A stretch of 64,000 nucleotides of DNA, taken from assembly GCA_963663475.2 (NCBI GenBank), contig CAXXJV010000001.1, positions 352,001 to 416,000 of the forward strand. Reading direction: 5' to 3'. Position 1 is the stretch's first letter, and every line of letters starts with the position of its first letter. Below the pieces are notes generated by a model that made no database searches, had not been told where the DNA came from, and was given only the letters and a program-made list of their open reading frames with translations. The DNA comes from Candidatus Cloacimonadales bacterium (GTDB taxonomy: Bacteria > Cloacimonadota > Cloacimonadia > Cloacimonadales > JAFGVF01). This document shows, one piece after another, positions 1-64,000 of the stretch. The translations under genes were made by a program, and so were the position numbers.

Positions 1-145
1 ACCTTAAGAGGGTTGATTTCCCAGAGCCAGACAGTCCTAAAAGAATCAAGAATTCACCCTCTTTGATTTCTAAATCAATATCTTTAAGGGCATGAGTTGA
101 TTCATCATAGAACTTGTTTAATTTGTTTATTTCTATTATACTCAT
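1..145 (-). CDS. phnC: Phosphonate/phosphate ABC transporter ATP-binding protein, 5' part only (runs off the window)
   Basis: Manual translation from ATG at 145 gives [48 protein letters not shown] with Walker A. Directly follows the phnD-like gene. Not in the ORF track. Confidence 0.8.
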
Positions 146-149
146 TTTT

Positions 150-1043
150 TTAATCTAATTTGGCTGTATCAATTAAATCCAACTTTTTCTTGATATTTTC
201 ATAAGCTGAATCATCAACTCTTTTCAAATCATCAATATCATAAAGTTCTTTGAAAGCTTTTTTACCAAGCTCACTATCCTTAAACTCTGTAATTGCAGCA
301 ATCATCTTATCTGCTATCTCTTGAGGTAACTCTTTTCTAAAAGTGCAATTATCATTAGGAATCCAGTCTGTAAATCCAATAATCTTAACCTTCTCAAATA
401 TCTCAGGCTCTTCTGTAAGAAGTTTCTTTCTTGCATCTTGAGGAATACCATCAACTGCTGGAGACCAATAAGAACAACCTACATCAGCTTTACCCTGCAA
501 GACAGCTCTAATTACTGTATCATGTCCACCTAAAAAGACTTTCTTGCCTGGTTCAATCTTTTCATAAGCTAAAAGAGCTGAAGGAAAGATATAACCAGAG
601 GTGGAAGAGGCATCAGAATAAGCAATAGTTTTACCTGCTATATCTTCAATAGATTTAATATCAGAATCAGCACGAGCTACAAATTGTCCTTTATATTCAG
701 AAAGACCACTTCTAACAGTTTGGAAGGTAACATAAGCACCATATTTCTTATTTGCTAAGTAGTAAGCATAGGTAGGAAACCAAGCAATATCAGCTCTCCC
801 CACTCCCATTGCTTCAATAACAGCAGCATAGGAGGTAGGAACATTTGTTTCAATTTCTAAACCACTAATTCTTTCTAATTCTTCTTCAATAAGTGTACCT
901 GAAGAAATTAGTTTGTTATGTTCTAAAGATGGGACAAAATACATCTTAACTGGGTTTTTCTTTGAACCTAAGGGAGCTTTTCCACAAGCCAAGGTTAAAG
1001 CTAAAATTATAATAATACAAGTAATTTTAAAAATTCTATACAT
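150..1043 (-). CDS. phnD: Phosphate/phosphite/phosphonate ABC transporter substrate-binding lipoprotein
   Basis: Lipobox LTLAC, plus motifs [18 protein letters not shown] and GGHD typical of the PhnD family. Confidence 0.8.
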
Positions 1044-1055
1044 AGTTTACTCCTT

Positions 1056-1739
1056 TTATAATATACTTTTAAGATCTAACAAAGACCTTATATCATAGTC
1101 AGCCTTTGTATCGGATATTTTATCCTTAGGATTATACCAGCAGGTAGTAATCCCATAGTTAATGCCACCTTTAATATCTGAATTTATACTGTCTCCTATA
1201 ATCATAACTTTTTCTTTATCTTCAATAGCATTTTTCTGGAAAAGAGTATGGAAGAAGTTTTCATGAGGTTTTTGGTATCCTATTTCCTGGGAAATACCAA
1301 TAAACGAGAAGTAGTCATGCATTTGACTAGCCTTCAATCTTGGATATTGTACATCAGGCAAACCATTACTTGCCAGAATTAAATTGTAGCCTTTATTACG
1401 TAGGTAATCTAATATTTCATAAGAACCAGGTAAAGGAAAAGCATTTTGAGATAGGAACCTAGCATATTGACTAGCACAATCTTCAGGATCAATATCCTTC
1501 TTACCTATCTGGGTCATAAATTCTCTATGACGCTGGATTTTAAGCTCTTCTAGACTTATTCTCCCTTCTTCAAACTTATGCCAAAAGCCATTGTTTATCG
1601 TCTTGTATCTATACTGTAAGGACTGAAAATCACCTTGAATGTGATAAAAATCAAAGAGTTCTGAAAGAGCATTAGTCTCTGCTAAATCGTAATCTAATAA
1701 TGTGTTATCTAAATCAAAAATTATATGTTCATACTTCAT
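1056..1739 (-). CDS. HAD-superfamily hydrolase, YjjG-like pyrimidine nucleotidase
   Basis: HAD motifs FDLDNTL, SNG, KP and IGDSINSDIKG. Confidence 0.8.
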   Translation of the reverse strand: MKYEHIIFDLDNTLLDYDLAETNALSELFDFYHIQGDFQSLQYRYKTINNGFWHKFEEGRISLEELKIQRHREFMTQIGKKDIDPEDCASQYARFLSQNAFPLPGSYEILDYLRNKGYNLILASNGLPDVQYPRLKASQMHDYFSFIGISQEIGYQKPHENFFHTLFQKNAIEDKEKVMIIGDSINSDIKGGINYGITTCWYNPKDKISDTKADYDIRSLLDLKSIL

Positions 1740-1764
1740 TTACTACCCTTTGTTAACTGTTTAA

Positions 1765-1839
1765 CCAGATTTGCGCAGTAGAACTTTGATAAAGAATACT
1801 AGATTCTGCTATTCGCAAAGGTCTGCTGCATTATTTGGC
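1765..1839 (+). mobile_element. Family A MITE, internally deleted copy
   Basis: Both termini are kept (CCAGAT...GCAGTAGAAC and GGTCTGCTGCATTATTTGGC). TTTAA flanks both sides. Confidence 0.7.
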
Positions 1840-1892
1840 TTTAATAATGTTTTTACATTTTTTTCTATCTTTCACTTCTAGCAAGAAAAAGT

Positions 1893-3158
1893 CTATTCCA
1901 TAACCCAATCTTCAAACATTGGAGAAATAATAACTATATTCCTAGCAAGTTCTTTTTTTATAGAATCACTGTCAAAATTGTCAAGTGTTAATCCTTGGCT
2001 ATTAAAAATATCTTTTGAGAATAGAGGTATTTGCTTTTCTCTTAACTTAATCTGTCCTTTGATATCAGAGAAAGTAAGCAAACCACATACCGTAACTGTT
2101 TCTCCCATGAAATTATTTTTTACTAGCTGAACTTCAGCTTTATAGGGAGAGATTAGCCCCTCAAGCTCTTCAGCAATTTGCTTAATATACTTCTGAGCTG
2201 AATAACCAGTAACAAATAAAAGATCCTCCTTAACTTCTGTTAAAATAAAATTAGCAAAAGACTCTTTTTCATACTGCCAGTTATCCAAGAGCATTCTCAC
2301 CATGCCAATACCATTTTCAATTTCATCAAAAGAACCATAATATTCTGCTTGTGGTATTGCTTTATCTGCCTTTATGTAAAACTCGTCAGAAGCATAAATA
2401 TAAGGGAAGTCCTCCCTATATTTATCAATAATTCTGATAACCTCTCCGGCTTGCTCTTGGCTAAATAGTGGTAATTCTTTTAACCCTTGTCGGTGCTTTG
2501 TTAACCCAACAGGAACTACCCCTACTCCTAAAGTAGCTAGGTCAGGACTAGACAAATCGGCTAAAGATTTTTCTAATTCTCTCCCATCATTAAGTCCTGG
2601 TACTAATACCAATTGAGTATGATAATCAATCCCATTATCAGCCAATTTTTTGAGAATAGCCATAATATCAAAATCTTGCTTATACCTCATCATCTCTTTT
2701 CTTAATCTTGAGTTTGTTGAATGAACTGAAATATAAAGAGGACTTATCTTCATTTGAATTATCTTATCTAGCTTTTGCGGACTCATATTTGTTAAAGTAA
2801 CATAGTTGCCATAAATAAAGGAGTAAGAATAATCATCATCCTTTACATAAAGAGTCTGCCTCATTCCCTTGGGCATCTGATCAATAAAACAGAATATGCA
2901 ATTATTCACACATTCACGACAATGATGGTCTTCTATTTCTATACCTAATGTTTCCTCATAAGTCTTACTTCCCTGTAAGATCAATCTCTTATTATCCCTC
3001 ATAAGTTCTATTTTCAATTGAGCTTCTGCTCCAAAAAAATTTAAATCAAGAAAGTCCTCAACAAATACATCATTTATTTTGAGAATTAAGTCATTCCTTT
3101 TGATTCCTATCTCATCAGCAAAACTCTGTAATTCAACTTCTTTTACAATTATAGCCAT
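1893..3158 (-). CDS. PDZ + radical-SAM-like DUF512 family protein
   Basis: N-terminal PDZ-like segment, CVNNCIFCFIDQMP motif, KDDDY and QI/EIENGIG-type motifs. Confidence 0.8.
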   Translation of the reverse strand: MAIIVKEVELQSFADEIGIKRNDLILKINDVFVEDFLDLNFFGAEAQLKIELMRDNKRLILQGSKTYEETLGIEIEDHHCRECVNNCIFCFIDQMPKGMRQTLYVKDDDYSYSFIYGNYVTLTNMSPQKLDKIIQMKISPLYISVHSTNSRLRKEMMRYKQDFDIMAILKKLADNGIDYHTQLVLVPGLNDGRELEKSLADLSSPDLATLGVGVVPVGLTKHRQGLKELPLFSQEQAGEVIRIIDKYREDFPYIYASDEFYIKADKAIPQAEYYGSFDEIENGIGMVRMLLDNWQYEKESFANFILTEVKEDLLFVTGYSAQKYIKQIAEELEGLISPYKAEVQLVKNNFMGETVTVCGLLTFSDIKGQIKLREKQIPLFSKDIFNSQGLTLDNFDSDSIKKELARNIVIISPMFEDWVME

Positions 3159-3257
3159 CTATTCCTCTATTTCTTTATAAGCTCTTCAATTAAGCAACTT
3201 GTTATAGTATTTTTTCAAATCAAGTATTATTACTTTTGATTATCATTTTCTCTTAAT

Positions 3258-3345
3258 CCCTATAATACTGTAGACTTTTTGGAGAGAGTGTAAATCCATC
3301 AAAAGAATATTAAGCTTTTCACAAAAGTCTACTCCATTATTTGGC
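3258..3345. repeat. Degenerate family A-like hairpin remnant
   Basis: CCCTATAATACTGTAGACTTTT...AAAAGTCTACTCCATTATTTGGC inverted ends resemble the family A termini. Flanks are TTAAT and TTGAT. Confidence 0.5.
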
Positions 3346-3359
3346 TTGATAATTATCAA
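3346..3359. promoter_or_regulatory. Perfect palindrome TTGAT-AATT-ATCAA (FNR/CRP-family-like box) upstream of the oxidative-stress operon
   Basis: Exact match to TTGAT-N4-ATCAA, about 100 bp upstream of dfx. Confidence 0.4.
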
Positions 3360-3455
3360 TTTTCTGAGTAAATGATAAATGTCCAGTTTTTTTAATTGCA
3401 TTTTTTCCAGATGCACTTATTATATATTTATAAAAATTATAAATAGGAGGAAAAT

Positions 3456-3836
3456 ATGACAAAATTAAGAGAAATCTATCACTGCCCAATCTGTGGAAAC
3501 GTTGTTGAATTAGTATATCCAGGACAACCAGCTCTAGTCTGCTGTAACGAGCCAATGAAATTATTAGAAGGTAAAACTGCTGATATGGCTACTGAAAAAC
3601 ACGTTCCAGTAATTGAAGAAAAAGACGGCGGTGTCTTAGTTAAAGTGGGTTCTACAACTCACCCAATGACTGACGAACATCATATTGCCTTTATTGAAGT
3701 ATTAACAAAAGACATGGTTTATCGTGCTGAACTTTCACATACCCAAGCACCTGAAGCCTTCTTCAATGTTAAAAAAGATGATATTATTGAGGCAAGAGAA
3801 TATTGTAATTTACATGGTCTTTGGAAAACAAGTTAA
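3456..3836 (+). CDS. dfx: Desulfoferrodoxin (superoxide reductase)
   Basis: CPICGN...CC desulforedoxin domain, then EKHVP, HPM..EHHI and CNLHGLW. AGGAGG RBS. Confidence 0.95.
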   Translation: MTKLREIYHCPICGNVVELVYPGQPALVCCNEPMKLLEGKTADMATEKHVPVIEEKDGGVLVKVGSTTHPMTDEHHIAFIEVLTKDMVYRAELSHTQAPEAFFNVKKDDIIEAREYCNLHGLWKTS

Positions 3837-3866
3837 TTTCAAAAAAAAATAGAGAGGTATTAAAAA

Positions 3867-4457
3867 ATGTCTTTAAAAGGAACTAAAACTGCTGAAAATT
3901 TAATGAAAGCATTTGCTGGTGAATCACAAGCTAAAAACAGATATGAATTTGCTGCTAAAACAGCTAAAAAAGAAGGATTTGAACAAATCTCAGCTATTTT
4001 CTTAGAAACAGCTTTAAACGAACAAGAACATGCAAAAATCTTCTTTAAACATCTTGTTAATAATGGTGTTGAAGGTGATGCAATTGAAATCACAGCCAGC
4101 TATCCTGCTGCTTGGGCTCAAAAAGATACTTTAAAAAATCTAGAGTATGCTGCTGATGGAGAAAATGAAGAGTGGACAGACCTCTATCCTGAATTTGCTA
4201 AAATTGCTGATGAAGAAGGCTTCCCACAAATAGCTGCTTCTTTCCGTGTTATTGCTAAAATTGAAAAGCATCACGAAGAAAGATATAGAATGCTCCATGA
4301 AAGAGTTAAAGCTCATGAAGTATTCAAAAAAGATGGTAAAGTTTATTGGAAATGTAGAAAATGTGGATACTTACATGAAAGCTTAGAAGCTCCTTCTATC
4401 TGCCCATCATGCTCTCATCCACAAGGATATTTTGAATTATTGTGCGAAAAATATTAA
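3867..4457 (+). CDS. rbr: Rubrerythrin
   Basis: [12 protein letters not shown] and EKHHE diiron motifs, with a C-terminal CRKC...CPSC rubredoxin domain. Confidence 0.95.
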
Positions 4458-4475
4458 TTTAAAAAGGGGATCTGA

Positions 4476-4616
4476 ATGGAAAAGTATCAATGTTTAGTGT
4501 GTGGATATATCTACAATCCGGCCGAGAATAATAATGTATCTTTTGAAGACCTACCAGAAGACTGGGTTTGCCCAGAATGTGGAGTAGGAAAAGATATGTT
4601 TGAAGTAATTGACTAA
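4476..4616 (+). CDS. Rubredoxin (46 aa, below the ORF-track cutoff)
   Basis: Manual translation [46 protein letters not shown] has two CxxCG motifs. AAGGGG RBS. Confidence 0.95.
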
Positions 4617-4705
4617 AAACTTATTATGAGTTAAGGATTGATTAGGATTTAGCATTTACTTTTCCATAAAGTTGCTGATATTTCCTTGTCAATTTAGGAG
4701 TACTA

Positions 4706-5158
4706 ATGACAAAATCTGAGTTTGATAAAGTAATTGAATTCGCTATTTTAAGAGAACAAGATGCTGTAGATTTTTATCATGAATTGCAAAATCATGCTAA
4801 GTTTGCAGACCAAAAACAAATGCTGATTGATTTCGAAAATATGGAAAAAGGTCATATAGCCATTCTTAAAAATATCCATAAGAAAGGTTTAGACTTTTTA
4901 GATCCTAATAAACCTTCTAACATGCAAACTAGTGATTACATGTTAGCTGATTATGATCAAGATAATCTGAGCTACGATAAAATCTTAGTAATTGCTATGA
5001 AAAGAGAAGAGTACTCTTATAAGTTATATAAAGATTTAGCAACTAAGTTCCCTGATACTGAAGTAGCTACTCTCTTTAATAACTTAGCTGCTGAAGAGAT
5101 TAAACATAAAAATCAATTCGCTGACATGTATGATAAACATGTTTTAAAAGATAATTAA
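4706..5158 (+). CDS. Ferritin-like / rubrerythrin-domain diiron protein
   Basis: Repeated AIxRE...Y...ExxH helices. Last gene of the oxidative-stress cluster. Confidence 0.8.
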   Translation: MTKSEFDKVIEFAILREQDAVDFYHELQNHAKFADQKQMLIDFENMEKGHIAILKNIHKKGLDFLDPNKPSNMQTSDYMLADYDQDNLSYDKILVIAMKREEYSYKLYKDLATKFPDTEVATLFNNLAAEEIKHKNQFADMYDKHVLKDN

Positions 5159-5182
5159 TTTAACCTGATCGTAATTATATAG

Positions 5183-5216
5183 AGCATAGCCTATTATTTT
5201 AGGCTATGCTTTTTTA
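5183..5216 (+). terminator. Rho-independent terminator
   Basis: AGCATAGCCT-loop-AGGCTATGCT followed by a T run. Confidence 0.8.
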
Positions 5217-5239
5217 CTTTTTAGTAAACAGTTAAAAAA

Positions 5240-5625
5240 GGCTCTTGTTCAAGTCTGGTGGGGATAATCCCAGATAGTGTAGTAGAGCTTTAGTGAAGAG
5301 TGCAGATTATTCTAGCAAAATAGCTTACAGAATTTTGACGCATATATTTTATATATTCGGAGAAATTATGGAAGCTACTTTTGCAGAAGAATATAGTGCT
5401 ATTCACAAAGGTCTACTGCATTATTTGGGATAATATAGGTAAATGAGAATATTTCATTACAATATTGATTCATCAAAAATCCCTGAAAGATAAGATGCTG
5501 ACTTGTGAAGGCGTAGCTTTAGCGAAGATTCAAAGTATCGCAAGCCTGGGTAATGATGGCTAGCCCAAAGATATTACCCTGTAAGGGTTTAATAAAACGA
5601 TAAATAATGTATTATTATAATAAGT
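5240..5625 (-). mobile_element. Family B MITE, partial reversed copy containing a family A copy and a family C insert
   Basis: Begins GGCTCTTGTTCAAGTCTGGTGG and then matches the reverse complement of about 13545-13740. Confidence 0.8.
5269..5429 (+). mobile_element. Family A MITE, full length (161 bp), nested in family B
   Basis: CCC...GGG imperfect inverted ends. ATAAT is duplicated on both sides; the corresponding empty site in the B copy ending at 13753 has a single ATAAT. Confidence 0.9.
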
Positions 5626-6489
5626 TTATTGCACTCTTCTACCTAGTCTAAGTCCTAACTTAAAACTCATATAATATTGGACTTTTTCAAACTCATCTTC
5701 TCCTACAATTTGGTTCTCAACACCACCACCAACAGAAGAATATACAGGACCGAGCTTTAGAGTGTACAACAACTCTGCACCTATCGCCTGAAGGTGTTTC
5801 TCGCGTGAAATACCAGAAATAGATTTATTTCTTTCTGTATGGGCTGAAGAATGATAAATTGCCACAGTTGGGTAACTGGTCCTCTTATGTAAATCATTCT
5901 GAGTCCCTAGGAGAATTGCTGCTCTAGTTTCTAAAGAATGTGCATCATATTTAGCAGCCTGTCCTATGCTATCGAACAAATTTCGGGAAAGACTCATAAA
6001 CATCGAAACTCTAAGGGGTTTCTCAGGATTACTAAGTAACCTCTTGTATCCTATTTTAAAACCAGTAAGTTTTGTTCTGCATTGAAATTTTTTTGTTGTA
6101 GTATCATCTCCTGAGGAATAAGAATAAGTATTTGTTCCTCCTTCAGATCCTGCAAGTAAACCTAAGGATAATTCATCAAGATCTGTCAGCCCTAACCTGA
6201 GTGTATAATCATTGTAAATATAAGAACTTGAAGTATTTGAGCCAGTTGCAGAGATTTCTGTGTCATCTTCATCCCAAACTTCATATTCAGTAACATAAAT
6301 CTTATCTAACGTTCTGATCTTTTTAAAAGACACTTCAATCCCAAAAGATCCCCTTTCAATTGGTAAAGCTTCTTCTCCTAAACCTATAGTTCTTGAAACA
6401 GAAGAACTTGATTGATCAACTATACTACAACCACTGAAAATTATTATTCCCAATCCTATTAATACTAAATACATACAAAGCTTTTTCAT
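5626..6489 (-). CDS. Hypothetical lipoprotein, possibly beta-strand rich
   Basis: Lipobox IFSGC. Alternating hydrophobic beta-strand patterns. No family recognised. Confidence 0.6.
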   Translation of the reverse strand: MKKLCMYLVLIGLGIIIFSGCSIVDQSSSSVSRTIGLGEEALPIERGSFGIEVSFKKIRTLDKIYVTEYEVWDEDDTEISATGSNTSSSYIYNDYTLRLGLTDLDELSLGLLAGSEGGTNTYSYSSGDDTTTKKFQCRTKLTGFKIGYKRLLSNPEKPLRVSMFMSLSRNLFDSIGQAAKYDAHSLETRAAILLGTQNDLHKRTSYPTVAIYHSSAHTERNKSISGISREKHLQAIGAELLYTLKLGPVYSSVGGGVENQIVGEDEFEKVQYYMSFKLGLRLGRRVQ

Positions 6490-6685
6490 ATTATCCCCTT
6501 TTTAGCTTACCATTTTTTTATATCTGTTTCTCTTTTTATATATTTTACCACTAATGTCAAGCTTTATTGTTAACTTATTTTATCCTAGTATCTGAGACAA
6601 TTCATGAATTTATGAATTTATGGGTTTATCAACAACATGCTTATCAAGTTAGTTTTTTATTCTTGACCTTATTCATCCCCTACTC

Positions 6686-6762
6686 ATCCCTTACCCTTCC
6701 TTTACACTCTTTCGATGAAAGTCCAGGTTTCATCGAAAGAGTGTAAAGGAAGGGTAAGGGAT
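6686..6762 (+). repeat. Family E hairpin: perfect 35-bp stem with GTCCAGG loop
   Basis: ATCCCTTACCCTTCCTTTACACTCTTTCGATGAAA followed by its exact reverse complement. Further copies at 43230 and 61806. Confidence 0.9.
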
Positions 6763-6894
6763 CAATAAGGAAAATTTGAGACATTTCTTAGATTTTTTTG
6801 CTAAATAGGACCATTTTGAAAAAAATGGACCCTTAAAGATTATGAGGGCTTGTTAAAAAACTTCAAGAAAATCTAAGAAAAGGAGGATAAAGCA

Positions 6895-7611
6895 ATGGTT
6901 GTTATTGAATTTAAAATACCACACGGATTAAAAGCCAAAGCTAGAAGAGAGGGATATTCTCTAGTAAAATATTCAAAACAGCCCTTTTATCACCTCCGAA
7001 AAAAAAATTCTCCTAAAATAGGGAAAAATCATCATAAGTTCCGCAATACCATGCAAGAACTAAAAATATCTTATAGAAAGCTTAATGATGCTGAAAAGCT
7101 AGCACTGAAAGAAAGGAGAAAAAAGGAAGGAAGTACTAAGTCAGACTGGATTCAATTTGTCAGAGAATATTATAGAGGGATTAGTCGTCAAGCTCTTAAA
7201 GAAAAAAGACAAGTAAAAGCTCAAAACAAGAAAGATCAAGTTAACAAGCCACAAAAAGGAATTGAAAGTAAGAATTTAAGAGAAATGAAGAGTGACGAGA
7301 CTTGCTCACGGAGTAGCGACTTCCGACAAATCAACTTATATTCGTCCGAAGTCCCTTGCCTAGGGCTGAGGAAGTCTGGTCTCCAACCCTTATTGACGGG
7401 AGTTGCTCACGTAGTAGCGACTTCCGACAGCTTATATTCGTCCGAAGTCCCTTGCCTACGGCTGAGGAACTCCGGTCTCAAACAACTCAGCGACTTCCGA
7501 CACTCTTCACCCGAAGTCCCTTGCCTAGGGCTGAGGAAGTCTGGTCTCCAACTCACTATTTCATCAACACTATTTTGTGAGTTTGAGATTTTCCCTCAAC
7601 TTCAAGCCTAA
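6895..7611 (+). CDS. Small basic hypothetical protein (about 130 aa) whose frame reads on through the family D repeat array
   Basis: Strong AAGGAGG RBS and Lys/Arg-rich N-terminus. From about residue 131 it translates the repeats. Overlaps the convergent gene by 56 bp. Confidence 0.55.
   Translation: MVVIEFKIPHGLKAKARREGYSLVKYSKQPFYHLRKKNSPKIGKNHHKFRNTMQELKISYRKLNDAEKLALKERRKKEGSTKSDWIQFVREYYRGISRQALKEKRQVKAQNKKDQVNKPQKGIESKNLREMKSDETCSRSSDFRQINLYSSEVPCLGLRKSGLQPLLTGVAHVVATSDSLYSSEVPCLRLRNSGLKQLSDFRHSSPEVPCLGLRKSGLQLTISSTLFCEFEIFPQLQA
7285..7552 (+). repeat. Family D REPIN-like array, 3 units
   Basis: Units of AGCGACTTCCGAC - short variable loop - (G)TCCGAAGTCCCTTGCCTAGGGCTGAGGAAGTCTGGTCTCCAAC. 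Confidence 0.85.
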
Positions 7612-9754
7612 CAAAATAAATACCAGAGCTTACACTAGTAGACTGTGAGTTTTTTCCATCCCAAACATAGCTATGATAACCACTATTCAATAAACCTTGA
7701 TATAAACTTGCTACTTTCTGCCCTTTCAAATTATAAACTGCTAGGTGACCATAAGCTTTCTTAGGAAGAATGAAGCTAATTTTAGTCTCTGGATTGAAAG
7801 GATTAGGATAATTTCTAAGTCCAAAAGCTGATTCACTTGCTGGAATAACATCATCATCTTGATTAGAAACACCTATTGGCAACATTGGTATATCTAAATT
7901 TAATTCTAAGGACTCCATTATCATTACATCAGATATTATTACATCTTGATAATCCCAGCGACTTGCCTTAACAGTATAAGTCCCTGCTCCACAATGATAA
8001 GTGTAATTACCTAAGCTGTCACTAAATTCAGGAAGCTTATCTATAATCTCTATCCTAACACAATCTAAAGGCTGATTAGTGCTTGCATCATAGACATTGC
8101 CACTAAAACCACCAATATAGACTGAACCATACTCATAGGCTCCAATATCAACTATATCAGGATTACTCCCGTTTGCTGAAGCGATTCTTTTATGGTAGCG
8201 TAGGTCAAAATCTGGTAAATCAGGACCATAAGCTCCAGCATCTCTACAAGGTGATGAAGGAGATAAAGAGTAATTATGATTTAAAGTATCTGCAAAAAGT
8301 GGGTCTGCGTAAAGATGATTTTCTGTATAGTAATATGATGGGTAATCGATAATTGGAATTGTCCCAAGGTTATTAAAAAATGAGGTAATATACCCCCCAG
8401 AGTTTCCTCCATAGCTAGTTTGTATATCAATTATGTTATTTGTAAATATCGACGCAGAGCTTCCTCTAGCAGTAATCAGCCAAGAATTGTTTACAAATGT
8501 ATTATTATAGATATATGGTGATGTATCATAAGTGTAAAATAATAGTCCCGCAGGAGAATCTGCTGTTTGTCGCACTAGATTATTAAAAACCCTGATTTGT
8601 CCATCGGGTGCTAATAATGAACGTTTTTCAAAATCCATCACACTACTAACATGTTCATTAGTTTCAATTATATTATTATAAATATATGCTTTATTATTAT
8701 CTCTTGTTTCAGCAGTAACTTGAACGTTCCCAAATAGATAGTTATCAGATAGATAATTTGTTCCAAAACCCCCAGAATATAGATTTATGGGATCTAAGTC
8801 AACTACATTCTTAACTAAAGTATTTTTCCTAGCAAAAACTACTTCAGTTGAATCACCAGAATGACAGCCCCAGCCTCTTTTACCATTATAGGCATAATTA
8901 CCGTAACTGCTTATTCTTCCAAAGTTTATTTCTCTAGTTTCGGTAGCATTTACTTCTGAGCCAAAATTATAATAAGTATTAAAAAGGAATAAAGTTATCA
9001 GGTAACCTCCCGAAGAAGGATAATCTGAAGGACCATTAAAGTAACATCTTGCAATAACAAGATTATAAGCTTCATTAGGAGGGTTTTCTTCTGAAGGTCT
9101 AATTGATAATGGTGTAGGATTCCCATGAGGTAGTGGATATATGTTTGTAGTGATGAATCTACATTTATAAACAACTAAATCCATATTCAAGTTTCTTGTT
9201 CTGAGACCAACACAATTATTTTCGAATGTGCAGTTTTTAACATTAATTAAACCATTAAGAAAATTAATTGCACCTCGATGCCCTCCATGTATATAATTGG
9301 GGGTTTCATTGGGGACATAATTTCCAATAAAGGTATGTCTGATTTCACAATACTCGAATGATGAAATAGGAGCCTCTGGTGTTAAAGCAATACCTCCCCA
9401 CTGGTATTCACTGCCATCTTGATATTTATCAAAAATAATTGGGTCTTCTGGAGTACCGATAGCATTGATTGTCCCGTTAACAACTATCATCTTAGCAACT
9501 GGCTGTGTGGTATTACTGTAACTCCAATCAAAAAGAGCAGGATAATTCATGTCTGCTCCACTAACTAAAATTTCAGTTCCAGGCATGATAGTAAGAGTAA
9601 CACCAGAATCTATATAGAGAAAAGAAGTAACTATATAAGGATCATTATGATGAGGATACCAAAGAGTATTCTCTGTGATATGACCTCCTACTTCTATGGA
9701 AAGAAGAGGAAAGGCAATAAGAACTATGATAAACAATAATATATTGTTCTTCAT
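7556..9754 (-). CDS. Secreted beta-helix-like protein with carboxypeptidase-regulatory-like domain and C-terminal sorting (T9SS type A / FlgD-Ig-like) domain
   Basis: Signal peptide, GTPEDPIIF and NNTFVNN beta-helix signatures, SPCRDAG...DIGAYEY, and a NYPNPFNP...SGIYF...KIVLMK CTD. Confidence 0.75.
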   Translation of the reverse strand: MKNNILLFIIVLIAFPLLSIEVGGHITENTLWYPHHNDPYIVTSFLYIDSGVTLTIMPGTEILVSGADMNYPALFDWSYSNTTQPVAKMIVVNGTINAIGTPEDPIIFDKYQDGSEYQWGGIALTPEAPISSFEYCEIRHTFIGNYVPNETPNYIHGGHRGAINFLNGLINVKNCTFENNCVGLRTRNLNMDLVVYKCRFITTNIYPLPHGNPTPLSIRPSEENPPNEAYNLVIARCYFNGPSDYPSSGGYLITLFLFNTYYNFGSEVNATETREINFGRISSYGNYAYNGKRGWGCHSGDSTEVVFARKNTLVKNVVDLDPINLYSGGFGTNYLSDNYLFGNVQVTAETRDNNKAYIYNNIIETNEHVSSVMDFEKRSLLAPDGQIRVFNNLVRQTADSPAGLLFYTYDTSPYIYNNTFVNNSWLITARGSSASIFTNNIIDIQTSYGGNSGGYITSFFNNLGTIPIIDYPSYYYTENHLYADPLFADTLNHNYSLSPSSPCRDAGAYGPDLPDFDLRYHKRIASANGSNPDIVDIGAYEYGSVYIGGFSGNVYDASTNQPLDCVRIEIIDKLPEFSDSLGNYTYHCGAGTYTVKASRWDYQDVIISDVMIMESLELNLDIPMLPIGVSNQDDDVIPASESAFGLRNYPNPFNPETKISFILPKKAYGHLAVYNLKGQKVASLYQGLLNSGYHSYVWDGKNSQSTSVSSGIYFVRLEVEGKSQTHKIVLMK

Positions 9755-10138
9755 TGTAACTCCTTTAAATATTCGGAGCTTAGGTAATAAGCCTAAGCCC
9801 TTTTAGTTTTTTTATTTCATTAACATCATTTTATGTAGTCTATGTGTATTCTTTGGAATTATAACTACCAAGCACGATTATAGTACAAATATTAACAATT
9901 ATTATGTCAAGATATATTTTGATTATTATTTCCCTCATTAGTGATTAAGAATATTCATTAACAAGTTTACTTCCCTACTAGTATTTTCTTTTTATGTCGT
10001 TGAACATATCACTTTCATTCAAGAGTTCAGATATTCTCATTATAACTTTTTATGATCACTCAATTGATTAAAAAAGTAAGTCTTATTCTTCTAGGAAGGC
10101 TTGATGGTGAATCCAAGTAGTGCAGTATATCTTTAGTG

Positions 10139-10320
10139 ATGAGGAGTGACGGGAGTTGCTCACGGAGTAGCGACTTCCGACAAATCAACTTATATTCGTC
10201 CGAAGTCCCTTGCCTACGGCTGAGGAACTCCGGTCTCCAACTTAGCGACTTCCGACTGACATCTCTTTTGTCTTTCGTCCCAAGTCCCTTGCCTAGAGCT
10301 GAGGAAGTCCGGTCTCCAAC
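10139..10320 (+). repeat. Family D REPIN-like array, 2 units
   Basis: The first ~75 bp is nearly identical to 7285-7362, including the loop AAATCAACTTATATTC. Confidence 0.85.
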
Positions 10321-10423
10321 TCTAGGATTATTTACACTATACTCAAAGTTTAATAAAATTATACTTGACACTAATTATACCATACTTAAGTTTTGAATAT
10401 ATAATAAATAAAGTGGAGGAGAT

Positions 10424-11866
10424 ATGGAACTAGGAAAAATAGCAATAGATTATGCTCGCTCACTAGGAGCTGACTTTGCTGACATTAGAATCCAGAGAAC
10501 TAAACGTGAATTTATCTTTGTACGTGACCTCAATGTAAAAATGTTTAATAATGATGACAGCTATGGTTACGGAATAAGAGTATTTAAGAATGGTGCATGG
10601 GGCTTTGCCCATAACAAAATCTTCACTAAAGATGCAGTAATCGAAACAGTCAAATCTGCTTATAATATTGCTTTAGCATCTTCCCAAATAAACAAAAACT
10701 TCAAATTGCAACTTACTCCCGAAAGAGGCTATATTGATACTTACAAGACCCCTCTTAGTATTGACCCTTTCTCAGTATCGCCTAAAGAGAAAATTGACCA
10801 ACTCTTAGAAATCAACAGAACTTTACTTTCTTATCAAGATATAAAGCAAGCTAGAGCCATGATAATCTCGCAAAATGATGATAAAATCTTAATGAATACT
10901 GATGGTTCTCACTTGAAAATCAATACAACTTATGTATATCCTTCCTATACTGCAGTAGCAGTTAACCAAGAGGATAGTCAATCCCGTTCTTATAACCCAG
11001 GAGCAACTGCTGCAGGTTGGGAGCATGTAATAAATCTAAGACTTTTAGAGAATGCTGATAGAGTAGCTAGAGAAGCTATTATGAAGCTTAATGCAGACTC
11101 TTTGCCTGGAGACAAACGCCGTGATTTAGTTCTAAATCCTGACCACTTGGCTCTTACAATGCACGAATCCGTAGGACATCCAACTGAGCTTGATAGAGTC
11201 TTAGGCTGGGAAGCAGATTTTGCTGGTATTTCTTTTGCAACTCCAGAGAAACTAAAGAATTATCAATATGGTTCAGAAATAGTAAATTTCACAGCTAATA
11301 ATAAGCTTGCTGGTGGTATGGCAACTGCTGGTTATGATGATGATGGAGTACCTAACCAAGAATGGCAAATTGTTAAAGATGGTATTCTTAATGAATACGG
11401 GACTACTAGAGATACTGCTTCTTTCATAGGACAAAGTCTTAGTCGTGGCTGTAACAGAGCTACTAATTATTATGATATGCCAATTAACAGAATACCTAAC
11501 CTTTACTTAGAAGCTGGGGAAAAAGAATGTAGTCCAAACGATCTCATTTCTGCAGTTGATGATGGTGTTATGATTGAAGGACAAGGTTCATTCTCCATTG
11601 ACCAACACAGAATCAACTTCCAATTCGGTGGAGATATGTTCTGGGAAATTAAAAATGGAAAGAGAACTAGACCACTCAAGAAGATTCTTTATAGATCAAA
11701 TAATCCAGAATTTTGGAATAGTGTTGAAGCTATCGCTGATAAGCGTTTCTGGAAATCCTGGGGAGTTAATAATTGTGGTAAAGGACAGCCAAGTCAAACT
11801 GGTAGAATGACCCATGGTGCTTCACCAACCCTCTTTAGAAACATTATGGTAGGAGGTTCAAAATGA
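10424..11866 (+). CDS. tldD: TldD metalloprotease subunit
   Basis: HESVGH zinc motif, DDDG and the C-terminal CGKGQP motif. Confidence 0.88.
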   Translation: MELGKIAIDYARSLGADFADIRIQRTKREFIFVRDLNVKMFNNDDSYGYGIRVFKNGAWGFAHNKIFTKDAVIETVKSAYNIALASSQINKNFKLQLTPERGYIDTYKTPLSIDPFSVSPKEKIDQLLEINRTLLSYQDIKQARAMIISQNDDKILMNTDGSHLKINTTYVYPSYTAVAVNQEDSQSRSYNPGATAAGWEHVINLRLLENADRVAREAIMKLNADSLPGDKRRDLVLNPDHLALTMHESVGHPTELDRVLGWEADFAGISFATPEKLKNYQYGSEIVNFTANNKLAGGMATAGYDDDGVPNQEWQIVKDGILNEYGTTRDTASFIGQSLSRGCNRATNYYDMPINRIPNLYLEAGEKECSPNDLISAVDDGVMIEGQGSFSIDQHRINFQFGGDMFWEIKNGKRTRPLKKILYRSNNPEFWNSVEAIADKRFWKSWGVNNCGKGQPSQTGRMTHGASPTLFRNIMVGGSK

Positions 11867-13146
11867 TAAATAAACTAATAAAAACCATAGATTTTATTAA
11901 GCAGAACATAGATGCTGATGATTATCAAATTAATGCTAACGTAAAAGATTCTTTAGATACCCGTTTTGCTCAAAATAGAATTACCCAAAATATATCAGGT
12001 GTTAAATTTGAAATTGATGTTACTCTTTACTTTGGTAAAAAATCAGGTTCAGTCAATATTGACCAACTTGATGAAAAGAGTATTTTAGATAGACTAGCTG
12101 TAGCAAAGACTATTGCACTCCACTCATCTGAAGATACTGAGTATATCCCTTCTGAAGAAACTAAAGACTTTGATGAATATAACAATTTCGATCAAGAAAT
12201 CGCTGATTTAACTGTTGAAGACCATCTTGCTATTATTAAAATTTGTATTGATAATGCTATCAAGCAAGATGCTCAAGTTTCAGGTATGGTATCACGACAT
12301 ATAATTCATACTTATCTCACTACTAAAAATGGCTTTGAAGGTCAGAATAAGTTCACTATCTTTGAACATTCAATGACTATTAAAAAAGACGATAGAGAAA
12401 CTAGAGTTTCTAGCTCTGTTATCAGAAAGAAACTACATGATTTAGATGCTTTGATAAATCAGCTAAACACTAATTTCCAAGCAATCTCTTCTCCAAATGA
12501 AATGCTCCCTCGTAAGATACCTGTCATCTTGCGACCTCAAGCTGTTATCGATATCTTCTCTTTTATGTCTTGGTTTATGGATAGAAGAGGAGCTGATTTA
12601 GGTATGACGCCTTTCTCTAACATGATAGAAACTCCTTTCTTTGGGAAAAACTTCAATATGTACTCATCTTTAGATGATGAGAGAATTATGAGACCTGCTT
12701 TTGATGGAAATGGTATTCTTAATCAAAATACTGATTGGTCAAAAGATGGTATCTTGAAGAATCTACCTACAGGCAAGGCTTATGCTCAACAACATAATCT
12801 TAAACATGTCAATCATCCATTTAACATTATTATTGCTGGTGGAGATAAAACAGAAGAAGAAATGATGGCCATGGTTGACGAAGGTATTATTATTAACCGC
12901 TTCTGGTACATCAGAGTTGTTGATAGCAAAAGTGGTGAACTTACTGGACTTACCCGAGATGGTGTACTCTACTTCAAAAATGGTAAGATTGAAAAATCTG
13001 TTAATAACTTCCGCTGGAATGAGATTCCTCATGATATGAGCAGGAGAATTCTTGCTCTAGGAAAAGAAGTTGTGAATGATACTAGATCTATTATTCCGAC
13101 AATGTTAGTTGATGATTTTACTCTAGTAGATAATACAAGATTCTAA
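11863..13146 (+). CDS. TldE/PmbA family subunit
   Basis: ATGA overlap with tldD. TRFAQN and TGLTRDG motifs; no HExxxH. Confidence 0.85.
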   Translation: MINKLIKTIDFIKQNIDADDYQINANVKDSLDTRFAQNRITQNISGVKFEIDVTLYFGKKSGSVNIDQLDEKSILDRLAVAKTIALHSSEDTEYIPSEETKDFDEYNNFDQEIADLTVEDHLAIIKICIDNAIKQDAQVSGMVSRHIIHTYLTTKNGFEGQNKFTIFEHSMTIKKDDRETRVSSSVIRKKLHDLDALINQLNTNFQAISSPNEMLPRKIPVILRPQAVIDIFSFMSWFMDRRGADLGMTPFSNMIETPFFGKNFNMYSSLDDERIMRPAFDGNGILNQNTDWSKDGILKNLPTGKAYAQQHNLKHVNHPFNIIIAGGDKTEEEMMAMVDEGIIINRFWYIRVVDSKSGELTGLTRDGVLYFKNGKIEKSVNNFRWNEIPHDMSRRILALGKEVVNDTRSIIPTMLVDDFTLVDNTRF

Positions 13147-13199
13147 ATAAATAAACAACCAATAATAAAGCAAGGGCGAATTTAACAGTTTGCCCTTTT
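12894..13199 (+). repeat. 306-bp direct repeat, copy 1 (tldE 3' end plus terminator)
   Basis: Ungapped alignment with 15769-16074, 12 substitutions. Confidence 0.95.
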
Positions 13200-13201
13200 T
13201 T
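13172..13201 (+). terminator. Rho-independent terminator of tldDE
   Basis: AAGGGCGAA...TTTGCCCTT followed by a T run. Confidence 0.7.
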
Positions 13202-13275
13202 AATATATAAAGTCCTATGATGTGATATAACTATTAGGGAAATTGCAGATTAAGTGGTGCTGTTTAAAAAAGATC

Positions 13276-13753
13276 GGCTCTTGTTCAAGTCTGGTGGTAA
13301 ATAAGAGACTTTCATTATAGCATATTGCTTGAATAATAGAAAGTTACAAGTAAGAATATACTGTTAAGAGTATGTTTTGTTTGATGATAAGTACTAAATC
13401 CTGAAGGGATAAGTCTTAAATCCTCAAAGGGGATAAATAGTTTAGCCTAGGGTAAATTCCTGAAGGGAATGCAACCCTGGGTACTGGTGATGAAAAACAA
13501 AGCCTAACCCTGAAAGGGTTAAATAACATCATATATACCATAGACTTATACAATAATATATTATTTATCATTTTATTAAACCCTTACAGGGTAACATCTT
13601 TGGGCTAGCCATCATTACCCAGGGTTGCGATACTTTCAGCATCTTACCCTGGGCTAAATTATTTTATCCCTTTCAGGGATTTTTGATGAATTAATATAGT
13701 AATGAAATATTCTCATTTTCCTATATTATTCCCACCAGACTTGAACTTGAGCC
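13276..13753 (+). mobile_element. Family B MITE, complete (478 bp), 8-bp TSD AAAAGATC
   Basis: TIRs GGCTCTTGTTCAAGTCTGGTGG and CCACCAGACTTGAACTTGAGCC. AAAAGATC at 13268-13275 and 13754-13761. The interior has inverted CCCTGAAAGGG-type REP arms and no ORF. Confidence 0.9.
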
Positions 13754-13990
13754 AAAAGATCTATCTCCTTGTTTAGGCTAAGTATCATAAGAAACTTCAT
13801 ACATCCTACATAATACCTGTCAATTTAATTTACATTTAGCATACAATATTTATTTTTATAGAAAGATATATGCTAACATTTTTCTTTCACTAGAGAAGAA
13901 AGCTAGTACTAATCAATCTTAAGTAAAAATTTATATTATATAATATTTTGGAATTAATTGTGCTTATAATTAAAAATAAAAGGAGATATT

Positions 13991-15643
13991 ATGAAAGTAA
14001 TTGTTACTTTATTGACTATAATATTATTCACATCTTGTCTATTCTCTTATCAGACCCTGGATACTATCTGGGAGTATGAAAGTGAAAACTTGGAAGATGA
14101 TTTTGGGAAAAATATTACTTCCCTGGACTTTAATGGGGATGGTTATTATGACTTATTCGTAGCAACTGGGGGAGTCATTGCTATTGAGAATGATTCTTTA
14201 CGAATTTTTAATTTTTTATATTATTTTGAGGGCAATCAAGATGGTTTACCTAATACTTATACTTCTATAATCAACTATTCTCCTCTTGAAGAAATTCCTG
14301 ATTCCATAAGTTTCTATCTTGTTGGTGCTTTTGAGAAGATAACCAGTCTAGGAGATGTTAACAATGATGGATATGAAGATTTAGGGTTTATATCAAATTA
14401 TTGGGATGATAGTTTTATTTATTGGGGTGGGCGAATAAATATTATTTATGGAAATAACTATAATGATTTTGAAATTGACTATTCTCTCGACCAATATCAC
14501 CAACCAATCTCTAACTTCAAAGGGTTAGGTGATATTAACGGAGACGGTTATGATGATATGGGCTATATAATTGGATCTGGTAATTCCAATTATCCTCTAT
14601 CTTTCCGAGTAATTGATGGGCAAACATTGGAAGAATATGCAGTCTCTAATGATATTACTATTATTGGAAATCATTATAGTTCAATTGATGGATTAGGTGA
14701 TATAAATGGGGATGGCTTTAGTGATTACTCATATAGTATAGGCGGACGTGAATCTATTGTAGATGAATATGGAAGTACTCGCTGGTACACACAACATAAA
14801 ATTTTTTTGGGTTCTTCCCTTATCGACTCTCTGGCTGATTATACATTTACAACTAAAACTCAAAGCAGAAATGCAAATCTTTTACAAGTAAATGACTTTA
14901 ATGGTGATGGCTATGATGATTTTCTTCTATCTGGTTATGAATTAAACGAGGTAGGAAGTTCGGGTTTAAGATTATGGCTAGGAGGTCAAGATATTGATTT
15001 CTCACACTATTCTCATATAGAATACTATGACTGGTTATATCATTATGCTTGTGATGATATAAATAATGATGGTTATAGTGATATAATAGGTATCAGAAGA
15101 AATTATTCCACTGGATATGTTAATGGTTACCTGGGGGGAGCAAATGGTACTCGAGATATTTATCAAACTTTTCAAGATGGTTTCGGATGGGATATGACCA
15201 GTGGTGATTTTAACAACGATGGTCAAGTTGACTTAGTAGTAGGTTCATACGATACTGTCAGTGCACCTTGGCAGCCAGGAAAGTTAATTATGTTAGCAAC
15301 TTCAAATGATTTAACAGAAATTGATCCCGAAATCAATACTGAAATCGAGAGTGAAGATATTTCATCCCCACAGCCAATTATTATAACATACCCTAATCCA
15401 TTCAACCCTGAAACAACAATATCCTTCAATATTGCAAATCAAACAAATGTTGAGCTTAGTATATATAATATCAAAGGGCAAAAAGTTAAGACTCTTATTA
15501 ATGATAAGCTTTCGAAGGGAGCTCATAAAGTCGTTTGGAATGGTAAAAATTCTTCTGGACTAAAAGTATCTTCAGGTGTATATTTTTATCGTCTAAAGAC
15601 ACCTAAGCTTGATACAATAAGAAAAATGTTGTTAATGAAATAG
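13991..15643 (+). CDS. Secreted FG-GAP/VCBS repeat protein with C-terminal sorting domain
   Basis: Signal peptide, seven D(F/I/V)N(G/N)DG.(D) Ca-binding repeats, and a YPNPFNP...SGVYFY...KMLLMK CTD. Confidence 0.85.
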   Translation: MKVIVTLLTIILFTSCLFSYQTLDTIWEYESENLEDDFGKNITSLDFNGDGYYDLFVATGGVIAIENDSLRIFNFLYYFEGNQDGLPNTYTSIINYSPLEEIPDSISFYLVGAFEKITSLGDVNNDGYEDLGFISNYWDDSFIYWGGRINIIYGNNYNDFEIDYSLDQYHQPISNFKGLGDINGDGYDDMGYIIGSGNSNYPLSFRVIDGQTLEEYAVSNDITIIGNHYSSIDGLGDINGDGFSDYSYSIGGRESIVDEYGSTRWYTQHKIFLGSSLIDSLADYTFTTKTQSRNANLLQVNDFNGDGYDDFLLSGYELNEVGSSGLRLWLGGQDIDFSHYSHIEYYDWLYHYACDDINNDGYSDIIGIRRNYSTGYVNGYLGGANGTRDIYQTFQDGFGWDMTSGDFNNDGQVDLVVGSYDTVSAPWQPGKLIMLATSNDLTEIDPEINTEIESEDISSPQPIIITYPNPFNPETTISFNIANQTNVELSIYNIKGQKVKTLINDKLSKGAHKVVWNGKNSSGLKVSSGVYFYRLKTPKLDTIRKMLLMK

Positions 15644-15721
15644 TATCATATGATCCCATGAGCTTTAAGATCCCAATATAAAGGGTTTTTAAGGCATGGA
15701 CAGATTGATAAAATATATCAA

Positions 15722-15747
15722 AAAGGCACGGTATAAGTCGTGCCTTT
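15722..15747. terminator. Hairpin at the right junction of the islet
   Basis: AAAGGCACG-loop-CGTGCCTTT. Confidence 0.55.
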
Positions 15748-15768
15748 CTAAATTTTGAACATTATTTA

Positions 15769-16074
15769 TAACCGCTTCTGGTATATCAGAGTTGTTGATA
15801 GCAAAAGTGGTGAACTTACTGGGCTTACCCGAGATGGTGTACTCTACTTCAAAAATGGTAAGATTGAAAAATCTGTTAATAACTTCCGCTGGAATGAAAT
15901 CCCGCATGATATGAGCAGGAGAATTCTTGCTCTAGGTAAACAAGTTGTGAATGATACTAGATCTATTATTCCGACAATGCTAGTTGATGATTTTACACTA
16001 GTAGATAATACAAGATTCTAAATAAATAAACAACCTATAATAAAGCAAGGGAGAATTTAACAGTTCGCCCTTTT
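15769..16074 (+). pseudogene. Duplicated 3' fragment of tldE plus terminator (direct repeat, copy 2)
   Basis: Encodes the last 83 aa of TldE with one E>Q change. No credible RBS or start. Confidence 0.9.
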
Positions 16075-16156
16075 CTTCCTTGACAAAAACCCTTTAACAT
16101 ATAATGTAATAATAAAAATAAGTTGTTATTATAATGGGCATTATCAAAGGAATAAT

Positions 16157-16864
16157 ATGAATAATAGTAAAAAAAACTTCAAGAAAGTAGCAAAAAAGCA
16201 TCAACCTAGAGGATTAACCATCCTTTACGAAGATAGAGATATAATAGTTGTAGATAAAATCAATGGACTTCTCTCAATCAGTACCGATACAATTAAAGAG
16301 AATACAGCCTATTATCGTTTGAATAATTATGTTAGAAAAGGCAATCAAAAATCTAAGAACCAAGTGTTTATAGTCCATCGTTTAGATAGAGATACTTCTG
16401 GAGTGTTAGTATTTGCTAAAAGTGAATCTGCCAAGCTCTTTCTACAAAGTGAGTGGCATAATTTTAGTAAGAGTTACTATGCTATTGTATATGGAACAAT
16501 GGATAAGAAAGAGGGGATTTTCACTTCCTACCTTACTGAGAATAAGGCTTATAGGGTTTATTCAGTAGGGGATTCAACAAAAGGGAAATATGCTAATACA
16601 GGCTATAAAGTCATACAGGAATCACAAAAATATTCTCTTCTTGAAATAGCTTTATATACTGGCAGAAAGAATCAAATCAGAGTTCATTTCGCTGAAAATG
16701 GCTTTCCTGTAGCAGGCGATAAGGTATATGGTAAGAAAAATCCTGAGATTAATAGACTAATGCTTCACTCTGCTTCTTTGACTATTTTACACCCTCACAG
16801 CAAAGAGGAAATGACCTTTGAAGCTGATATTCCTCAAGCCTTTAAATCACTTATTAAAAAATAA
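16157..16864 (+). CDS. RluA-family pseudouridine synthase
   Basis: VHRLDRDTSG, TGRKNQIRVH and GDKVYG motifs. Confidence 0.92.
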   Translation: MNNSKKNFKKVAKKHQPRGLTILYEDRDIIVVDKINGLLSISTDTIKENTAYYRLNNYVRKGNQKSKNQVFIVHRLDRDTSGVLVFAKSESAKLFLQSEWHNFSKSYYAIVYGTMDKKEGIFTSYLTENKAYRVYSVGDSTKGKYANTGYKVIQESQKYSLLEIALYTGRKNQIRVHFAENGFPVAGDKVYGKKNPEINRLMLHSASLTILHPHSKEEMTFEADIPQAFKSLIKK

Positions 16865-16914
16865 ATTACTCCAGTTTTCTAGATACTATACTGCATTTTG
16901 GGTTTAAATCTAAA

Positions 16915-16940
16915 AAAAGGAAGTTACAAGAACTTCCTTT
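16915..16940. terminator. Bidirectional terminator between convergent genes
   Basis: AAAAGGAAGTT-loop-AACTTCCTTTT. Confidence 0.7.
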
Positions 16941-16965
16941 TATATATTGTTAAGTATCAGATATT

Positions 16966-18477
16966 TTAGAGTTTATAGGAAATACCAAAATGTAGTACAT
17001 TTTCTGAAAGTGAGCTTGTACTATTATCATATTCATTAGCAATCATAGATTCATCAACTTCAAGTTCAGTCTTAAGATTGAGTTCATATCCAAGATCAAG
17101 GGATAATCTTGGATTAACGTTTAAGCCTAATCCCATAGTGATATGATTTTCCACAACAGCAGGGAATATTGGAAGAACAGTCTCTTCAGGTACAGGATTA
17201 TTACCAAAATTATAACCTGCTCGAACATTAAACATAGGGTTAATAGCATATTCAGCACCTAAAGCAATTACGAATTGGTCATCCCATTCCATTGGCATTG
17301 CCAGCTCTAAATCTTCAGAACCCATCATTGTGTTAATATTTTGATTATTACCATTTTTGAACTTCATTTTAAATTCTTCCATGGAGTCTTTCCAGCCAAT
17401 CCATTTTACATCAGCAGCTAAAAGTAATTGTGGATTTGCCTTATAAGCTAAACCAAGACCAATCTCTTGTGGCCAAGACATTTCCACTTCTGCATCATAA
17501 TCAGCTATCATTCCTAAAGTCATATCAATACCCATAGCGGATAGTTGTTGACCTACCATTTGCTGAGCTGTAGCTACATCAGGAGCACCTTGTTGCATGG
17601 CACCACCAACCATCATTTCATAAGCTTGTCCAAACTGAGCTGTCATATCCATAGAAGCATCACCTTCAAAGGTTAAAGTTGCTTTTGAATTATAAGCAAA
17701 ACCTAAGCTTAAATCTTCATTTACCTTGTATGAGAGGCCTAGTCTAGCCCCAAAGCCCATTGCTGTAGCACCATCTCCCATATCTGCATAAGCAGTTACT
17801 TCTTCATAGCCTAGTCCACCTTGATCCATAGGAGAACCGAACATAGCGCCAAAAGTCATTCCTGTTTGAGAATTAGCCACACCTTTCATTTCTGATGGCA
17901 TTATTGAATATGGCATTTTCATCTCCAACATTGCATAGCCAAAACTAGGTGAAATTCCTATTGAGAAATTCTGATTAACCTGATATGCTAATGTTGGCAT
18001 GACCTTAAGATAAGCAATCATTGAATGATATTCTAAATCATCAATATAGGCATCGTTTTGAGTAGTTGGATCCATATCATACTGTCTAAAAACTGCATGC
18101 TTTACATCTTTATAAGTAGCTCCCATTCCTCCTTGTGAATAGAATCCTAAACCAAATGTTAGAGGATTTTCAGAGCCATGAACATAAGAGAAATTGGGAA
18201 GAGGAAAGATTTCACTTTCTCCTTCTAAATCATTCAAAGAGTTTTCGAATGTTACTTTAGGAATTAATAGACCAAGGGTTAAATCAAATTCTTTATTCTT
18301 GAAAAATGATATTGCTGCTGGATTTGTATTTACAGAATTAGCATCATCAATCAAACCAAGACTAGCTCCACCCATGGATGATGATCTTGGACCGTAACCT
18401 ATCATATTCATTCCGTTTGTAGCAAATAAGAAACTTGTGGCGACTAAAATAATAAGAATTATTAGATTTCTTTTCAT
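16966..18477 (-). CDS. FadL/OmpP1-family outer membrane transporter
   Basis: TNGMNMIGYG...MGGA...NPA hatch signature and a C-terminal aromatic beta strand. Confidence 0.85.
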   Translation of the reverse strand: MKRNLIILIILVATSFLFATNGMNMIGYGPRSSSMGGASLGLIDDANSVNTNPAAISFFKNKEFDLTLGLLIPKVTFENSLNDLEGESEIFPLPNFSYVHGSENPLTFGLGFYSQGGMGATYKDVKHAVFRQYDMDPTTQNDAYIDDLEYHSMIAYLKVMPTLAYQVNQNFSIGISPSFGYAMLEMKMPYSIMPSEMKGVANSQTGMTFGAMFGSPMDQGGLGYEEVTAYADMGDGATAMGFGARLGLSYKVNEDLSLGFAYNSKATLTFEGDASMDMTAQFGQAYEMMVGGAMQQGAPDVATAQQMVGQQLSAMGIDMTLGMIADYDAEVEMSWPQEIGLGLAYKANPQLLLAADVKWIGWKDSMEEFKMKFKNGNNQNINTMMGSEDLELAMPMEWDDQFVIALGAEYAINPMFNVRAGYNFGNNPVPEETVLPIFPAVVENHITMGLGLNVNPRLSLDLGYELNLKTELEVDESMIANEYDNSTSSLSENVLHFGISYKL

Positions 18478-18608
18478 ATGTTCCTCCCGAAACTTAGTGT
18501 TTTGAAATATTATAATTATTATAAACTGATTTAGCTAAATAACAAGTTATAAATGAGATAATAATATTATTGTCTGATTATCGTAAGTAATATTTAACTA
18601 GTTTTTTA

Positions 18609-18706
18609 CCCAGATAGTGTGGTAGAGCTTTAGTAATAATTCGCTAAAGCTAGGCCCTCAAAAGAATAATATTATGCTATTCTGAAAGATCTATTGCATT
18701 ATTGGG
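18609..18706 (+). mobile_element. Family A MITE, deleted copy with a family C insert
   Basis: CCCAGATAGTGTGGTAGAGCTTTAGT start, TTCGCTAAAGCTAG insert and degenerate right end. Confidence 0.7.
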
Positions 18707-18732
18707 AGAATATGCTGTTCATAAGATTATGC

Positions 18733-18767
18733 TTGACATTCTCCAGCAAGTACAATTAAATGTACTT
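18733..18767 (+). promoter_or_regulatory. abiE promoter region with inverted repeat (putative autorepression operator)
   Basis: TTGACA at 18733 and AAGTACA-ATTAAA-TGTACTT at 18748-18767, just before the GGAGG RBS. Confidence 0.55.
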
Positions 18768-18780
18768 ATTGGAGGAGATG

Positions 18781-19371
18781 ATGATTATTACTCACATAGA
18801 TTTGTTGGAGAGACTTAAAGCTTTTGCCTCTCCTAAAGCTAAAATTACTAAATTGATTGAGGCAGAAGACTTAATTCAACTCAAGAGAGGTCTGTATATT
18901 GATAGCAAGTCAGAAAATGAATCCTTGTTTGAAATTGCTAACACCCTCTACGGACCATCCTATATTTCATTTGAGAGTGCTTTATCCTACTATGGATTAA
19001 TACCGGAGAAAGTACAGATTGTTATGAATGCTTCCTTTAAGAAAAATAAGACAAAAACATACCAAACTAAGTTAGGAAGTTTTCATTATTATCATATTCC
19101 AGCTTCAGTCTTCCCTTGGGCAGTAGATAAAATAGTTGACCATAGCCATAGCTTCCTCATTGCTACTCCAGAAAAAGCATTGTTAGATACCCTATATAGA
19201 ATAAGCAAATATGATGGTGATTTAACTGAGCTTCTCATTAATGACTTGCGTATAGACCAAGACTTGCTAAAAACTTTAGACATAGAGGTACTTAAAGATT
19301 TAGCAGCTAAATATAATAGGAAAATTTGCCAGGACTTTACCCTATGGCTAGAAAAGGAGTACTTGTCATGA
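18781..19371 (+). CDS. Type IV toxin-antitoxin antitoxin, AbiEi family
   Basis: LKRGLY, PSYISFESALSYYGLIPE and ATPEKALLD motifs. Start moved to the ATG after GGAGG (ORF track start is 18760). Confidence 0.88.
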   Translation: MIITHIDLLERLKAFASPKAKITKLIEAEDLIQLKRGLYIDSKSENESLFEIANTLYGPSYISFESALSYYGLIPEKVQIVMNASFKKNKTKTYQTKLGSFHYYHIPASVFPWAVDKIVDHSHSFLIATPEKALLDTLYRISKYDGDLTELLINDLRIDQDLLKTLDIEVLKDLAAKYNRKICQDFTLWLEKEYLS

Positions 19372-20234
19372 TAAATCCAGTTATAAGAATGCTAGAAAAA
19401 TACGATATTAAAAGCCTAGAAGATAAGAAAAATGCTTTAAAAGAAATTCTTCAAGAAATTGCTTTACTAGGCCTTTTCCGAGGTAACTTTTTTACTAAAG
19501 CTGCCTTCTATGGTGGAACTGCTCTAAGAATTTTTTATGGATTAGATAGATTCTCTGAAGACTTAGATTTTTCTTTGATTGAGCCAGATAAGAAATTTGA
19601 TTTATATAAATATTTATCCTTTATTGAAAGTGAATTAGGTGCTTATGGTTTTGAAATGAAAGCCGAACAGAAAATCAAAACAAATCAGAGTGATGTAATG
19701 TCAGCATTTATCAAAGGAAACACACTTGTAAATTTGTTAAAAATCAAGCCTGAAAAAAATAATGGATTACAGATTAATCATAATGAACAATTAAAAATCA
19801 AGTTAGAAGTAGATATTAATCCACCTCAATATGGTGAATATGAGGTCAAATATCTACTTAATCCCATTCCTTTCTCAGTAAAGCTCTTTTCTGAATCTTC
19901 ACTTTTTGCTGGAAAAATTCATGCTTTACTTTGCAGACCTTGGAAAAACAGAATTAAGGGTAGGGATTTGTATGATTATACTTGGTATTTAGCTAAAAAC
20001 TCACCCCTAAATCTTATACATCTTGAAGCAAGGATGAAGGCATCAGGACATTTAGCCCAGGATTCAACCTTAACCAAGCAAGATTTATTAGAAATGTTAC
20101 TGAAAAAATTTTCTTTGATAGACTATAAACAAGCAAAACAAGATGTTCTACCATTTATCAAAGATAGTGAAAGCTTACAAGTTTGGTCGCAAGATTTCTT
20201 TGATAGCATTACAAACTTATACTTTAGAAACTAG
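19368..20234 (+). CDS. Type IV toxin-antitoxin toxin, AbiEii nucleotidyltransferase
   Basis: FYGGTALR...RFSEDLDF, KIHALL and KGRDLYD motifs. ATGA overlap with the antitoxin and an AAGGAG RBS. Confidence 0.9.
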   Translation: MINPVIRMLEKYDIKSLEDKKNALKEILQEIALLGLFRGNFFTKAAFYGGTALRIFYGLDRFSEDLDFSLIEPDKKFDLYKYLSFIESELGAYGFEMKAEQKIKTNQSDVMSAFIKGNTLVNLLKIKPEKNNGLQINHNEQLKIKLEVDINPPQYGEYEVKYLLNPIPFSVKLFSESSLFAGKIHALLCRPWKNRIKGRDLYDYTWYLAKNSPLNLIHLEARMKASGHLAQDSTLTKQDLLEMLLKKFSLIDYKQAKQDVLPFIKDSESLQVWSQDFFDSITNLYFRN

Positions 20235-20250
20235 GGTTGTAAAAATATGG

Positions 20251-20303
20251 TCTGAGGGCATCTTTCTGCCCTCAGATTGTGGAAGCAAGCATACTTCCAC
20301 TCC
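20251..20303. repeat. Two adjacent GC-rich hairpins (REP-like or terminator) between convergent genes
   Basis: TCTGAGGGCA...TGCCCTCAGA and GTGGAAG...CTTCCAC. Confidence 0.55.
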
Positions 20304-20324
20304 ATAATTAATATTTAGATCAAT

Positions 20325-21773
20325 CTATACTACCAGTAACAACTCTTTAATAAAAGTATAGATTTTAGATATATCTTCAATAAGAAGTTCTTCTCTTGGA
20401 GTATGCACATTTCTGATAGTAGGTCCCATAGAGATCATTTCCATATCTGGATATTTAGAGCCAATTAAGCCACATTCTAAGCCAGCATGAATCACTTCAA
20501 TAATAGGTTCTCTACCAGTAATTTTCTTATAAGTAGCCTTAGTTTTATCAAGGAGATTTGAATCCCAGATAGGTTCCCAAGCATTGTAAGGATCTCTATT
20601 TTCGACCCTAGCTCCTGTTAAGAAACCTAAGAAATGAATCTTATTTGTAAGAACTTGAAGCATTGACATAACGGAGCTTCTTTGGGAAGAGGTAATTACT
20701 ATTTGGTCTTCTTCTGTATTGATTAAAGCCAGGTTATTAGAAGTTTCAACTAAATCTTTGATTTGCTTAGACATTCTGAAGATACCATGTGGGAAAACAG
20801 CTAATACTTGCATGATTTTACTTGCAAATTCAGGAGTAAAGACTTTTCCTTTACCTTCACTTGCTATCAATTCAATAGTCATATTAGGATCAGAAGTAAT
20901 AAACTCCTTTCTCATTGTCTCTTGACATTGAGCTATAATATCTTTAGCATCTTCAATATCGTCAGGATTGATATAGATATCAATTTCAGCATTATGAGGA
21001 ACTGCATTATGAGCTATACCACCATGATAGTTACTGATTTCAATATCACAAGCTGAATCTAGTTCTATTATAACCCGATTAGCTATTTGAATAGCATTTG
21101 CTTGTTGTTCATTAATCATAACTCCTGAGTGGCCACCCATAAGCTTAGAAACTTTCACTTGCATCGCTGTGAAAGCATCACTTGGGTCTGTTAATTCTAA
21201 GGGGTAGTAGAGACGAGTCTCTTCCCCACCAGCACAACCAATAGTAAAAATGCCTTCATCTTCTGAATCAATGTTTAATAAATACTTACCTTTTAGCCAG
21301 TTTTCTTTGAGAGCAGCAGCACCAGTAAGACCTGTTTCTTCATCGACAGTAAAAAGAAGTTCTAAGGGACCATGTTTTGCTTCTTTATCAGTAGCTAAAT
21401 ACATAGCAATAGCCAAAGCAATACCATTATCTGCACCTAGGGTAGTTCCATTAGCCTTAAGCCAGCCATCTTCAATCTTCATTGTTATTGGATCTTTAAA
21501 AAAGTCATGCACAGTATCAGGATCTTTTACACATACCATATCCATGTGACCCTGCAAAGTTACTACAGCTTTATCTTCATAGCCAGGACTTGCAGGAACT
21601 CTTATTAATACATTACGAACATGATCCATTTCAGTTTGGAAGCCTTGTTCTTTCCCCCAATTAAGTAACCATTGAGAGATTTGCTCTTCATTCTTAGACT
21701 TTCTAGGAATCTTATTTATAGCTTCAAATATCTCTAAGACACCTTGTGTAATAGAATCTTCTGAATATTTCAT
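20325..21773 (-). CDS. pepD: Aminoacyl-histidine dipeptidase (M20C)
   Basis: QGHMDMV, TTLGADNG, VDEETGLTGA, NIDSED and IHAGLECG motifs. Confidence 0.92.
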   Translation of the reverse strand: MKYSEDSITQGVLEIFEAINKIPRKSKNEEQISQWLLNWGKEQGFQTEMDHVRNVLIRVPASPGYEDKAVVTLQGHMDMVCVKDPDTVHDFFKDPITMKIEDGWLKANGTTLGADNGIALAIAMYLATDKEAKHGPLELLFTVDEETGLTGAAALKENWLKGKYLLNIDSEDEGIFTIGCAGGEETRLYYPLELTDPSDAFTAMQVKVSKLMGGHSGVMINEQQANAIQIANRVIIELDSACDIEISNYHGGIAHNAVPHNAEIDIYINPDDIEDAKDIIAQCQETMRKEFITSDPNMTIELIASEGKGKVFTPEFASKIMQVLAVFPHGIFRMSKQIKDLVETSNNLALINTEEDQIVITSSQRSSVMSMLQVLTNKIHFLGFLTGARVENRDPYNAWEPIWDSNLLDKTKATYKKITGREPIIEVIHAGLECGLIGSKYPDMEMISMGPTIRNVHTPREELLIEDISKIYTFIKELLLVV

Positions 21774-21841
21774 TATTACCTCTTATTTATTTATTTTTAT
21801 ACGATTATACTTGAAGTGATTTTTTTGGCAAGAAGATTTAT

Positions 21842-22002
21842 CCCAGATAGTGTAGTAGAGCTTTAGTGAAGAGTGCAGATTATTCTAGCAAAATAGCTTA
21901 CAGAATTTTGACGCATATAATTTATATATTCGGAGAAATTATGGAAGTTACCTTTGCAGAAGAATATAGTGCTATTCACAAAGGTCTACTGCACTATTTG
22001 GG
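21842..22002 (+). mobile_element. Family A MITE, full length (161 bp)
   Basis: Near-identical to 5269-5429. TTAT on both flanks. Confidence 0.9.
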
Positions 22003-22006
22003 TTAT

Positions 22007-22906
22007 CTATAAAGTAATAATCACATCATCATCGTCATTATCATCTTGGGGAGGAAGCTTAGACCTTTTGAAAACTCTCCTAATCCAACCCCAAATAAAG
22101 ATAAGTGGGAAGATTAATCCAATAAAAGTCCCCATAGTATAGATAACATTAAGAATAATCTTCTGTTTAAAGTCTTTCTCAAAGTCATTGTAGAATTTTT
22201 CTAAAGACATGGCAAAAGACTGATTAAATGCTATGTTAAATCTAGGATTACTTGTAAAAATAGCAGAAAAGTCCAGCTTATCTTGCTTATACAAATACTC
22301 TACTGCCATGGCAGATTTTCCATAAAAACTAGATAGTTTTCTCTTTTCTTTGGGATAGTGCCTTTCCATCTCATTAATAGGAATTATCTCATTACTAAGG
22401 TAATCTAAGCCTAAGGAATAGACCATATTACTAGTAAATTGCTTAGAGAAATGAATGGCCATTCCTTCATGAAACCAGAGTGGGGCATCCTTAAAATGAT
22501 AATCTATGAAGGCATGGATATACTCATGATGTAGTATCTGATAGAAAGTCTCCTTATTAGCAATTTCTAAGAAACTCTTTATATAGATAACAGAATCTCT
22601 TCTAGAATAAAAAGCATTAGCATGTTCTGTTATTCCACCAAAAGTTGCAACTAAATCCTGAAAATCATTCTTATCATGACTGAGATATATCTTTTGTCTA
22701 AACTTAGGATAAACTCCTATGTCCATTTGGAATCTATCTATCAATTTAGGAAGATGATCCATTATTTCTTTTGCTAACCACTTATCATTCTGGTTGGCAA
22801 CTACTTCTATCAGGTCATTCTTAAAGGATAACTTCTGAGAGTTTAAAGGTAGAAAACTTAGAATTAAGGTAATTATTAGTAATAGACTTCTCAATCTATT
22901 AAGCAT
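22007..22906 (-). CDS. Peptidase MA-like zinc metalloprotein with C-terminal membrane anchor
   Basis: Signal peptide, HEYIH...PLWFHEG gluzincin pattern and a C-terminal TM helix. Confidence 0.7.
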   Translation of the reverse strand: MLNRLRSLLLIITLILSFLPLNSQKLSFKNDLIEVVANQNDKWLAKEIMDHLPKLIDRFQMDIGVYPKFRQKIYLSHDKNDFQDLVATFGGITEHANAFYSRRDSVIYIKSFLEIANKETFYQILHHEYIHAFIDYHFKDAPLWFHEGMAIHFSKQFTSNMVYSLGLDYLSNEIIPINEMERHYPKEKRKLSSFYGKSAMAVEYLYKQDKLDFSAIFTSNPRFNIAFNQSFAMSLEKFYNDFEKDFKQKIILNVIYTMGTFIGLIFPLIFIWGWIRRVFKRSKLPPQDDNDDDDVIITL

Positions 22907-23807
22907 TAACCTTTTTTCCTAAAGCAGCAAGATAGATAACAAATTCACTTTCTCCATCAAACCCTAAATAATCGTTAATGAATTCATCTATAAATGCACC
23001 AATACCACAAACTCCACAAGTTATTGATTCTCCAGCTAGGTATAAGTTTTGACAAACATGGCCTGCATCTAGGTGAAGATAACGCCATGATCGTGCTGTA
23101 TAACGCCAAACTGTTCTGTTGGGTATAGCAGACCAAATAAAGTTAACTGATGCTGTCTTGACCATATTTTGACGCTGACAGGCTATCCACAGCTTTTCAA
23201 GTGTCTCTGGATTAGAATCCAAAAGAACAAGATTATGTTTAAGAGCATTATAAAAATAGAGTCCTGGCTTAATACCCTCTACCCTATTAATATAGAGATA
23301 AGTTTCAAAAGGATGCCTTGCCCCAGCTGAAGGTACTGTTCTAAAAGTTACTGAATTTTTAGCACTTTCTTTTACTTCCTTCACTCCTTGAGTCAGCCAT
23401 AAGAGATATGAGAGTTCATCTTTTGTTATCGCTACTTGAGAAAATTCTCTTATCGACTTCCTATTTTCCAGGATAGCTCTAAAATCATTATGTTGTACCT
23501 GAATAGTTTGTGGGTTAGGTAATTTAATTACTTCCCCTTGCATCACTTTAGCAAGTTCAGGCTTAGGAATACCTTTCATCTGGTCTGATACATTTGTGTA
23601 TAAAGGAGATGTTAATTCCATAAACTTCTGACCGATAGTATCAACTTCTTGATTTTTTGCTTTTACTTCTTCAACCTCAGATTCATATTCTTTGACTATT
23701 CTAGCATAATCTTCATCATTTACTTCTATTTCATCTTGAATAACTTTATCTTCATAACCACGTGATTTCATTCTAAGATAAAAGAATCTTTCTCTTACTT
23801 TATCCAT
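22899..23807 (-). CDS. SagB/ThcOx-family nitroreductase-like protein
   Basis: RKSIREF, RTVPSAGARHPFE and LDAGHVCQNLYL motifs. Confidence 0.88.
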   Translation of the reverse strand: MDKVRERFFYLRMKSRGYEDKVIQDEIEVNDEDYARIVKEYESEVEEVKAKNQEVDTIGQKFMELTSPLYTNVSDQMKGIPKPELAKVMQGEVIKLPNPQTIQVQHNDFRAILENRKSIREFSQVAITKDELSYLLWLTQGVKEVKESAKNSVTFRTVPSAGARHPFETYLYINRVEGIKPGLYFYNALKHNLVLLDSNPETLEKLWIACQRQNMVKTASVNFIWSAIPNRTVWRYTARSWRYLHLDAGHVCQNLYLAGESITCGVCGIGAFIDEFINDYLGFDGESEFVIYLAALGKKVNA

Positions 23808-23837
23808 TTTTTACCTCACTAATTATTGTTTTAGGTT

Positions 23838-23866
23838 ATTATAATGACTTATTGCTATTGTGTCAA
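23838..23866 (-). promoter_or_regulatory. Consensus sigma70 promoter for the SagB-like gene
   Basis: Minus strand reads TTGACA-17 bp-TATAAT exactly. Confidence 0.75.
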
Positions 23867-23981
23867 ATGAATGTTTGATAAATAGCTAATAATGAAACTA
23901 TAATATTAATCTAAAGTAGGACTACTAACAAAAAGTTACTCCACTATTTGGGTTAATTTCGCATGCTTAGTTTTTTATGAC

Positions 23982-24254
23982 TCATGTATTCCTCTTTTGG
24001 TCATTCTTGAATAAAATAATTAATGTTATACCCATGACTAATGACCAAGAGGTTAACAACATCAGTAGGGGATAAATAAGCCTTATTTGTCCCCAAGCAA
24101 TCCATGTAACTATTATAGTTCCCCCAAAGGAAGCTCTAATCGCATCAAAACACCGTAAAATAATTTCTCGCCTTTGATTTGCAAACAAAACTCCTAAGGA
24201 TATAATAGGCATAAGAAAAATAACTAGCTCTGATAACAAATATTCATCACTCAT
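23982..24254 (-). CDS. Small hypothetical membrane protein
   Basis: AGGAGG RBS and about three hydrophobic segments. Confidence 0.6.
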   Translation of the reverse strand: MSDEYLLSELVIFLMPIISLGVLFANQRREIILRCFDAIRASFGGTIIVTWIAWGQIRLIYPLLMLLTSWSLVMGITLIILFKNDQKRNT

Positions 24255-24411
24255 AGTTCCTCCTATTTACAATCAAGCTAATTCTATAAGTAATGTCAAT
24301 AACTTTTTGTTTTTTATCATCTTCGATATAAAATAAAGTAATTAAATTCTTGACAAATCATTCTTAAAACTCATTTATGATTTAACCTAAATAATTTCAG
24401 GAGGAGTAAAA

Positions 24412-25821
24412 ATGCTACCCAAGAATATTAATTCAATTTTTGATCATGCTAGAGGTTTTAAAGTTTATCCAAGAATAATCCTAATTCTAGTTTTCTTACA
24501 ATGTTTATCACTATATGCAATAGAGGGTATAGCTCCTGAAAATTTTAATGAAACAAATGCAGGCACTAGTGAAAATCCATTTCTTATCTCTCAATTTGAA
24601 AACCTTGTATGGTTATCAGAAAATAATGAGTTTTGGGGCGACAGTCAAGAATCTTTTTATTTTGAACAAACACAAGATATTGATGCTTCTGAATCTCTAT
24701 CTATGAATAATGGTTCTGGATTTCATCCTATAGGTTACAAAGAGGCAATTTCTGATGAAGAGGTGATTCAAGTTCCATTTACAGGGAACTATAATGGGAA
24801 TAATTTCACAATTACCAATCTGCATTCAGATATATCCTCGACTGATCTGATACAAACTGGATTGTTCGGTTATTCCTATGATGCAATATTTGAAGGTATC
24901 AGTTTAAACAATAGTTCAGCTAGCACTGATTATACACTAACTTCCTTATTTGGTATTATTGAAAATACTAGTGTGACTCATTGTTCTGCAAATAGTAGAA
25001 CTGAAGATGGAACGTTTGGAGGATTAGCGTTTGCAGCTATCAACAGCAGTATTGAAAAATCTTTTTCTACTTCAACAATCTCAAATAGTGAGGGAAACAG
25101 TGGTGGATTAGTTGCTGTACTAAGTAATTCAAGCATAAAAAATTCATATTTTATAGGAAGTGCAGTCAACTGTAATATGTTTGGTGGAATTGCAGGAAAC
25201 GTACTTAATAATTCAGAAATAGAAAATTGTTACGCAAGATTTAGTATTGAAGGGAACTCTAATGGCGGTCTTGTAGCATTTCTGAGAATGGGTACAAGTA
25301 TCACTAATTGCTTTTGGGATAGCGAAACTTCTCAGATTAATAATGCTGTTTTTTACAACGTTGAAGGCGGAGATATTGTAAATTCAAGTGGGTTAACTTC
25401 AGAAGAAATGCAAACTGCTTCTCCATACCAAGATGCGGGTTGGGACTTTGAGACTATATGGAGTATTGACGAATCAACAAATTGGGGGTTACCCTTTCTT
25501 CAGGAATCAATAATTTCATCAAATGACCATTTTTCAGATATGATTGAAGTCATAAACATTAGCAACTACCCAAACCCTTTTAATCCAGAAACATTTATTT
25601 CATTTCAGATTAAAAAGGCTTCTAATGTTAGGCTTGATATCTTTAATCTTAAAGGTCAGTTGATTAAGTGTCTGAAAAATCAAAAATTACCAGCTGGTAA
25701 TCATACAGTAGTTTGGAAAGGTTATAATAAAGATAATCAAAAAATGCCTTCAGGCATTTATCTTTATAAAATTACTAGTGACTATGGAAATCAAATCAAA
25801 AAAATGATATTAATGAAGTAG
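24412..25821 (+). CDS. Secreted GLUG-motif protein with C-terminal sorting domain
   Basis: GTSENPFLIS, repeated GGLV/GGIAG motifs, AGWDFETIW, and a NYPNPFNP...KMILMK CTD. Confidence 0.8.
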   Translation: MLPKNINSIFDHARGFKVYPRIILILVFLQCLSLYAIEGIAPENFNETNAGTSENPFLISQFENLVWLSENNEFWGDSQESFYFEQTQDIDASESLSMNNGSGFHPIGYKEAISDEEVIQVPFTGNYNGNNFTITNLHSDISSTDLIQTGLFGYSYDAIFEGISLNNSSASTDYTLTSLFGIIENTSVTHCSANSRTEDGTFGGLAFAAINSSIEKSFSTSTISNSEGNSGGLVAVLSNSSIKNSYFIGSAVNCNMFGGIAGNVLNNSEIENCYARFSIEGNSNGGLVAFLRMGTSITNCFWDSETSQINNAVFYNVEGGDIVNSSGLTSEEMQTASPYQDAGWDFETIWSIDESTNWGLPFLQESIISSNDHFSDMIEVINISNYPNPFNPETFISFQIKKASNVRLDIFNLKGQLIKCLKNQKLPAGNHTVVWKGYNKDNQKMPSGIYLYKITSDYGNQIKKMILMK

Positions 25822-25906
25822 AAATTAATTAAATAATAAGATACACTAACGAGATCAATTTAGCTCCATTAATTTGGGGCTTTTTATTTTAAGTTCATTA
25901 ACAAGC

Positions 25907-26662
25907 TCAAATACCTATAACAAATAAAGCAATCACCACCATAATTATTAAACCAATTATTTCTTTAATAGATAGTTTGCACTTATATTGAGTCCTCTCA
26001 TCATTATAGCCTTTTGCTTGGTAATTCAAGGCTATAGCATCAGCATTTTGTAGCACTCGAAAAATTAATGAGCTAGCAAGAAAGGATATTTTCCTAAAAG
26101 GATTCTTAGAATTATCAATACATCTAGCTTTTTGAGCTTGTTTGATCTGACCATATAAATCAAAAATGATAGGTATTTGAGCAAGAACTAAAGAAATCAT
26201 CGTTGCTAATCTAGTAGAATTTACAAGAGGTATTCTTCTAAAGATAACTTCCAAAGCAATATTTATTTCTTTTATCCTAGTTGTTGCTATAAAAATAATG
26301 CTTAGCAAGGTAAAAAGAATAAGTTTAAGAATAAATGTTAAGGAGGTAAGTAAAGCAGAAATATCAAGATGATTAAGATAATAAGCTTGATTTCTAGTGA
26401 TACTAAAAGATGAAAAGAAGATGATTAAAGGTATTATTATAATAAAATAAGGTAGTTCTTTTAGTAAAAGAATAATTTTAATTCTGGCAATTATGATAAG
26501 AGAAAAAACAAGAGCATAAAAAAAGATAAAAGAGATGTAGTTTTTGCTAAGATCTTGCAGGGAAATAGTCATACTACCCAAAAGTATCATAGCAAGAAGC
26601 TTTGTTAAAGGGCTTAATCTATGTAAGAGACTAGTATTATTGATATAGTTAAAAAGTATCAT
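25907..26662 (-). CDS. ECF transporter T component
   Basis: SLLHRLSPLTK and AQKAR/QAKG motifs, multiple TMs, in an operon with bioY. Confidence 0.85.
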   Translation of the reverse strand: MILFNYINNTSLLHRLSPLTKLLAMILLGSMTISLQDLSKNYISFIFFYALVFSLIIIARIKIILLLKELPYFIIIIPLIIFFSSFSITRNQAYYLNHLDISALLTSLTFILKLILFTLLSIIFIATTRIKEINIALEVIFRRIPLVNSTRLATMISLVLAQIPIIFDLYGQIKQAQKARCIDNSKNPFRKISFLASSLIFRVLQNADAIALNYQAKGYNDERTQYKCKLSIKEIIGLIIMVVIALFVIGI

Positions 26663-27399
26663 CTAAGCCAGGTCATTTCGCTTTTTAAACATTTGGGAAT
26701 CTTGATAGGGTAGTTTGCTAATTGACTAGGTAATTGCTCATGCTTGATTTCTTGATCAAAGAGAATTTCCCCCTTCCCCATAATTATTAAACGGCTTGCA
26801 TGGGCAAATACTTTTTCTAAATCATGACTAATCACTAAAATACTTTTTCCCCCTCTATGTAGTTTAAGCATTTGATTTAATACTTGCTTAACTCCTGAAT
26901 AATCAAGACAGTTAAAAGGTTCATCAAAGATAATTAGATCTGGATTCATACATAAAACCCCAGCTATAGCTAGTCTCTTCTTTTCTCCACCAGATAAACG
27001 AGAAGGAATCCTTTTCTCATATCCTTCTAAACCAACAGACTTAAGACTTTGCTTAACCAGGCAATCAATTTCTGTTCTCTTATATTTTAAATTCTCCAGT
27101 CCAAAGGCTACATCATCATATACTGTCTGCCCAACTATTTGAGTATCTGAATCTTGAAAAATCAATCCAACTTTCTTTCTCACTTCAAGTTCTTGTTTAC
27201 CAATAGGTATATTATTGTAGAGTATCTGCCCATGACTAGCTTTACGGATTCCATTTAGAAGAAGGCTTAAAAGACTCTTTCCAGAACCATTCTCTCCTGT
27301 AAGAACAATAAATTCCCCTAGTTTTATTTCTAAAGAAATTGATTTTAAGGCTTTATTGCCATTGGGAAAAGTATAGGATACCTCTCTTACTGAAATCAT
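26659..27399 (-). CDS. ECF transporter ATPase (A component)
   Basis: GENGSGKS, LSGGEKKR and FDEP motifs. Confidence 0.9.
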   Translation of the reverse strand: MISVREVSYTFPNGNKALKSISLEIKLGEFIVLTGENGSGKSLLSLLLNGIRKASHGQILYNNIPIGKQELEVRKKVGLIFQDSDTQIVGQTVYDDVAFGLENLKYKRTEIDCLVKQSLKSVGLEGYEKRIPSRLSGGEKKRLAIAGVLCMNPDLIIFDEPFNCLDYSGVKQVLNQMLKLHRGGKSILVISHDLEKVFAHASRLIIMGKGEILFDQEIKHEQLPSQLANYPIKIPKCLKSEMTWLR

Positions 27400-27938
27400 T
27401 AATCTCCCTCAGCTATTCTTTGTCTTATTTTAGGAGCTAATACTAAGGCTATTAGCATTTTACATAAATCACCTACAAGGAAAATCCAATAAATAGGAAG
27501 AGATTTAACCCAACCCTGAGGAAATCTATATATTAACCAAACAATACCTAAAAAATGGATTATTAAGAATCCCGCAAGAAGTGCTACTATATCCTTAATT
27601 CTGTTTGGTTTTCTAGAAGATATCAATGAGATTATAAAACTTGCTAAAAGATAACCTAGAAGATAGCCTCCCGTAGGTCCGTAAAAATGATGTAAACCTC
27701 CACTTGCCCCAGAAAATACTGGTAAGCCCAGGCCTCCAAGCAAAAGATAGATTGTAACCGAAGTTACAGACCATTTTACTGGCAAGACTAAGGCAAGAAT
27801 AAATATAAACAAATTCGCAAGCACTATAGGCACTATTCCTGTTGGAATAGTAATATAAGAGCCTATTATTATTAATGAAGTGAAAAGAGAAGCATATATC
27901 ATTAGCTTTATACTATTGTTTCTTTGCATATTAGTCAA
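27399..27938 (-). CDS. bioY: Biotin ECF S component
   Basis: YLLLGGLGLPVF and GPTGGYLLGY motifs. Confidence 0.92.
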   Translation of the reverse strand: MTNMQRNNSIKLMIYASLFTSLIIIGSYITIPTGIVPIVLANLFIFILALVLPVKWSVTSVTIYLLLGGLGLPVFSGASGGLHHFYGPTGGYLLGYLLASFIISLISSRKPNRIKDIVALLAGFLIIHFLGIVWLIYRFPQGWVKSLPIYWIFLVGDLCKMLIALVLAPKIRQRIAEGD

Positions 27939-28066
27939 CCTTTATAAATATAGTTTTGACTATCTTTTTTAGCTTAGAAATTAAGTCAAGCAGATTAGGC
28001 AGTTATTTGAGTAAAATCATATTTCCACTCTACTTTAGAGAGAGCCATTATAGATTTCTATTTTTT

Positions 28067-28531
28067 GGCTCTTGTTCAAGTCTGGTGGTAAATAAGAGAC
28101 TTTCATTATAGCATATTGATTGAATAATAGAAAGTTACAAGTAAGAATATACCATAGACTTATTATAATCCCAAATGGTGCAATAGAGCTTTAGAGAAGA
28201 GTGCAAATTCTTTTAGCAAAATAGCTTGCAGAATTTTGACGCATATAATATATATATTCGGAAGAATTATGTAAGTTACTTTTGCAAAAGAATATTCTGC
28301 TATTCTCAAAGATCTATTACATTATTTGGGATAATACATTATTTATCATTTTATTAAACCCTTACAGGGTAATATCTTTGGACTAGCCATCATTACCCAG
28401 GGTTGCGATACTTTCAGCATCTTACCCTAGGCTAAATTATTTTATCCCTTTCAGGGATTTTTGATGAATCAATATAGTAATGAAATATTCTCATTTTCCT
28501 ATATTTTTCCCACCAGACTTGAACTTGAGCC
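28067..28531 (+). mobile_element. Family B MITE with internal deletion and a nested family A copy
   Basis: Both TIRs present. Flanks TATTTTTT and TATTTTTC match at 7 of 8 positions. The left REP arm is deleted at an ATATAC microhomology. Confidence 0.88.
28170..28330 (+). mobile_element. Family A MITE, full length, nested in family B
   Basis: CCC...GGG ends with an ATAAT duplication. Confidence 0.88.
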
Positions 28532-28556
28532 TATTTTTCAGGGTTTTAGCAAAACA

Positions 28557-28591
28557 AAAAAAAAGCTAACTTAATTTTATAAGTTAGCTTT
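28557..28591 (-). terminator. Terminator of the glmL-like operon
   Basis: AAAGCTAACTTA/TAAGTTAGCTTT stem with a T run on the minus strand. Confidence 0.75.
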
Positions 28592-28616
28592 GTAATTTAT
28601 TAGTTATGTTATGAAA

Positions 28617-29750
28617 TTATTCTTCAATAACCTCAACGTTAGCACGAGGAATAAGAACTTCCTTGCCATTGTTAAGTTTAGCTTTAAGAACTCTCACAAG
28701 AGTTTCAGATTCAACTTCTGTAAGTGGTTCAGGCAATTCGGTAATTCTACCAATTTCACCAAAGTCAGGTTGTCTAATAACACGGATAAGAGATCCTATT
28801 TCTAAAGAAGCCATTTCTGCGTCTTTAACGATAAGCTCTTCACCTTCTTTCATAGGAAGAGGGATAATAACTTCAGGTCTCATAACACCAGCACGAATTT
28901 GTGTAAATCCGTGAACAGATGCTTTACGACCTTGGAATTTTTTAAGAAGTTCAAAAGTATTTTTTGCCATAGTAATTGGTCCAAAACCTTCAGTAACAAT
29001 TAAGGTAACACCAATTTTTTCATGACCAGTAATAGCCACACCTATATCATAGCCAAGCAATTTTTTAAGATCTTGGTCATCAACACCACCAGAGATAATT
29101 GCAGCAACACCAATTTGAGCAGCCTTCTTAATAGCTTCAAGTGAGCATAATGCACCAGCTACAATTACTTTACCCTTACAGTCAGGAGTAATACTTGCAG
29201 GATCAAGATGGTCATCTGGTGATTTAGCTAACATCTTAATTTCACCGCTAGTTTCACCAGCTAATCCAAAGATACCTTGGATATAAGCAGATCTATTTTC
29301 AATAATAACACCTTCATCAGGGATAACATCAGTTACCACACCATCGATGAAAGCTTTGATTTCTACTGGAATTCTAGGTTCTCTAAGAACAGCATTACCT
29401 GTTGCTGGAGAGACACTTTCAACTTCACCATCTATAGGAGATTTAACGCTAGATTTGAAAAGTCCAGTACCGAAAAGACCTTTAGTTTCAGCTAAAATTT
29501 GATCTTTTTTGATATGGTCTCCAACTTTTACTTTTAAGAAGTTACCTAACATCTGTGGGGTAACACCTAACTTATTTGCTATTTTATAAGGAACAACATT
29601 ACCAGGTAAAGAAGTTTTAGCTACGATATCATCAGCTTTAACTCTGTCTCCTTTTTTAACTGTAACTTCCCCTTTCAAAGGAAGAATTCTTTCTTTTTTC
29701 AGAACAATATTCTCGGTTACTGTCAATCCGGCTGAATATGCTTGTGCCAT
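28617..29750 (-). CDS. Conserved hypothetical protein (barrel-sandwich-hybrid-like repeats, C-terminal KOW/SH3-like), partner of the GlmL-like protein
   Basis: Repeats VTVKKGDRV, LKVKVGDHI and SPIDGEV. C-terminal IGSLIRVIR..FGEIGRI. Confidence 0.65.
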   Translation of the reverse strand: MAQAYSAGLTVTENIVLKKERILPLKGEVTVKKGDRVKADDIVAKTSLPGNVVPYKIANKLGVTPQMLGNFLKVKVGDHIKKDQILAETKGLFGTGLFKSSVKSPIDGEVESVSPATGNAVLREPRIPVEIKAFIDGVVTDVIPDEGVIIENRSAYIQGIFGLAGETSGEIKMLAKSPDDHLDPASITPDCKGKVIVAGALCSLEAIKKAAQIGVAAIISGGVDDQDLKKLLGYDIGVAITGHEKIGVTLIVTEGFGPITMAKNTFELLKKFQGRKASVHGFTQIRAGVMRPEVIIPLPMKEGEELIVKDAEMASLEIGSLIRVIRQPDFGEIGRITELPEPLTEVESETLVRVLKAKLNNGKEVLIPRANVEVIEE

Positions 29751-29759
29751 TATTTCCTC

Positions 29760-31625
29760 CTATTTAAGTTTTTCTTGTGGGTAAGCTTTAAGTTCTCTCA
29801 TCCATTTAAGGAGACGAGGGACACGTTCAGCTGTTTCTACAGGTAAGACAAATGGTTGTCTTCCGCGAGTATCAAGTACGATACCAACTTCACCACCAGT
29901 TAATTCAGTTGTAATTTCTTGATTTTTACCAGCACCAATATCTAGTCCTCTACCAGGTTTTAGTACAGCTTTAGCAACTGAGCCAGTAGGACAAGGCAAT
30001 AATCTGATTTCACCAAATGGTATTTTTTCTTCAAAGACACTACCATCTGGGAGTTCAATTTTAGCTTCAAGAGCTATTTTGCCTTCTTTAATTTTTCCTA
30101 CAGGAGCAACACAAGAACCTATGTAAATCATACAGTCTTTATTGAAAACTTCAGTAGCAATTTCTTCATTAATAGAAGCTAAAACACCTAAGTGAGGCAT
30201 CATGAAAATAGAGTCAACAGCTAGCTTAGTAATACCTTCAGGTAAGAAAGCATCAATAAGCATCATCATAGTTTGATGTCTTCTAGGAGCATGTGATAAA
30301 ACACCACCAGAACCAACTAAGAGGTCAAGGGTAAGCATATTAACAATAGTATCGCCAGATTCAGATTGTGAGAAAGCTTCAGCAATATCAGAATTCTTTT
30401 GAGTACCTTTAAGATTAACAGCAAACTCTTTATGTTGAATAAAAGCAAGTCTGAGAGCTTCTTTAGCAATAGCTTGTTCAAGCACAAGTTCTTGGAAAAG
30501 AGCTGGAATAGTAGTAGGTCTAATCATTTTATTCTTAATCATATTTCTAAGTTCTTTGACATCAATATCAAAAGGAACCCAGCGAAGGATATTATCCAAG
30601 CCAGCACTAGCAAGAACATTAGAAATAGAGTAACTCATACCAAGGTTAGCAGAAACAGTTCTATTAAAAACAAAATCTTCAGTAAATACGGAGAAAACGT
30701 CAGTAGTAGCACCACCGATATCAACACCTAGAACTTCAATATTTTCTTGTTTTGCAATAGTCTGCATAATATTACCAACAGCAGCTGGAGTAGGCATAAT
30801 TGGAACTGGTTTGAGGTCTGGTCCTACAGTCCATGCCATTAATTTATTATAACCTGGGGCTTGTTGCATAACGTGTTCCATAAAGATTTCATGAATTTCA
30901 TCACGAGCAGGCCCTAAGTTTTCTCTTTCGAGAGTAGGTCGAAGATTATCAGTAATCATTAAATCAACTTTATCACCTAAAGTCTTTTTAATTTCTTCTC
31001 TAGCTTGTATTGTACCTGCATAAATAACAGGAAGTTTGTAGCTTGAACCAAGTCTTGGTTTAGGATCAGCAGCACCAACCAACTCAGCCATTTCGATAAC
31101 ATGTTTGTTACTTGTAGCGTTATCGGTGTGACCAGCCATAAGAATCATATCAGGTCTTAAATGACGAATACGCTCAATTTTTTCATGATCCATTCTTTGA
31201 TCATTACTTGCAATTAAGTCCATAACAATGGCACCTGCACCTAGAGCTGCTCTTTCAGCTGATTCACCAGTCATTTTAGCAACAACACCAGTAACCATCA
31301 TTTGAAGTCCACCACCAGCAGATGATGTTGATACATAAGCATCAGCTCCAATATCACCTTTTCTAGGAATAATAAGTTTAGAATCTTGAATTAAGGAGAT
31401 ATTAGGATTGTTATATTTCAATCTAGCTAATTCTTCTAATTCTTGCACAGCATTTAAAACTCCGCGGGTAACATCATTCAATGGTGCTTCAACTGTAGTA
31501 GGAGCTTCACCACGCACTGTTTGTCGGTATTCACCATCAACATATTCAATAAGGATAGCTTTGGTAGTAGTAGAACCGCAATCAGTAGCAATGATACGAG
31601 TCAATTTTTTCTTCTCGTACTGCAT
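29760..31625 (-). CDS. GlmL/MutL (glutamate mutase L)-like ASKHA ATPase
   Basis: Actin-fold motifs TDCGSTTTKA and VDIGGATTDVFS, plus SSAGGGL, IMPTP and GSGGVLSH. Start placed after GGAGG (ORF track start is 31637). Confidence 0.8.
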   Translation of the reverse strand: MQYEKKKLTRIIATDCGSTTTKAILIEYVDGEYRQTVRGEAPTTVEAPLNDVTRGVLNAVQELEELARLKYNNPNISLIQDSKLIIPRKGDIGADAYVSTSSAGGGLQMMVTGVVAKMTGESAERAALGAGAIVMDLIASNDQRMDHEKIERIRHLRPDMILMAGHTDNATSNKHVIEMAELVGAADPKPRLGSSYKLPVIYAGTIQAREEIKKTLGDKVDLMITDNLRPTLERENLGPARDEIHEIFMEHVMQQAPGYNKLMAWTVGPDLKPVPIMPTPAAVGNIMQTIAKQENIEVLGVDIGGATTDVFSVFTEDFVFNRTVSANLGMSYSISNVLASAGLDNILRWVPFDIDVKELRNMIKNKMIRPTTIPALFQELVLEQAIAKEALRLAFIQHKEFAVNLKGTQKNSDIAEAFSQSESGDTIVNMLTLDLLVGSGGVLSHAPRRHQTMMMLIDAFLPEGITKLAVDSIFMMPHLGVLASINEEIATEVFNKDCMIYIGSCVAPVGKIKEGKIALEAKIELPDGSVFEEKIPFGEIRLLPCPTGSVAKAVLKPGRGLDIGAGKNQEITTELTGGEVGIVLDTRGRQPFVLPVETAERVPRLLKWMRELKAYPQEKLK

Positions 31626-31646
31626 TATTTCCTCCATTTATAATAA

Positions 31647-32012
31647 TTATTTATTTCTTCTCCAAAATAGAAAAATCTTCTTAAATCTTTGATTTCTCTT
31701 TCTGCGTCTAATTCTTCTTTTTTCATACTTTTCTCTATTAATTTCAACATCTAATTCATCAATTCTCATAGCTAACATTTTGAGATATTTATCTTCTTCT
31801 ATGAGAGCAGCAAACTCTTGGTAACTCTTTGAGTCAAAGATAATTTCGGCAACAGGTAAGACAAAATAAAGTAGCTGACTTCCAATATGGTTTAACGGCA
31901 TAAACATCTCAGTTGCAATCAATGCAGGTGCTGCCATATTTCTTTCAACAACAAACCTAGCTACCTTTTCAATCAAGTGAACAGCTCTTTCTTCAGAAAT
32001 AGAAACAATCAT
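31647..32012 (-). CDS. Conserved hypothetical protein with a basic C-terminus
   Basis: Short intergenic gaps to comF and the glmL-like gene. Confidence 0.65.
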   Translation of the reverse strand: MIVSISEERAVHLIEKVARFVVERNMAAPALIATEMFMPLNHIGSQLLYFVLPVAEIIFDSKSYQEFAALIEEDKYLKMLAMRIDELDVEINREKYEKRRIRRRKRNQRFKKIFLFWRRNK

Positions 32013-32017
32013 ATTCT

Positions 32018-32689
32018 TTACGCTTTTCCTAATGTTAATACAAATATCTTGTCAGGGTTAGTATTTTTTAAAACTTTACAGCACTCTTCAACTGTTGAGC
32101 CTGTAGTGAAGACATCATCTAACAAAATTACAGATTTGCCTTTTAAGTCAATACTTTTCTTAAGTTTAAATGCCTGACTAATATTTTTTTCTCTTTTATC
32201 ATGGTCTAAAGTAGCTTGAGAAAGCGTATTGTTTACTCTTTCAATGATATCAGATGAGTATTCACAAGCTAATAATAAGGCCAATTTCTTGGCTATAAGA
32301 CCTGCTTGATTATATCCTCGCTCTCTTTTTCTTACTGAATGTAAAGGTACTGCAGTTATAAGATTTACGTCAAGAATTAATTTAAAATTTTTTATCTGCT
32401 GATAAATTAAGTTAGCTATAAAATCACTGATTGAACTTAAATTATAGAATTTTAAATTATGAATTATTGAGACTACCACTTTTCTATACTGAGCAATGGT
32501 AACCAAATAATCATAAGACTTGCCCTCTATTTTAAGCAAAGGAGGACTTAAATATTCAATTTGATTTAAGCACTCGGGACAAAGATAGTCCTTTTGACTA
32601 GCTATTCTTGCGCCACAATGAATACAGACAGGTGGGAAAAGAAGATTAGACCAAGAATTTCTCAATAGATGCAAATATGTAACCACCAT
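32018..32689 (-). CDS. comF: ComF-family amidophosphoribosyltransferase-like protein
   Basis: CxxC...CxxC zinc ribbon, RERGYNQ and LLDDVFTTG. Confidence 0.85.
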   Translation of the reverse strand: MVVTYLHLLRNSWSNLLFPPVCIHCGARIASQKDYLCPECLNQIEYLSPPLLKIEGKSYDYLVTIAQYRKVVVSIIHNLKFYNLSSISDFIANLIYQQIKNFKLILDVNLITAVPLHSVRKRERGYNQAGLIAKKLALLLACEYSSDIIERVNNTLSQATLDHDKREKNISQAFKLKKSIDLKGKSVILLDDVFTTGSTVEECCKVLKNTNPDKIFVLTLGKA

Positions 32690-33332
32690 CTTGAGACATA
32701 ACTTTATCTTCAGCAGCTCTTTCTGGATGAGGCATCATACCTAAAACATTTTTGCCTTCATTAAGAATACCTGCTATGTTATCAATAGCTCCATTAGGGT
32801 TACTATCTCTAGTAATCTCTCCCTCTTGATTACAGTATTTAAAAGCTATTAAATCTTTATCTTGCAAAAGCTTCAATCCATCATTATCTATAAAGTAGTT
32901 ACCTTCCTTATGAGCAATTGGGATATCGAGTGCTTGACCAGGTATTAGGCCTTTAGTAAAAACAGAATCTTTATTTACAGAAGTAATGTATTGGTGTTGA
33001 CAAATAAATTTTAAACTCTCATTCATCATCAAAGCTCCAGGTAGGAGACCAATTTCTGTGAGAATCTGAAAACCGTTACAAATACCCATTACTAGACCAC
33101 CATTTTGGGCAAACTTAATAACTTCAGCAATTATAGGGGAGAATTTAGCAATAGCACCACAACGAAGATAATCACCATAGGAGAAACCACCAGGGATTAT
33201 TACTAAGTCTGGATTGCTTAATTGGCTATCCTTATGCCACACAAAATCTACTTGATGCCCTCTGATTTTGCCTATATGAAAGGCATCATGATCGCAATTA
33301 GAACCTGGAAAAGTTATAACATTTATTCTCAT
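32646..33332 (-). CDS. purQ: FGAM synthase glutaminase subunit
   Basis: FPGSNCD, GGFSYGDYLR, GICNGFQIL and MMPHPER motifs. Confidence 0.96.
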   Translation of the reverse strand: MRINVITFPGSNCDHDAFHIGKIRGHQVDFVWHKDSQLSNPDLVIIPGGFSYGDYLRCGAIAKFSPIIAEVIKFAQNGGLVMGICNGFQILTEIGLLPGALMMNESLKFICQHQYITSVNKDSVFTKGLIPGQALDIPIAHKEGNYFIDNDGLKLLQDKDLIAFKYCNQEGEITRDSNPNGAIDNIAGILNEGKNVLGMMPHPERAAEDKVMSQDGGYIFASIEKFLV

Positions 33333-33334
33333 TA

Positions 33335-33592
33335 CTATTCTCCGCTTACATGTTCAAGATTCCATGAATAAGTCTCTGTATTAGGATTAGCTAATATTTT
33401 TTGGCATATTTCATGAATCTCATTTTCTGCAGCTTCTAAATCATCACTTTTTAATTTGATTTCAATAAATTTACTAACTCTAACCTCTTCCACATTATCA
33501 TATCCTATTGAGTGAAGAGAGTTCATTACTTGCTTTCCCTGTGGGTCAAGAACACTTGCTTTTAAGGTAACGTATACTTTTGCTTTAATCAT
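33335..33592 (-). CDS. purS: FGAM synthase small subunit
   Basis: VLDPQG and LANP motifs, upstream of purQ. Confidence 0.95.
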   Translation of the reverse strand: MIKAKVYVTLKASVLDPQGKQVMNSLHSIGYDNVEEVRVSKFIEIKLKSDDLEAAENEIHEICQKILANPNTETYSWNLEHVSGE

Positions 33593-33663
33593 ATTATCCT
33601 CTTAATTTTATATTATTTAGTTTCATAAATTTCTAAAGGCTTAATCTCTGTCAAGAGAGTTAA

Positions 33664-35331
33664 TTACCTAACACTTCTAAGAGCTTGAGCAATGTTAAGT
33701 GAATAATCTCCAATATGCTCAAAATGTCTTAAAAGATCAATATAGAGAAGCTCTGCTTGCACATCTGAATTACCAGCAGTGATTCTTTCTCTAGCATTGT
33801 GTTTATATCTTTTTCTAATATTATTAATTTGATTTTCTATCTCATAGGCCTGTTTTAAATCATCTCTCTTCATGTGTTCAAGCATTTTGTGATTATAAAG
33901 AGACATAAATTCTTTAACTGCCTTAGCTATATCATTAATTTCTTGAGTAGCCTCGGGATGCATTTCTAGTTTTTTATCATACTTTTTCTTGGTAATCAAC
34001 ATTATTCTAAGAACAGAGTCTCCAATACCTTCTAGTTCATGAACTATCCTTATCATAGCATTGATATTTTTTGCATAAGTATCTGTGAGAGCTTCTTCTG
34101 AACAAAGGGTCAAGAAGTTAGTAATTTCTCTTTGCATATCATCAGTTAATTTTTCTTGACGACTAATCTTTTCTACCTCATCTCCCAGTTTTTTGTGAGG
34201 GTTAAAGAAAAGATGTAAGGAAGTATCAAACATATCTTCACAAATTCTAACTAGCTTAAAAATCTCCTGTCTTACCTGTTCTAGATTAAAGGCAGTTGGA
34301 TCAACACGACCTGATTGCAAGTATGCCAACTTATATTCAGTATTTTCATCATTCCTGTTTGGTTTAACTATCTTTTCTACTGCTAGGGCAAAGTATTTAA
34401 CCAGCCAGATACAAACAAAAGTATTTATGACATTAAATACAGTATGGAAAAGACTGAGTTTTAGTGGTAGATTAGAAAGCATTTCCTTCCAAGGAGATAA
34501 CCAATCGATTAATTGAATAAAATAGGTGAAAATAAAAGTCATCCAAACCACACCAAAGATATTAAAGAGCAGGTGTGCTCTAGCTGCTCTTCTAGCATTC
34601 ACTGTAGTTCCGATTGAAGCTAAATAAGCGGTAATAGTAGTACCGATATTCTCACCCAAGACTATCATTGCAGCTGTTGGAAAATCTATCCAACCCTTAT
34701 AAGCCATTGTCACTGTAATAGCCATAGCTGCAGAAGAAGATTGAACTGCAATTGTTAATCCAGCCCCTAAAATCACAAAGATAAAGTATGATAATAAACC
34801 TCTACCTGTAAAATCTTTAACAAACTGAAAAATCTCTGGGTGATTATTTATGTCAGGAACTGAATCTTTTAAAAAAGACAGACCTAAAAAGAGTAAACCA
34901 AAGCCTATCAATACTTCAGCCCATTCTCTTTTCATTCTATGCTTTGAGAAAAAGAGGGGTAAACCAACACCAATCATAGGAAGGGCAATAGCAGAAATCT
35001 TAAATTTAAAACCTACAAATGATACTATCCAAGTTGTAACAGTAGTTCCTATATTTGCTCCCATTATCACACCAATAGACTGCACTAGGTTCAGCAAACC
35101 AGCATTAACAAAACTCACAACCATAACTGTCGTTGCTGATGAAGATTGGATAAGTGCAGTTATTAGAAATCCAGTAAAAACAGCCATAAATCTATTCTTA
35201 GTCATATAATTAAGAATAGATTTCATCTTATCTCCAGCAACCTTATGGATGCCATCACTCATTACTTTCATTCCATAGAGGAATACACCAAGCGAACCTA
35301 ATAAATTGAAAATCAAGGCAATAGAAGACAT
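33664..35331 (-). CDS. Na+/Pi cotransporter with PhoU-like domain
   Basis: Duplicated QSSS...GA/ENIGTT repeats and C-terminal E.IGD helices. Confidence 0.9.
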   Translation of the reverse strand: MSSIALIFNLLGSLGVFLYGMKVMSDGIHKVAGDKMKSILNYMTKNRFMAVFTGFLITALIQSSSATTVMVVSFVNAGLLNLVQSIGVIMGANIGTTVTTWIVSFVGFKFKISAIALPMIGVGLPLFFSKHRMKREWAEVLIGFGLLFLGLSFLKDSVPDINNHPEIFQFVKDFTGRGLLSYFIFVILGAGLTIAVQSSSAAMAITVTMAYKGWIDFPTAAMIVLGENIGTTITAYLASIGTTVNARRAARAHLLFNIFGVVWMTFIFTYFIQLIDWLSPWKEMLSNLPLKLSLFHTVFNVINTFVCIWLVKYFALAVEKIVKPNRNDENTEYKLAYLQSGRVDPTAFNLEQVRQEIFKLVRICEDMFDTSLHLFFNPHKKLGDEVEKISRQEKLTDDMQREITNFLTLCSEEALTDTYAKNINAMIRIVHELEGIGDSVLRIMLITKKKYDKKLEMHPEATQEINDIAKAVKEFMSLYNHKMLEHMKRDDLKQAYEIENQINNIRKRYKHNARERITAGNSDVQAELLYIDLLRHFEHIGDYSLNIAQALRSVR

Positions 35332-35393
35332 TTTTTATCCTTTTATAATATAATTAAAAAAAAGACAGTCGGCTAAAGGACTGTCTAACATAG

Positions 35394-36650
35394 TTATTTA
35401 ATAAGACTAGCAAGGTCGTCGATAGAAACATCTACCTGCTTTCTTTCTTGTAAGTATTTCAGAGTAACTACTCCACGTTCTAATTCATCATCACCCAAAA
35501 TAAGGGCATATTTAGATTGGATTTTATCAGCCATTTTCATCTGAGCTTTTAGAGAAGTTTTATCTGGGTCATATTCGACAGAAATATTATTCTTACGTAA
35601 AATACTAATAATTTCTGCAACCCTCATTTGAGCTTTCTTACCTATAGCAACAATATATACTTGCGGGATTACTTGCTTTCCCGAGAATAAATTTTCTTCT
35701 TCCATAGAAAGTAGAAGTCTTTCAAAACCACCAGCAAAACCAATTCCTGGAACAGCTTTACCGCCAATTTGCTCAACTAATCCGTTATACCTTCCTCCTG
35801 CACCAATTGCATTTTGGGCACCAAGTTTATGGTTAAGAAATTCAAAGGCAGTATGAGTATAATAATCTAAGCCTCTAACTATCTTAGGATTAACAGAGAA
35901 AGGCACTTGAAATTGATTTAAAAATTCTTTAACCTGTTCAAAGTGATTTGAACACTCTTCATCAAGATAATCAAGCATAAGGGGAGCATTTTGACCTATT
36001 TCTTTACAAGTCTTAACCTTACAATCTAAGATTCTTCTAGGTTTTTTATCTAACCTAACTTGGCAGTCATGGCATAAATCATTTTTATAGGGAGCAAAGT
36101 ATTCCTGCAAGGCTTTATCATAACGGGCAGAGACAAGGTCATTACCGACACTATTAATTTCTACTTCAAATTGAGTGAGACCTAATTTTTGGACAAAGGT
36201 GTAGAAGAGAGCTATGATTTCAGCATCTATATAGGGGTTGTTAGATCCAATTGCTTCTACTCCATATTGGTAGAATTGACGATATCTCCCCTTTTGAGGC
36301 CTATCATATCTAAACATAGGGCCAGTATAGAATAGTTTTTGAATTCCTGCTGCAGACCCTAAAGAATTCTCGACATAGCTTCTAACGACAGGAGCTGTGC
36401 CTTCTGGTCTGAGGGCAAAAGTTCTTCCCTTCTTATCATTGAATTTATACATTTCTTTTTGCACTATGTCAGATGTTTCACCTGATGATCTTTCAAAAAG
36501 GTCTGCATCTTCAAAGATAGGCGTAACTATTTCTTTATAATTAAATAATTTAGCTGTACTTTTAAATACATTTATTATATATTCCCATTTATAGCTATCA
36601 TCGGGCAAAATATCATAAGTCCCACGAGGGAGATTATATTTTGAACTCAC
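35394..36650 (-). CDS. hisS: Histidine--tRNA ligase
   Basis: LRPEGTA, RYDRPQKGRYRQF, VRGLDYY and GGRYNGL motifs. Confidence 0.97.
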   Translation of the reverse strand: MSSKYNLPRGTYDILPDDSYKWEYIINVFKSTAKLFNYKEIVTPIFEDADLFERSSGETSDIVQKEMYKFNDKKGRTFALRPEGTAPVVRSYVENSLGSAAGIQKLFYTGPMFRYDRPQKGRYRQFYQYGVEAIGSNNPYIDAEIIALFYTFVQKLGLTQFEVEINSVGNDLVSARYDKALQEYFAPYKNDLCHDCQVRLDKKPRRILDCKVKTCKEIGQNAPLMLDYLDEECSNHFEQVKEFLNQFQVPFSVNPKIVRGLDYYTHTAFEFLNHKLGAQNAIGAGGRYNGLVEQIGGKAVPGIGFAGGFERLLLSMEEENLFSGKQVIPQVYIVAIGKKAQMRVAEIISILRKNNISVEYDPDKTSLKAQMKMADKIQSKYALILGDDELERGVVTLKYLQERKQVDVSIDDLASLIK

Positions 36651-36849
36651 TAAGATACCTCTTCTAGTATTTTTTTTGTCATAATTTTTAGTTAAGATAA
36701 ATCGTCAATTATTATTATATAGATCTAATAAAAATGATCATTTCCCTAATTAGTCCAATCGACTTTCTGTCAGTTAAGAAATCCACTATATTCACAATGT
36801 AAATAAATATCATGGATAGCTGAAGCAGAAGCTTAGATTCCTAAAATAG

Positions 36850-39456
36850 CTATGATAATTTTCTAGCACTAGCAGCAATAAGAGCATTAACTAATTCTTC
36901 TAATTTCAGTGGTTTATAAATAATATAATAATCAAAATCTGTTAAGTTTTTGGTTAAGTCATCATCAATTATTGAGCGTGTCATTAGAATAATAGTAACT
37001 TTAGCATCTTTGAGTATTTGCTTATTTTTAGAGAAGAAGTCTTTGAAACCAGATTCATAATCGAAAATAATTAAATCACACTGTTTATTTGAGTTAATAT
37101 ATTTTTCATAGAAATTGCCATGTGGCATAAGCCTAGAGGAGATATTATTTTTCATTAGGAGCTGACTTATAAACTTTTGACTTCCTAAATCTTCATCAAT
37201 AATGCAAATATGTCTAGCCTGTAATTGGCTAATTTCTTTGGGTCTCAAATGATTCTTAAAGTCTTTAAAAATACTCATATCAAAATCCAAATAGAAGTAA
37301 ACAGTTGTTCCTTTACCTTCATTTGAAGTTAACCAAATAGAGCCACCCATTTTGCTGATAATATTTCTACATATTGCTAATCCTAAGCCCATTCCAGTCA
37401 AACTTGTTTTTAAATTGTTTTCTTGAGGATGATTGAATTTTTCGAAAGCATGATGTTCTTCTTCTTTAGTCATACCTAGGCCACTATCTTTAACATAGAA
37501 GATAATTTTTCCATCACTTGGGTGGGTATAACCACACTCAATAACTCCTTTTGGGGTAAATTTAACAGCATTTTCCAAAATTTCTCTAAAAACTAAACAG
37601 AAGTACTTTTTGTCATTGAAGAGAATATCTTTCTGATCAGATAAAGAAAAATAATTAACAATTTTAACCAACCTGCCAGATTTAACAGCTTCTTTCTGAA
37701 TTTGTGCAATATTTTCCCTGATACATTCATTAACAGAAAACTCTTGATTGTTTATACTTCTAGTATTTTTATTAATCTCTGAATAGACTAAAATCTTTTC
37801 AATTAATCTGAGTAATTTATCTGAATTGCTTTTCACTATTTCATGATAATCATTTCTTTGCAAGTCAGGAAAAGTTTCTTTATCTAATAGTTCTTGGAAG
37901 CCATTTTTCACATTTAAGGGGTCTCTTATCTCTCTGATAAATCCTTCAATTAGGTTTTTAGATTCAAAAATTTGTTTTTCAGATTCTTCAATCTTTCTTT
38001 TAAGTTCTAGCATTTCATGTTTAACTTTTGAATTATTAAAAAACTCAACAATAACAAATTCATTCTGTCCATCTTGATAATCAATTAGAGATATTATTAC
38101 TGGGAAGGTTACTTTACCTGCCGTGAATTCTAAATCAAATAGCTTCCCCTGTCTATCCTTTCCCTTATTAATTATATCAAGAATTTCTTTAGGGAAAAAA
38201 TCAAGCAACCTACTTTCCTTTTTCATTATCATATCAGCAAAATCAGATTGTGTTACTTTTAGGTTATAATCTACTATTAGCCCTGTATCCTTAGCAACTA
38301 CAAAGATATACTGATAACTTTTATTAGATATCTGAGTTAGAATATTTTGGGATCTATTTAGTTCTTTCTTATATTTTTTTTGTCTTAAATAGTTGATTAT
38401 CAATAAAATTATAAAGAGAATATAACTAATATAAAAGCTTAATCTGAGAGCTTTAATCATCACAGTTTTCGAGAGCTCATCATTCTCTAGTACAAGAGCA
38501 TTATCTCTATATGAGGCTATATCAATTTGGAAATTGTTTGCCACTTTATTATTCAGATAGAGCTGGTATTCTTCAATATTAGAGAGGTCTATCTCATTTA
38601 AAGGCAGATTATTGAGGATAAGCATTATTTTTATAGAAAGATTTTTTGCAAAAGTATCCAAATTAGAATAATATCCTCCAAGGGCAATACCCTCATTCTT
38701 CTCATAGAATGTGTAGATAGGTAAGGCTAAGCTTTCATTCAAGAAATCTACTTGTTCAGGAAAATCCATATGAGCAAAATCTTTATCTTGATAAGCTGAG
38801 AGAAGTAAGACAATACTATTTTTTTGAGAATAATACTCATATTTACTAATTTCTGAGAAAGCTAATTTACTGAAATCAATATATAGAACCTTTTCTTGGA
38901 AACTTTTATCGCCAACAAGATAATTTTCTAAGTAAGTTTTCATTATCTGCCCTTTAAGAGACTTATCAGAAATTACTAGTAAGTGTTCTAAGTTTGGGTG
39001 TAGCTCTTTTATTAGCTCTAATTCTTTAATAATTGTGGTTTTGATAATGTTTTTATTATAGATATCTAAATTAAGAATTTTAGTATTAGGGAAAATTACC
39101 TGACCAAAGTCTTCACAGAATTCAATAGCTTTAGAGTTATAGGCAACCACTATATCAAATTTATTAACACTGCCATATTTTTCTTGGAAAAATCTAATAA
39201 ATGTAGCTTTATCTCTTGTATATACACTATTATTATCACCAATATATTCAGCAAAAAGCTTGATATCACTTTCCCGTAGTTCATTATCAAGGGCTAAGAA
39301 AATCTGCCGGTTAATCAAATATTCATGAGAACCAGAAAATAGTAATAAAACTCGCTTATGCTCATCAGTTTTGTAGTCCTGTGACATTAGATTCAAGCTA
39401 AGAAATAATAGAAAAAGAAAAAAGACATTTTTTTTTATATTCATAATTTTCCTCAT
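36850..39456 (-). CDS. Hybrid sensor histidine-kinase-like protein (periplasmic sensor, HATPase, receiver) lacking the H-box His
   Basis: ENAVKFT, VKDSGLG and GMGLGLAI boxes plus a C-terminal receiver-like domain. The H-box reads FIREIRDPLN. Confidence 0.8.
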   Translation of the reverse strand: MRKIMNIKKNVFFLFLLFLSLNLMSQDYKTDEHKRVLLLFSGSHEYLINRQIFLALDNELRESDIKLFAEYIGDNNSVYTRDKATFIRFFQEKYGSVNKFDIVVAYNSKAIEFCEDFGQVIFPNTKILNLDIYNKNIIKTTIIKELELIKELHPNLEHLLVISDKSLKGQIMKTYLENYLVGDKSFQEKVLYIDFSKLAFSEISKYEYYSQKNSIVLLLSAYQDKDFAHMDFPEQVDFLNESLALPIYTFYEKNEGIALGGYYSNLDTFAKNLSIKIMLILNNLPLNEIDLSNIEEYQLYLNNKVANNFQIDIASYRDNALVLENDELSKTVMIKALRLSFYISYILFIILLIINYLRQKKYKKELNRSQNILTQISNKSYQYIFVVAKDTGLIVDYNLKVTQSDFADMIMKKESRLLDFFPKEILDIINKGKDRQGKLFDLEFTAGKVTFPVIISLIDYQDGQNEFVIVEFFNNSKVKHEMLELKRKIEESEKQIFESKNLIEGFIREIRDPLNVKNGFQELLDKETFPDLQRNDYHEIVKSNSDKLLRLIEKILVYSEINKNTRSINNQEFSVNECIRENIAQIQKEAVKSGRLVKIVNYFSLSDQKDILFNDKKYFCLVFREILENAVKFTPKGVIECGYTHPSDGKIIFYVKDSGLGMTKEEEHHAFEKFNHPQENNLKTSLTGMGLGLAICRNIISKMGGSIWLTSNEGKGTTVYFYLDFDMSIFKDFKNHLRPKEISQLQARHICIIDEDLGSQKFISQLLMKNNISSRLMPHGNFYEKYINSNKQCDLIIFDYESGFKDFFSKNKQILKDAKVTIILMTRSIIDDDLTKNLTDFDYYIIYKPLKLEELVNALIAASARKLS

Positions 39457-39647
39457 TTAAGCAAACTTAATACTTGAGCTTCTTTTTGTAAAGAATTTTC
39501 TTTCTTTCGTAAGAAAGTTACACTTCAAAGCTACTTGCTAATTAACAAGCTCTTCCGCCTTTTAGATAATTTAAAACTTTTCGTTGACATAAAAATCCAC
39601 ATTTTAAATTATATAGCCATATAAAATAAATAAAAAATTAGGAGTAC

Positions 39648-40577
39648 ATGATGTCCGTTAAAGTATTAGTTGCTACAGAAAAACCTTTCGCTCCAGCAGC
39701 AGTTAAAGGTATTCAAGAAGTATGTCAGGAAGCTGGTTATGAGTGTATTTTATTAGAAAAATATGCAGACCAAGCAGATTTTGTTAATGCAGTCAAAGAT
39801 GTTGATGCTGTAATTATCCGTAGTGATAAAGCTACTAAGGAAGTTATTGATAATGGCGATAACTTAAAAATTATCGTTAGAGCAGGTGCAGGTTATGACA
39901 ATATTGACCTCCAGGCTGCTAGTGCAAAAAACGTAGTTGCTATGAATACCCCTGGTCAAAATTCTAATGCTGTTGCTGAATTAGCATTTGGTATGATGCT
40001 CTACAGTGCAAGAAACTTCTTCTCACCTAAAGCTGGAACAGAGTTAAGAGAAAAAACTATCGGTATCCATGCTTATGGTAATGTTGGCCGTTATGTTGCA
40101 AAAATTGCTCAAGGCTTCGGTATGACTGTTAAAGCATTTGATCCATTCATTTGCTCATGTAAAATGGAAGAAGATGGTGTTATCCCTGTGACTTCAGTAG
40201 AAGAATTATATTCAACTTGTGATTATATTTCTCTCCATATTCCTGCAAATGACAAAACAAAAAAATCAATTAATGCTTCATTATTTAATATTATGAAAGC
40301 TGATGCTGTTTTAGTTAATACTGCTCGTAAAGAAGTTATTGATGAAGACGATTTAAAGAAAGCTTTTGCTGAAAAAGCTAAATTCAAATACCTTACTGAT
40401 ATTGCACCTGTATGTGATGCAGAATTAAAAGCAGACTTCCCTGATAGGTATTTCGCAACTCCTAAGAAAATGGGAGCTCAAACTGGAGAAGCTAATGTAA
40501 ATGCAGGTCTTGCTGCTATCAAACAAATTGTTGCCTTCTTAAAAGATGGTGATACAACTTTCCAAGTTAATAAATAA
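39648..40577 (+). CDS. serA: D-3-phosphoglycerate dehydrogenase-like protein, short form without ACT domain
   Basis: RAGAGYDNID, NTPGQNSNAVAE, AYGNVG, NTARKE and TPKKMGAQT motifs. Confidence 0.75.
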   Translation: MMSVKVLVATEKPFAPAAVKGIQEVCQEAGYECILLEKYADQADFVNAVKDVDAVIIRSDKATKEVIDNGDNLKIIVRAGAGYDNIDLQAASAKNVVAMNTPGQNSNAVAELAFGMMLYSARNFFSPKAGTELREKTIGIHAYGNVGRYVAKIAQGFGMTVKAFDPFICSCKMEEDGVIPVTSVEELYSTCDYISLHIPANDKTKKSINASLFNIMKADAVLVNTARKEVIDEDDLKKAFAEKAKFKYLTDIAPVCDAELKADFPDRYFATPKKMGAQTGEANVNAGLAAIKQIVAFLKDGDTTFQVNK

Positions 40578-40598
40578 TTTTATTAAGAAATTAATTAG

Positions 40599-40627
40599 AA
40601 AGAGGGATGATTCATCCCTCTTTTTTT
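40599..40627 (+). terminator. Rho-independent terminator
   Basis: AAAGAGGGATG-ATT-CATCCCTCTTT followed by a T run. Confidence 0.85.
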
Positions 40628-40629
40628 AT

Positions 40630-40672
40630 CCCGAATGGTGCAGTAGAACTTTGATAAAGAGTGATAGATTCT
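40630..40672 (+). mobile_element. Family A left end, interrupted
   Basis: CCCGAATGGTGCAGTAGAACTTTGAT matches the copy at 62320. Confidence 0.7.
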
Positions 40673-40682
40673 CTCTTTCTTT

Positions 40683-40797
40683 CTAACTGGGAATTCGGGC
40701 ATCCCTGCCTGAGTCCAGCACGAAAGTGTTGGAATTGTTATGATTACCACACACTTTCGTGCGTGGTGCGGGCAAGGATGCCCGCATTCCCAGTTAG
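40683..40797. repeat. Family F REPIN-like long hairpin
   Basis: Inverted arms CTAACTGGGAAT.CGGGCATCC.TGCC and GCACGAAAGTGT. Each arm contains a GCGGGCA..ATGCCCGC-type palindrome. GC-rich in an AT-rich context. Confidence 0.8.
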
Positions 40798-40909
40798 CCC
40801 TGCCTTACTATCTGTTTGAGGGGTGATGGACGGTTTATCCACCTTCTTCTTTCTTTTTTGCTTTTAGCAAAAATAATTAGTGAAAATCGTTTTAATTTGT
40901 CTTAAGAAC

Positions 40910-41992
40910 CTAATACAAATAAATATATTTATTACCTGCTTGGGCCTGAATAACCCCTTTTAGTTCTAAGTTCATGAGTAAGGAAGACAATTTAGACATT
41001 TGAATTTTAGTATTGATAATAATTTCATCATAATATACTGATCTATTTTCTTGTTTGATATAATCATAAACTATCTTTTCATCTTTAGACAATTCTGGGA
41101 AAATAGTCAATTGCTCTACATAGTTAGTATTAATAAAAGATGCTAAGATATCATCAGCTTCAGTAACCATACAAGCCCCATTTTTGATAAGATAATTAGG
41201 GCCCTCTGATAGGATATTATTTATCTGCCCTGGCACAGCAAAAAGCTCTTTATTCTGATCTAGAGCATATTTAGCAGTTAGCATAGCCCCACTAGATTTC
41301 TTGCCTTGAATAACTAAAGTACCCATTGATAAGGCTGAAATTATTCTGTTTCTTTGTGGGAAAAAATAGCGTTCAGCTGGCATACCAGGAATATATTCAG
41401 AGAGAATTGCTCCATTTTCAATAATTTTCTCAGCTAAGTGCCTATTTTCAGGAGGATAGATTTGATCACAGCCAGTTGCCATTACTGCCAGAGTTTTACC
41501 TCCTGTAGCTAAAGTGGCCTTGTGGGCTATTGTATCAACTCCATAAGCTAAGCCTGAAACAATTATTACCCCCTTGCTGGCTAAGTCTCTGCTTAACTTA
41601 TTAGCTATATATTTACCATAATTATCTACCCTTCTAGTACCCACAATTGCCAAAGTATTATTCCACGCATTTTGAGGTAATTCTCCCCTATAAAATATTA
41701 TTAAAGGAGGTGAGAATATTGATTTCAAACATACTGGATAGTCCTTATCTAAACAAGTAAGATACTTGATATCATACTTTTCTATAAGCTTGCATACCTG
41801 GTCGAAATTACTAATTTTTTTATTTTCCTTTATCTTACTAAGAAGCTTTGAGGGAATTTCTGGAATATCCAAATCTTCCCCCATAAAATTTTTAGGTTCC
41901 CCATACTTCTCTAATAAAATCCTACTATAAACCCTTCCAATACCATCTGTCTGACGAAACCTTAACCAATAATCGAGATGCTCAAAATCCAT
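40910..41992 (-). CDS. dprA: DNA-processing protein DprA
   Basis: AIVGTR, VSGLAYGVD, FPQRNRIIS and FAVPG motifs. Confidence 0.95.
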   Translation of the reverse strand: MDFEHLDYWLRFRQTDGIGRVYSRILLEKYGEPKNFMGEDLDIPEIPSKLLSKIKENKKISNFDQVCKLIEKYDIKYLTCLDKDYPVCLKSIFSPPLIIFYRGELPQNAWNNTLAIVGTRRVDNYGKYIANKLSRDLASKGVIIVSGLAYGVDTIAHKATLATGGKTLAVMATGCDQIYPPENRHLAEKIIENGAILSEYIPGMPAERYFFPQRNRIISALSMGTLVIQGKKSSGAMLTAKYALDQNKELFAVPGQINNILSEGPNYLIKNGACMVTEADDILASFINTNYVEQLTIFPELSKDEKIVYDYIKQENRSVYYDEIIINTKIQMSKLSSLLMNLELKGVIQAQAGNKYIYLY

Positions 41993-41995
41993 AAC

Positions 41996-43021
<1,026 letters not shown>

Positions 43022-43229
43022 TCATTTTTTCTTTAACCCGAATGGTTTAATTATATATTTTCTAATTATTTTTCTATAAATACCATATTCTCAAAGAACT
43101 AGATTGAGTCAAGAACATTATATGATGATTATTAAGTATCTAGGATAGTTAATTTTTAGCAAGTTTCCTGAAGACTAATGTAGATTATAGCTTGAGAGAA
43201 GTGGGTGTTTAGTTTAAGCATGCTTAGTT

Positions 43230-43286
43230 CTTCCTTTACGGTCTTTCGATGAAAGTCCAGGTTTCATCGAAAGACTGTAAAGGAAG
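43230..43286 (+). repeat. Family E hairpin, copy 2
   Basis: 25-bp stem with the GTCCAGG loop and a compensatory change relative to copy 1. Confidence 0.88.
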
Positions 43287-43333
43287 GGTAAAAGATGAAT
43301 AAGGGGTAGATAAGAGAAAATTATTCTTTTTAT

Positions 43334-43524
43334 CCCGAATAGTTGAGTAGAACTTTAGTAATACTTGACCAAAGCTTCGTATCACAGGTGAAGAGTGCTA
43401 GATTCTTTTAGCAAAATAGCTTACAGAATTCGCGCGCATATAACATATATATTCGGAAGGCTATGGATCTTACTTTTGCAAAAGAATATTCTGTTATTCT
43501 CAAAGGTCTAATGCATTATTTGGG
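43334..43524 (+). mobile_element. Family A MITE (161 bp plus a 30-bp family C insert)
   Basis: TTTAT duplication. Insert at 43360-43389. Confidence 0.88.
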
Positions 43525-43708
43525 TTTATTGGCACTTAATTCTCAATAATGCACTAGACCTAGTGAAGAAGTTTAAAAAAAATTAAAGAAAATTCTTTAC
43601 AGTTTTGAAATATTTTAAGTTAATGATAAAATAGAAAAATTAGAGATTCAAAACATTCTAAAATTAGGCTCTTTGAGGTGCTAACGAATTAATTATTAAA
43701 GGAGACAT

Positions 43709-45430
43709 ATGAATAATGTATGGGAAATAGGGGTTGAATTAACCCTTAAGCAGAAGAAACTTAGAAACAAAATTGCCAGTACTTTAAAATGTCCTCGTAC
43801 GATAGCTACCCTCTTGATTAAAAAAGGGCTTGAGACACTAGAAGATATAGAGACTTTTCTAAATCCTAGTCTAGATCAGCTTCATGATCCCTATCTATTT
43901 AAGGATATGGATAAAGCTGTCACAAGAATCATTGATGCGATAGACAAGAATGAAAAAATAACAATTTATGGTGATTATGATGTTGATGGTACAACCTCAA
44001 CTTCAGTTCTTTTATTAGGTCTCACCAAGCTAGGCGCTATCATAGATTATTACATACCTCATAGAATGATAGATGGTTATGGACTTTCCATTTCTGGTTT
44101 AGAGCAAATCAAAGAGAATGGAACCAAGCTGATTATTTCTGTTGATTGTGGGATAAATGCTATTGATGAAGTTGAGCAAATTCATGATTATGGTATGGAG
44201 ATAATTATTACAGATCACCATAATCCTAAAGATGAGCTTCCCAAGGCATTAGCAGTTATCAATCCAAAGGTTGAGACTTCTGGTTACCCATTCCAAAAGT
44301 TAGCAGGTGTTGGGGTTGCTTATAAGCTATTAGTAGCAATTTATATGCGACTAGGCATAGCTAATGAAGAAAACGTTTCTAAATACCTAGATTTAGTAGC
44401 CCTAGGAACTATTGCTGATATAGTGCCATTAGAAGGAGAAAATAGAGTACTTTCTGCTCTTGGTCTGAATCACTTAATTAAAAAGAACAATCTTGGGTTA
44501 AAAGCTCTGATTGAATTTTCTAATTTAAATCAAAAAACTTTAAATTCATCTGACATTGTTTTCGGTTTAGCTCCCCGAATAAATGCTGCTGGAAGAATGG
44601 GATCTGCTGATGTAGCAGTTGAACTCTTAGTTTCAAATAATGAACAAGAAAGTAAAGAATTAGCAGAAAATATTGAGCATCAGAATTCTTTAAGGCAGCG
44701 GGAAGACCAGAAAACTTACCAAGAAGCTATTGAGATCATAGAAAAGAAATATAAAAATTTAGATGATACTGTTCTAATCATGCTATCTTCTGATTCTTGG
44801 CATCAAGGTGTGATTGGTATTGTAGCATCAAAACTAGTTGAACAGTTCAACAGACCAGTAATTATGATTTCGGTTAAAGATGGTATTGGCTCAGGCTCAG
44901 GAAGATCAATTCCTCAGTTAGACCTCTTTCAAGCTTTAACTGATAATGATGAAGATTTAATTAGTTTTGGTGGTCATAAGTATGCTGTTGGTATGACTCT
45001 TTATCAAGAGTACATAGATTTGTTTGAGAATAAATTATCTGATTATTTAAAGAATAAGCCTTACTCCCATGCTATTCAAAATACTATTTCCATAGACACC
45101 CATCTTGAGCTCTATGATATTAATAAGAATTTCTTAGCTTGGATAGAAAAGTTTTCTCCCTTTGGTTCAGGTAATAGGAGACCAGTATTCTACACTGAAA
45201 AAGTTAACGTCTCTACTTACCCCTATATTGTAGGAAGAAACCATCTCAAATTAAAAGTAATCAAAGACGGAGTTGAACTTGATTTAATTGGTTATAACTT
45301 AGGAGACTATTTAACTTCACTAAAAAAGAATTCTTCTTTAGATATAGCTTATTCAGTAGAAATTAACACCTTTTTTAAAAAAATGACTATTCAGGGTAAG
45401 TTACTTGACCTGAAAGTTAATAAGAATTAG
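43709..45430 (+). CDS. recJ: Single-stranded-DNA exonuclease RecJ
   Basis: YGDYDVDG, VDCG, TDHH, PRINAAGR and GGH motifs. Confidence 0.97.
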   Translation: MNNVWEIGVELTLKQKKLRNKIASTLKCPRTIATLLIKKGLETLEDIETFLNPSLDQLHDPYLFKDMDKAVTRIIDAIDKNEKITIYGDYDVDGTTSTSVLLLGLTKLGAIIDYYIPHRMIDGYGLSISGLEQIKENGTKLIISVDCGINAIDEVEQIHDYGMEIIITDHHNPKDELPKALAVINPKVETSGYPFQKLAGVGVAYKLLVAIYMRLGIANEENVSKYLDLVALGTIADIVPLEGENRVLSALGLNHLIKKNNLGLKALIEFSNLNQKTLNSSDIVFGLAPRINAAGRMGSADVAVELLVSNNEQESKELAENIEHQNSLRQREDQKTYQEAIEIIEKKYKNLDDTVLIMLSSDSWHQGVIGIVASKLVEQFNRPVIMISVKDGIGSGSGRSIPQLDLFQALTDNDEDLISFGGHKYAVGMTLYQEYIDLFENKLSDYLKNKPYSHAIQNTISIDTHLELYDINKNFLAWIEKFSPFGSGNRRPVFYTEKVNVSTYPYIVGRNHLKLKVIKDGVELDLIGYNLGDYLTSLKKNSSLDIAYSVEINTFFKKMTIQGKLLDLKVNKN

Positions 45431-45436
45431 GGACTT

Positions 45437-46258
45437 ATGATAAGGAAAATCTCACTTATATTACTAGTTACTAGTCTTTTTCTCATTGCCTGTAGTCAAA
45501 ATACGCAAGTGTATAGTCAGATAGTTGAAATTGAAAAGATTGGTAACATTAGTCTTAATTTTGATATCAAAGATGTGGCCTATGAAACTTCCAGCAAAAT
45601 GCTTTATGTTGCCGAAGATTATAAAGATTTTGTTTGGATTTATCATAATTTTGACTTCCAGAACAAAATTGGAGGCAAGGGTAATAACACTAGGTCTTTC
45701 CAGTTACTTACCGATATTGAAGTTTCTGAAAATGGCAACCTACTTGCCTTGGATAATCTGCAAAAAAGAATAGCAATCTTTGATAAGGATGGTATTTATA
45801 AGAGTAGCCTTTCCTTGTCTCAATACTCTAACCCAAATAGATTTACCTTAGGAAGTGATGATTTAATCTACTTTTATGATAGAGATGATCAAGAAGTAGT
45901 CCTGCTAAATCTCCTAACAAATCAAGAATTCATGAGATTTGGAAAATTTGAAATTACTCTTCCCAAAGCTATTAGATTCATGAATGATTATCTTTTAGTC
46001 ACTACTGAAAACTACCAGACTGACATTTATTCTTCCTTAGGATCTTTTGTTGATAATTATCAACACTTAGCCCTTAAAGATAAATATCAAAACACTATTT
46101 CTCTTCATAATAACTTTATCTTTGTTAATGGCCAAGCACTCACAGCCCTTATCATGCAAAGTTCTCCGCAAGGAATCTTTCTAAAAGGTAAGACTTTAAT
46201 CGTTTATAGCCAAAATGAAATTTCACTTTTTAATTTAAAATATAAGACTCTCAATTAA
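45437..46258 (+). CDS. Hypothetical lipoprotein, NHL/beta-propeller-like
   Basis: Lipobox LIAC and NHL-like repeats. Confidence 0.6.
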   Translation: MIRKISLILLVTSLFLIACSQNTQVYSQIVEIEKIGNISLNFDIKDVAYETSSKMLYVAEDYKDFVWIYHNFDFQNKIGGKGNNTRSFQLLTDIEVSENGNLLALDNLQKRIAIFDKDGIYKSSLSLSQYSNPNRFTLGSDDLIYFYDRDDQEVVLLNLLTNQEFMRFGKFEITLPKAIRFMNDYLLVTTENYQTDIYSSLGSFVDNYQHLALKDKYQNTISLHNNFIFVNGQALTALIMQSSPQGIFLKGKTLIVYSQNEISLFNLKYKTLN

Positions 46259-46268
46259 TAGGACATTT

Positions 46269-47780
46269 ATGAATAAGACAAAACAAAAACTTCCCGCATT
46301 ATTTTTATTAATATTTTCAGCACTTATCTTAGGACTTAGTAGGTTTCCTGGATCTATGGGTATTTTTTCCTTCATTGGCTTTATACCTCTCTTTAGATAT
46401 TTTGATAGTGAGAAAAAAACTCACAGTAAACTCTTGCTATCTGCCTTTGTTTTCTCTTTAGTTAATACCTTAGTTGCATATCATTGGATTGGACTAGTCA
46501 CTATTCCTGGTCTCATTGGTATGGTTTTTCTCTTTGCTTTCTATTATTGGGGAGTATTTATTTATCTAAATCAAGTATGGAATAAGCAGGAATGGCTAAA
46601 ATGGCTAGGCTTTATTTCTATTTGGTTAACCTTCGAACTCTTCTTATTTTATACAGAATTACGTTTCCCTTGGTTAAATATTGGCTATGCTTTAAGTAAT
46701 TTTAACCTTTTAACCCAAATAGCTGATATTGGAGGTATTCATCTCATTTCTGTTGCCATTATCATTTCAAACATCTTGCTATATCGCCTTCTATCTGGAG
46801 CTAAGACAGCCCTTTATCTGCTAATTATCTTCTTCTCACTTTGGTTAGGTTATGGATATGTAAGATACAATAGTATAAAGCTTGAACTAGCAGACTTAAA
46901 AATTAAGATGATGCAACCCTCAATTGATACTAATAAGTTTGATATCCCCACTGAAGATATCCTAGCTATTTATGAAAAACAAGCTTACTACGCCTCTTTA
47001 GAAGATTTAGATTTATTTATCTGGCCTGAAGCAGCAGTAACAGACTTCCCGCTCAGGAAAAAAGATTTCGGAAGTGGTAAGAGAATTAGAGATCTAGCCA
47101 AGAAGTACAAGTTAAATATATTCTTTGGTACTACTGATGCAGTTGAAGCCCCTGAAGACCATCCAGAACCATTCTATTACTACAATACTGCCACTCTTCT
47201 TAGATATCCTGAAGATGTCTTTGAAGACCCCTATTACAAAATGTACTTAGTCCCGGTAGGCGAAAGAATGCCCTATTTAAACCTCTTCCCTTTTCTCTGG
47301 AAACTACAGTTTGGTCAAGCCAACTGGGAATTTGGTAAAGAACTTAAATTCTATAAAATTAAAAATAAAAATGGCCAAGAATTCACTTTTTCACCCCAAA
47401 TTTGTTATGAAATTATCTTTCCAGAAATTTCTAATAAGATGGTTAGACAAGGACTTGACTTTATTGTTAATCTAACTAATGATGCCTGGTTTAAAAAATC
47501 AATTGGCACCTATCAACACGCAATGATGACCAGAATAAGAGCAATTGAGACAAGAACTCCCTTTATTCGTTGTGCTAATACTGGCCATTCCTTAGCTGTA
47601 TCACCAAATGGAAGGATAGAAACTTACACTAAACTCTATGATGTAGCTAATTTTCAAGCTCCTGTTTATACAACAAAGAGTAAATCTCTCTATGTTTTTT
47701 ACTTGTTTTGGCTACCTTTCATCTTTCCTATTTCTGCTTTGGTGATTTTTTTCCTTGCCAAAATTAAATATAATAAATGA
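46269..47780 (+). CDS. lnt: Apolipoprotein N-acyltransferase
   Basis: WPE, K..LVP.GE, ICYE and TNDAWF motifs. Confidence 0.93.
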   Translation: MNKTKQKLPALFLLIFSALILGLSRFPGSMGIFSFIGFIPLFRYFDSEKKTHSKLLLSAFVFSLVNTLVAYHWIGLVTIPGLIGMVFLFAFYYWGVFIYLNQVWNKQEWLKWLGFISIWLTFELFLFYTELRFPWLNIGYALSNFNLLTQIADIGGIHLISVAIIISNILLYRLLSGAKTALYLLIIFFSLWLGYGYVRYNSIKLELADLKIKMMQPSIDTNKFDIPTEDILAIYEKQAYYASLEDLDLFIWPEAAVTDFPLRKKDFGSGKRIRDLAKKYKLNIFFGTTDAVEAPEDHPEPFYYYNTATLLRYPEDVFEDPYYKMYLVPVGERMPYLNLFPFLWKLQFGQANWEFGKELKFYKIKNKNGQEFTFSPQICYEIIFPEISNKMVRQGLDFIVNLTNDAWFKKSIGTYQHAMMTRIRAIETRTPFIRCANTGHSLAVSPNGRIETYTKLYDVANFQAPVYTTKSKSLYVFYLFWLPFIFPISALVIFFLAKIKYNK

Positions 47781-47911
47781 AATAGTTCTAAGAATAGATA
47801 TTAACCTTTGGATAAAGATTCACTTTGGATTAGATGATAATTAACTAAGCATGTCTCCGAGTGATAAAATAACTAAACTTGATTATTAGACAGTCTTAAT
47901 TTAAGGATAAA

Positions 47912-48262
47912 ATGGAAAAATTATATTATACTATTACAGAAGTTAGTAAACTTTTAGATATTAAACCTTATGTCATAAGATATTGGGAAACAGAGTTTCC
48001 TCAAATACGCAGGAGTAGGAAAAGTGGGCGTAACAGACGCTATAATCAAAAGGAATATGAGACTATATGTATTATTAAAGACCTGCTTTATGACAAAAAA
48101 TATACAATTAAGGGAGCAAAACAAGCTCTCAAAGATAATGTAAATCCTCCAGTAAATGAGGCTGCTCCCAAAGAAATAACAAGTCCACAACAAGAATTAA
48201 AAAACATAAAAGATTTACTAGGAAAGATTAAAAAAATAGTAGAAGAATTTAAACACGAATAG
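47912..48262 (+). CDS. MerR-family transcriptional regulator
   Basis: KLYYTITEVS...IRYWETEF and YTIKGA. Confidence 0.88.
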   Translation: MEKLYYTITEVSKLLDIKPYVIRYWETEFPQIRRSRKSGRNRRYNQKEYETICIIKDLLYDKKYTIKGAKQALKDNVNPPVNEAAPKEITSPQQELKNIKDLLGKIKKIVEEFKHE

Positions 48263-48514
48263 TACATTTGAACTTTTGGTGAAGAGAGCTAGATTCTTTT
48301 AGCAAAATAAGATTCTGCTATTCTCAAAGATTTATTGCATTATTTTGGTTAAACCCAGATAGTGTAGTAGAGCTTTAGTGAAGAGTGCAGATTATTCTAG
48401 CAAAATAGCTTACAGAATTTTGACGCATATATTTTATATATTCGGAGAAATTATGGATCTTACTTTTGCAGAAGAATATAGTGCTGTTCACAAAGGTCTA
48501 CTGCATTATTTGGG
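48254..48514 (+). mobile_element. Tandem family A copies: degenerate 48254-48348 and full-length 48354-48514
   Basis: TTAAA occurs before, between and after the two copies. Confidence 0.85.
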
Positions 48515-48540
48515 TTAAATAGTATAGTAAGCTAAACTTA

Positions 48541-49155
48541 TTACTTAACAAGTCCTAATAAGGCAAGAACTGCCATTCCTATCATTAAGACTCCTGATGC
48601 CTTTCTAATGACTAATTGAAATTTATCAGAAACCAGTTTTTTAAAATGGCCTACTAGATAAGACATTGTTACCCACCAAGAAATTGATCCAAGCATAATC
48701 CCTCCTACAACTGTTGGGATATCAAAGCTTTTATTCTGGGGATCTACAATAATATGAAAGAGGATGAAGATTTGGAGAAAGACAAATATAGTAGGTGGAT
48801 TAATGATTGCAATTAAAAAGGTGTTTCTAAATTCATGGTGTAATTTGGGTGGTTTCTTAGGTTGACCTAAAGATTTCTTTAAAAGTATCCTGAGGCCAAG
48901 CAGGATTAACACTGAAGCAGAAACTATCCTAACTACAAGATTATGTCTTGTTAAGAATTCATCAATTTGCATTACTCCAAGAGATGCTATCAAAGCAAAA
49001 ATAGTATCAGCTGTAGCACTTCCTAAGCCTGCAGCTAAACCATTCTTTCTTCCCTTCTCTAGAATTCTATGAAGAGCATAAAAAGTTATTGGTCCTGAAG
49101 GTAATGAAGTTATTACACCTGTAATAAATGCTTTTATAAATAGTAGTATGTTCAT
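48541..49155 (-). CDS. LysE-family translocator
   Basis: PSGP, GLGSATAD and INP motifs, multiple TMs. Confidence 0.8.
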   Translation of the reverse strand: MNILLFIKAFITGVITSLPSGPITFYALHRILEKGRKNGLAAGLGSATADTIFALIASLGVMQIDEFLTRHNLVVRIVSASVLILLGLRILLKKSLGQPKKPPKLHHEFRNTFLIAIINPPTIFVFLQIFILFHIIVDPQNKSFDIPTVVGGIMLGSISWWVTMSYLVGHFKKLVSDKFQLVIRKASGVLMIGMAVLALLGLVK

Positions 49156-49270
49156 ATTATCTCTTGATTTCTTTCATATTTTATTTGAATAACTAAAATG
49201 CTGATTGACAGATTCTGTAAAGTTTTTTTTTCTTAATGAATATAATAAAATAATGTAAGAGAAGAATAAA

Positions 49271-49543
49271 ATGATAGTTATAGGTATATTTTTTTTAGGT
49301 GTTTTACTAGGTTCAATTGGCAAAAAGTATCAAAGACTATTCTATTATAGTGAGATTTTAACATCTGTGAGTCTTTATCTTTTGCTTCTTTTTTTAGGAA
49401 TTTCAATAGGCAAGAATTCCGAAATTATTGATAATATGGCTTCAATTGGATTAAAGGGATTTTCTTTTGCAATAGCTTCCGCTTTGGGATCTATTATCTT
49501 AATTATCCCCCTCTACCTAATCTTCCCTAAAAAGGACAAATAA
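49271..49543 (+). CDS. LysO/DUF340 family, short subunit
   Basis: LLLLFLGISIG motif. TAATG overlap with the next gene. Confidence 0.7.
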   Translation: MIVIGIFFLGVLLGSIGKKYQRLFYYSEILTSVSLYLLLLFLGISIGKNSEIIDNMASIGLKGFSFAIASALGSIILIIPLYLIFPKKDK

Positions 49544-50148
49544 TGGGAAATTCTTTTAAACTATTATTGATCTTTTTAGCTGGCATTGGCCTAGGGCTAG
49601 TAAATATACTGCCAAGTAATCTTAATATTGATAAGATTTCAGAATATCTGCTTTATCTCCTAGTTTTGAGTATTGGGATAAGTATAGCTAAATCAGAAGG
49701 AATTCTCAAAATAATCAAAACTTATCATTTAAAACTCTTCCTTCTTCCTCTTTTTATTACCATAGGTAGCCTGCTAGCAAGCCTTATATTAGGCTTTTTC
49801 TACTCTGATATATCTTTAAAAGACTCTTTAGGTCTAGGAGCAGGTTTGGGATATTACAGTTTATCTAGCCTCATGATCTCTCAATATGGCTTCAAAGAAA
49901 TTGGAGCTATTGCTCTTATTAGCAATATTATTAGAGAAATCTCAACTTTAATCTTAGCCCCTCTCATGATAAAAGTATTTGGACGATTCTCACCAATAGC
50001 AAGTGCAGGAGCTACTTCTATGGATACTACTCTAGCTGTTATTATGAAATATACAGACAAGGAAAATGCTATAATTTCTATGTTTAATGGGGTAACATTG
50101 AGTATTCTTGTACCTCTACTAATTACTTTAATCTACGAAATTTTATAA
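49543..50148 (+). CDS. Lysine exporter LysO family protein
   Basis: GLGYYSLS, NIIRE and GATSMDTTL motifs. Confidence 0.85.
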   Translation: MGNSFKLLLIFLAGIGLGLVNILPSNLNIDKISEYLLYLLVLSIGISIAKSEGILKIIKTYHLKLFLLPLFITIGSLLASLILGFFYSDISLKDSLGLGAGLGYYSLSSLMISQYGFKEIGAIALISNIIREISTLILAPLMIKVFGRFSPIASAGATSMDTTLAVIMKYTDKENAIISMFNGVTLSILVPLLITLIYEIL

Positions 50149-50189
50149 AAGTAAAATCCAGATTAGCATAAAAAAGACTGTTTCCTTTT

Positions 50190-50275
50190 GGCTCTTTCTC
50201 AAGTAGACTGGAATTCCTCAACCCTAGATAAGGACTTAGGACGGAGTCATTTCCCACTCTACTCGGGAGAGAGCC
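50190..50275. mobile_element. Family G mini-MITE with GGCTCT ends carrying a reversed family D arm
   Basis: GGCTCTTTCTCAAGTAGACTGG and CCACTCTACTCGGGAGAGAGCC ends. Flanks TTCCTTTT and TTACTTGT. A related right end lies at 28024-28046. Confidence 0.55.
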
Positions 50276-50335
50276 TTACTTGTTGATTATATTCTTTGCA
50301 TAAAAACTAATATCTATTAACTTTTATTATATAAT

Positions 50336-50399
50336 CTCATTGATGCAGTAGAGCTAAAGAATATTCTGCTATTCTCAAAGATCTACTAACTTATTTGGG
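50336..50399 (+). mobile_element. Family A MITE, short deleted copy
   Basis: ATAAT duplication, with the right arm well conserved. Confidence 0.65.
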
Positions 50400-50420
50400 A
50401 TAATAAATAATGGAGTTTTA

Positions 50421-51047
50421 ATGAAAATAAAAAATATAATTTGGGATTTTGATGGAACTATAATGGATACTTATCCAGCTATTGCTACTGCAACTTACAA
50501 TATAGCCAAGAAGAATAATATTGAAACTACTTATGACCAGATTCTTAAAATGACCAAAGTCACCCTTCGCTATGCTCTTGAGTTTATAGCTGATAAGACT
50601 TCTAAATCTTACCCTGACCTCTTCCAAGAATATCTACATGAATATGATAACTATGATATATCTAAACTACCTGTCTTTGATAAGGTTGTTGATATCCTAA
50701 CTTTCATAAAAGATCAGGGAGGAAAAAACTATATTATTACTCACCGAGGAAAAGCTTCTCTTATTAAACATCTTCAGGAGAAAAAGCTTGATAACTTCTT
50801 TTCTTACTTGATAACTGGAGATTGTGATTTCCCTAGAAAACCTCAAGCTGATGCCTTTATCTTTCTGCGAGATAAGTATCAATTAAGCAATAAAGATACT
50901 ATTGTAGTTGGAGATAGGTTGCTAGATGTCCAAGCTGGATATGGGGCTGGTTTCAAAGGTATTCTCTATAAAAACCCTAGTGATTTCTCAGGTAAGCTAA
51001 AATCTATCGATGATTACAAAGAGCTATTAGACCTTGTTCAGAATTAG
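50421..51047 (+). CDS. HAD-IA family hydrolase
   Basis: WDFDGT, THR, RKP and VGDRLLD motifs. Confidence 0.85.
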   Translation: MKIKNIIWDFDGTIMDTYPAIATATYNIAKKNNIETTYDQILKMTKVTLRYALEFIADKTSKSYPDLFQEYLHEYDNYDISKLPVFDKVVDILTFIKDQGGKNYIITHRGKASLIKHLQEKKLDNFFSYLITGDCDFPRKPQADAFIFLRDKYQLSNKDTIVVGDRLLDVQAGYGAGFKGILYKNPSDFSGKLKSIDDYKELLDLVQN

Positions 51048-51053
51048 TGAAAG

Positions 51054-52103
51054 TTAAGAAAAAAGACTCCTGAGGTAATCATCATTTTGAGAACTTAGTT
51101 TAACTTTTAGAATATAATAAGGAAGTGAGAAGCTAGGTAAGGATTGTAGTTTTACGTAATCCTTTTCGGTAACTACTAAAGAATTTAACTTATATTTACT
51201 TATAGCTGCATTAATTCTCTCCCGGAAGTTGGGATCTTGGAAATCAAAATGATCTGAGAGTTTGAAGTGCATCTCATAAGTCAAGCCATATGTTCTAGCA
51301 GTCTTTTCAAAACCTTGAGGATAGCCTATACCTGATAAAAGAGCATTTCTCCCCTTATTAACTTCTGCTAAATCAACTTGATTATCATTACTATCATATA
51401 AGCCAATAGGCTGATAGTTAAACTTTAAAATCTCCTTACCTGAGTTAAGCAAGTTCAGGGGGATATGACTTTCATCTAACTGATTCCAAATTATGGCAGT
51501 AACATATTGAAGAGACTTTAGTGATTCTCTTAATAAGCCAGCTGGTAGAACAAAACCATTTCCTAAAGCAAAACCAGAGTTAAAGACTACAAAATCATAA
51601 TCATGTTCTACTCGCAGATGCTGAAAAGAATCATCTAGGATTACATAATCGGTATCTGGATATTCTGATTCTATAAGCTTTAAGGCTTGACTTCTATCTC
51701 TACCCACTACTATGGGGATACCTGGCAATTTCTTAGCAAGCAATAAGGGCTCATCTCCAGCTTTAAGGGCTAATTCAAAGATTTGTTGCTTATTAGAGAT
51801 AAAAACTGTTTTATTCTCATATTCTCCTTTGTAGCCCCTATGTGATACTACCACCTTCTTACCTAAAGATTCTAGGAGATTACAAAGATAAATAGTAAAA
51901 GGAGTTTTACCTGCTCCTCCCGAAACTATGTTACCAATACTAATAACTTTTAGCTTAGATTTATAGGCTTTTTTCAACTTCTTTCGGTACAAGAAACGTC
52001 TTAAGCTTTGTATAGAAGCGTAAAGAAGACTAGGAGCTAAAAGTAGGTATGATAAAAGCGACCTTTTTCTGAGATGCTTATCAATAAAAGTCTGAATATC
52101 CAT
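51054..52103 (-). CDS. lpxK: Tetraacyldisaccharide 4'-kinase
   Basis: IGNIVSGGAGKTP, GDEP, LDDSFQH, PAGLLRE and TEKD motifs. Confidence 0.93.
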   Translation of the reverse strand: MDIQTFIDKHLRKRSLLSYLLLAPSLLYASIQSLRRFLYRKKLKKAYKSKLKVISIGNIVSGGAGKTPFTIYLCNLLESLGKKVVVSHRGYKGEYENKTVFISNKQQIFELALKAGDEPLLLAKKLPGIPIVVGRDRSQALKLIESEYPDTDYVILDDSFQHLRVEHDYDFVVFNSGFALGNGFVLPAGLLRESLKSLQYVTAIIWNQLDESHIPLNLLNSGKEILKFNYQPIGLYDSNDNQVDLAEVNKGRNALLSGIGYPQGFEKTARTYGLTYEMHFKLSDHFDFQDPNFRERINAAISKYKLNSLVVTEKDYVKLQSLPSFSLPYYILKVKLSSQNDDYLRSLFS

Positions 52104-52226
52104 TGCTTATCCTTTTACTAATTATATTTTATAAGTCACTATAAATAATCAGTCATTAATCTGTCAAATAATCAATGAAGAGAAATTATTCTTGCCAAAA
52201 AAATAGGATAAATAATCTAATACAAT

Positions 52227-54593
52227 ATGAAATATTATCAAATAGCCTTAAATATAGATATCGCAAATACATTTACTTATGCAAGTAAAGAGAGTCAAGC
52301 TCTTAACCGAAGGTGCATTGTGCCTTTTGGAAAGACTATTCGAACAGGCATTATTGTAGATGAAGCTAAAGAGATTAATCCCAAAATCAGTTACAAGGAA
52401 ATCATTGAAGTAATTGATAAACAGAATATACTTGCTCCTGATCTATGGAGATTGAGTTTCTGGATGTCTGCTTATTATCACTGTAGTCTCGGTAAGGCTA
52501 TGTTTTCAATGCTCCCCAAGGGAATATCGGTAGAGATACAGACTGAAATCAGGGTAGTAGATGATAAGCTTTTAAAAGACAAGGCAGGATTCCTATTTGA
52601 TATAATAAAGAGTGGTTCTTGGTTTGATTTGAATGAAATCAGAAGTAATTTTTCATCCAAATTAACTTATGCTTTATTAGAGGATCTTGAGAGATTAGCC
52701 TGTATAGAGATTAAAAGAGTTTATGATAAAAAAGTTAAAGTTAAGAAAGCTAACTTTATTTTTTTAGAAGAAGTAGATGAGCTACCAAAGCTTAGTAGTA
52801 AACAAGCAGCTGCTTATGATTTGATTAAGAATAGTGATAAAGTGATTGGTCTTTCACAAATAGCCAAAGACTATTCTTATTCAATTATCAGAGCACTACA
52901 AGAAAAATCACTAATCAAAATTATTCCCCTAGAAGTAAGTGATAATATAGATTTATTGCCAGTTCGAAAAGAAAGAAAAATAGTAAAACTTACTAGTGAA
53001 CAAGCTAGTGTTATTGATAATATTGAAAGAGAACTTGAGAAGTATCAAGTCCACCTCCTCTATGGAATTACTGGAAGCGGTAAAACAGAAGTCTATATAA
53101 GAATAATGGAAAAGATATTGAGTCTAGGTAAAAATGCCCTCTTATTAGTACCAGAAATATCTCTCACACCCCAAGCAGTTGACAGATTCTATAGTGCCTT
53201 TGGAGAAAAGATTGCAATTTTACACAGTCATCTAACTGATAGAGAAAGATTATATGAATGGAAAAGAATAAAGAATCAAGAATGTAGGATTATTATTGGT
53301 GCTAGGTCTGCTATCTTTGCTCCTTTAGAAGATATTGGTTTAATAATAGTTGATGAAGAACATGAAGGTTCATATAAGCAAGATAATAGTCCACGATATA
53401 ATGCCCGTGATTTAGCTGTCATAAGAAGTAAAATCAACAATTGTCCTTTAATTTTAGGTTCAGCCACTCCCTCATTAGAATCTTGGAATAATGCTATTTC
53501 TGGTAAATATGTCCTCAACACGCTACTCAATCGCCCGCAAGGAATATATTTACCACAAGTCCATATAATTGATATGAAAAAGCAGGAGGGAGACTTCTTA
53601 ATATCTCAAGAGTTAATAGAGGCAATTAAGGAAAATTTAGCAAGAAAAGAGCAAACTATTCTTTTCCAGAATAGGCGGGGTTATTCAACCTTCTTACAGT
53701 GCAAAAAGTGTGGAGAGTTAGTAACATGCCCTAATTGTGATATTAGCCTGCATTATCATAGTTATAGTGAAGAAGTAGTCTGCCATTATTGTGGCTATCG
53801 CAAGGCTGTTCCCAGAAAATGTGAGGCCTGTGGTAACTATTCTTTTATGTATGGAGCTGGAGGTACCCAAAAGCTGGAAGAGCAAATCAAGGCACTCTTT
53901 CCTTCTGCCAAGATATTAAGAATGGATTCTGATACGACCAGCAAAAAGAAATCTTATACTGATATGTATGAAATGATGTCAGATGGTTCTATAGACATTC
54001 TAATTGGCACCCAGATGATATCAAAAGGATTAGATTTCCCCAATGTTACCCTTGTTGGAGTTATTTTAGCTGATATAAGTTTGAATCTTCCAGATTTTAG
54101 AGCTTCAGAAAGAGCTTTCCAGTTATTAACTCAAGTAGCAGGACGAGCAGGCAGAGGAGATAAGGTTGGTCAAGTCTATATCCAAACCTATCTTCCAAAT
54201 CATTATGCAATTAAAAATTCAGCTAAACAAGATTTTTTAGCTATGGCAGAAATTGAGCTGCAAATGAGATATAATCTTTTCTATCCACCTCATTTCAGAC
54301 TAGCCAGAATTCTCTTTTCCCATCAGAATGAAAGCACTATTACTAAGCTATTCAACAAACATCAAGGCTTTTTCGATTCCCTCTTTCATAACTATGATTT
54401 TCAAGAACTTAAAGTACTAGGACCTTGTCCTGCTCCTTTAGTTAAAATTAATAATAAATACCGTTATCATGTAATTTTTAAAGGAAAGGACGTAGCAATA
54501 ATCTCTTCGGTGATTAAAGCTTTTAAAGAAGAATTTGCCAAAAAAACTAGTGTTAAAATCGACATAGATATAGACCCATCTTCATTATTATAA
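52227..54593 (+). CDS. priA: Primosomal protein N'
   Basis: GITGSGKTE, DEEH, NRRG, four CxxC pairs and KGLDFP. Confidence 0.97.
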   Translation: MKYYQIALNIDIANTFTYASKESQALNRRCIVPFGKTIRTGIIVDEAKEINPKISYKEIIEVIDKQNILAPDLWRLSFWMSAYYHCSLGKAMFSMLPKGISVEIQTEIRVVDDKLLKDKAGFLFDIIKSGSWFDLNEIRSNFSSKLTYALLEDLERLACIEIKRVYDKKVKVKKANFIFLEEVDELPKLSSKQAAAYDLIKNSDKVIGLSQIAKDYSYSIIRALQEKSLIKIIPLEVSDNIDLLPVRKERKIVKLTSEQASVIDNIERELEKYQVHLLYGITGSGKTEVYIRIMEKILSLGKNALLLVPEISLTPQAVDRFYSAFGEKIAILHSHLTDRERLYEWKRIKNQECRIIIGARSAIFAPLEDIGLIIVDEEHEGSYKQDNSPRYNARDLAVIRSKINNCPLILGSATPSLESWNNAISGKYVLNTLLNRPQGIYLPQVHIIDMKKQEGDFLISQELIEAIKENLARKEQTILFQNRRGYSTFLQCKKCGELVTCPNCDISLHYHSYSEEVVCHYCGYRKAVPRKCEACGNYSFMYGAGGTQKLEEQIKALFPSAKILRMDSDTTSKKKSYTDMYEMMSDGSIDILIGTQMISKGLDFPNVTLVGVILADISLNLPDFRASERAFQLLTQVAGRAGRGDKVGQVYIQTYLPNHYAIKNSAKQDFLAMAEIELQMRYNLFYPPHFRLARILFSHQNESTITKLFNKHQGFFDSLFHNYDFQELKVLGPCPAPLVKINNKYRYHVIFKGKDVAIISSVIKAFKEEFAKKTSVKIDIDIDPSSLL

Positions 54594-54658
54594 AAATATA
54601 TCTTGCCATTATAATAAAGTAATGTTTACATGGCCTCATAACAATAAGTGAGGTAAAC

Positions 54659-56305
54659 ATGGTTTTTCTTATAATAGCATTGTTAAGTTCTCCGCTATTT
54701 GTTCAAGCATATGAAATAGTTTGGAGAACAAATTTTGAGAATGAAGAAGGTTACGGTTATAACGGAGATAATTTATACTTACCTACAGATGAGTGGAGTA
54801 TTGATTTACGGGGAACATCTTTATCTAATCGCTATTACAAAGTAGAAAATGGTATTCTAGAAGGTAAAAGATTTTTATGTTCATACCAACTTAATGACAA
54901 TCTTGAAGGAGTAATCTGGCAGAGTCGAGAAATCTTGCTTAATGCAAATCAAGATTACTATTGTCTTTTTTCTTTAGGAACTTCTAGCAACTGGGATCAA
55001 GGTTATACTGGCTTATTATGTGATTTTATCAAGCTAGGTTATTATGATGATAATCAGAATTATCATCAAGTCTATTTAAAAGACGGTGTAACTAATCGGG
55101 GAAGAATAACTGGTATGATCAGGAATACAAGTTCATGTAAGCTAGTAGTTGAAGTAGATATGAATGCTTATGATGAATTTTTTCATTTAATATCTGCAGG
55201 GATATATAAAGCTACTTCACTGGGTAATTCTTCCGACTTGATCATCAGCAAACTCTGTTCTCCTAGTTTTTTCGAAGGGGATGAAAGATATATCCAAATT
55301 ACTAACATAGGAAGCCAACTTATCGATCTTTCCCACTACAGTCTAGAAGCAATACACAATAATAATGTACTTAAGACTTGGGATTTACAAGGACTGATTA
55401 TCCCTAAAGAAAGTCTGGTAATTGGGGATACTGATGCAGATGATCTTTTCTGTGATATAGGAGACAATACTTGGTCTAGAAAGAATCTTTCTTGGCAAGG
55501 GATAACAACAGACAATGATGGAGCACAATTAGTTAGGGCAAACAGCAAAGAAATAACAGATAAGGTTGTAGGGGTAAATTTCAATAATGGCTATGCAGTA
55601 AGAGATTATTCAGCTCTATTAGCTACTAATGAAACAGATCCTAGCTCTTGGAACTATTATGAGATTGATTCTGCTAGTCAATCATATCCAGGAGTATTTG
55701 ATATTGATCAAAGTCTGCCTGTTGAACTTCTATCAACAAATTTTCAATTCACTGATGCTGGTTTTTCCTTTACTTGGACAAGCCAACAGGAAACTAATCT
55801 TATAGGATATAACCTATATTATTGGTCAAGAGAAGACCTTGCTATGGCAATTAAAGTTAATTCTCACATGATATTTGCCAACAATTCAGTACAATTTAAT
55901 TCTTATTCTTATCCTTTGACTGAACTTGCTAGTTCAGGTTATCTGTGGTTAGAAATAGTTTCCAGCAATCAGGCAAGTATTTTTACTAAAGCCACTTATT
56001 ACAATAAAGATAATTTAGCAGATAATCAAGATGCTCTAGAAATTATAGATTCAGAAATAATAGCAGTCTATCCAAATCCTTTTGGTTTGGGAGCTTTACT
56101 GGAAATTAAGCAAAAACAAGAGGAGATTGAGCAAATTTGCCTTTATAATATTAAAGGTCAATTAGTAGGAGAGGTTACAGTTCAAAAATCTGTTGGTAAA
56201 TATAAGCTTGATAAAGTAACCGCTAACCTAGCTAGTGGAATCTATTTTCTGCAAGTAAAATTTAAAAATTCAGTAATAAATAAGAAACTTATCTTGACTA
56301 AATAA
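54659..56305 (+). CDS. Secreted protein with lamin-tail-like domain and C-terminal sorting domain
   Basis: LIISK...YIQITN...IDLSHYSL, LPVELLS and YPNPF...SGIYF motifs. Confidence 0.7.
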   Translation: MVFLIIALLSSPLFVQAYEIVWRTNFENEEGYGYNGDNLYLPTDEWSIDLRGTSLSNRYYKVENGILEGKRFLCSYQLNDNLEGVIWQSREILLNANQDYYCLFSLGTSSNWDQGYTGLLCDFIKLGYYDDNQNYHQVYLKDGVTNRGRITGMIRNTSSCKLVVEVDMNAYDEFFHLISAGIYKATSLGNSSDLIISKLCSPSFFEGDERYIQITNIGSQLIDLSHYSLEAIHNNNVLKTWDLQGLIIPKESLVIGDTDADDLFCDIGDNTWSRKNLSWQGITTDNDGAQLVRANSKEITDKVVGVNFNNGYAVRDYSALLATNETDPSSWNYYEIDSASQSYPGVFDIDQSLPVELLSTNFQFTDAGFSFTWTSQQETNLIGYNLYYWSREDLAMAIKVNSHMIFANNSVQFNSYSYPLTELASSGYLWLEIVSSNQASIFTKATYYNKDNLADNQDALEIIDSEIIAVYPNPFGLGALLEIKQKQEEIEQICLYNIKGQLVGEVTVQKSVGKYKLDKVTANLASGIYFLQVKFKNSVINKKLILTK

Positions 56306-56467
56306 GATTTAATTATTGTATGTTATAAAAAGTGATTTATCTTGTTTTAAATGCTGTTAAATAAACAATAAGGGAAGATAAAATAAATGAAAATTGTGTA
56401 AAATATTTATTCAGCTCAAGGATAATTGAGTTTATTTATATTTATCAAAAAAAAGAATGAGGGTAGA

Positions 56468-59400
56468 ATGAAAAAACTTATCTTTATAATGCTAATTATA
56501 GCCAATGTGTGGACACTCTTAGCAATAACTAAAGAGGTCATAGATAATGAGTCCCAGTTAATTATAGAAGTAACTAACAATGATTTTAAGATTTCTGATG
56601 AAGGAGATTTTCTTAGTATAACTGCCCCCAATACCTCTTCTGGTGGCCAAGCTGGACAAGCTAATATTCCTTATTATGTCATGCAATTATCTACACCAGA
56701 GAACTTTACTCCGCAAGTAAGTATAAATGTTTTAGAATCCAAAACTATTTCTCTGAGCAAGGCAATTCAACCAATACCTGATGTTGTAAAAGGTAAATCT
56801 ACAAACAGATATATTTATCAACTTAAAGAAGATAAATATAGAGAGAAATTACCTCAAATTCAGATTTCCCCAAATCAAAACTTTAGGTCTATATCTTTTA
56901 CAGAAATCAGATTTAACCCTTTTCAATACAATTATGATAATAAAACTTTGGAAATCATAACAAAAGCTGAACTTATTACTTGGATCCCTAAGTCTAAGAC
57001 TAAAGGCAAGCAGTTAGATAGACTTGAAAATGATTTTGTTACTGGATTAATTCAACCTGAAGAATACCATGTAGCTAAAGTAAAATACCGTGATATAAAC
57101 TTCAGTGATTTTTCTGTGGCTAATCACTGGTATAAAATTGAAGTTGACCAAGACGGTATCCAGGCTCTTACTTATAATAAGCTCCAGGACCTACTTCCAG
57201 TTGATGATATTGACCCAAGGAACTTTAGAATATTTACCACTGGTGGACAGAAGATGTATGAAAAAGAAGCAGATGCTGGCAATCCTTTTAGGGAAATACC
57301 TCTCTTAATTGAAGGTGAAGCTGATGGCTCTTTTGATAATAATGATAGAATTATTTTCTATGCAAGAGATAGAAATGATTATGATTACCTCAGTAAGTTA
57401 AGCGACTTCATGGCTATCAACCCCTATTCTGATAAGGGTATCTACTGGTTAACATTTGATGCTGTTTTAAGCTCCTTGCCCCTAAGAATGGACTATGAAA
57501 CTGATTTAACTTCTCCAAACATTACAAGAAGTAATAATCCCCAATCAAGTAGATATGAAAGAGAGTTTTATAAAAGGCTTCAGACTAATCTTTACTGGTA
57601 TTCAAATTTCTTAACAGGAAGCTCAACTACAACAAATTCCTTTGATTTATCTGTTTCTGATCTTGACCCTTCAGATAATAACGCCAACAGTAGAGTTAAA
57701 GCTGTCTTAATCGAAGAGTATAACGGATCTTCCTATTCCTCTAAAAGACATGAAGCTTATCTGTCCCTTAACAACCTAAAAGTTTCTGATAATAATGTCT
57801 GGTATGGCTACACTTACAAAGAAATCATAGGTCAAGCTAACAATCTTACCAACGGTAATAATAGTGTTTCTGTTACTATTGAAAGAAATAGATCTGATAA
57901 TCTCTATCTTGATTATATAGAAATTCAATACATAATGAAAAATATAAAACACTCAGGCAAGCAATTAGGTATTAATTTTAGAGATGAAGATCTTGGCCAA
58001 ACTATTAGATATTCTGTAGAAGGATCCTTTAGTTCAAATACAAGAATCTTCTCAACTAATGATATCTATGATGTGAAAATGCTTAACTATTCTCTGCAAG
58101 GTAATTCCCTCAGATTCAATGGCTTTACCCCCTTTTCTAACCTTAATAAATCAGAATACTATGTGCCTAAATTCTACGTTACCAACAATGACTACCTTAC
58201 ACCTAATATTGAAGCTGTTGAACCTGTAGATATAATTTCTCAGTCCCTTAATAAAGAAAGTATCATTATTTATCCTAATGACTTCTCTGAGCAAGCCTTG
58301 AGACTTAAAGCTATCTACGAAAATATTTATAATTCACCAACAGTAGCTCTTAACTTGACAGATATTTTCAACCAGTTCTCTGGTGGAATGGATGATCCTA
58401 CTGCTATCAGAAACTTCCTTTCCCATCTCTATAGCTTAGAAGTTGGTAAAAACTTGCATTATGTAACTCTACTAGGTATTGGTACTTATGATTGGAAAAA
58501 CTATAAAGCCTTTTCTGCTGATAAAAATCAAATGATTATCTATCAACAAGGGAACTCCTCAACTAATGATGCTGTAACTTCTGATGACTATTTTGCTTAT
58601 CTTACTCAAAACAGATTCCCTGAACTTGCCATAGGTAGATATCCAGCTAAAAATCAAAATGAATTAAACATGATGCTGGATAAATTTGAAGTATATTCAA
58701 ATAAAGACTTTACTATTGACTGGTGGAGAAATACAGGCCTCTTTGTAGCTGATGATTTGAAAAATGGTACTGCTACAAATGAGACTAGTCATACTGTCCA
58801 GCTAAATCAAGCTATAGATAATGCTCCTCCGTCTCTCATTAATGAAAGAATTTATGCTTATCTCTATGAACCTGACGAGTTTGGTAAGAAACCAAATGCT
58901 CGTAAAGACTTTATTGACGCTATAAATCAAGGAGCGCTTTTAACTTATTACTCAGGACATGGATCTTATGACCAATTAGGTACTGAGGCTTATTTCCGCC
59001 AAGGTATTGACACTCCCCTCCTCACAAACGACCTAAAAAGAACTTTCTTTATATCAGCAGCTTGTGATGTTTCTCAGTTCGATAGTCCTGACTTTGATTG
59101 TTTATCTTCTGATCTACTCAAATATGATGCTGGCGGTGCTATTGCAACTTATGGATCTACCAGACTTTGTTACATTCCAAACAATAATATTATGGTAGGA
59201 AATCTCCTATATTTTGCTTTAGATAATAGACATGATATTGGTACTGCTATTATGCTATCAAAGACAAGAGAAACATCTTCAGATTCTAATACCATAAACC
59301 AATCTAAATATATACTCTTTGGAGATCCCCATCTGGAAATAACCCCTCCTGAAAGCAGAAATAATATTGTATTTGAAAATAATACAAACTCTTTCAAAGC

Positions 59401-60349
59401 TAGAGAGACTGTTAAGTTCTCAGGGGAACTAGCTTCTACTAATATCCAACTAGCTAAAATCTTAGCTTTTCAATCTGATACTTTTACCAGTTTGGGGGGT
59501 CGAGATATACTCCTACCTGGAAACTATATCTTTAATGGTCAAACAAGTTTAACTAATGGTCTATACTCTTCAGCCTTTGTTGTACCTGATGATATAACTG
59601 ATGGAGAATTAGGTAAAATATTAGTTTATGGTATAGATGAATCTAGTAATCAAGAGTTTTTGGATTATTATTATCCGGTAGAATTTGCTGGTCAAAGCTC
59701 CAATATTGTAAATGATTCACCACCAGAAATATCACTTTGGTTAGAATCATACGACTTCAGAGAGGGAGATGTAGTTTCCCAAAATCCACTGCTCCTTGTT
59801 GAAATTAGTGATGAGAACGGAATTAATGTTTCTGGTGGTTCAGGACATCAACTACTCTTAATGATAGATAATGACTTCAATTCTTATGACATTACTCCAT
59901 TTTTCAAATATGATATTGATTCTTATCAGTCTGGTAAATTAGAATATCTTATCAATGACCTTAATCCAGGTAACCACATTCTTAAAATACTAGCTTTTGA
60001 TAACCTTAATCAACCATCTGTAAAAACTACAAGCTTTAAAGTTAGTGATTCATCTGAAATTTCCATCTCAAACATCCTACCTTACCCAAACCCTATGCCT
60101 AAAAGTGGAGGCGATTTTACCTTCATGCTTAGTAGTGATGCTGAGATAAATATTGATATCTATACCTTTACTGGTAAAAAAATTAATAGTCTCAAATCAT
60201 TTGCCACTAAAGGCTTTAATACAGTTAGGTGGAATGGCAGAGATAAATCAGGGGACCAACTGGCTAATAATACTTATTTCTATATCATTAAAGCTACTGC
60301 TGAAGGGAAAAGTGTAAGTAAGAGAGAAAAATTTATAATACTAGATTAA
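56468..60349 (+). CDS. porU: PorU-like peptidase C25 (gingipain fold) putative sortase with C-terminal sorting domain
   Basis: WYKIEV..DGI, NPYSDKGIYWL, SDDYF, IGRYP, YSGHG, AACDVSQFD, LFGDP and YPNP CTD. Start moved to the ATG giving the MKKLIF signal peptide. Confidence 0.75.
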   Translation: MKKLIFIMLIIANVWTLLAITKEVIDNESQLIIEVTNNDFKISDEGDFLSITAPNTSSGGQAGQANIPYYVMQLSTPENFTPQVSINVLESKTISLSKAIQPIPDVVKGKSTNRYIYQLKEDKYREKLPQIQISPNQNFRSISFTEIRFNPFQYNYDNKTLEIITKAELITWIPKSKTKGKQLDRLENDFVTGLIQPEEYHVAKVKYRDINFSDFSVANHWYKIEVDQDGIQALTYNKLQDLLPVDDIDPRNFRIFTTGGQKMYEKEADAGNPFREIPLLIEGEADGSFDNNDRIIFYARDRNDYDYLSKLSDFMAINPYSDKGIYWLTFDAVLSSLPLRMDYETDLTSPNITRSNNPQSSRYEREFYKRLQTNLYWYSNFLTGSSTTTNSFDLSVSDLDPSDNNANSRVKAVLIEEYNGSSYSSKRHEAYLSLNNLKVSDNNVWYGYTYKEIIGQANNLTNGNNSVSVTIERNRSDNLYLDYIEIQYIMKNIKHSGKQLGINFRDEDLGQTIRYSVEGSFSSNTRIFSTNDIYDVKMLNYSLQGNSLRFNGFTPFSNLNKSEYYVPKFYVTNNDYLTPNIEAVEPVDIISQSLNKESIIIYPNDFSEQALRLKAIYENIYNSPTVALNLTDIFNQFSGGMDDPTAIRNFLSHLYSLEVGKNLHYVTLLGIGTYDWKNYKAFSADKNQMIIYQQGNSSTNDAVTSDDYFAYLTQNRFPELAIGRYPAKNQNELNMMLDKFEVYSNKDFTIDWWRNTGLFVADDLKNGTATNETSHTVQLNQAIDNAPPSLINERIYAYLYEPDEFGKKPNARKDFIDAINQGALLTYYSGHGSYDQLGTEAYFRQGIDTPLLTNDLKRTFFISAACDVSQFDSPDFDCLSSDLLKYDAGGAIATYGSTRLCYIPNNNIMVGNLLYFALDNRHDIGTAIMLSKTRETSSDSNTINQSKYILFGDPHLEITPPESRNNIVFENNTNSFKARETVKFSGELASTNIQLAKILAFQSDTFTSLGGRDILLPGNYIFNGQTSLTNGLYSSAFVVPDDITDGELGKILVYGIDESSNQEFLDYYYPVEFAGQSSNIVNDSPPEISLWLESYDFREGDVVSQNPLLLVEISDENGINVSGGSGHQLLLMIDNDFNSYDITPFFKYDIDSYQSGKLEYLINDLNPGNHILKILAFDNLNQPSVKTTSFKVSDSSEISISNILPYPNPMPKSGGDFTFMLSSDAEINIDIYTFTGKKINSLKSFATKGFNTVRWNGRDKSGDQLANNTYFYIIKATAEGKSVSKREKFIILD

Positions 60350-60359
60350 TAGAGGAAAA

Positions 60360-61379
60360 ATGCTAAAACAAAATAAAAGAGTAATAGAAAAAAATCTATC
60401 TCTTAAGAAGATTAATAACCTAATCTTAGGAAACACATCACGTCTTATTTCTAATTTTACTCATAAGAGCCATATTTGGGGTTATCCGACCGCTGTAATG
60501 ATTGAACCGACCAATATATGCAATTTGAAATGCCCTCTTTGTCCATCTGGAAATGGGACTCTTAAGCGAGCTAAAGGATATATGAAATTATCACTCTTTA
60601 AAAAAGTGATAGATGAAATTAAAGATTACTCAACTATGGTTATTCTGTGGAATCAAGGAGAACCTTACCTCAATCCAGAGATTAACCAAATGATTAAGTA
60701 TGCAACTGATGCGGGACTATTCACCTTAATTTCTACAAACCTTAATGCTGATATGGATGCTGAAGCAGTAGTTAAATCAGGTATCGACAGTATGATTGTT
60801 TCTCTTGATGGAGCCACTCAGGAAACTTATAATCAATATAGGGTTAATGGAGAATTGGATAAAGTGCTAGCTAATGTAAAAGCCCTTGTGCAAGCAAAAA
60901 AGAAACTTAATTCTCCAAGTCCAATAATTAGATGGCAATTCCTTGTCATGAAACATAATGAGCATGAAATTGAACAAATAAAGCAGATGGCTAAAGAACT
61001 TGAAGTTGATCAACTCAGCTTTAAAACAATCCAAATCTATACTAAGGAAGATATTAAATTCTTACCTGATAATCCTAAGTATAGACGCTACAATATCTCA
61101 GGAAATGATTTTGAAATTAAGTTTAAAATGGAAAATAAGTGCCGAAGAATGTGGCAACAACCAGTTGTAAATTGGAATGGTGATGTTGCTATTTGCTGCT
61201 TTGATAAAGATATTGATTTCCCTGTAGGCAATGTAAGAGACCAATCATTACTATCAATCTGGCATGGGAAAGATTTTCAAAAGATGAGAAATGCAATTCT
61301 TACAAATAGGAAAGCCTTTGAAATCTGTAGAAATTGTGGAGAAGGTGTAAAGTTAAGAATTCAAGAAAAGAATAACTAA
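60360..61379 (+). CDS. Radical SAM protein with SPASM/twitch domain
   Basis: CNLKCPLC, GEP and C-terminal CRR..CCFD..C..C. Confidence 0.88.
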   Translation: MLKQNKRVIEKNLSLKKINNLILGNTSRLISNFTHKSHIWGYPTAVMIEPTNICNLKCPLCPSGNGTLKRAKGYMKLSLFKKVIDEIKDYSTMVILWNQGEPYLNPEINQMIKYATDAGLFTLISTNLNADMDAEAVVKSGIDSMIVSLDGATQETYNQYRVNGELDKVLANVKALVQAKKKLNSPSPIIRWQFLVMKHNEHEIEQIKQMAKELEVDQLSFKTIQIYTKEDIKFLPDNPKYRRYNISGNDFEIKFKMENKCRRMWQQPVVNWNGDVAICCFDKDIDFPVGNVRDQSLLSIWHGKDFQKMRNAILTNRKAFEICRNCGEGVKLRIQEKNN

Positions 61380-61384
61380 CTAAT

Positions 61385-61634
61385 CCCAGCTAGTGTAGTA
61401 GAACTTTAGTAATACTTGGCTAAAGCTACGTATCACAGGTGAAGAGTGCAGATTATTCTTCTGCAAAATTAAACCCAGATAGTGTAGTAGAGCTTTAGTG
61501 AAGAGTGCAGATTATTCTAGCAAAATAGCTTACAGAATTTTGACGCATATATTTTATATATTCGGAGAAATTATGGAAGTTACTTTTGCAGAAGAATATA
61601 GTGCTGTTCACAAAGGTCTACTGCATTATTTGGG
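61385..61634 (+). mobile_element. Family A partial copy with C insert (61385-61468) followed by a full copy (61474-61634)
   Basis: TTAAA duplication around the full copy. Insert at 61411-61440. Confidence 0.88.
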
Positions 61635-61805
61635 TTAAAACTCCTATAAGGGGTGCAGGCTACTGGCAAAGTCAAATTCTCTGAGCCCTGGAAGGACGAC
61701 ATTATTATTGCATTCTCAGATGTTAACAGAATCACCGTTCGAAGTCCCTTACCTAGCATTGAGAATGGTCAACTTTTGTTTAGCAATTGGCCTTTCCTTG
61801 CTTAT

Positions 61806-61866
61806 TCCTTTCTTTACACTCTTTCGATGAAAGTCCAGATTTCATCGAAAGAGTGTAAAGGAAGGA
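61806..61866 (+). repeat. Family E hairpin, copy 3
   Basis: CTTTACACTCTTTCGATGAAA-GTCCAGA-TTTCATCGAAAGAGTGTAAAG. Confidence 0.88.
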
Positions 61867-61968
61867 TTAGGGATGCAATAGTCTATTTTTATAAATTTAT
61901 CCCGAATAGTGCAGGAGAGCTTTAGAGAAGATTTCAATAATTTTCTGCAAAAGTAAGCTAGGTAAATT

Positions 61969-62195
61969 GGCTCAAGTTCAAGTCTGGTGGCAATAATATA
62001 GGAAAATGAGAATATTCATTACTATATTGATTCATCAAAAATCCCTGAAAGGGATAAAAAATAATTTAGCCCAGGGTAAGATGCTGACTTATGAAGGCGT
62101 AGCTTTAGCGAAGATTCAAAGTATCGCAACCCTGGATAATGATGGCAACCCAAAGATATTACTCTGTAAGGGTTTAATAAAAGGATAAATAATGT
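61969..62195 (-). mobile_element. Family B partial reversed copy with family C insert
   Basis: Right TIR GGCTCAAGTTCAAGTCTGGTGG. Insert at 62088-62118. Confidence 0.85.
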
Positions 62196-62319
62196 AAAAA
62201 AAAAGCCAACATCTTACATAGGTTTATTTTCCTAAACAAGTGTTGGCTATATATTTATTAAATCTTAAATTTATAGATTGAGCTAGTAAATACTAAGCAA
62301 ATCTAAAAATTTCAATTAA

Positions 62320-62481
62320 CCCGAATGGTGCAGTAGAACTTTGATGAAGAGTGCTAGATTCTTTTAGCAAAATAAGTTACAGAATTTGAAGGCATATAAT
62401 ATATATATTCCTGAAAATTATGTAGCTTACTTTTGCAAAAGAAGATAGTGCTATTCGCAAAGGTCTACTGCATTATTTGGG
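62320..62481 (+). mobile_element. Family A MITE, full length
   Basis: ATTAA duplication. The right-hand ATTAA contains the ackA stop codon. Confidence 0.88.
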
Positions 62482-62482
62482 A

Positions 62483-63709
62483 TTAATCTTCTTTTTCTAA
62501 ATCTAAACGACTTTTAATGATTTTTTCTGTTTCTATAGCAATCATTAACTCTTCATTAGTTTGAACTTTTAAAACTTTCACCTTACTATCTTCTGCTGAA
62601 ATATCTAAAGTTCCACCAACCCACTGATTGTTGTTCTTTTTATCAATCTTAACACCTAGATAATCCATATCTTCACAAACTAACTCACGTAAGATTGGCA
62701 TATTTTCACCAACACCACCTGTAAAGACTATTACATCTACACCATTCATTGCTGCAGCATAAGCTCCAATATATTTTTTGATTCTGTAAGCATAAACATC
62801 ATGAGCTCTAATTGCTCTATGATCATGGTCTTTAAGAATTCCATCTTCAATAGTTCTCATATCATTAGATAATTGAGACAAGCCTAACATACCAGATTTT
62901 TTATTGAGAAGATTATTAACTTCTGCAGAAGACATATCTAAATTTTCTTGTAAAAATAATGGAATAGCAGGATCTAAATCTCCACAACGTGTTCCCATTA
63001 CAAGTCCTTCAAGAGGAGTTAATCCCATTGAAGTATCTACAGAATCTCCATTCATAACTGCAGTAATAGAAGCACCATTTCCAACATGACAAGTAATTAT
63101 TTTTAAATCTGTAACAGCTTTACCTAAAAATTCAGCAGCTTTTAAAGAAACATACTTATGAGAAGTCCCATGGAATCCATATCTTCTTATTTTATGTTCA
63201 ACATAAAGTTCGTAAGGAATTGCATATAAATAAGCTTTTTCAGGCATTGTTTGGTGGAAAGCAGTATCAAAAACACCACATTGAGGTGTTCCTGGAAGAT
63301 ATTTATAAACAGCTTCAATACCTTTGATATTGGCAGGGTTATGTAAAGGAGCTAAATGAGTGCATTCTTTTAAAGCATGAACAACAGCATCATCAATATA
63401 AACTGATCCTGAGAAATATTCACCAGCATGAACAACCCTATGTCCTACAGCATCAATTTCTGCTGGAGAACTTATACAACCTTTGTTTTTATCTAATAAA
63501 AGATCTATGATATCTTTTAATCCTTGTTCATGATTAGCTATAACCATTTCTTTCTTTTTGAAAGTATGTCTTTCACTTTTATAAGTAAAAAGAGAAGTTT
63601 CATCGCCAATATTTTCAACAATACCTTCAGCTAAAAGTTGCTCATTTTCTTTGTTAATCAATTGATATTTGATTGATGAGCTACCACAATTTAATACTAA
63701 TATCTTCAT
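62483..63709 (-). CDS. ackA: Acetate kinase
   Basis: LNCGSSSIK, GHRVVH, APLHNP, FDTAFH, YGFHGTSH and TNEE motifs. Start placed after AGGAG (ORF track start is 63727). Confidence 0.97.
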   Translation of the reverse strand: MKILVLNCGSSSIKYQLINKENEQLLAEGIVENIGDETSLFTYKSERHTFKKKEMVIANHEQGLKDIIDLLLDKNKGCISSPAEIDAVGHRVVHAGEYFSGSVYIDDAVVHALKECTHLAPLHNPANIKGIEAVYKYLPGTPQCGVFDTAFHQTMPEKAYLYAIPYELYVEHKIRRYGFHGTSHKYVSLKAAEFLGKAVTDLKIITCHVGNGASITAVMNGDSVDTSMGLTPLEGLVMGTRCGDLDPAIPLFLQENLDMSSAEVNNLLNKKSGMLGLSQLSNDMRTIEDGILKDHDHRAIRAHDVYAYRIKKYIGAYAAAMNGVDVIVFTGGVGENMPILRELVCEDMDYLGVKIDKKNNNQWVGGTLDISAEDSKVKVLKVQTNEELMIAIETEKIIKSRLDLEKED

Positions 63710-63849
63710 TATGTCTCCTATTCTCAATATAATTTATAATTATGGGTTCAGGATTTAAAATATTGGGATAGTGTCAAATAAAATTTGCTGATAAAAAAGA
63801 AAAAGAGTAAGATAAATATCCTACTCTTTATAATTTATTCTTAGCTAGA

Positions 63850-64000
63850 TTACTCGAATCTCTGACTAATATTTATTGTATAAGTTCCAATATCAACTAA
63901 AGCTCGACCTTCAATAATTTTTTGTAGATTTGCAATAAAAGTCTTATCATTAATTGAACCTTGTCCTCTTATGATAGCCTTGATTATCTTATCATCTTTA
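63850..64000 (-). CDS. 3' end of an unidentified CDS entering from outside the window
   Basis: Open frame KDDKIIKAIIRGQGSINDK...NISQRFE*, followed by a terminator-like hairpin at about 63801-63829. Confidence 0.5.
   Translation of the reverse strand, partial: KDDKIIKAIIRGQGSINDKTFIANLQKIIEGRALVDIGTYTINISQRFE

Follow-up and report, generated by a model that had tools for sequence, protein, structure and literature searches.

A hairpin MITE of IS1380 descent whose orientation follows replication direction in Candidatus Cloacimonadales

Double-stranded DNA is regarded as the substrate of DDE transposons, which in themselves carry no information on the replication strand. One DDE element, Tn7 with TnsE, makes 5-bp duplications and has a single insertion orientation with respect to lagging-strand synthesis; it is large and autonomous, its ends are TGT..ACA, and one of its proteins is dedicated to targeting. 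Hairpin-forming MITEs of bacteria include Correia, RUP, ERIC and Nezha. Elements of the IS1380 family have 'CC' ends and 4–5-bp duplications (ISfinder). We came across no publication that describes a DDE MITE oriented by replication, or replication polarity or one-strand wobble pairing in such hairpin MITEs, and the words orientation, lagging and leading strand are absent from the available parts of two MITE reviews (PMC10969869, PMC3184786). For IS1380-family insertion sequences (ISs), the accessible portion of PMC3971601 gives a replication-orientation bias in few or no chromosomes.

The repeat described here, family A, resembles Correia, RUP, ERIC and Nezha in being small, intergenic, bounded by terminal inverted repeats (TIRs), folded as one long hairpin and present in high copy number. 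With Tn7 plus TnsE it shares the DDE ancestry, the 5-bp duplications and a single replication-linked orientation, but the size, autonomy, TGT..ACA ends and targeting protein of Tn7 set the two apart, and to our knowledge IS1380 elements have no TnsE-like targeting protein. As in attC sites of sedentary chromosomal integrons, the palindrome is imperfect and one of its strands, when folded, is the functional form; however, a tyrosine recombinase acts on those sites within one array, and family A consists of a transposon scattered over about 300 loci. A fork-coupled orientation and a strand-specific hairpin are shared with IS200/IS605 and its palindrome-associated derivatives, as described in the part of PMC5027513 available to us, but family A has variable 5-bp duplications and a DDE parent as well as TIRs, and the polarity is opposite, the foldable strand being the leading-strand template and not the lagging-strand template. 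An IS200/IS605-type single-stranded element, which lacks TIRs and target duplications, goes in 3' of a fixed tetra- or pentanucleotide and has its active strand on the lagging-strand template, does not fit the TIRs, the 5-bp duplications and this strand assignment. REP/REPIN-RAYT systems, 20–40-nt GC-rich palindromes with a RAYT gene, likewise do not fit an AT-rich element of 161 bp with target duplications; four Y1_Tnp genes are present in the genome, with no visible link to family A.

The window, which is the whole 64-kb stretch analysed, holds 15 family A loci detected by nhmmer, 14 on the + strand and one ambiguous (Table 1). Seven full-length copies in one orientation had been listed in the earlier note, and nhmmer places 7/7 at the same positions and 7/7 on the + strand, with 121–181 bits against 32–62 bits for the opposite strand. 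The deleted copies were said to share this orientation, which holds for six of those listed, judging short remnants by nhmmer scores and repeat-family alignments, and the one at 61901 is ambiguous.

Table 1. Copies and remnants of family A in the 64-kb window.
Position	Strand	Feature	Evidence
1765..1838	+	Mini copy (~74 bp), both termini and hairpin tip deleted	Repeat families D2, D3; nhmmer 1782-1838, 27.7 bits
3300..3344	+	Right-end remnant, absent from earlier list	nhmmer 23.8 bits, model positions 116-160; D2/D6
5269..5429	+	Full-length copy, 161 bp, flanks ATAAT/ATAAT	nhmmer 181.3 vs 61.6 bits
18663..18706	+	Right-end remnant (18609 in earlier note)	nhmmer 21.5 bits
21842..22002	+	Full-length copy; orthologous site empty in G006, occupied in G004	nhmmer; ortholog comparison
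23917..23956	+	Weak right-end-like remnant, membership uncertain	Repeat family D6 only; below nhmmer threshold
28170..28330	+	Full-length copy, third subfamily, inside B element, ATAAT flanks	nhmmer 159.7 bits; D8/D11 flank copy
40630..40672	+	Left-end remnant	nhmmer 21.4 bits, model positions 1-42
43334..43524	+	191-bp variant, 30-bp insert in left arm, TTTAT flanks	nhmmer 121 bits
48256..48348	+	Deleted copy; right-hand TTAAA common with next full copy	nhmmer (48256-48310); D2 48286-48353
48354..48514	+	Full-length copy, 100% identical to two other C1 copies, TTAAA flanks	nhmmer
50353..50399	+	Right-end remnant (50336 in earlier note)	nhmmer 25.3 bits
61385..61469	+	Deleted copy of insert-bearing variant, adjoins next copy	nhmmer; D13
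61474..61634	+	Full-length copy, TTAAA flanks	nhmmer 181.5 bits
61901..61968	.	Remnant, orientation uncertain	nhmmer '-' 22.0 vs '+' 20.3 bits; D3 aligns 61897-61943 as '+' left end
62320..62481	+	Full-length copy, 162 bp, second subfamily, ATTAA flanks	nhmmer 155.3 bits

In the 3.3-Mb genome nhmmer detects 304 family A loci, 119 of them full-length, and with a length of 156–193 bp the element is short, non-coding and dispersed, as a MITE should be. The orientation is not random but switches at the GC-skew minimum (~0.61–0.70 Mb) and maximum (~2.2–2.4 Mb). The switch points on contig C1 are the minimum and maximum of the cumulative GC skew and agree with how the four 16S genes are oriented, so the tie to replication direction that had been suggested for the window is borne out for the chromosome. 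The top strand, which is the foldable one, lies on the nascent-lagging strand, i.e. the leading-strand template, at 209/259 C1 loci (binomial p 2.7e-24), and 87/103 full-length C1 copies have the same polarity (binomial p 5.4e-13), as do 37/45 loci on contig C2; the MITE is ~81–84% polar. All around the genome it is the leading-strand template that folds, with a reversal of orientation at both origin and terminus. That the flanking genes have no influence on orientation, as the earlier note claimed for the window, is confirmed by a bias in all four gene arrangements (38:11, 37:6, 49:19 and 84:14), and only 62.7% of the genes are leading-strand genes. Five other repeat families of the same genome have no orientation bias. 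Near the terminus, family A orientation marks a mismatch of ~150 kb with the GC skew. Local GC skew was considered as a better predictor of orientation than the replichore and was rejected (163–179/259 against 209/259 C1 loci). Strand mis-calls in a palindrome, segmental duplication or base composition might create such a bias, and the element is indeed palindromic, with an nhmmer match also on the opposite strand at 157/304 loci, but an artefact of this kind is hardly credible: full copies show large score gaps (~180 vs 60 bits), copies are dispersed across 3.3 Mb, the top strand is G-rich (GC skew +0.14 to +0.27) and yet lies on the C-rich strand of the genome, contrary to composition, and the same pattern is seen in five other assemblies.

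These are five closed relatives, including a member of another genus, where the element blocks run opposite to 20/20 16S genes, so that in six genomes, from two genera, orientation tracks replication. This conservation, together with the intergenic position of 258/259 C1 loci, could be expected if the one-strand hairpin served replication, repair or chromosome handling in place, in the manner of KOPS or Chi, and were kept in orientation by host selection. We regard such a host function as improbable, as close relatives differ in their insertions, copies suffer decay and truncation, private substitutions show weak constraint, no match to family A was found in one congener or in 4/4 searched genomes of the sister genus, and the family behaves as a selfish burst.

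An IS1380-family IS gave rise to family A, a non-autonomous MITE that inserts by DDE transposition with a 5-bp duplication. It has the CC(C) termini, the AT-rich 5-bp duplications and the DDE parent of ISEcp1 and its relatives. Clean CC..GG ends were called by nhmmer in 73/119 full-length copies, 51/73 of which have an exact 5-bp flanking repeat and none a longer one, the targets being AT-rich and nearly palindromic (TTTAA, TTAAA, ATAAT and similar). At the site orthologous to the 21842 copy, G006 has a single TTTAT and G004 has TTTAT-element-TTTAT. Four DNA read runs gave no clean empty sites; short-read contigs break at repeats, and the joints are repeat-to-repeat. A congener, G002, contains seven identical copies of a 1.70-kb IS with an ORF of 469 aa that matches NF033539 (IS1380 family) over model positions 1–416 of 419 (E 1.1e-51; 175.8 bits, just below the 180-bit cut-off) and PF13701 with 90.9 bits, above the 34.7-bit cut-off. 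The terminal 13–16 nt of this IS are common with the MITE right end (16 nt at the IS right end), and its copies are flanked by 5-bp TTTAA or TTAAA duplications. The earlier note had regarded DDE-style duplications as an unusual combination with a strand-specific structure; the duplications are real, but given the IS1380-type parent there is no paradox. The note had also proposed a search for a transposase gene with the same ends, and such a gene is found in G002 but not in this genome, where PF13701 has no match, the G002 transposase gives a best tblastn E of 0.13 and the whole G002 IS has no blastn match at E <= 1e-3. End motifs 0.6–4 kb apart gave no recurrent transposase unit as an autonomous partner, and the multi-copy ISs examined (~2.37 kb with IstB-like AAA matches; ~1.47, 1.65 and 1.69 kb) were ruled out by unrelated ends. 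The parent transposase occurs in 16/232 genomes of the phylum, with several intact copies only in G002; the G002 enzyme is, by sequence, a candidate mobiliser of the MITE. The G002 IS copies are oriented three leading, three lagging and one ambiguous; with six informative copies, the polarity is specific to the MITE and not to the parent IS. Unlike IS1380-family ISs, the MITE is polar and keeps a one-strand hairpin.

Folding agrees with the earlier claim that the whole element forms a single long imperfect hairpin, the arms giving a stem of ~70 bp; RNAalifold gave almost no consensus structure, and the MFE of subfamily consensus sequences and alignment folding were used instead. The top strand folds better in 117/119 full-length copies (DNA dG -31.3 vs -22.6 kcal/mol), and in 19/19 copies of the other genus it is the more stable. 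In both left-end variants the mismatches of the terminal 18 bp, at pairs 4/158, 5/157, 8/154, 9/153 and 12/150, are all G.T or T.G on the + strand, as had been noted, and with G.T counted the 18-nt inverted ends pair at 18/18 positions. The proposed excess of G.T over A.C holds throughout the stem, with 775 vs 101 cells (119 copies x 68 pairs), and in a two-genus alignment of 28 sequences with 180 vs 3. Neither outcome that the earlier note had named as a refutation, random orientation elsewhere in the genome or the lack of a G.T excess, was thus observed. The same alignment has compensated pairs at 14/56 positions and standard pairing in 98.2% of cells on the top strand vs 86.9% on the bottom strand, and the G.T positions partly differ between the two genera. 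Pairing is kept on one strand only, through G.T wobbles and compensatory changes. The excess is not mutational in origin, because private substitutions on the top strand (G>A 160 vs C>T 62) would yield A.C. Selection on one single strand is therefore supported, by the G.T excess, the compensatory pairs in two genera and a post-insertion mutation spectrum running in the opposite direction. Private substitutions favour G.T weakly (102 vs 72), indicating little selection on resident copies.

The earlier note left it open whether the selected strand is DNA or RNA. The wobble-only asymmetry with near-complete standard pairing is a classic RNA signature, and with RNA parameters the dG is -60.5 (top) vs -42.2 kcal/mol (bottom), as expected if a long G.U-containing hairpin of a top-strand transcript were selected as an sRNA, an RNase III substrate or a stabiliser. 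With orientation tied to replication rather than to transcription, however, RNA is the less probable candidate for the single strand; flanking-gene direction has no effect, transcription of the top strand would meet the fork head-on, Rfam gave 0 matches at gathering score in the 64-kb window, and a scan of one copy, weak for this phylum, detected neither a sigma-70-like promoter nor a terminator. Selection at the RNA level thus appears very improbable, slightly more so than a host function.

The best explanation of the whole, which we hold tentatively and at a little under an even chance, would be sorting by loss, in which copies with the foldable strand as lagging-strand template vanish. The foldable strand would be the active strand of the element, and as lagging-strand template it would become single-stranded at each passage of the fork and fold. 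A folded copy might then be excised or deleted by transposase acting on the stem, a rebuilt duplex of the inverted repeats, or alternatively be lost by slippage over the hairpin between the 5-bp repeats. Because exposure of the foldable strand would lead to excision or deletion, survivors should build up where that strand is protected and the exposed strand bears the A.C mismatches. The same orientation logic has been described for the attC sites in sedentary chromosomal integrons. In favour of loss, the bias tracks asymmetry: copies with ddG <= -12 kcal/mol are in the minority orientation in 0/30 cases, and strand asymmetry is smaller in minority copies (-5.9 vs -9.2 kcal/mol, p 0.006), an effect that is confounded with copy age (rho -0.83). 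Against it, SbcD (TIGR00619) had no match in this 99%-complete genome (one model, one genome), so that the classical hairpin nuclease route may be missing, the weak G.T preference of private substitutions points to little selection on resident copies, the IS orientations come from six informative copies, the genome has three identical copies and ~20 at 98% identity or more while lacking an IS1380 transposase, and re-insertion of a folded single strand with a 5-bp duplication is not accounted for.

Polar insertion is a less probable explanation, possible but on the unlikely side, in which an asymmetric transposase–MITE complex, with its diverged left end, would capture targets at the fork, for example through the beta clamp or lagging-strand gaps, and so insert in one orientation like Tn7 with TnsE, and rearrangements would later erode the bias. 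The youngest C1 copies (>= 175 bits) are polar in 23/24 cases, as are 19/19 C1 copies at >= 98% identity, and the minority share climbs with copy age from 1/24 to 3/11, a trend that polar insertion with later rearrangement would also produce. The right end retains IS sequence and the left end is variant in every subfamily, and an IS1380-derived peptide binds the beta clamp in vitro, according to the part of PMC3971601 available. Weaker hairpins were not found in the 16 full-length minority copies (top strand -30.4 vs -31.1 kcal/mol in the majority, not significant), and this retained stability argues against a strong purge of hairpins. Polar insertion, however, gives no account of the one-strand G.T differences, which include the inner stem far from transposase sites, nor of the compensatory pairs; several minority copies lie where local GC skew is not inverted; and replication bias is lacking in the six informative G002 copies and, as far as the available text of PMC3971601 goes, in IS1380-family ISs generally. 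Loss and polar insertion are not separated by the present data, because even identical copies can be old enough for either process to have acted.

The data suggest a cut-and-paste transposon that is being sorted by the replication fork: in two genera and at least six genomes, a DDE-derived MITE is arranged by replication direction, and it bears a clear signature of selection on one folded strand. The element may be moved as a single strand or may merely be filtered as one. More speculatively than loss itself, a DDE lineage related to IS1380/piggyBac could have gained a single-stranded hairpin phase, with the G.T pairs as a strand selector coupling mobilisation or survival to the fork-exposed strand; it would then be a DDE-based system that has converged on IS200/IS605 and attC biology, and might reflect a general sorting rule for asymmetric hairpin repeats. 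If hairpin exposure on the lagging-strand template sorts the copies, the principle known from attC and IS608 would also cover a third class of mobile DNA that is unrelated to those two, the elements, which trace the replichores in these MAGs, would provide a sequence-only marker of fork direction for uncultured genomes, and family A would offer a simple system for studying the tolerance of bacterial chromosomes for imperfect palindromes.

A profile made from six of the seven full-length window copies of family A, the ~161-bp hairpin MITE, located 15 loci in the window, 14 of them on the + strand. All seven full-length copies named in the earlier note were found where it had placed them and on +, with an aligned length of 161-162 bp, the copy at 43334 containing a 30-bp insert. 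Bit scores of full copies are about 121-181 on + and 32-62 on -, so their strand calls are safe despite the palindrome. A common orientation of all window copies is thus borne out for 14 of 15 loci, the remnant at 61901 being ambiguous (- 22.0 vs + 20.3 bits) and aligned as a + left end by a repeat search. The whole 64-kb window matched no Rfam family at gathering score, and it also encodes a PorU-type sortase. The genome assembly (3.30 Mb, G+C 33%) consists of two contigs, C1 of 2.90 Mb and C2 of 0.40 Mb, and an nhmmer search gave 461 matches that merge into 304 family-A loci, of which C1 carries 259 and C2 45; 119 of the 304 are full-length, and 258 of the 259 C1 loci are intergenic.

Along C1 the orientation changes from + to - and back to +. 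Cumulative GC skew is lowest at 613,270 and highest at 2,218,350, the four 16S genes (243 kb -, 984 kb +, 1,401 kb +, 2,452 kb -) are all directed away from the minimum, and 62.7% of 2,067 long ORFs are on the leading strand when the replichores are set by skew; 16S direction and ORF strand bias thus mark the minimum as the origin region and the maximum as the terminus region. The family-A top strand, the foldable strand that reads as + in the window, is on the negative-skew strand at most C1 loci (209 of 259, p 2.7e-24) and in most full-length C1 copies (87 of 103, p 5.4e-13). The negative-skew strand is the leading-strand template, identical in sequence to the nascent lagging strand. Mapped genome-wide against GC skew, the orientation therefore is not random but flips with the replichore, in line with the possible tie to replication direction in the earlier note. 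C2, the second replicon (403 kb, cumulative skew minimum at 28.8 kb and maximum at 377.8 kb), has a positive skew over about 350 kb and looks from it as if replicated mostly one way; family-A orientation agrees with the skew at 37 of the 45 C2 loci and in all 16 full-length C2 copies.

Six of the 16 full-length copies in the minority orientation, against the replication-linked majority, are no more than about 75 kb away from one of the two switch points. GC skew is flat at 613-700 kb, one switch region of C1, and the other switch (2.35-2.41 Mb) trails the skew maximum (2.218 Mb) by about 150 kb, a mismatch suggestive of an inversion or of a terminus that varies or has moved recently. The dnaA gene (C1:1434495-1434977) is ~0.75-0.8 Mb away from the origin region as placed by GC skew, 16S direction and gene strand bias. 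Two copies, C1:31712 and C1:1648812, have identical flanks on either side, and one of the two is a minority-orientation copy next to a 1.69-kb IS. This suggests a segmental duplication that took a copy into the other replichore.

When the flanking genes were classed by fork direction, the bias was present in all four arrangements (see the table), confirming that orientation is independent of flanking-gene direction. Although rich in G (GC skew +0.14 to +0.27), the top strand is found on the C-rich strand of the genome. The bias follows replication, not transcription or composition. Five other families of interspersed repeats in this genome are unoriented, among them the B element (about 110 loci), which is longer than family A, is often host to family-A insertions, and by its lack of replication bias provides an internal control. 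The family of 58-nt perfect hairpins has about 95 loci and equally stable strands (-29.4 vs -28.7 kcal/mol), and two of its three window copies are within about 100 bp of family A; the short D7/D10 repeats have 83-90 loci. The exceptions are the small family D11 and a REP/BIME-like family of short GC-rich hairpins in tandem arrays (62 loci), which could be another repeat sorted by replication independently of family A. Four Y1_Tnp (IS200/RAYT-like) genes are present in the genome, as are 16 copies of an IstB-like AAA ORF of ~245 aa, 12 of them within ~2.37-kb repeats that are possibly IS21-like.

Orientation counts and coordinates of family A and other repeats (coordinates are those of the window unless a contig is named)
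Feature	Coordinates	Orientation	Remark
Family A, both flanking genes with fork	C1	84:14	
Family A, both flanking genes against fork	C1	38:11	
Family A, divergent flanking genes	C1	37:6	
Family A, convergent flanking genes	C1	49:19	
Family-A mini derivatives, 75-105 bp	C1:775444-775522; C2:115170-115249; 1765-1838		examples
B element, TIR-bounded	13276-13753; 28067-28531; 5491-5611; 62077-62196	60:50, 54:48, 41:41	unoriented
D7		32:37	unoriented
D10		36:39	unoriented
D7/D10 short repeats in window	7285-7552; 10139-10320		either side of gene 7556-9754
D12/14		26:29	unoriented
D9/S3, symmetric 58-nt hairpin		49:32 and 46:34	listed unoriented, weakly skewed
D9/S3, 58-nt perfect hairpin, in window	6695-6752; 43229-43286; 61807-61864		
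D11, small family		19:7	exception
GC-rich REP-like array family	seed C1:55830-56342	46:13 on C1, p 2e-5	exception

Of the six congeners searched, five contain family A, as does another genus of the same family; it was not found in the other taxonomic families searched, giving 7 of 31 genomes including this one. In the closed genomes of five relatives (G002, G003, G004, G006 and G008) the listed copies are again in strand blocks, and by our own tabulation the copies flanking 20 of 20 16S genes are predominantly on the strand opposite to the gene. The copies in G008, which belongs to the other genus, are about 77% identical, and the top strand folds better in 19 of 19 full-length ones. The orientation pattern is real, genome-wide and conserved in relatives.

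The top strand is more stable than the bottom strand in 117 of 119 full-length copies, with mean folds of -31.3 vs -22.6 kcal/mol by DNA parameters and -60.5 vs -42.2 by RNA parameters. The wobble pairing that the earlier note described for the + strand prevails over A.C in the stem as a whole, where 68 pairs in 119 copies give 6,617 Watson-Crick, 775 G.T, 101 A.C and 476 other cells, and the consensuses of the three main subfamilies contain 7, 7 and 5 G.T pairs and 0, 1 and 0 A.C pairs. From an alignment of 28 copies from six genomes in two genera, RNAalifold gave 56 pairs, 14 of them compensated on both sides. Standard pairs make up 98.2% of the 1,568 cells, vs 91.2 +/- 0.4% after shuffling (none of 500 shuffles as high) and no more than 47.6% with the partners slid. 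The same alignment contains 180 G.T and 3 A.C, which leaves the bottom strand able to pair in only 86.9% of cells. G.T is found at 12 positions of one genus and 14 of the other, 7 of them in common, which indicates independent renewal of the asymmetry. The bias is much smaller among changes private to one copy (from Watson-Crick, 102 to G.T and 72 to A.C), and the direction of private top-strand substitutions (160 G>A, 62 C>T) would yield A.C. The G.T excess is therefore selected and not mutational, with selection mainly in propagating lineages. Selection at the RNA level on the top strand would fit the G.U signature, but as orientation is independent of transcription we regard it as very improbable. 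Of the strand-specific ssDNA or RNA structure tied to replication that had been proposed, the replication tie and the one-strand pairing stand, with ssDNA the likelier of the two forms.

Family A is an IS1380-derived MITE. No element combining its ends with a transposase was found in its own genome; the transposase gene with such ends that the earlier note had proposed to search for is present in the congener G002, as part of a 1.70-kb IS that PF13701 located in seven identical copies. The ORF (469 aa) exceeds the PF13701 cut-off and matches the whole of NF033539, the IS1380-family transposase model, with E 1.1e-51 and 175.8 bits, slightly below the curated cut-off of 180 bits. Each end of the IS starts CCCAAATAATGCA, and its right end has 16 terminal nt in common with that of family A, which retains the IS sequence there, while the family-A left end differs by transitions only, reading as G.T on the top strand. 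Four IS copies inspected all have a 5-bp duplication, TTTAA or TTAAA. In family A, an exact 5-bp repeat flanks 51 of 73 copies with clean ends (TTTAA 15, TTAAA 10, ATAAT 7, and others), 39 of the 51 being nearly palindromic, and the site orthologous to that of the copy at 21842 is a single TTTAT in G006 and TTTAT-element-TTTAT in G004. These repeats and the empty site bear out the DDE-style target duplication. Among 232 genomes of the phylum only 16 have the parent transposase, several copies of it truncated or stop-broken.

Relative to the replichores of G002, traced from MITEs and 16S genes, three IS copies are co-directional, three head-on and one ambiguous. A survey of IS orientation places IS1380 among the families for which few if any chromosomes show bias (p 0.20, 0.34, 0.67), although it reports binding of an IS1380-derived peptide to the beta clamp (PMC3971601). 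The polarity is a property of the MITE, not of the transposase family. In IS200/IS605 elements the active strand is the lagging-strand template, the reverse of the family-A polarity, whereas the attC sites of sedentary chromosomal integrons agree with it. Since the polarity is MITE-specific and attC-like, we favour sorting by hairpin exposure after insertion. A foldable strand serving as lagging-strand template would form a hairpin at each fork passage, the folded copies would be lost by excision or deletion, and survival would be left to copies that expose the A.C-bearing strand, which folds weakly. In agreement with such sorting, the minority orientation is absent from the 30 copies whose strand asymmetry is -12 kcal/mol or more, the asymmetry of minority copies is smaller (-5.9 vs -9.2, p 0.006), and 16 loci have lost the hairpin tip roughly symmetrically with both termini kept. 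Several of the mini derivatives have common breakpoints (model positions 36/37 to 113/114), and the tip-deleted loci may thus be a mobile mini-subfamily.

Other results count against such sorting: the top strand of minority copies folds as well as that of the majority, strand asymmetry is confounded with copy age (rho -0.83), the minority share grows with age from 1/24 to 3/11, and SbcD (TIGR00619) had no match in the 99%-complete genome, although the control search gave hits in 13 of 14 reference genomes. Re-insertion with duplication is also left unexplained. Polar insertion at forks is a serious rival, but would not account for the inner-stem wobble and compensation. The mechanism is probably one of these two, sorting after insertion or polar insertion.

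Full-text searches of the literature outside subscription journals turned up no replication-oriented DDE MITE, and term searches of two MITE reviews (PMC10969869, PMC3184786) found neither orientation nor lagging, leading strand or replication fork. What is new is an IS1380-derived MITE that combines a replication-locked orientation with one-strand pairing.

Follow-up and report, generated by a model that had tools for sequence, protein, structure and literature searches.

Displaced gene ends in described systems

Direct repeats are subject to concerted evolution by gene conversion, and the DNA between them can be lost or relocated by general recombination. The islet described here, found behind the tldE gene of a member of Cloacimonadota, resembles such repeats in that its copies cluster by genome despite shared junctions, and in the occurrence of an empty site and of an ectopic copy with one repeat. 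Unlike in the usual case, one of the two partners is a gene fragment without a function of its own.

A similar arrangement is found at the element e14 in the icd gene of Escherichia coli. In its passages on e14, which cite Hill et al. (1989), PMC13626634 reports that the icd and icdC ends differ mostly by synonymous changes, with a few conservative substitutions, and that loss of e14 leaves a chimeric yet working icd gene. As described in these passages, e14/icdC shares with the islet an intact gene, a duplicated 3′ end, and a displaced fragment beyond the inserted DNA. However, e14 encodes a site-specific integrase of its own and has an invariant att core, whereas the islet has no integrase, variable breakpoints, and junctions at microhomologies; it also differs from e14 in the length of its repeat, 314 bp, and in the concerted evolution of the copies.

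Arrays formed by homology-facilitated illegitimate recombination (HFIR) offer another parallel. The parts of PMC5361080 and PMC3240628 that deal with Vibrio T6SS and Rhs loci describe “orphaned” 3′ ends and immunity genes, with older 3′ parts pushed downstream and kept. According to these accounts, such arrays share with the islet a conserved upstream anchor, an illegitimate far joint, and the lack of an integrase. In the described cases, the displaced pieces are different alleles that do not cluster by genome, whereas the islet copies are homogenised, and the anchor is part of a toxin system, whereas that of the islet is a housekeeping peptidase gene.

Organization of the tldE islet

All coordinates are positions in the window, the whole 64,000-nt stretch analysed from the 3.3-Mb genome under study (G000). 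On its plus strand, tldD (10424..11866), encoding a 480-aa TldD/PmbA family peptidase (Pfam PF01523, PF19290, and PF19289), lies upstream of an intact tldE/pmbA-like gene (11863..13146; 427 aa) and overlaps it by 4 nt. The C-terminal domain of the latter (PF19289, E = 6.8e-30) and its pairing with tldD identify it as TldE/PmbA, and full-length orthologues of 427 aa are found in 7/7 genomes of the genus. A terminator scan places the intrinsic tldE terminator hairpin at 13172..13197 (plus strand).

The first-pass annotation had described a gapless 306-bp duplication of the tldE end with eight synonymous, one Glu/Gln, and three noncoding differences, which alignment confirms. Positions 12894-13199 and 15769-16074 form a direct repeat with an offset of 2875 and 12 differences, nine coding and three noncoding. 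The synonymous ones are located at 12909, 12948, 13023, 13026, 13029, 13062, 13105, and 13122; the sole amino acid difference, E402Q, is at 13066; and those 3′ of the tldE stop codon are at 13161, 13177, and 13191. If two mismatches and an ATTATT microhomology are included, the repeat reaches 12886/15761 (314 bp, 95.5%), and at the other end the homology stops in the T-run of the tldE terminator. Thus extended, copy A (12886..13199, plus strand) contains the final 87 tldE codons with their stop codon, 3′ UTR, and terminator, and copy B (15761..16074, plus strand) contains the displaced tldE 3′ fragment with its UTR and a terminator that has become weaker. The genome has no further copies. As with att elements that restore their target gene, the duplicated 3′ end keeps tldE intact.

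Copy B includes an open TTG-initiated frame of 88 aa (15755-16021). Its hairpin has one mismatch and failed the terminator scan, no promoter signal for it rises above that of shuffled sequences, and Rfam has no match in the repeat. It is contiguous with an RluA-family pseudouridine synthase gene (16157..16864, plus strand; PF00849), just as tldE is at an empty site in a related genome (see below). Next come a gene for a FadL/TodX-type outer-membrane transporter (16966..18477, minus strand; PF03349) and a plus-strand pair encoding AbiEi-like (203 aa) and AbiEii (302 aa) proteins (18760..20234; PF08843 and synteny). In more distant members of the genus, this AbiE pair directly adjoins the 3′ side of tldE.

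The cargo between the copies begins with a plus-strand spacer (13200..13275), which is also kept beside the repeat in two relatives (G004 and the ectopic copy in G006) and whose last 8 nt are the target site of a MITE. This element (13276..13753; 478 bp, no strand assigned) has 25-nt inverted ends, an 8-bp target duplication, AAAAGATC, on both sides, and no transposase. Four other full-length copies at ≥99% and well over 100 matches are found in the G000 genome. The MITE is absent from G004 and G006, and in a wastewater contig 13267 is directly followed by 13754, which represents the empty site; the MITE is a recent insertion into the islet. The sole Rfam match, to Acido-Lenti-1, is below threshold and lies inside this element.

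Downstream of the MITE, the 5′ region of an FG-GAP gene (13754..13990, plus strand) is collinear with that of G004 and of both G006 paralogues. The gene itself (13991..15643, plus strand) encodes an FG-GAP repeat protein of 550 aa, recognized by Pfam, with a T9SS C-terminal sorting domain (PF18962, residues 467-546, E = 1.3e-8). By this domain, the protein fits T9SS cargo, and its secretion is predicted. Accordingly, the first-pass annotation was right in placing a MITE and an FG-GAP gene between the copies. The gene is a chimera: its propeller part (nt 1-1427), found only in the three sister species, derives from the FG-GAP family, and a neighbouring gene for a 1515-aa T9SS protein, which survives in G006, supplied the C-terminal domain (nt 1399-1653). 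The 3′ tail (15644..15760, plus strand), with a terminator at 15722-15747, is also found behind other G000 genes whose C-terminal domains are paralogous to that of the FG-GAP protein.

No integrase or transposase Pfam family is found among ORFs of ≥110 aa in window positions 1-32000, which bears out the earlier description of the islet as integrase-free, and no tRNA genes are found in 5000-25000.

The islet in related genomes

The comparison includes one genome per species. In the sister species G004, the islet is present without the MITE and retains the FG-GAP gene and the first ~196 nt of the large T9SS gene. G006 has an empty tldE site, with the order tldE-rluA-FadL, and carries the cassette elsewhere, as an FG-GAP gene, the 1515-aa gene, the tail, the repeat (a tldE fragment), the promoter, and a second FG-GAP gene. 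The terminator-spacer junction is common to G000, G004, and the ectopic G006 copy, and the tail-repeat junction is letter-identical between G000 and the latter. Since both cargo junctions are shared across species, the islet has a single origin; as judged from these sequences, it is old and shared among the sister species. At the G000 site equivalent to the ectopic G006 array, no FG-GAP gene was found, and an IS21 element is located there. A metagenome scan with a 20-nt degenerate repeat motif returned at least 119 loci; among the matches listed, the genus is represented by a single locus (L075), which is the G005 contig itself, so that the scan gave no additional strains.

A second tldE 3′ fragment is found in 4/7 genomes of the genus and in 0/163 other matching genomes of the order. 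The duplication in G002 is independent and brackets the AbiE toxin-antitoxin pair, the ancestral neighbour of tldE. The G002 fragment is closer to the G003 allele than the intact G002 copy is, but it is frameshifted and has lost its stop codon. With only one independent surface-protein insertion, and with AbiE bracketed by the second duplication, the view of tldE as a hotspot for surface-protein cassettes is not upheld, although its 3′ end has been involved repeatedly within the genus.

The displaced fragments begin at different points: at repeat position 1 in G000 and G006, at about 65 in G002, and at 111 in G004. Each start has its own microhomology, and no crossover core is common to both ends of all occurrences. 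The joint in G000 and G006 has ATTATT (12886-12891/15761-15766 in G000); that in G002 has 10 to 11 nt, TTACCCGTGAT, found downstream of AbiE and in the G003 tldE; and that in G004 has an imperfect GTTAA..ACTTCC. The variation of these breakpoints between genomes and their location at microhomologies indicate illegitimate joining and not an att site. A microhomology joint beside a homologous anchor is the arrangement expected of HFIR.

Divergence and homogenization of the repeat copies

Copies A and B differ with a dS of 0.166 and a dN of 0.005. The resulting dN/dS of 0.03 is like that of functional orthologues (0.04-0.08 for orthologue pairs), which argues that these differences passed a filter while the alleles carrying them were functional tldE genes. 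Random changes in the repeat would be synonymous in 21-30% of cases, and the probability of at least 8 of 9 synonymous changes is 3e-5 to 4e-4. The first-pass annotation had taken this bias as evidence against a fragment decaying in place, a point that stands. The collinearity of B-rluA with the tldE-rluA interval of islet-free strains likewise suggests that B preserves the state of an allele that was functional.

The further proposal that one copy was imported with the cargo fares less well. The junctions are shared with sister species, and G000 A and B share nine derived sites found in no other copy, among them an Arg codon at a position that is Ser elsewhere; these sites interleave with the positions at which A and B differ. 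A phylogeny of the copies groups them by genome, with support of 93/95 for G000 A+B and 95/95 for G004 A+B. Such grouping, together with lineage-specific changes common to both copies, indicates concerted evolution, and the tree, the shared derived sites, and the shared junctions point to gene conversion that has homogenised the copies since the insertion.

Copy B retains 13026C and 13029G, as in the ectopic G006 copy. Three or four changes are unique to B (12948, 13062, 13122, and perhaps 13105); all are synonymous (P about 0.002-0.03), as are 5-6 of the 5-6 derived changes on the B side. Changes arising in B after homogenisation would be expected to be mostly nonsynonymous, so an additional assumption, overwriting by allelic recombination, is needed. 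A donor allele for such overwriting was not found among the genomes, one per species, or in the metagenome scan. Recombination with relatives, another earlier suggestion, is real. By a count of mismatch runs, the FG-GAP genes of G000 and G006 share 534 nt with ≤3 mismatches, versus a tldD/E divergence of about 7%; megablast between the islets at ≥97% gave no match. Divergence between G000 and G004 rises near the repeat edge (19/606 vs 30/307 sites, P = 7e-5; dS 0.17 vs 0.41).

Origin of the islet and competing explanations

These data are probably best explained by an old insertion-duplication behind the tldE terminator, built without an integrase and since reshaped by recombination. From the junction sequences, a block consisting of the spacer, promoter, FG-GAP gene, large T9SS gene, and terminator tail would have been placed directly behind the tldE terminator, with its far end rejoining tldE at about codon 342, at ATTATT. 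This illegitimate join would have duplicated the last 314 bp of tldE, leaving the gene intact and a 3′ fragment before rluA. A template switch in replication, HFIR of imported DNA, and circle integration are all compatible with these junction sequences. Comparison of the relatives shows that in G000 the FG-GAP propeller became joined to the large gene's C-terminal domain through an internal deletion and that a MITE was inserted, that G004 lost the stretch between the beginning of the large gene and a point inside the repeat, and that in G006 the tldE site is empty and the cassette, with its tldE scar, lies elsewhere. Gene conversion keeps the copies alike within each genome, as the shared derived sites and the tree show. 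The synonymous A-B differences may then be variation that passed selection while the alleles concerned served as functional tldE genes; allelic recombination with relatives would since have replaced either the intact gene or the B-rluA stretch.

A recent single import from a related strain, in which A arrived with the cargo by HFIR or by single crossover of a circle and B is the displaced end of the recipient, would account for a dN/dS expected of two functional alleles, for the microhomology at the tail-repeat junction, and for the rise in G000-G004 divergence at the repeat; the similarity of the G002 fragment to the G003 allele also fits. Such an import appears rather unlikely, however, because A and B cluster together and share G000-specific sites interleaved with their differences, and a single double-crossover cannot leave both copies with recipient sequence at identical positions. 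In addition, the junctions occur in other species, so the insertion came before the divergence now seen between A and B. A strictly local duplication, in which B drifts neutrally and is converted from A and the synonymous excess is due to chance and a few old unconverted sites, agrees with the grouping by genome, the junction microhomologies, and the small number of B-unique changes. It is unlikely given the improbability of the synonymous excess, which extends to the derived changes on the B side, and given what neutral decay looks like: the ectopic G006 fragment, far from tldE, has accumulated 7 amino acid changes, whereas G000 B has none of its own.

The remaining candidates were rejected. 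The architecture, an intact gene followed by cargo and a displaced 3′ fragment that differs mainly at synonymous sites, recalls icd/icdC at e14 as outlined in PMC13626634 and fits a decayed site-specific element (CIME-like or e14/icd-like) with attL/attR repeats and an integrase that was lost or acts in trans. However, such an att-type element is very unlikely: besides the lack of an integrase in window positions 1-32000 and the variable breakpoints, the two-copy repeat leaves no attP-bearing partner in the genome, and the homology ends in a terminator T-run, not in a shared core. Att-site gene restoration, as proposed in the first-pass annotation, is accordingly not supported. It is still less probable that copy B is itself selected, either as a functional 88-aa peptide or as an RNA or terminator element before rluA. 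No stop interrupts the frame in G000 or in the ectopic G006 copy, and the fragment contains a terminator-like hairpin, but the G004 and G002 fragments are shorter, with a stop in six-frame matches across them; the frameshift in G002, the changes in G006, the failed hairpin, and the lack of a promoter signal also argue against it. An assembly artefact joining two strain haplotypes can practically be dismissed. Although short-read contigs end inside the repeat, contigs of two samples cross all four outer junctions with 0 differences; these contigs may derive from the data behind the genome assembly and leave the middle of the repeat unphased. One 251-nt contig has the letters of copy A except at 13023/26/29 and so may be a collapsed path. 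However, wastewater contigs from other studies carry the MITE-free spacer-promoter junction and the tail-repeat junction, and homologous structures are found in the single-contig chromosomes of G004 and G006.

Beyond the old insertion-duplication favoured here, it is conceivable but rather unlikely that the duplicated tldE end serves as a recombinase-free attachment site, acting as portable homology. General recombination between the copies would then loop out the surface-protein cassette as a circle with one repeat, able to enter a related genome at tldE, leaving the gene unharmed, or at a paralogue. Such a site would explain the empty tldE site, the ectopic G006 cassette, whose tldE scar is flanked by two FG-GAP genes, and the near-identical FG-GAP segments in different species, and repeated passage through a working tldE would impose indirect selection keeping the fragment free of damage. 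Among the contigs listed, there is no joint from 13199 to 16075 and none from B to A as in a circle, although contigs do not establish that such forms are absent.

Implications

The tldE region, from the uncultured phylum Cloacimonadota, provides a well-resolved natural case in which a gene islet was assembled and moved with no dedicated recombinase. General recombination has homogenised the repeat, deleted parts of the islet, relocated it, and exchanged it between species. This does not represent a new class of mechanism and amounts to fairly ordinary genome tinkering in an uncultured wastewater bacterium. For annotation, it cautions that a displaced fragment with purely synonymous divergence need not point to recent import or to an att site. 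For digester bacteria, it indicates that FG-GAP/T9SS surface proteins are mosaic and traded between species.

Organization of the tldE islet

The tldD gene (10424-11866) is followed by an intact tldE (11863-13146), a gene for an FG-GAP protein with a T9SS sorting domain (13991-15643), an ORF representing a tldE fragment (15755-16021), an RluA-family gene (16157-16864) and, on the minus strand, FadL (16966-18477), all assigned by Pfam. As the first-pass annotation had it, the FG-GAP gene and a 478-bp MITE (13276-13753) lie between the two tldE ends. The MITE has 25-nt inverted ends, GGCTC(T/A)(T/A)GTTCAAGTCTGGTGG, and an 8-bp target duplication, AAAAGATC; its family is represented in the source genome (G000) by four other full-length copies at 99% identity or more and by well over 100 further, partial matches. 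Within the MITE arm, which recurs across the genome, 13618-13681 (plus strand) matches the Rfam family Acido-Lenti-1 RNA below threshold (33.4 bits against a gathering score of 37, E = 5.5e-5). In its ends and in the 8-bp length of its target duplication, the family may resemble ISL3-type elements. In agreement with the earlier description of the islet as integrase-free, no integrase or transposase family is found among ORFs of at least 110 aa in positions 1-32000, and 5000-25000 is free of tRNA genes. The T9SS C-terminal domain and the terminator tail (15644-15754) form a module that recurs behind several genes of this genome (contig G000:C1 near 32.0, 1908.4, and 2526.7 kb; tails 76-83% identical) and offers homology for recombination between cargo genes.

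Contigs from two samples of the source organism (runs X21 and X22 of one study, which may be the data behind the assembly) cover, without differences, 11800-12939 (5' part of tldE into copy A), 13131-13302 (end of copy A, spacer, into the MITE), 13728-15814 (MITE end, gene, tail, into copy B), and 16006-17000 (end of copy B to rluA). The repeat middle is a separate 251-nt contig, and its phase is not resolvable from contigs. A 225-nt wastewater metagenome contig from another study joins 13267 to 13754, indicating that the islet exists there without the MITE; a 586-nt wastewater contig, also from another study, spans 15479-16065 with 21 differences, so that the tail-repeat junction exists in a relative. 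The difference-free contigs at all four outer junctions and these independent pieces rule out an assembly artefact, including a chimera of two strain haplotypes.

Relatives and single origin

A DNA search of 41 genomes was followed by comparison of the fetched regions. The genus also includes three more distantly related genomes, G002, G003, and G005, in which an AbiEi/AbiEii pair homologous to 18732-20213 comes next after tldE, with or without a MITE in between; this arrangement is likely the ancestral state. The source genome and its sister species G004 and G006 (tldD 92-95% identical) have rluA and/or FadL between tldE and AbiE. In G004, the AbiEi/AbiEii pair (fetched region L013:9316-10583) is split by a MITE, with the end of AbiEi and the start of AbiEii lost. 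Between G000 and G006, rluA (16157-16864 and fetched region L014:5261-5968) shows a dS of 0.75, about twice that of tldD, tldE, and FadL (0.31-0.41).

The tldE site of G006 is empty (tldE, terminator, rluA, FadL). An ectopic array is found at a distance of 0.46 Mb, flanked by an RNase_H_2-family gene and PHO4, in the order FG-GAP (540 aa), 1515-aa T9SS protein, tail, full 314-bp tldE fragment, spacer with promoter, and FG-GAP (544 aa). The counterpart of this site in G000 has no FG-GAP gene; PHO4 and the RNase_H_2-family gene there enclose an IS21-type pair (IstA-like, 494 aa, and IstB, 242 aa; fetched region L020:2573-4782, approximately 790.0-792.3 kb of G000:C1), exactly where G006 has the array, showing that this intergenic site is variable too. 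The G004 locus, which lacks the MITE and rluA, consists of tldE, a G000-type spacer, promoter, a 540-aa FG-GAP gene, an initial piece of the large gene (approximately 196 nt), a tldE fragment beginning at repeat position 111, and FadL.

G000, G004, and the ectopic G006 copy all have the same terminator-spacer junction, and the tail-fragment junction is letter-identical between G000 and the ectopic copy; thus, the insertion-duplication arose once. Nucleotides 1-1427 of the G000 FG-GAP gene match FG-GAP genes at 87-90%, and for nucleotides 1399-1653 and the tail the match, at 91-93%, is to the 3' end of the gene for the 1515-aa protein. The gene is therefore a chimera, and the ancestral cassette contained both an FG-GAP gene and the large T9SS gene. 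G000 has lost the stretch between the two, and G004 the segment reaching from the beginning of the large gene to a point inside the repeat.

Divergence and homogenization of the tldE ends

Copies A and B, offset by 2875 nt, form a gapless alignment with 12 differences over 12894-13199, which confirms the reported repeat; it is extensible to 12886/15761 (314 bp, 95.5%) across a common ATTATT and two mismatches. No third copy is found in the G000 genome (3.3 Mb, 2 contigs). Nine differences fall in tldE codons, 8 of them synonymous and one changing Glu402 (A) to Gln (B); the other three lie 3' of the stop codon, in the UTR and terminator. Random mutation of the coding stretch would give a synonymous share of 21-30% (transition/transversion ratios of 1-8), and the chance of at least 8 in 9 is 3e-5 to 4e-4. 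The dN/dS ratio is 0.03 (Sd 8, Nd 1, dS 0.166, dN 0.005), compared with 0.04-0.08 for functional orthologue pairs over the same stretch. When sites are tabulated and polarised by the other copies, the sole amino-acid change falls in the intact gene (Glu402 derived, Gln ancestral), and the 5-6 changes on the B side are all synonymous. The ectopic G006 fragment, with seven amino-acid changes (R>C, F>S, K>I, T>L, G>R, D>H, V>S), shows what unprotected decay looks like, and the synonymous bias is indeed unlike that of a decaying fragment. Conversion of B by A would wipe out changes in B but could not render B's own new ones synonymous. From these results together, we infer that what separates A from B is variation between functional alleles.

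Copies A and B of G000 agree with each other, and with no other copy, at nine positions (12940, 12942, 12957, 12966, 13084-13086, 13098, and 13137), with an Arg codon at 13084-13086 versus Ser in the others. In G004, A and B are identical across the approximately 204 bp in common, except for one site and the junction. A maximum likelihood tree from the 204 alignment columns that every copy covers places A with B of the same genome (support 93/95 for G000 and 95/95 for G004). Independent duplications are excluded by the junctions common to different genomes, so the copies must be homogenized within genomes. Copy B and the ectopic G006 copy have in common 13026C, 13029G, and two junction letters, leftovers which indicate that homogenization is patchy.

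These observations do not bear out the suggestion that one of the present copies arrived with the cargo: the junctions are common to sister species, and A and B have been homogenized since. After the last homogenization, allelic recombination probably overwrote either the intact tldE or the stretch from B to rluA, which is collinear with tldE-rluA of islet-free strains. No donor allele is found among the genomes compared. Recombination with relatives is demonstrable from sequence comparison. G000 and G004 differ at 19 of 606 nt over 12234-12839 but at 30 of 307 nt over 12840-13146 (Fisher P = 7e-5), and dS increases from 0.17 (tldE codons 1-344) to 0.41 in the repeat part (P = 0.01); in FadL, beyond the islet, it is 0.39. 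A stretch of 534 nt (14643-15176) has at most 3 mismatches with the 544-aa G006 paralogue, compared with approximately 7% divergence in tldD/E, whereas other parts of the FG-GAP genes are merely 53-65% identical between paralogues. The two G006 paralogues have at most 3 mismatches over 377 nt at their 3' ends.

The FG-GAP/T9SS genes (13991-15643; L013:5552-7174; fetched region L015:4053-5687 and 10984-12606) are strongly mosaic, with 100-nt segments ranging from 53% to 100% identity across paralogues and species and hypervariable blocks at approximately nt 260-460 and 660-760 of the gene, a pattern that would be compatible with diversifying selection on a surface protein.

Possible mechanisms of origin and the recurrence of tldE ends

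A search of 203 genomes of the order with the last 83 TldE residues gave matches in 167 at E ≤ 1e-10. Exactly four genomes (G000, G004, G006, and G002) have two; the duplicated end is thus found in 4 of 7 genomes of the genus versus 0 of 163 others among the matching genomes. At a laxer cut-off, the extra matches in other genomes are paralogues, 39-45% identical, in long open frames. G002 represents a second, independent case: its fragment, extending from repeat position ~65 to the terminator, is frameshifted, has lost the stop codon, and sits beyond the ancestral AbiE pair, where synteny breaks off. The four genomes represent two independent events, and a surface-protein gene is involved in only one of them. 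A genus-specific tendency is therefore supported, but not a hotspot for surface-protein cassettes.

The microhomologies at the junctions are ATTATT (G000, G006), an imperfect GTTAA..ACTTCC (G004), and, over 10-11 nt, TTACCCGTGAT (G002), which G003 has both 3' of AbiE and within tldE. Breakpoints that differ, each at its own microhomology, favor illegitimate joining over a site-specific core. With no integrase family among the ORFs of positions 1-32000 and no fixed core, att-site gene restoration, one of the routes proposed in the first-pass annotation, finds no backing; the first-pass interpretation as a whole is partly supported. The islet could have originated by a template switch at the terminator hairpin, by homology-facilitated illegitimate recombination of imported DNA, or by integration of a circle, all compatible with the present data.

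According to PMC13626634, prophage e14 in icd leaves a displaced 3' fragment, icdC, with mostly synonymous differences, and loss of the insert yields a chimeric working gene. The tldE islet resembles icd/icdC in the displaced fragment and its mostly synonymous differences but has no integrase or fixed core. Mechanistically closest are homology-facilitated illegitimate recombination and the "orphaned" 3' parts described for Vibrio T6SS and Rhs loci (PMC5361080, PMC3240628), from which the tldE copies differ in being homogenized. A narrow literature search (homology-facilitated illegitimate recombination, icd/e14, Cloacimonadota with type IX secretion) found no account of this locus. For an uncultured phylum, the islet preserves a clean natural record of three processes: islet formation without an integrase, concerted evolution of a gene fragment, and relocation with a scar.
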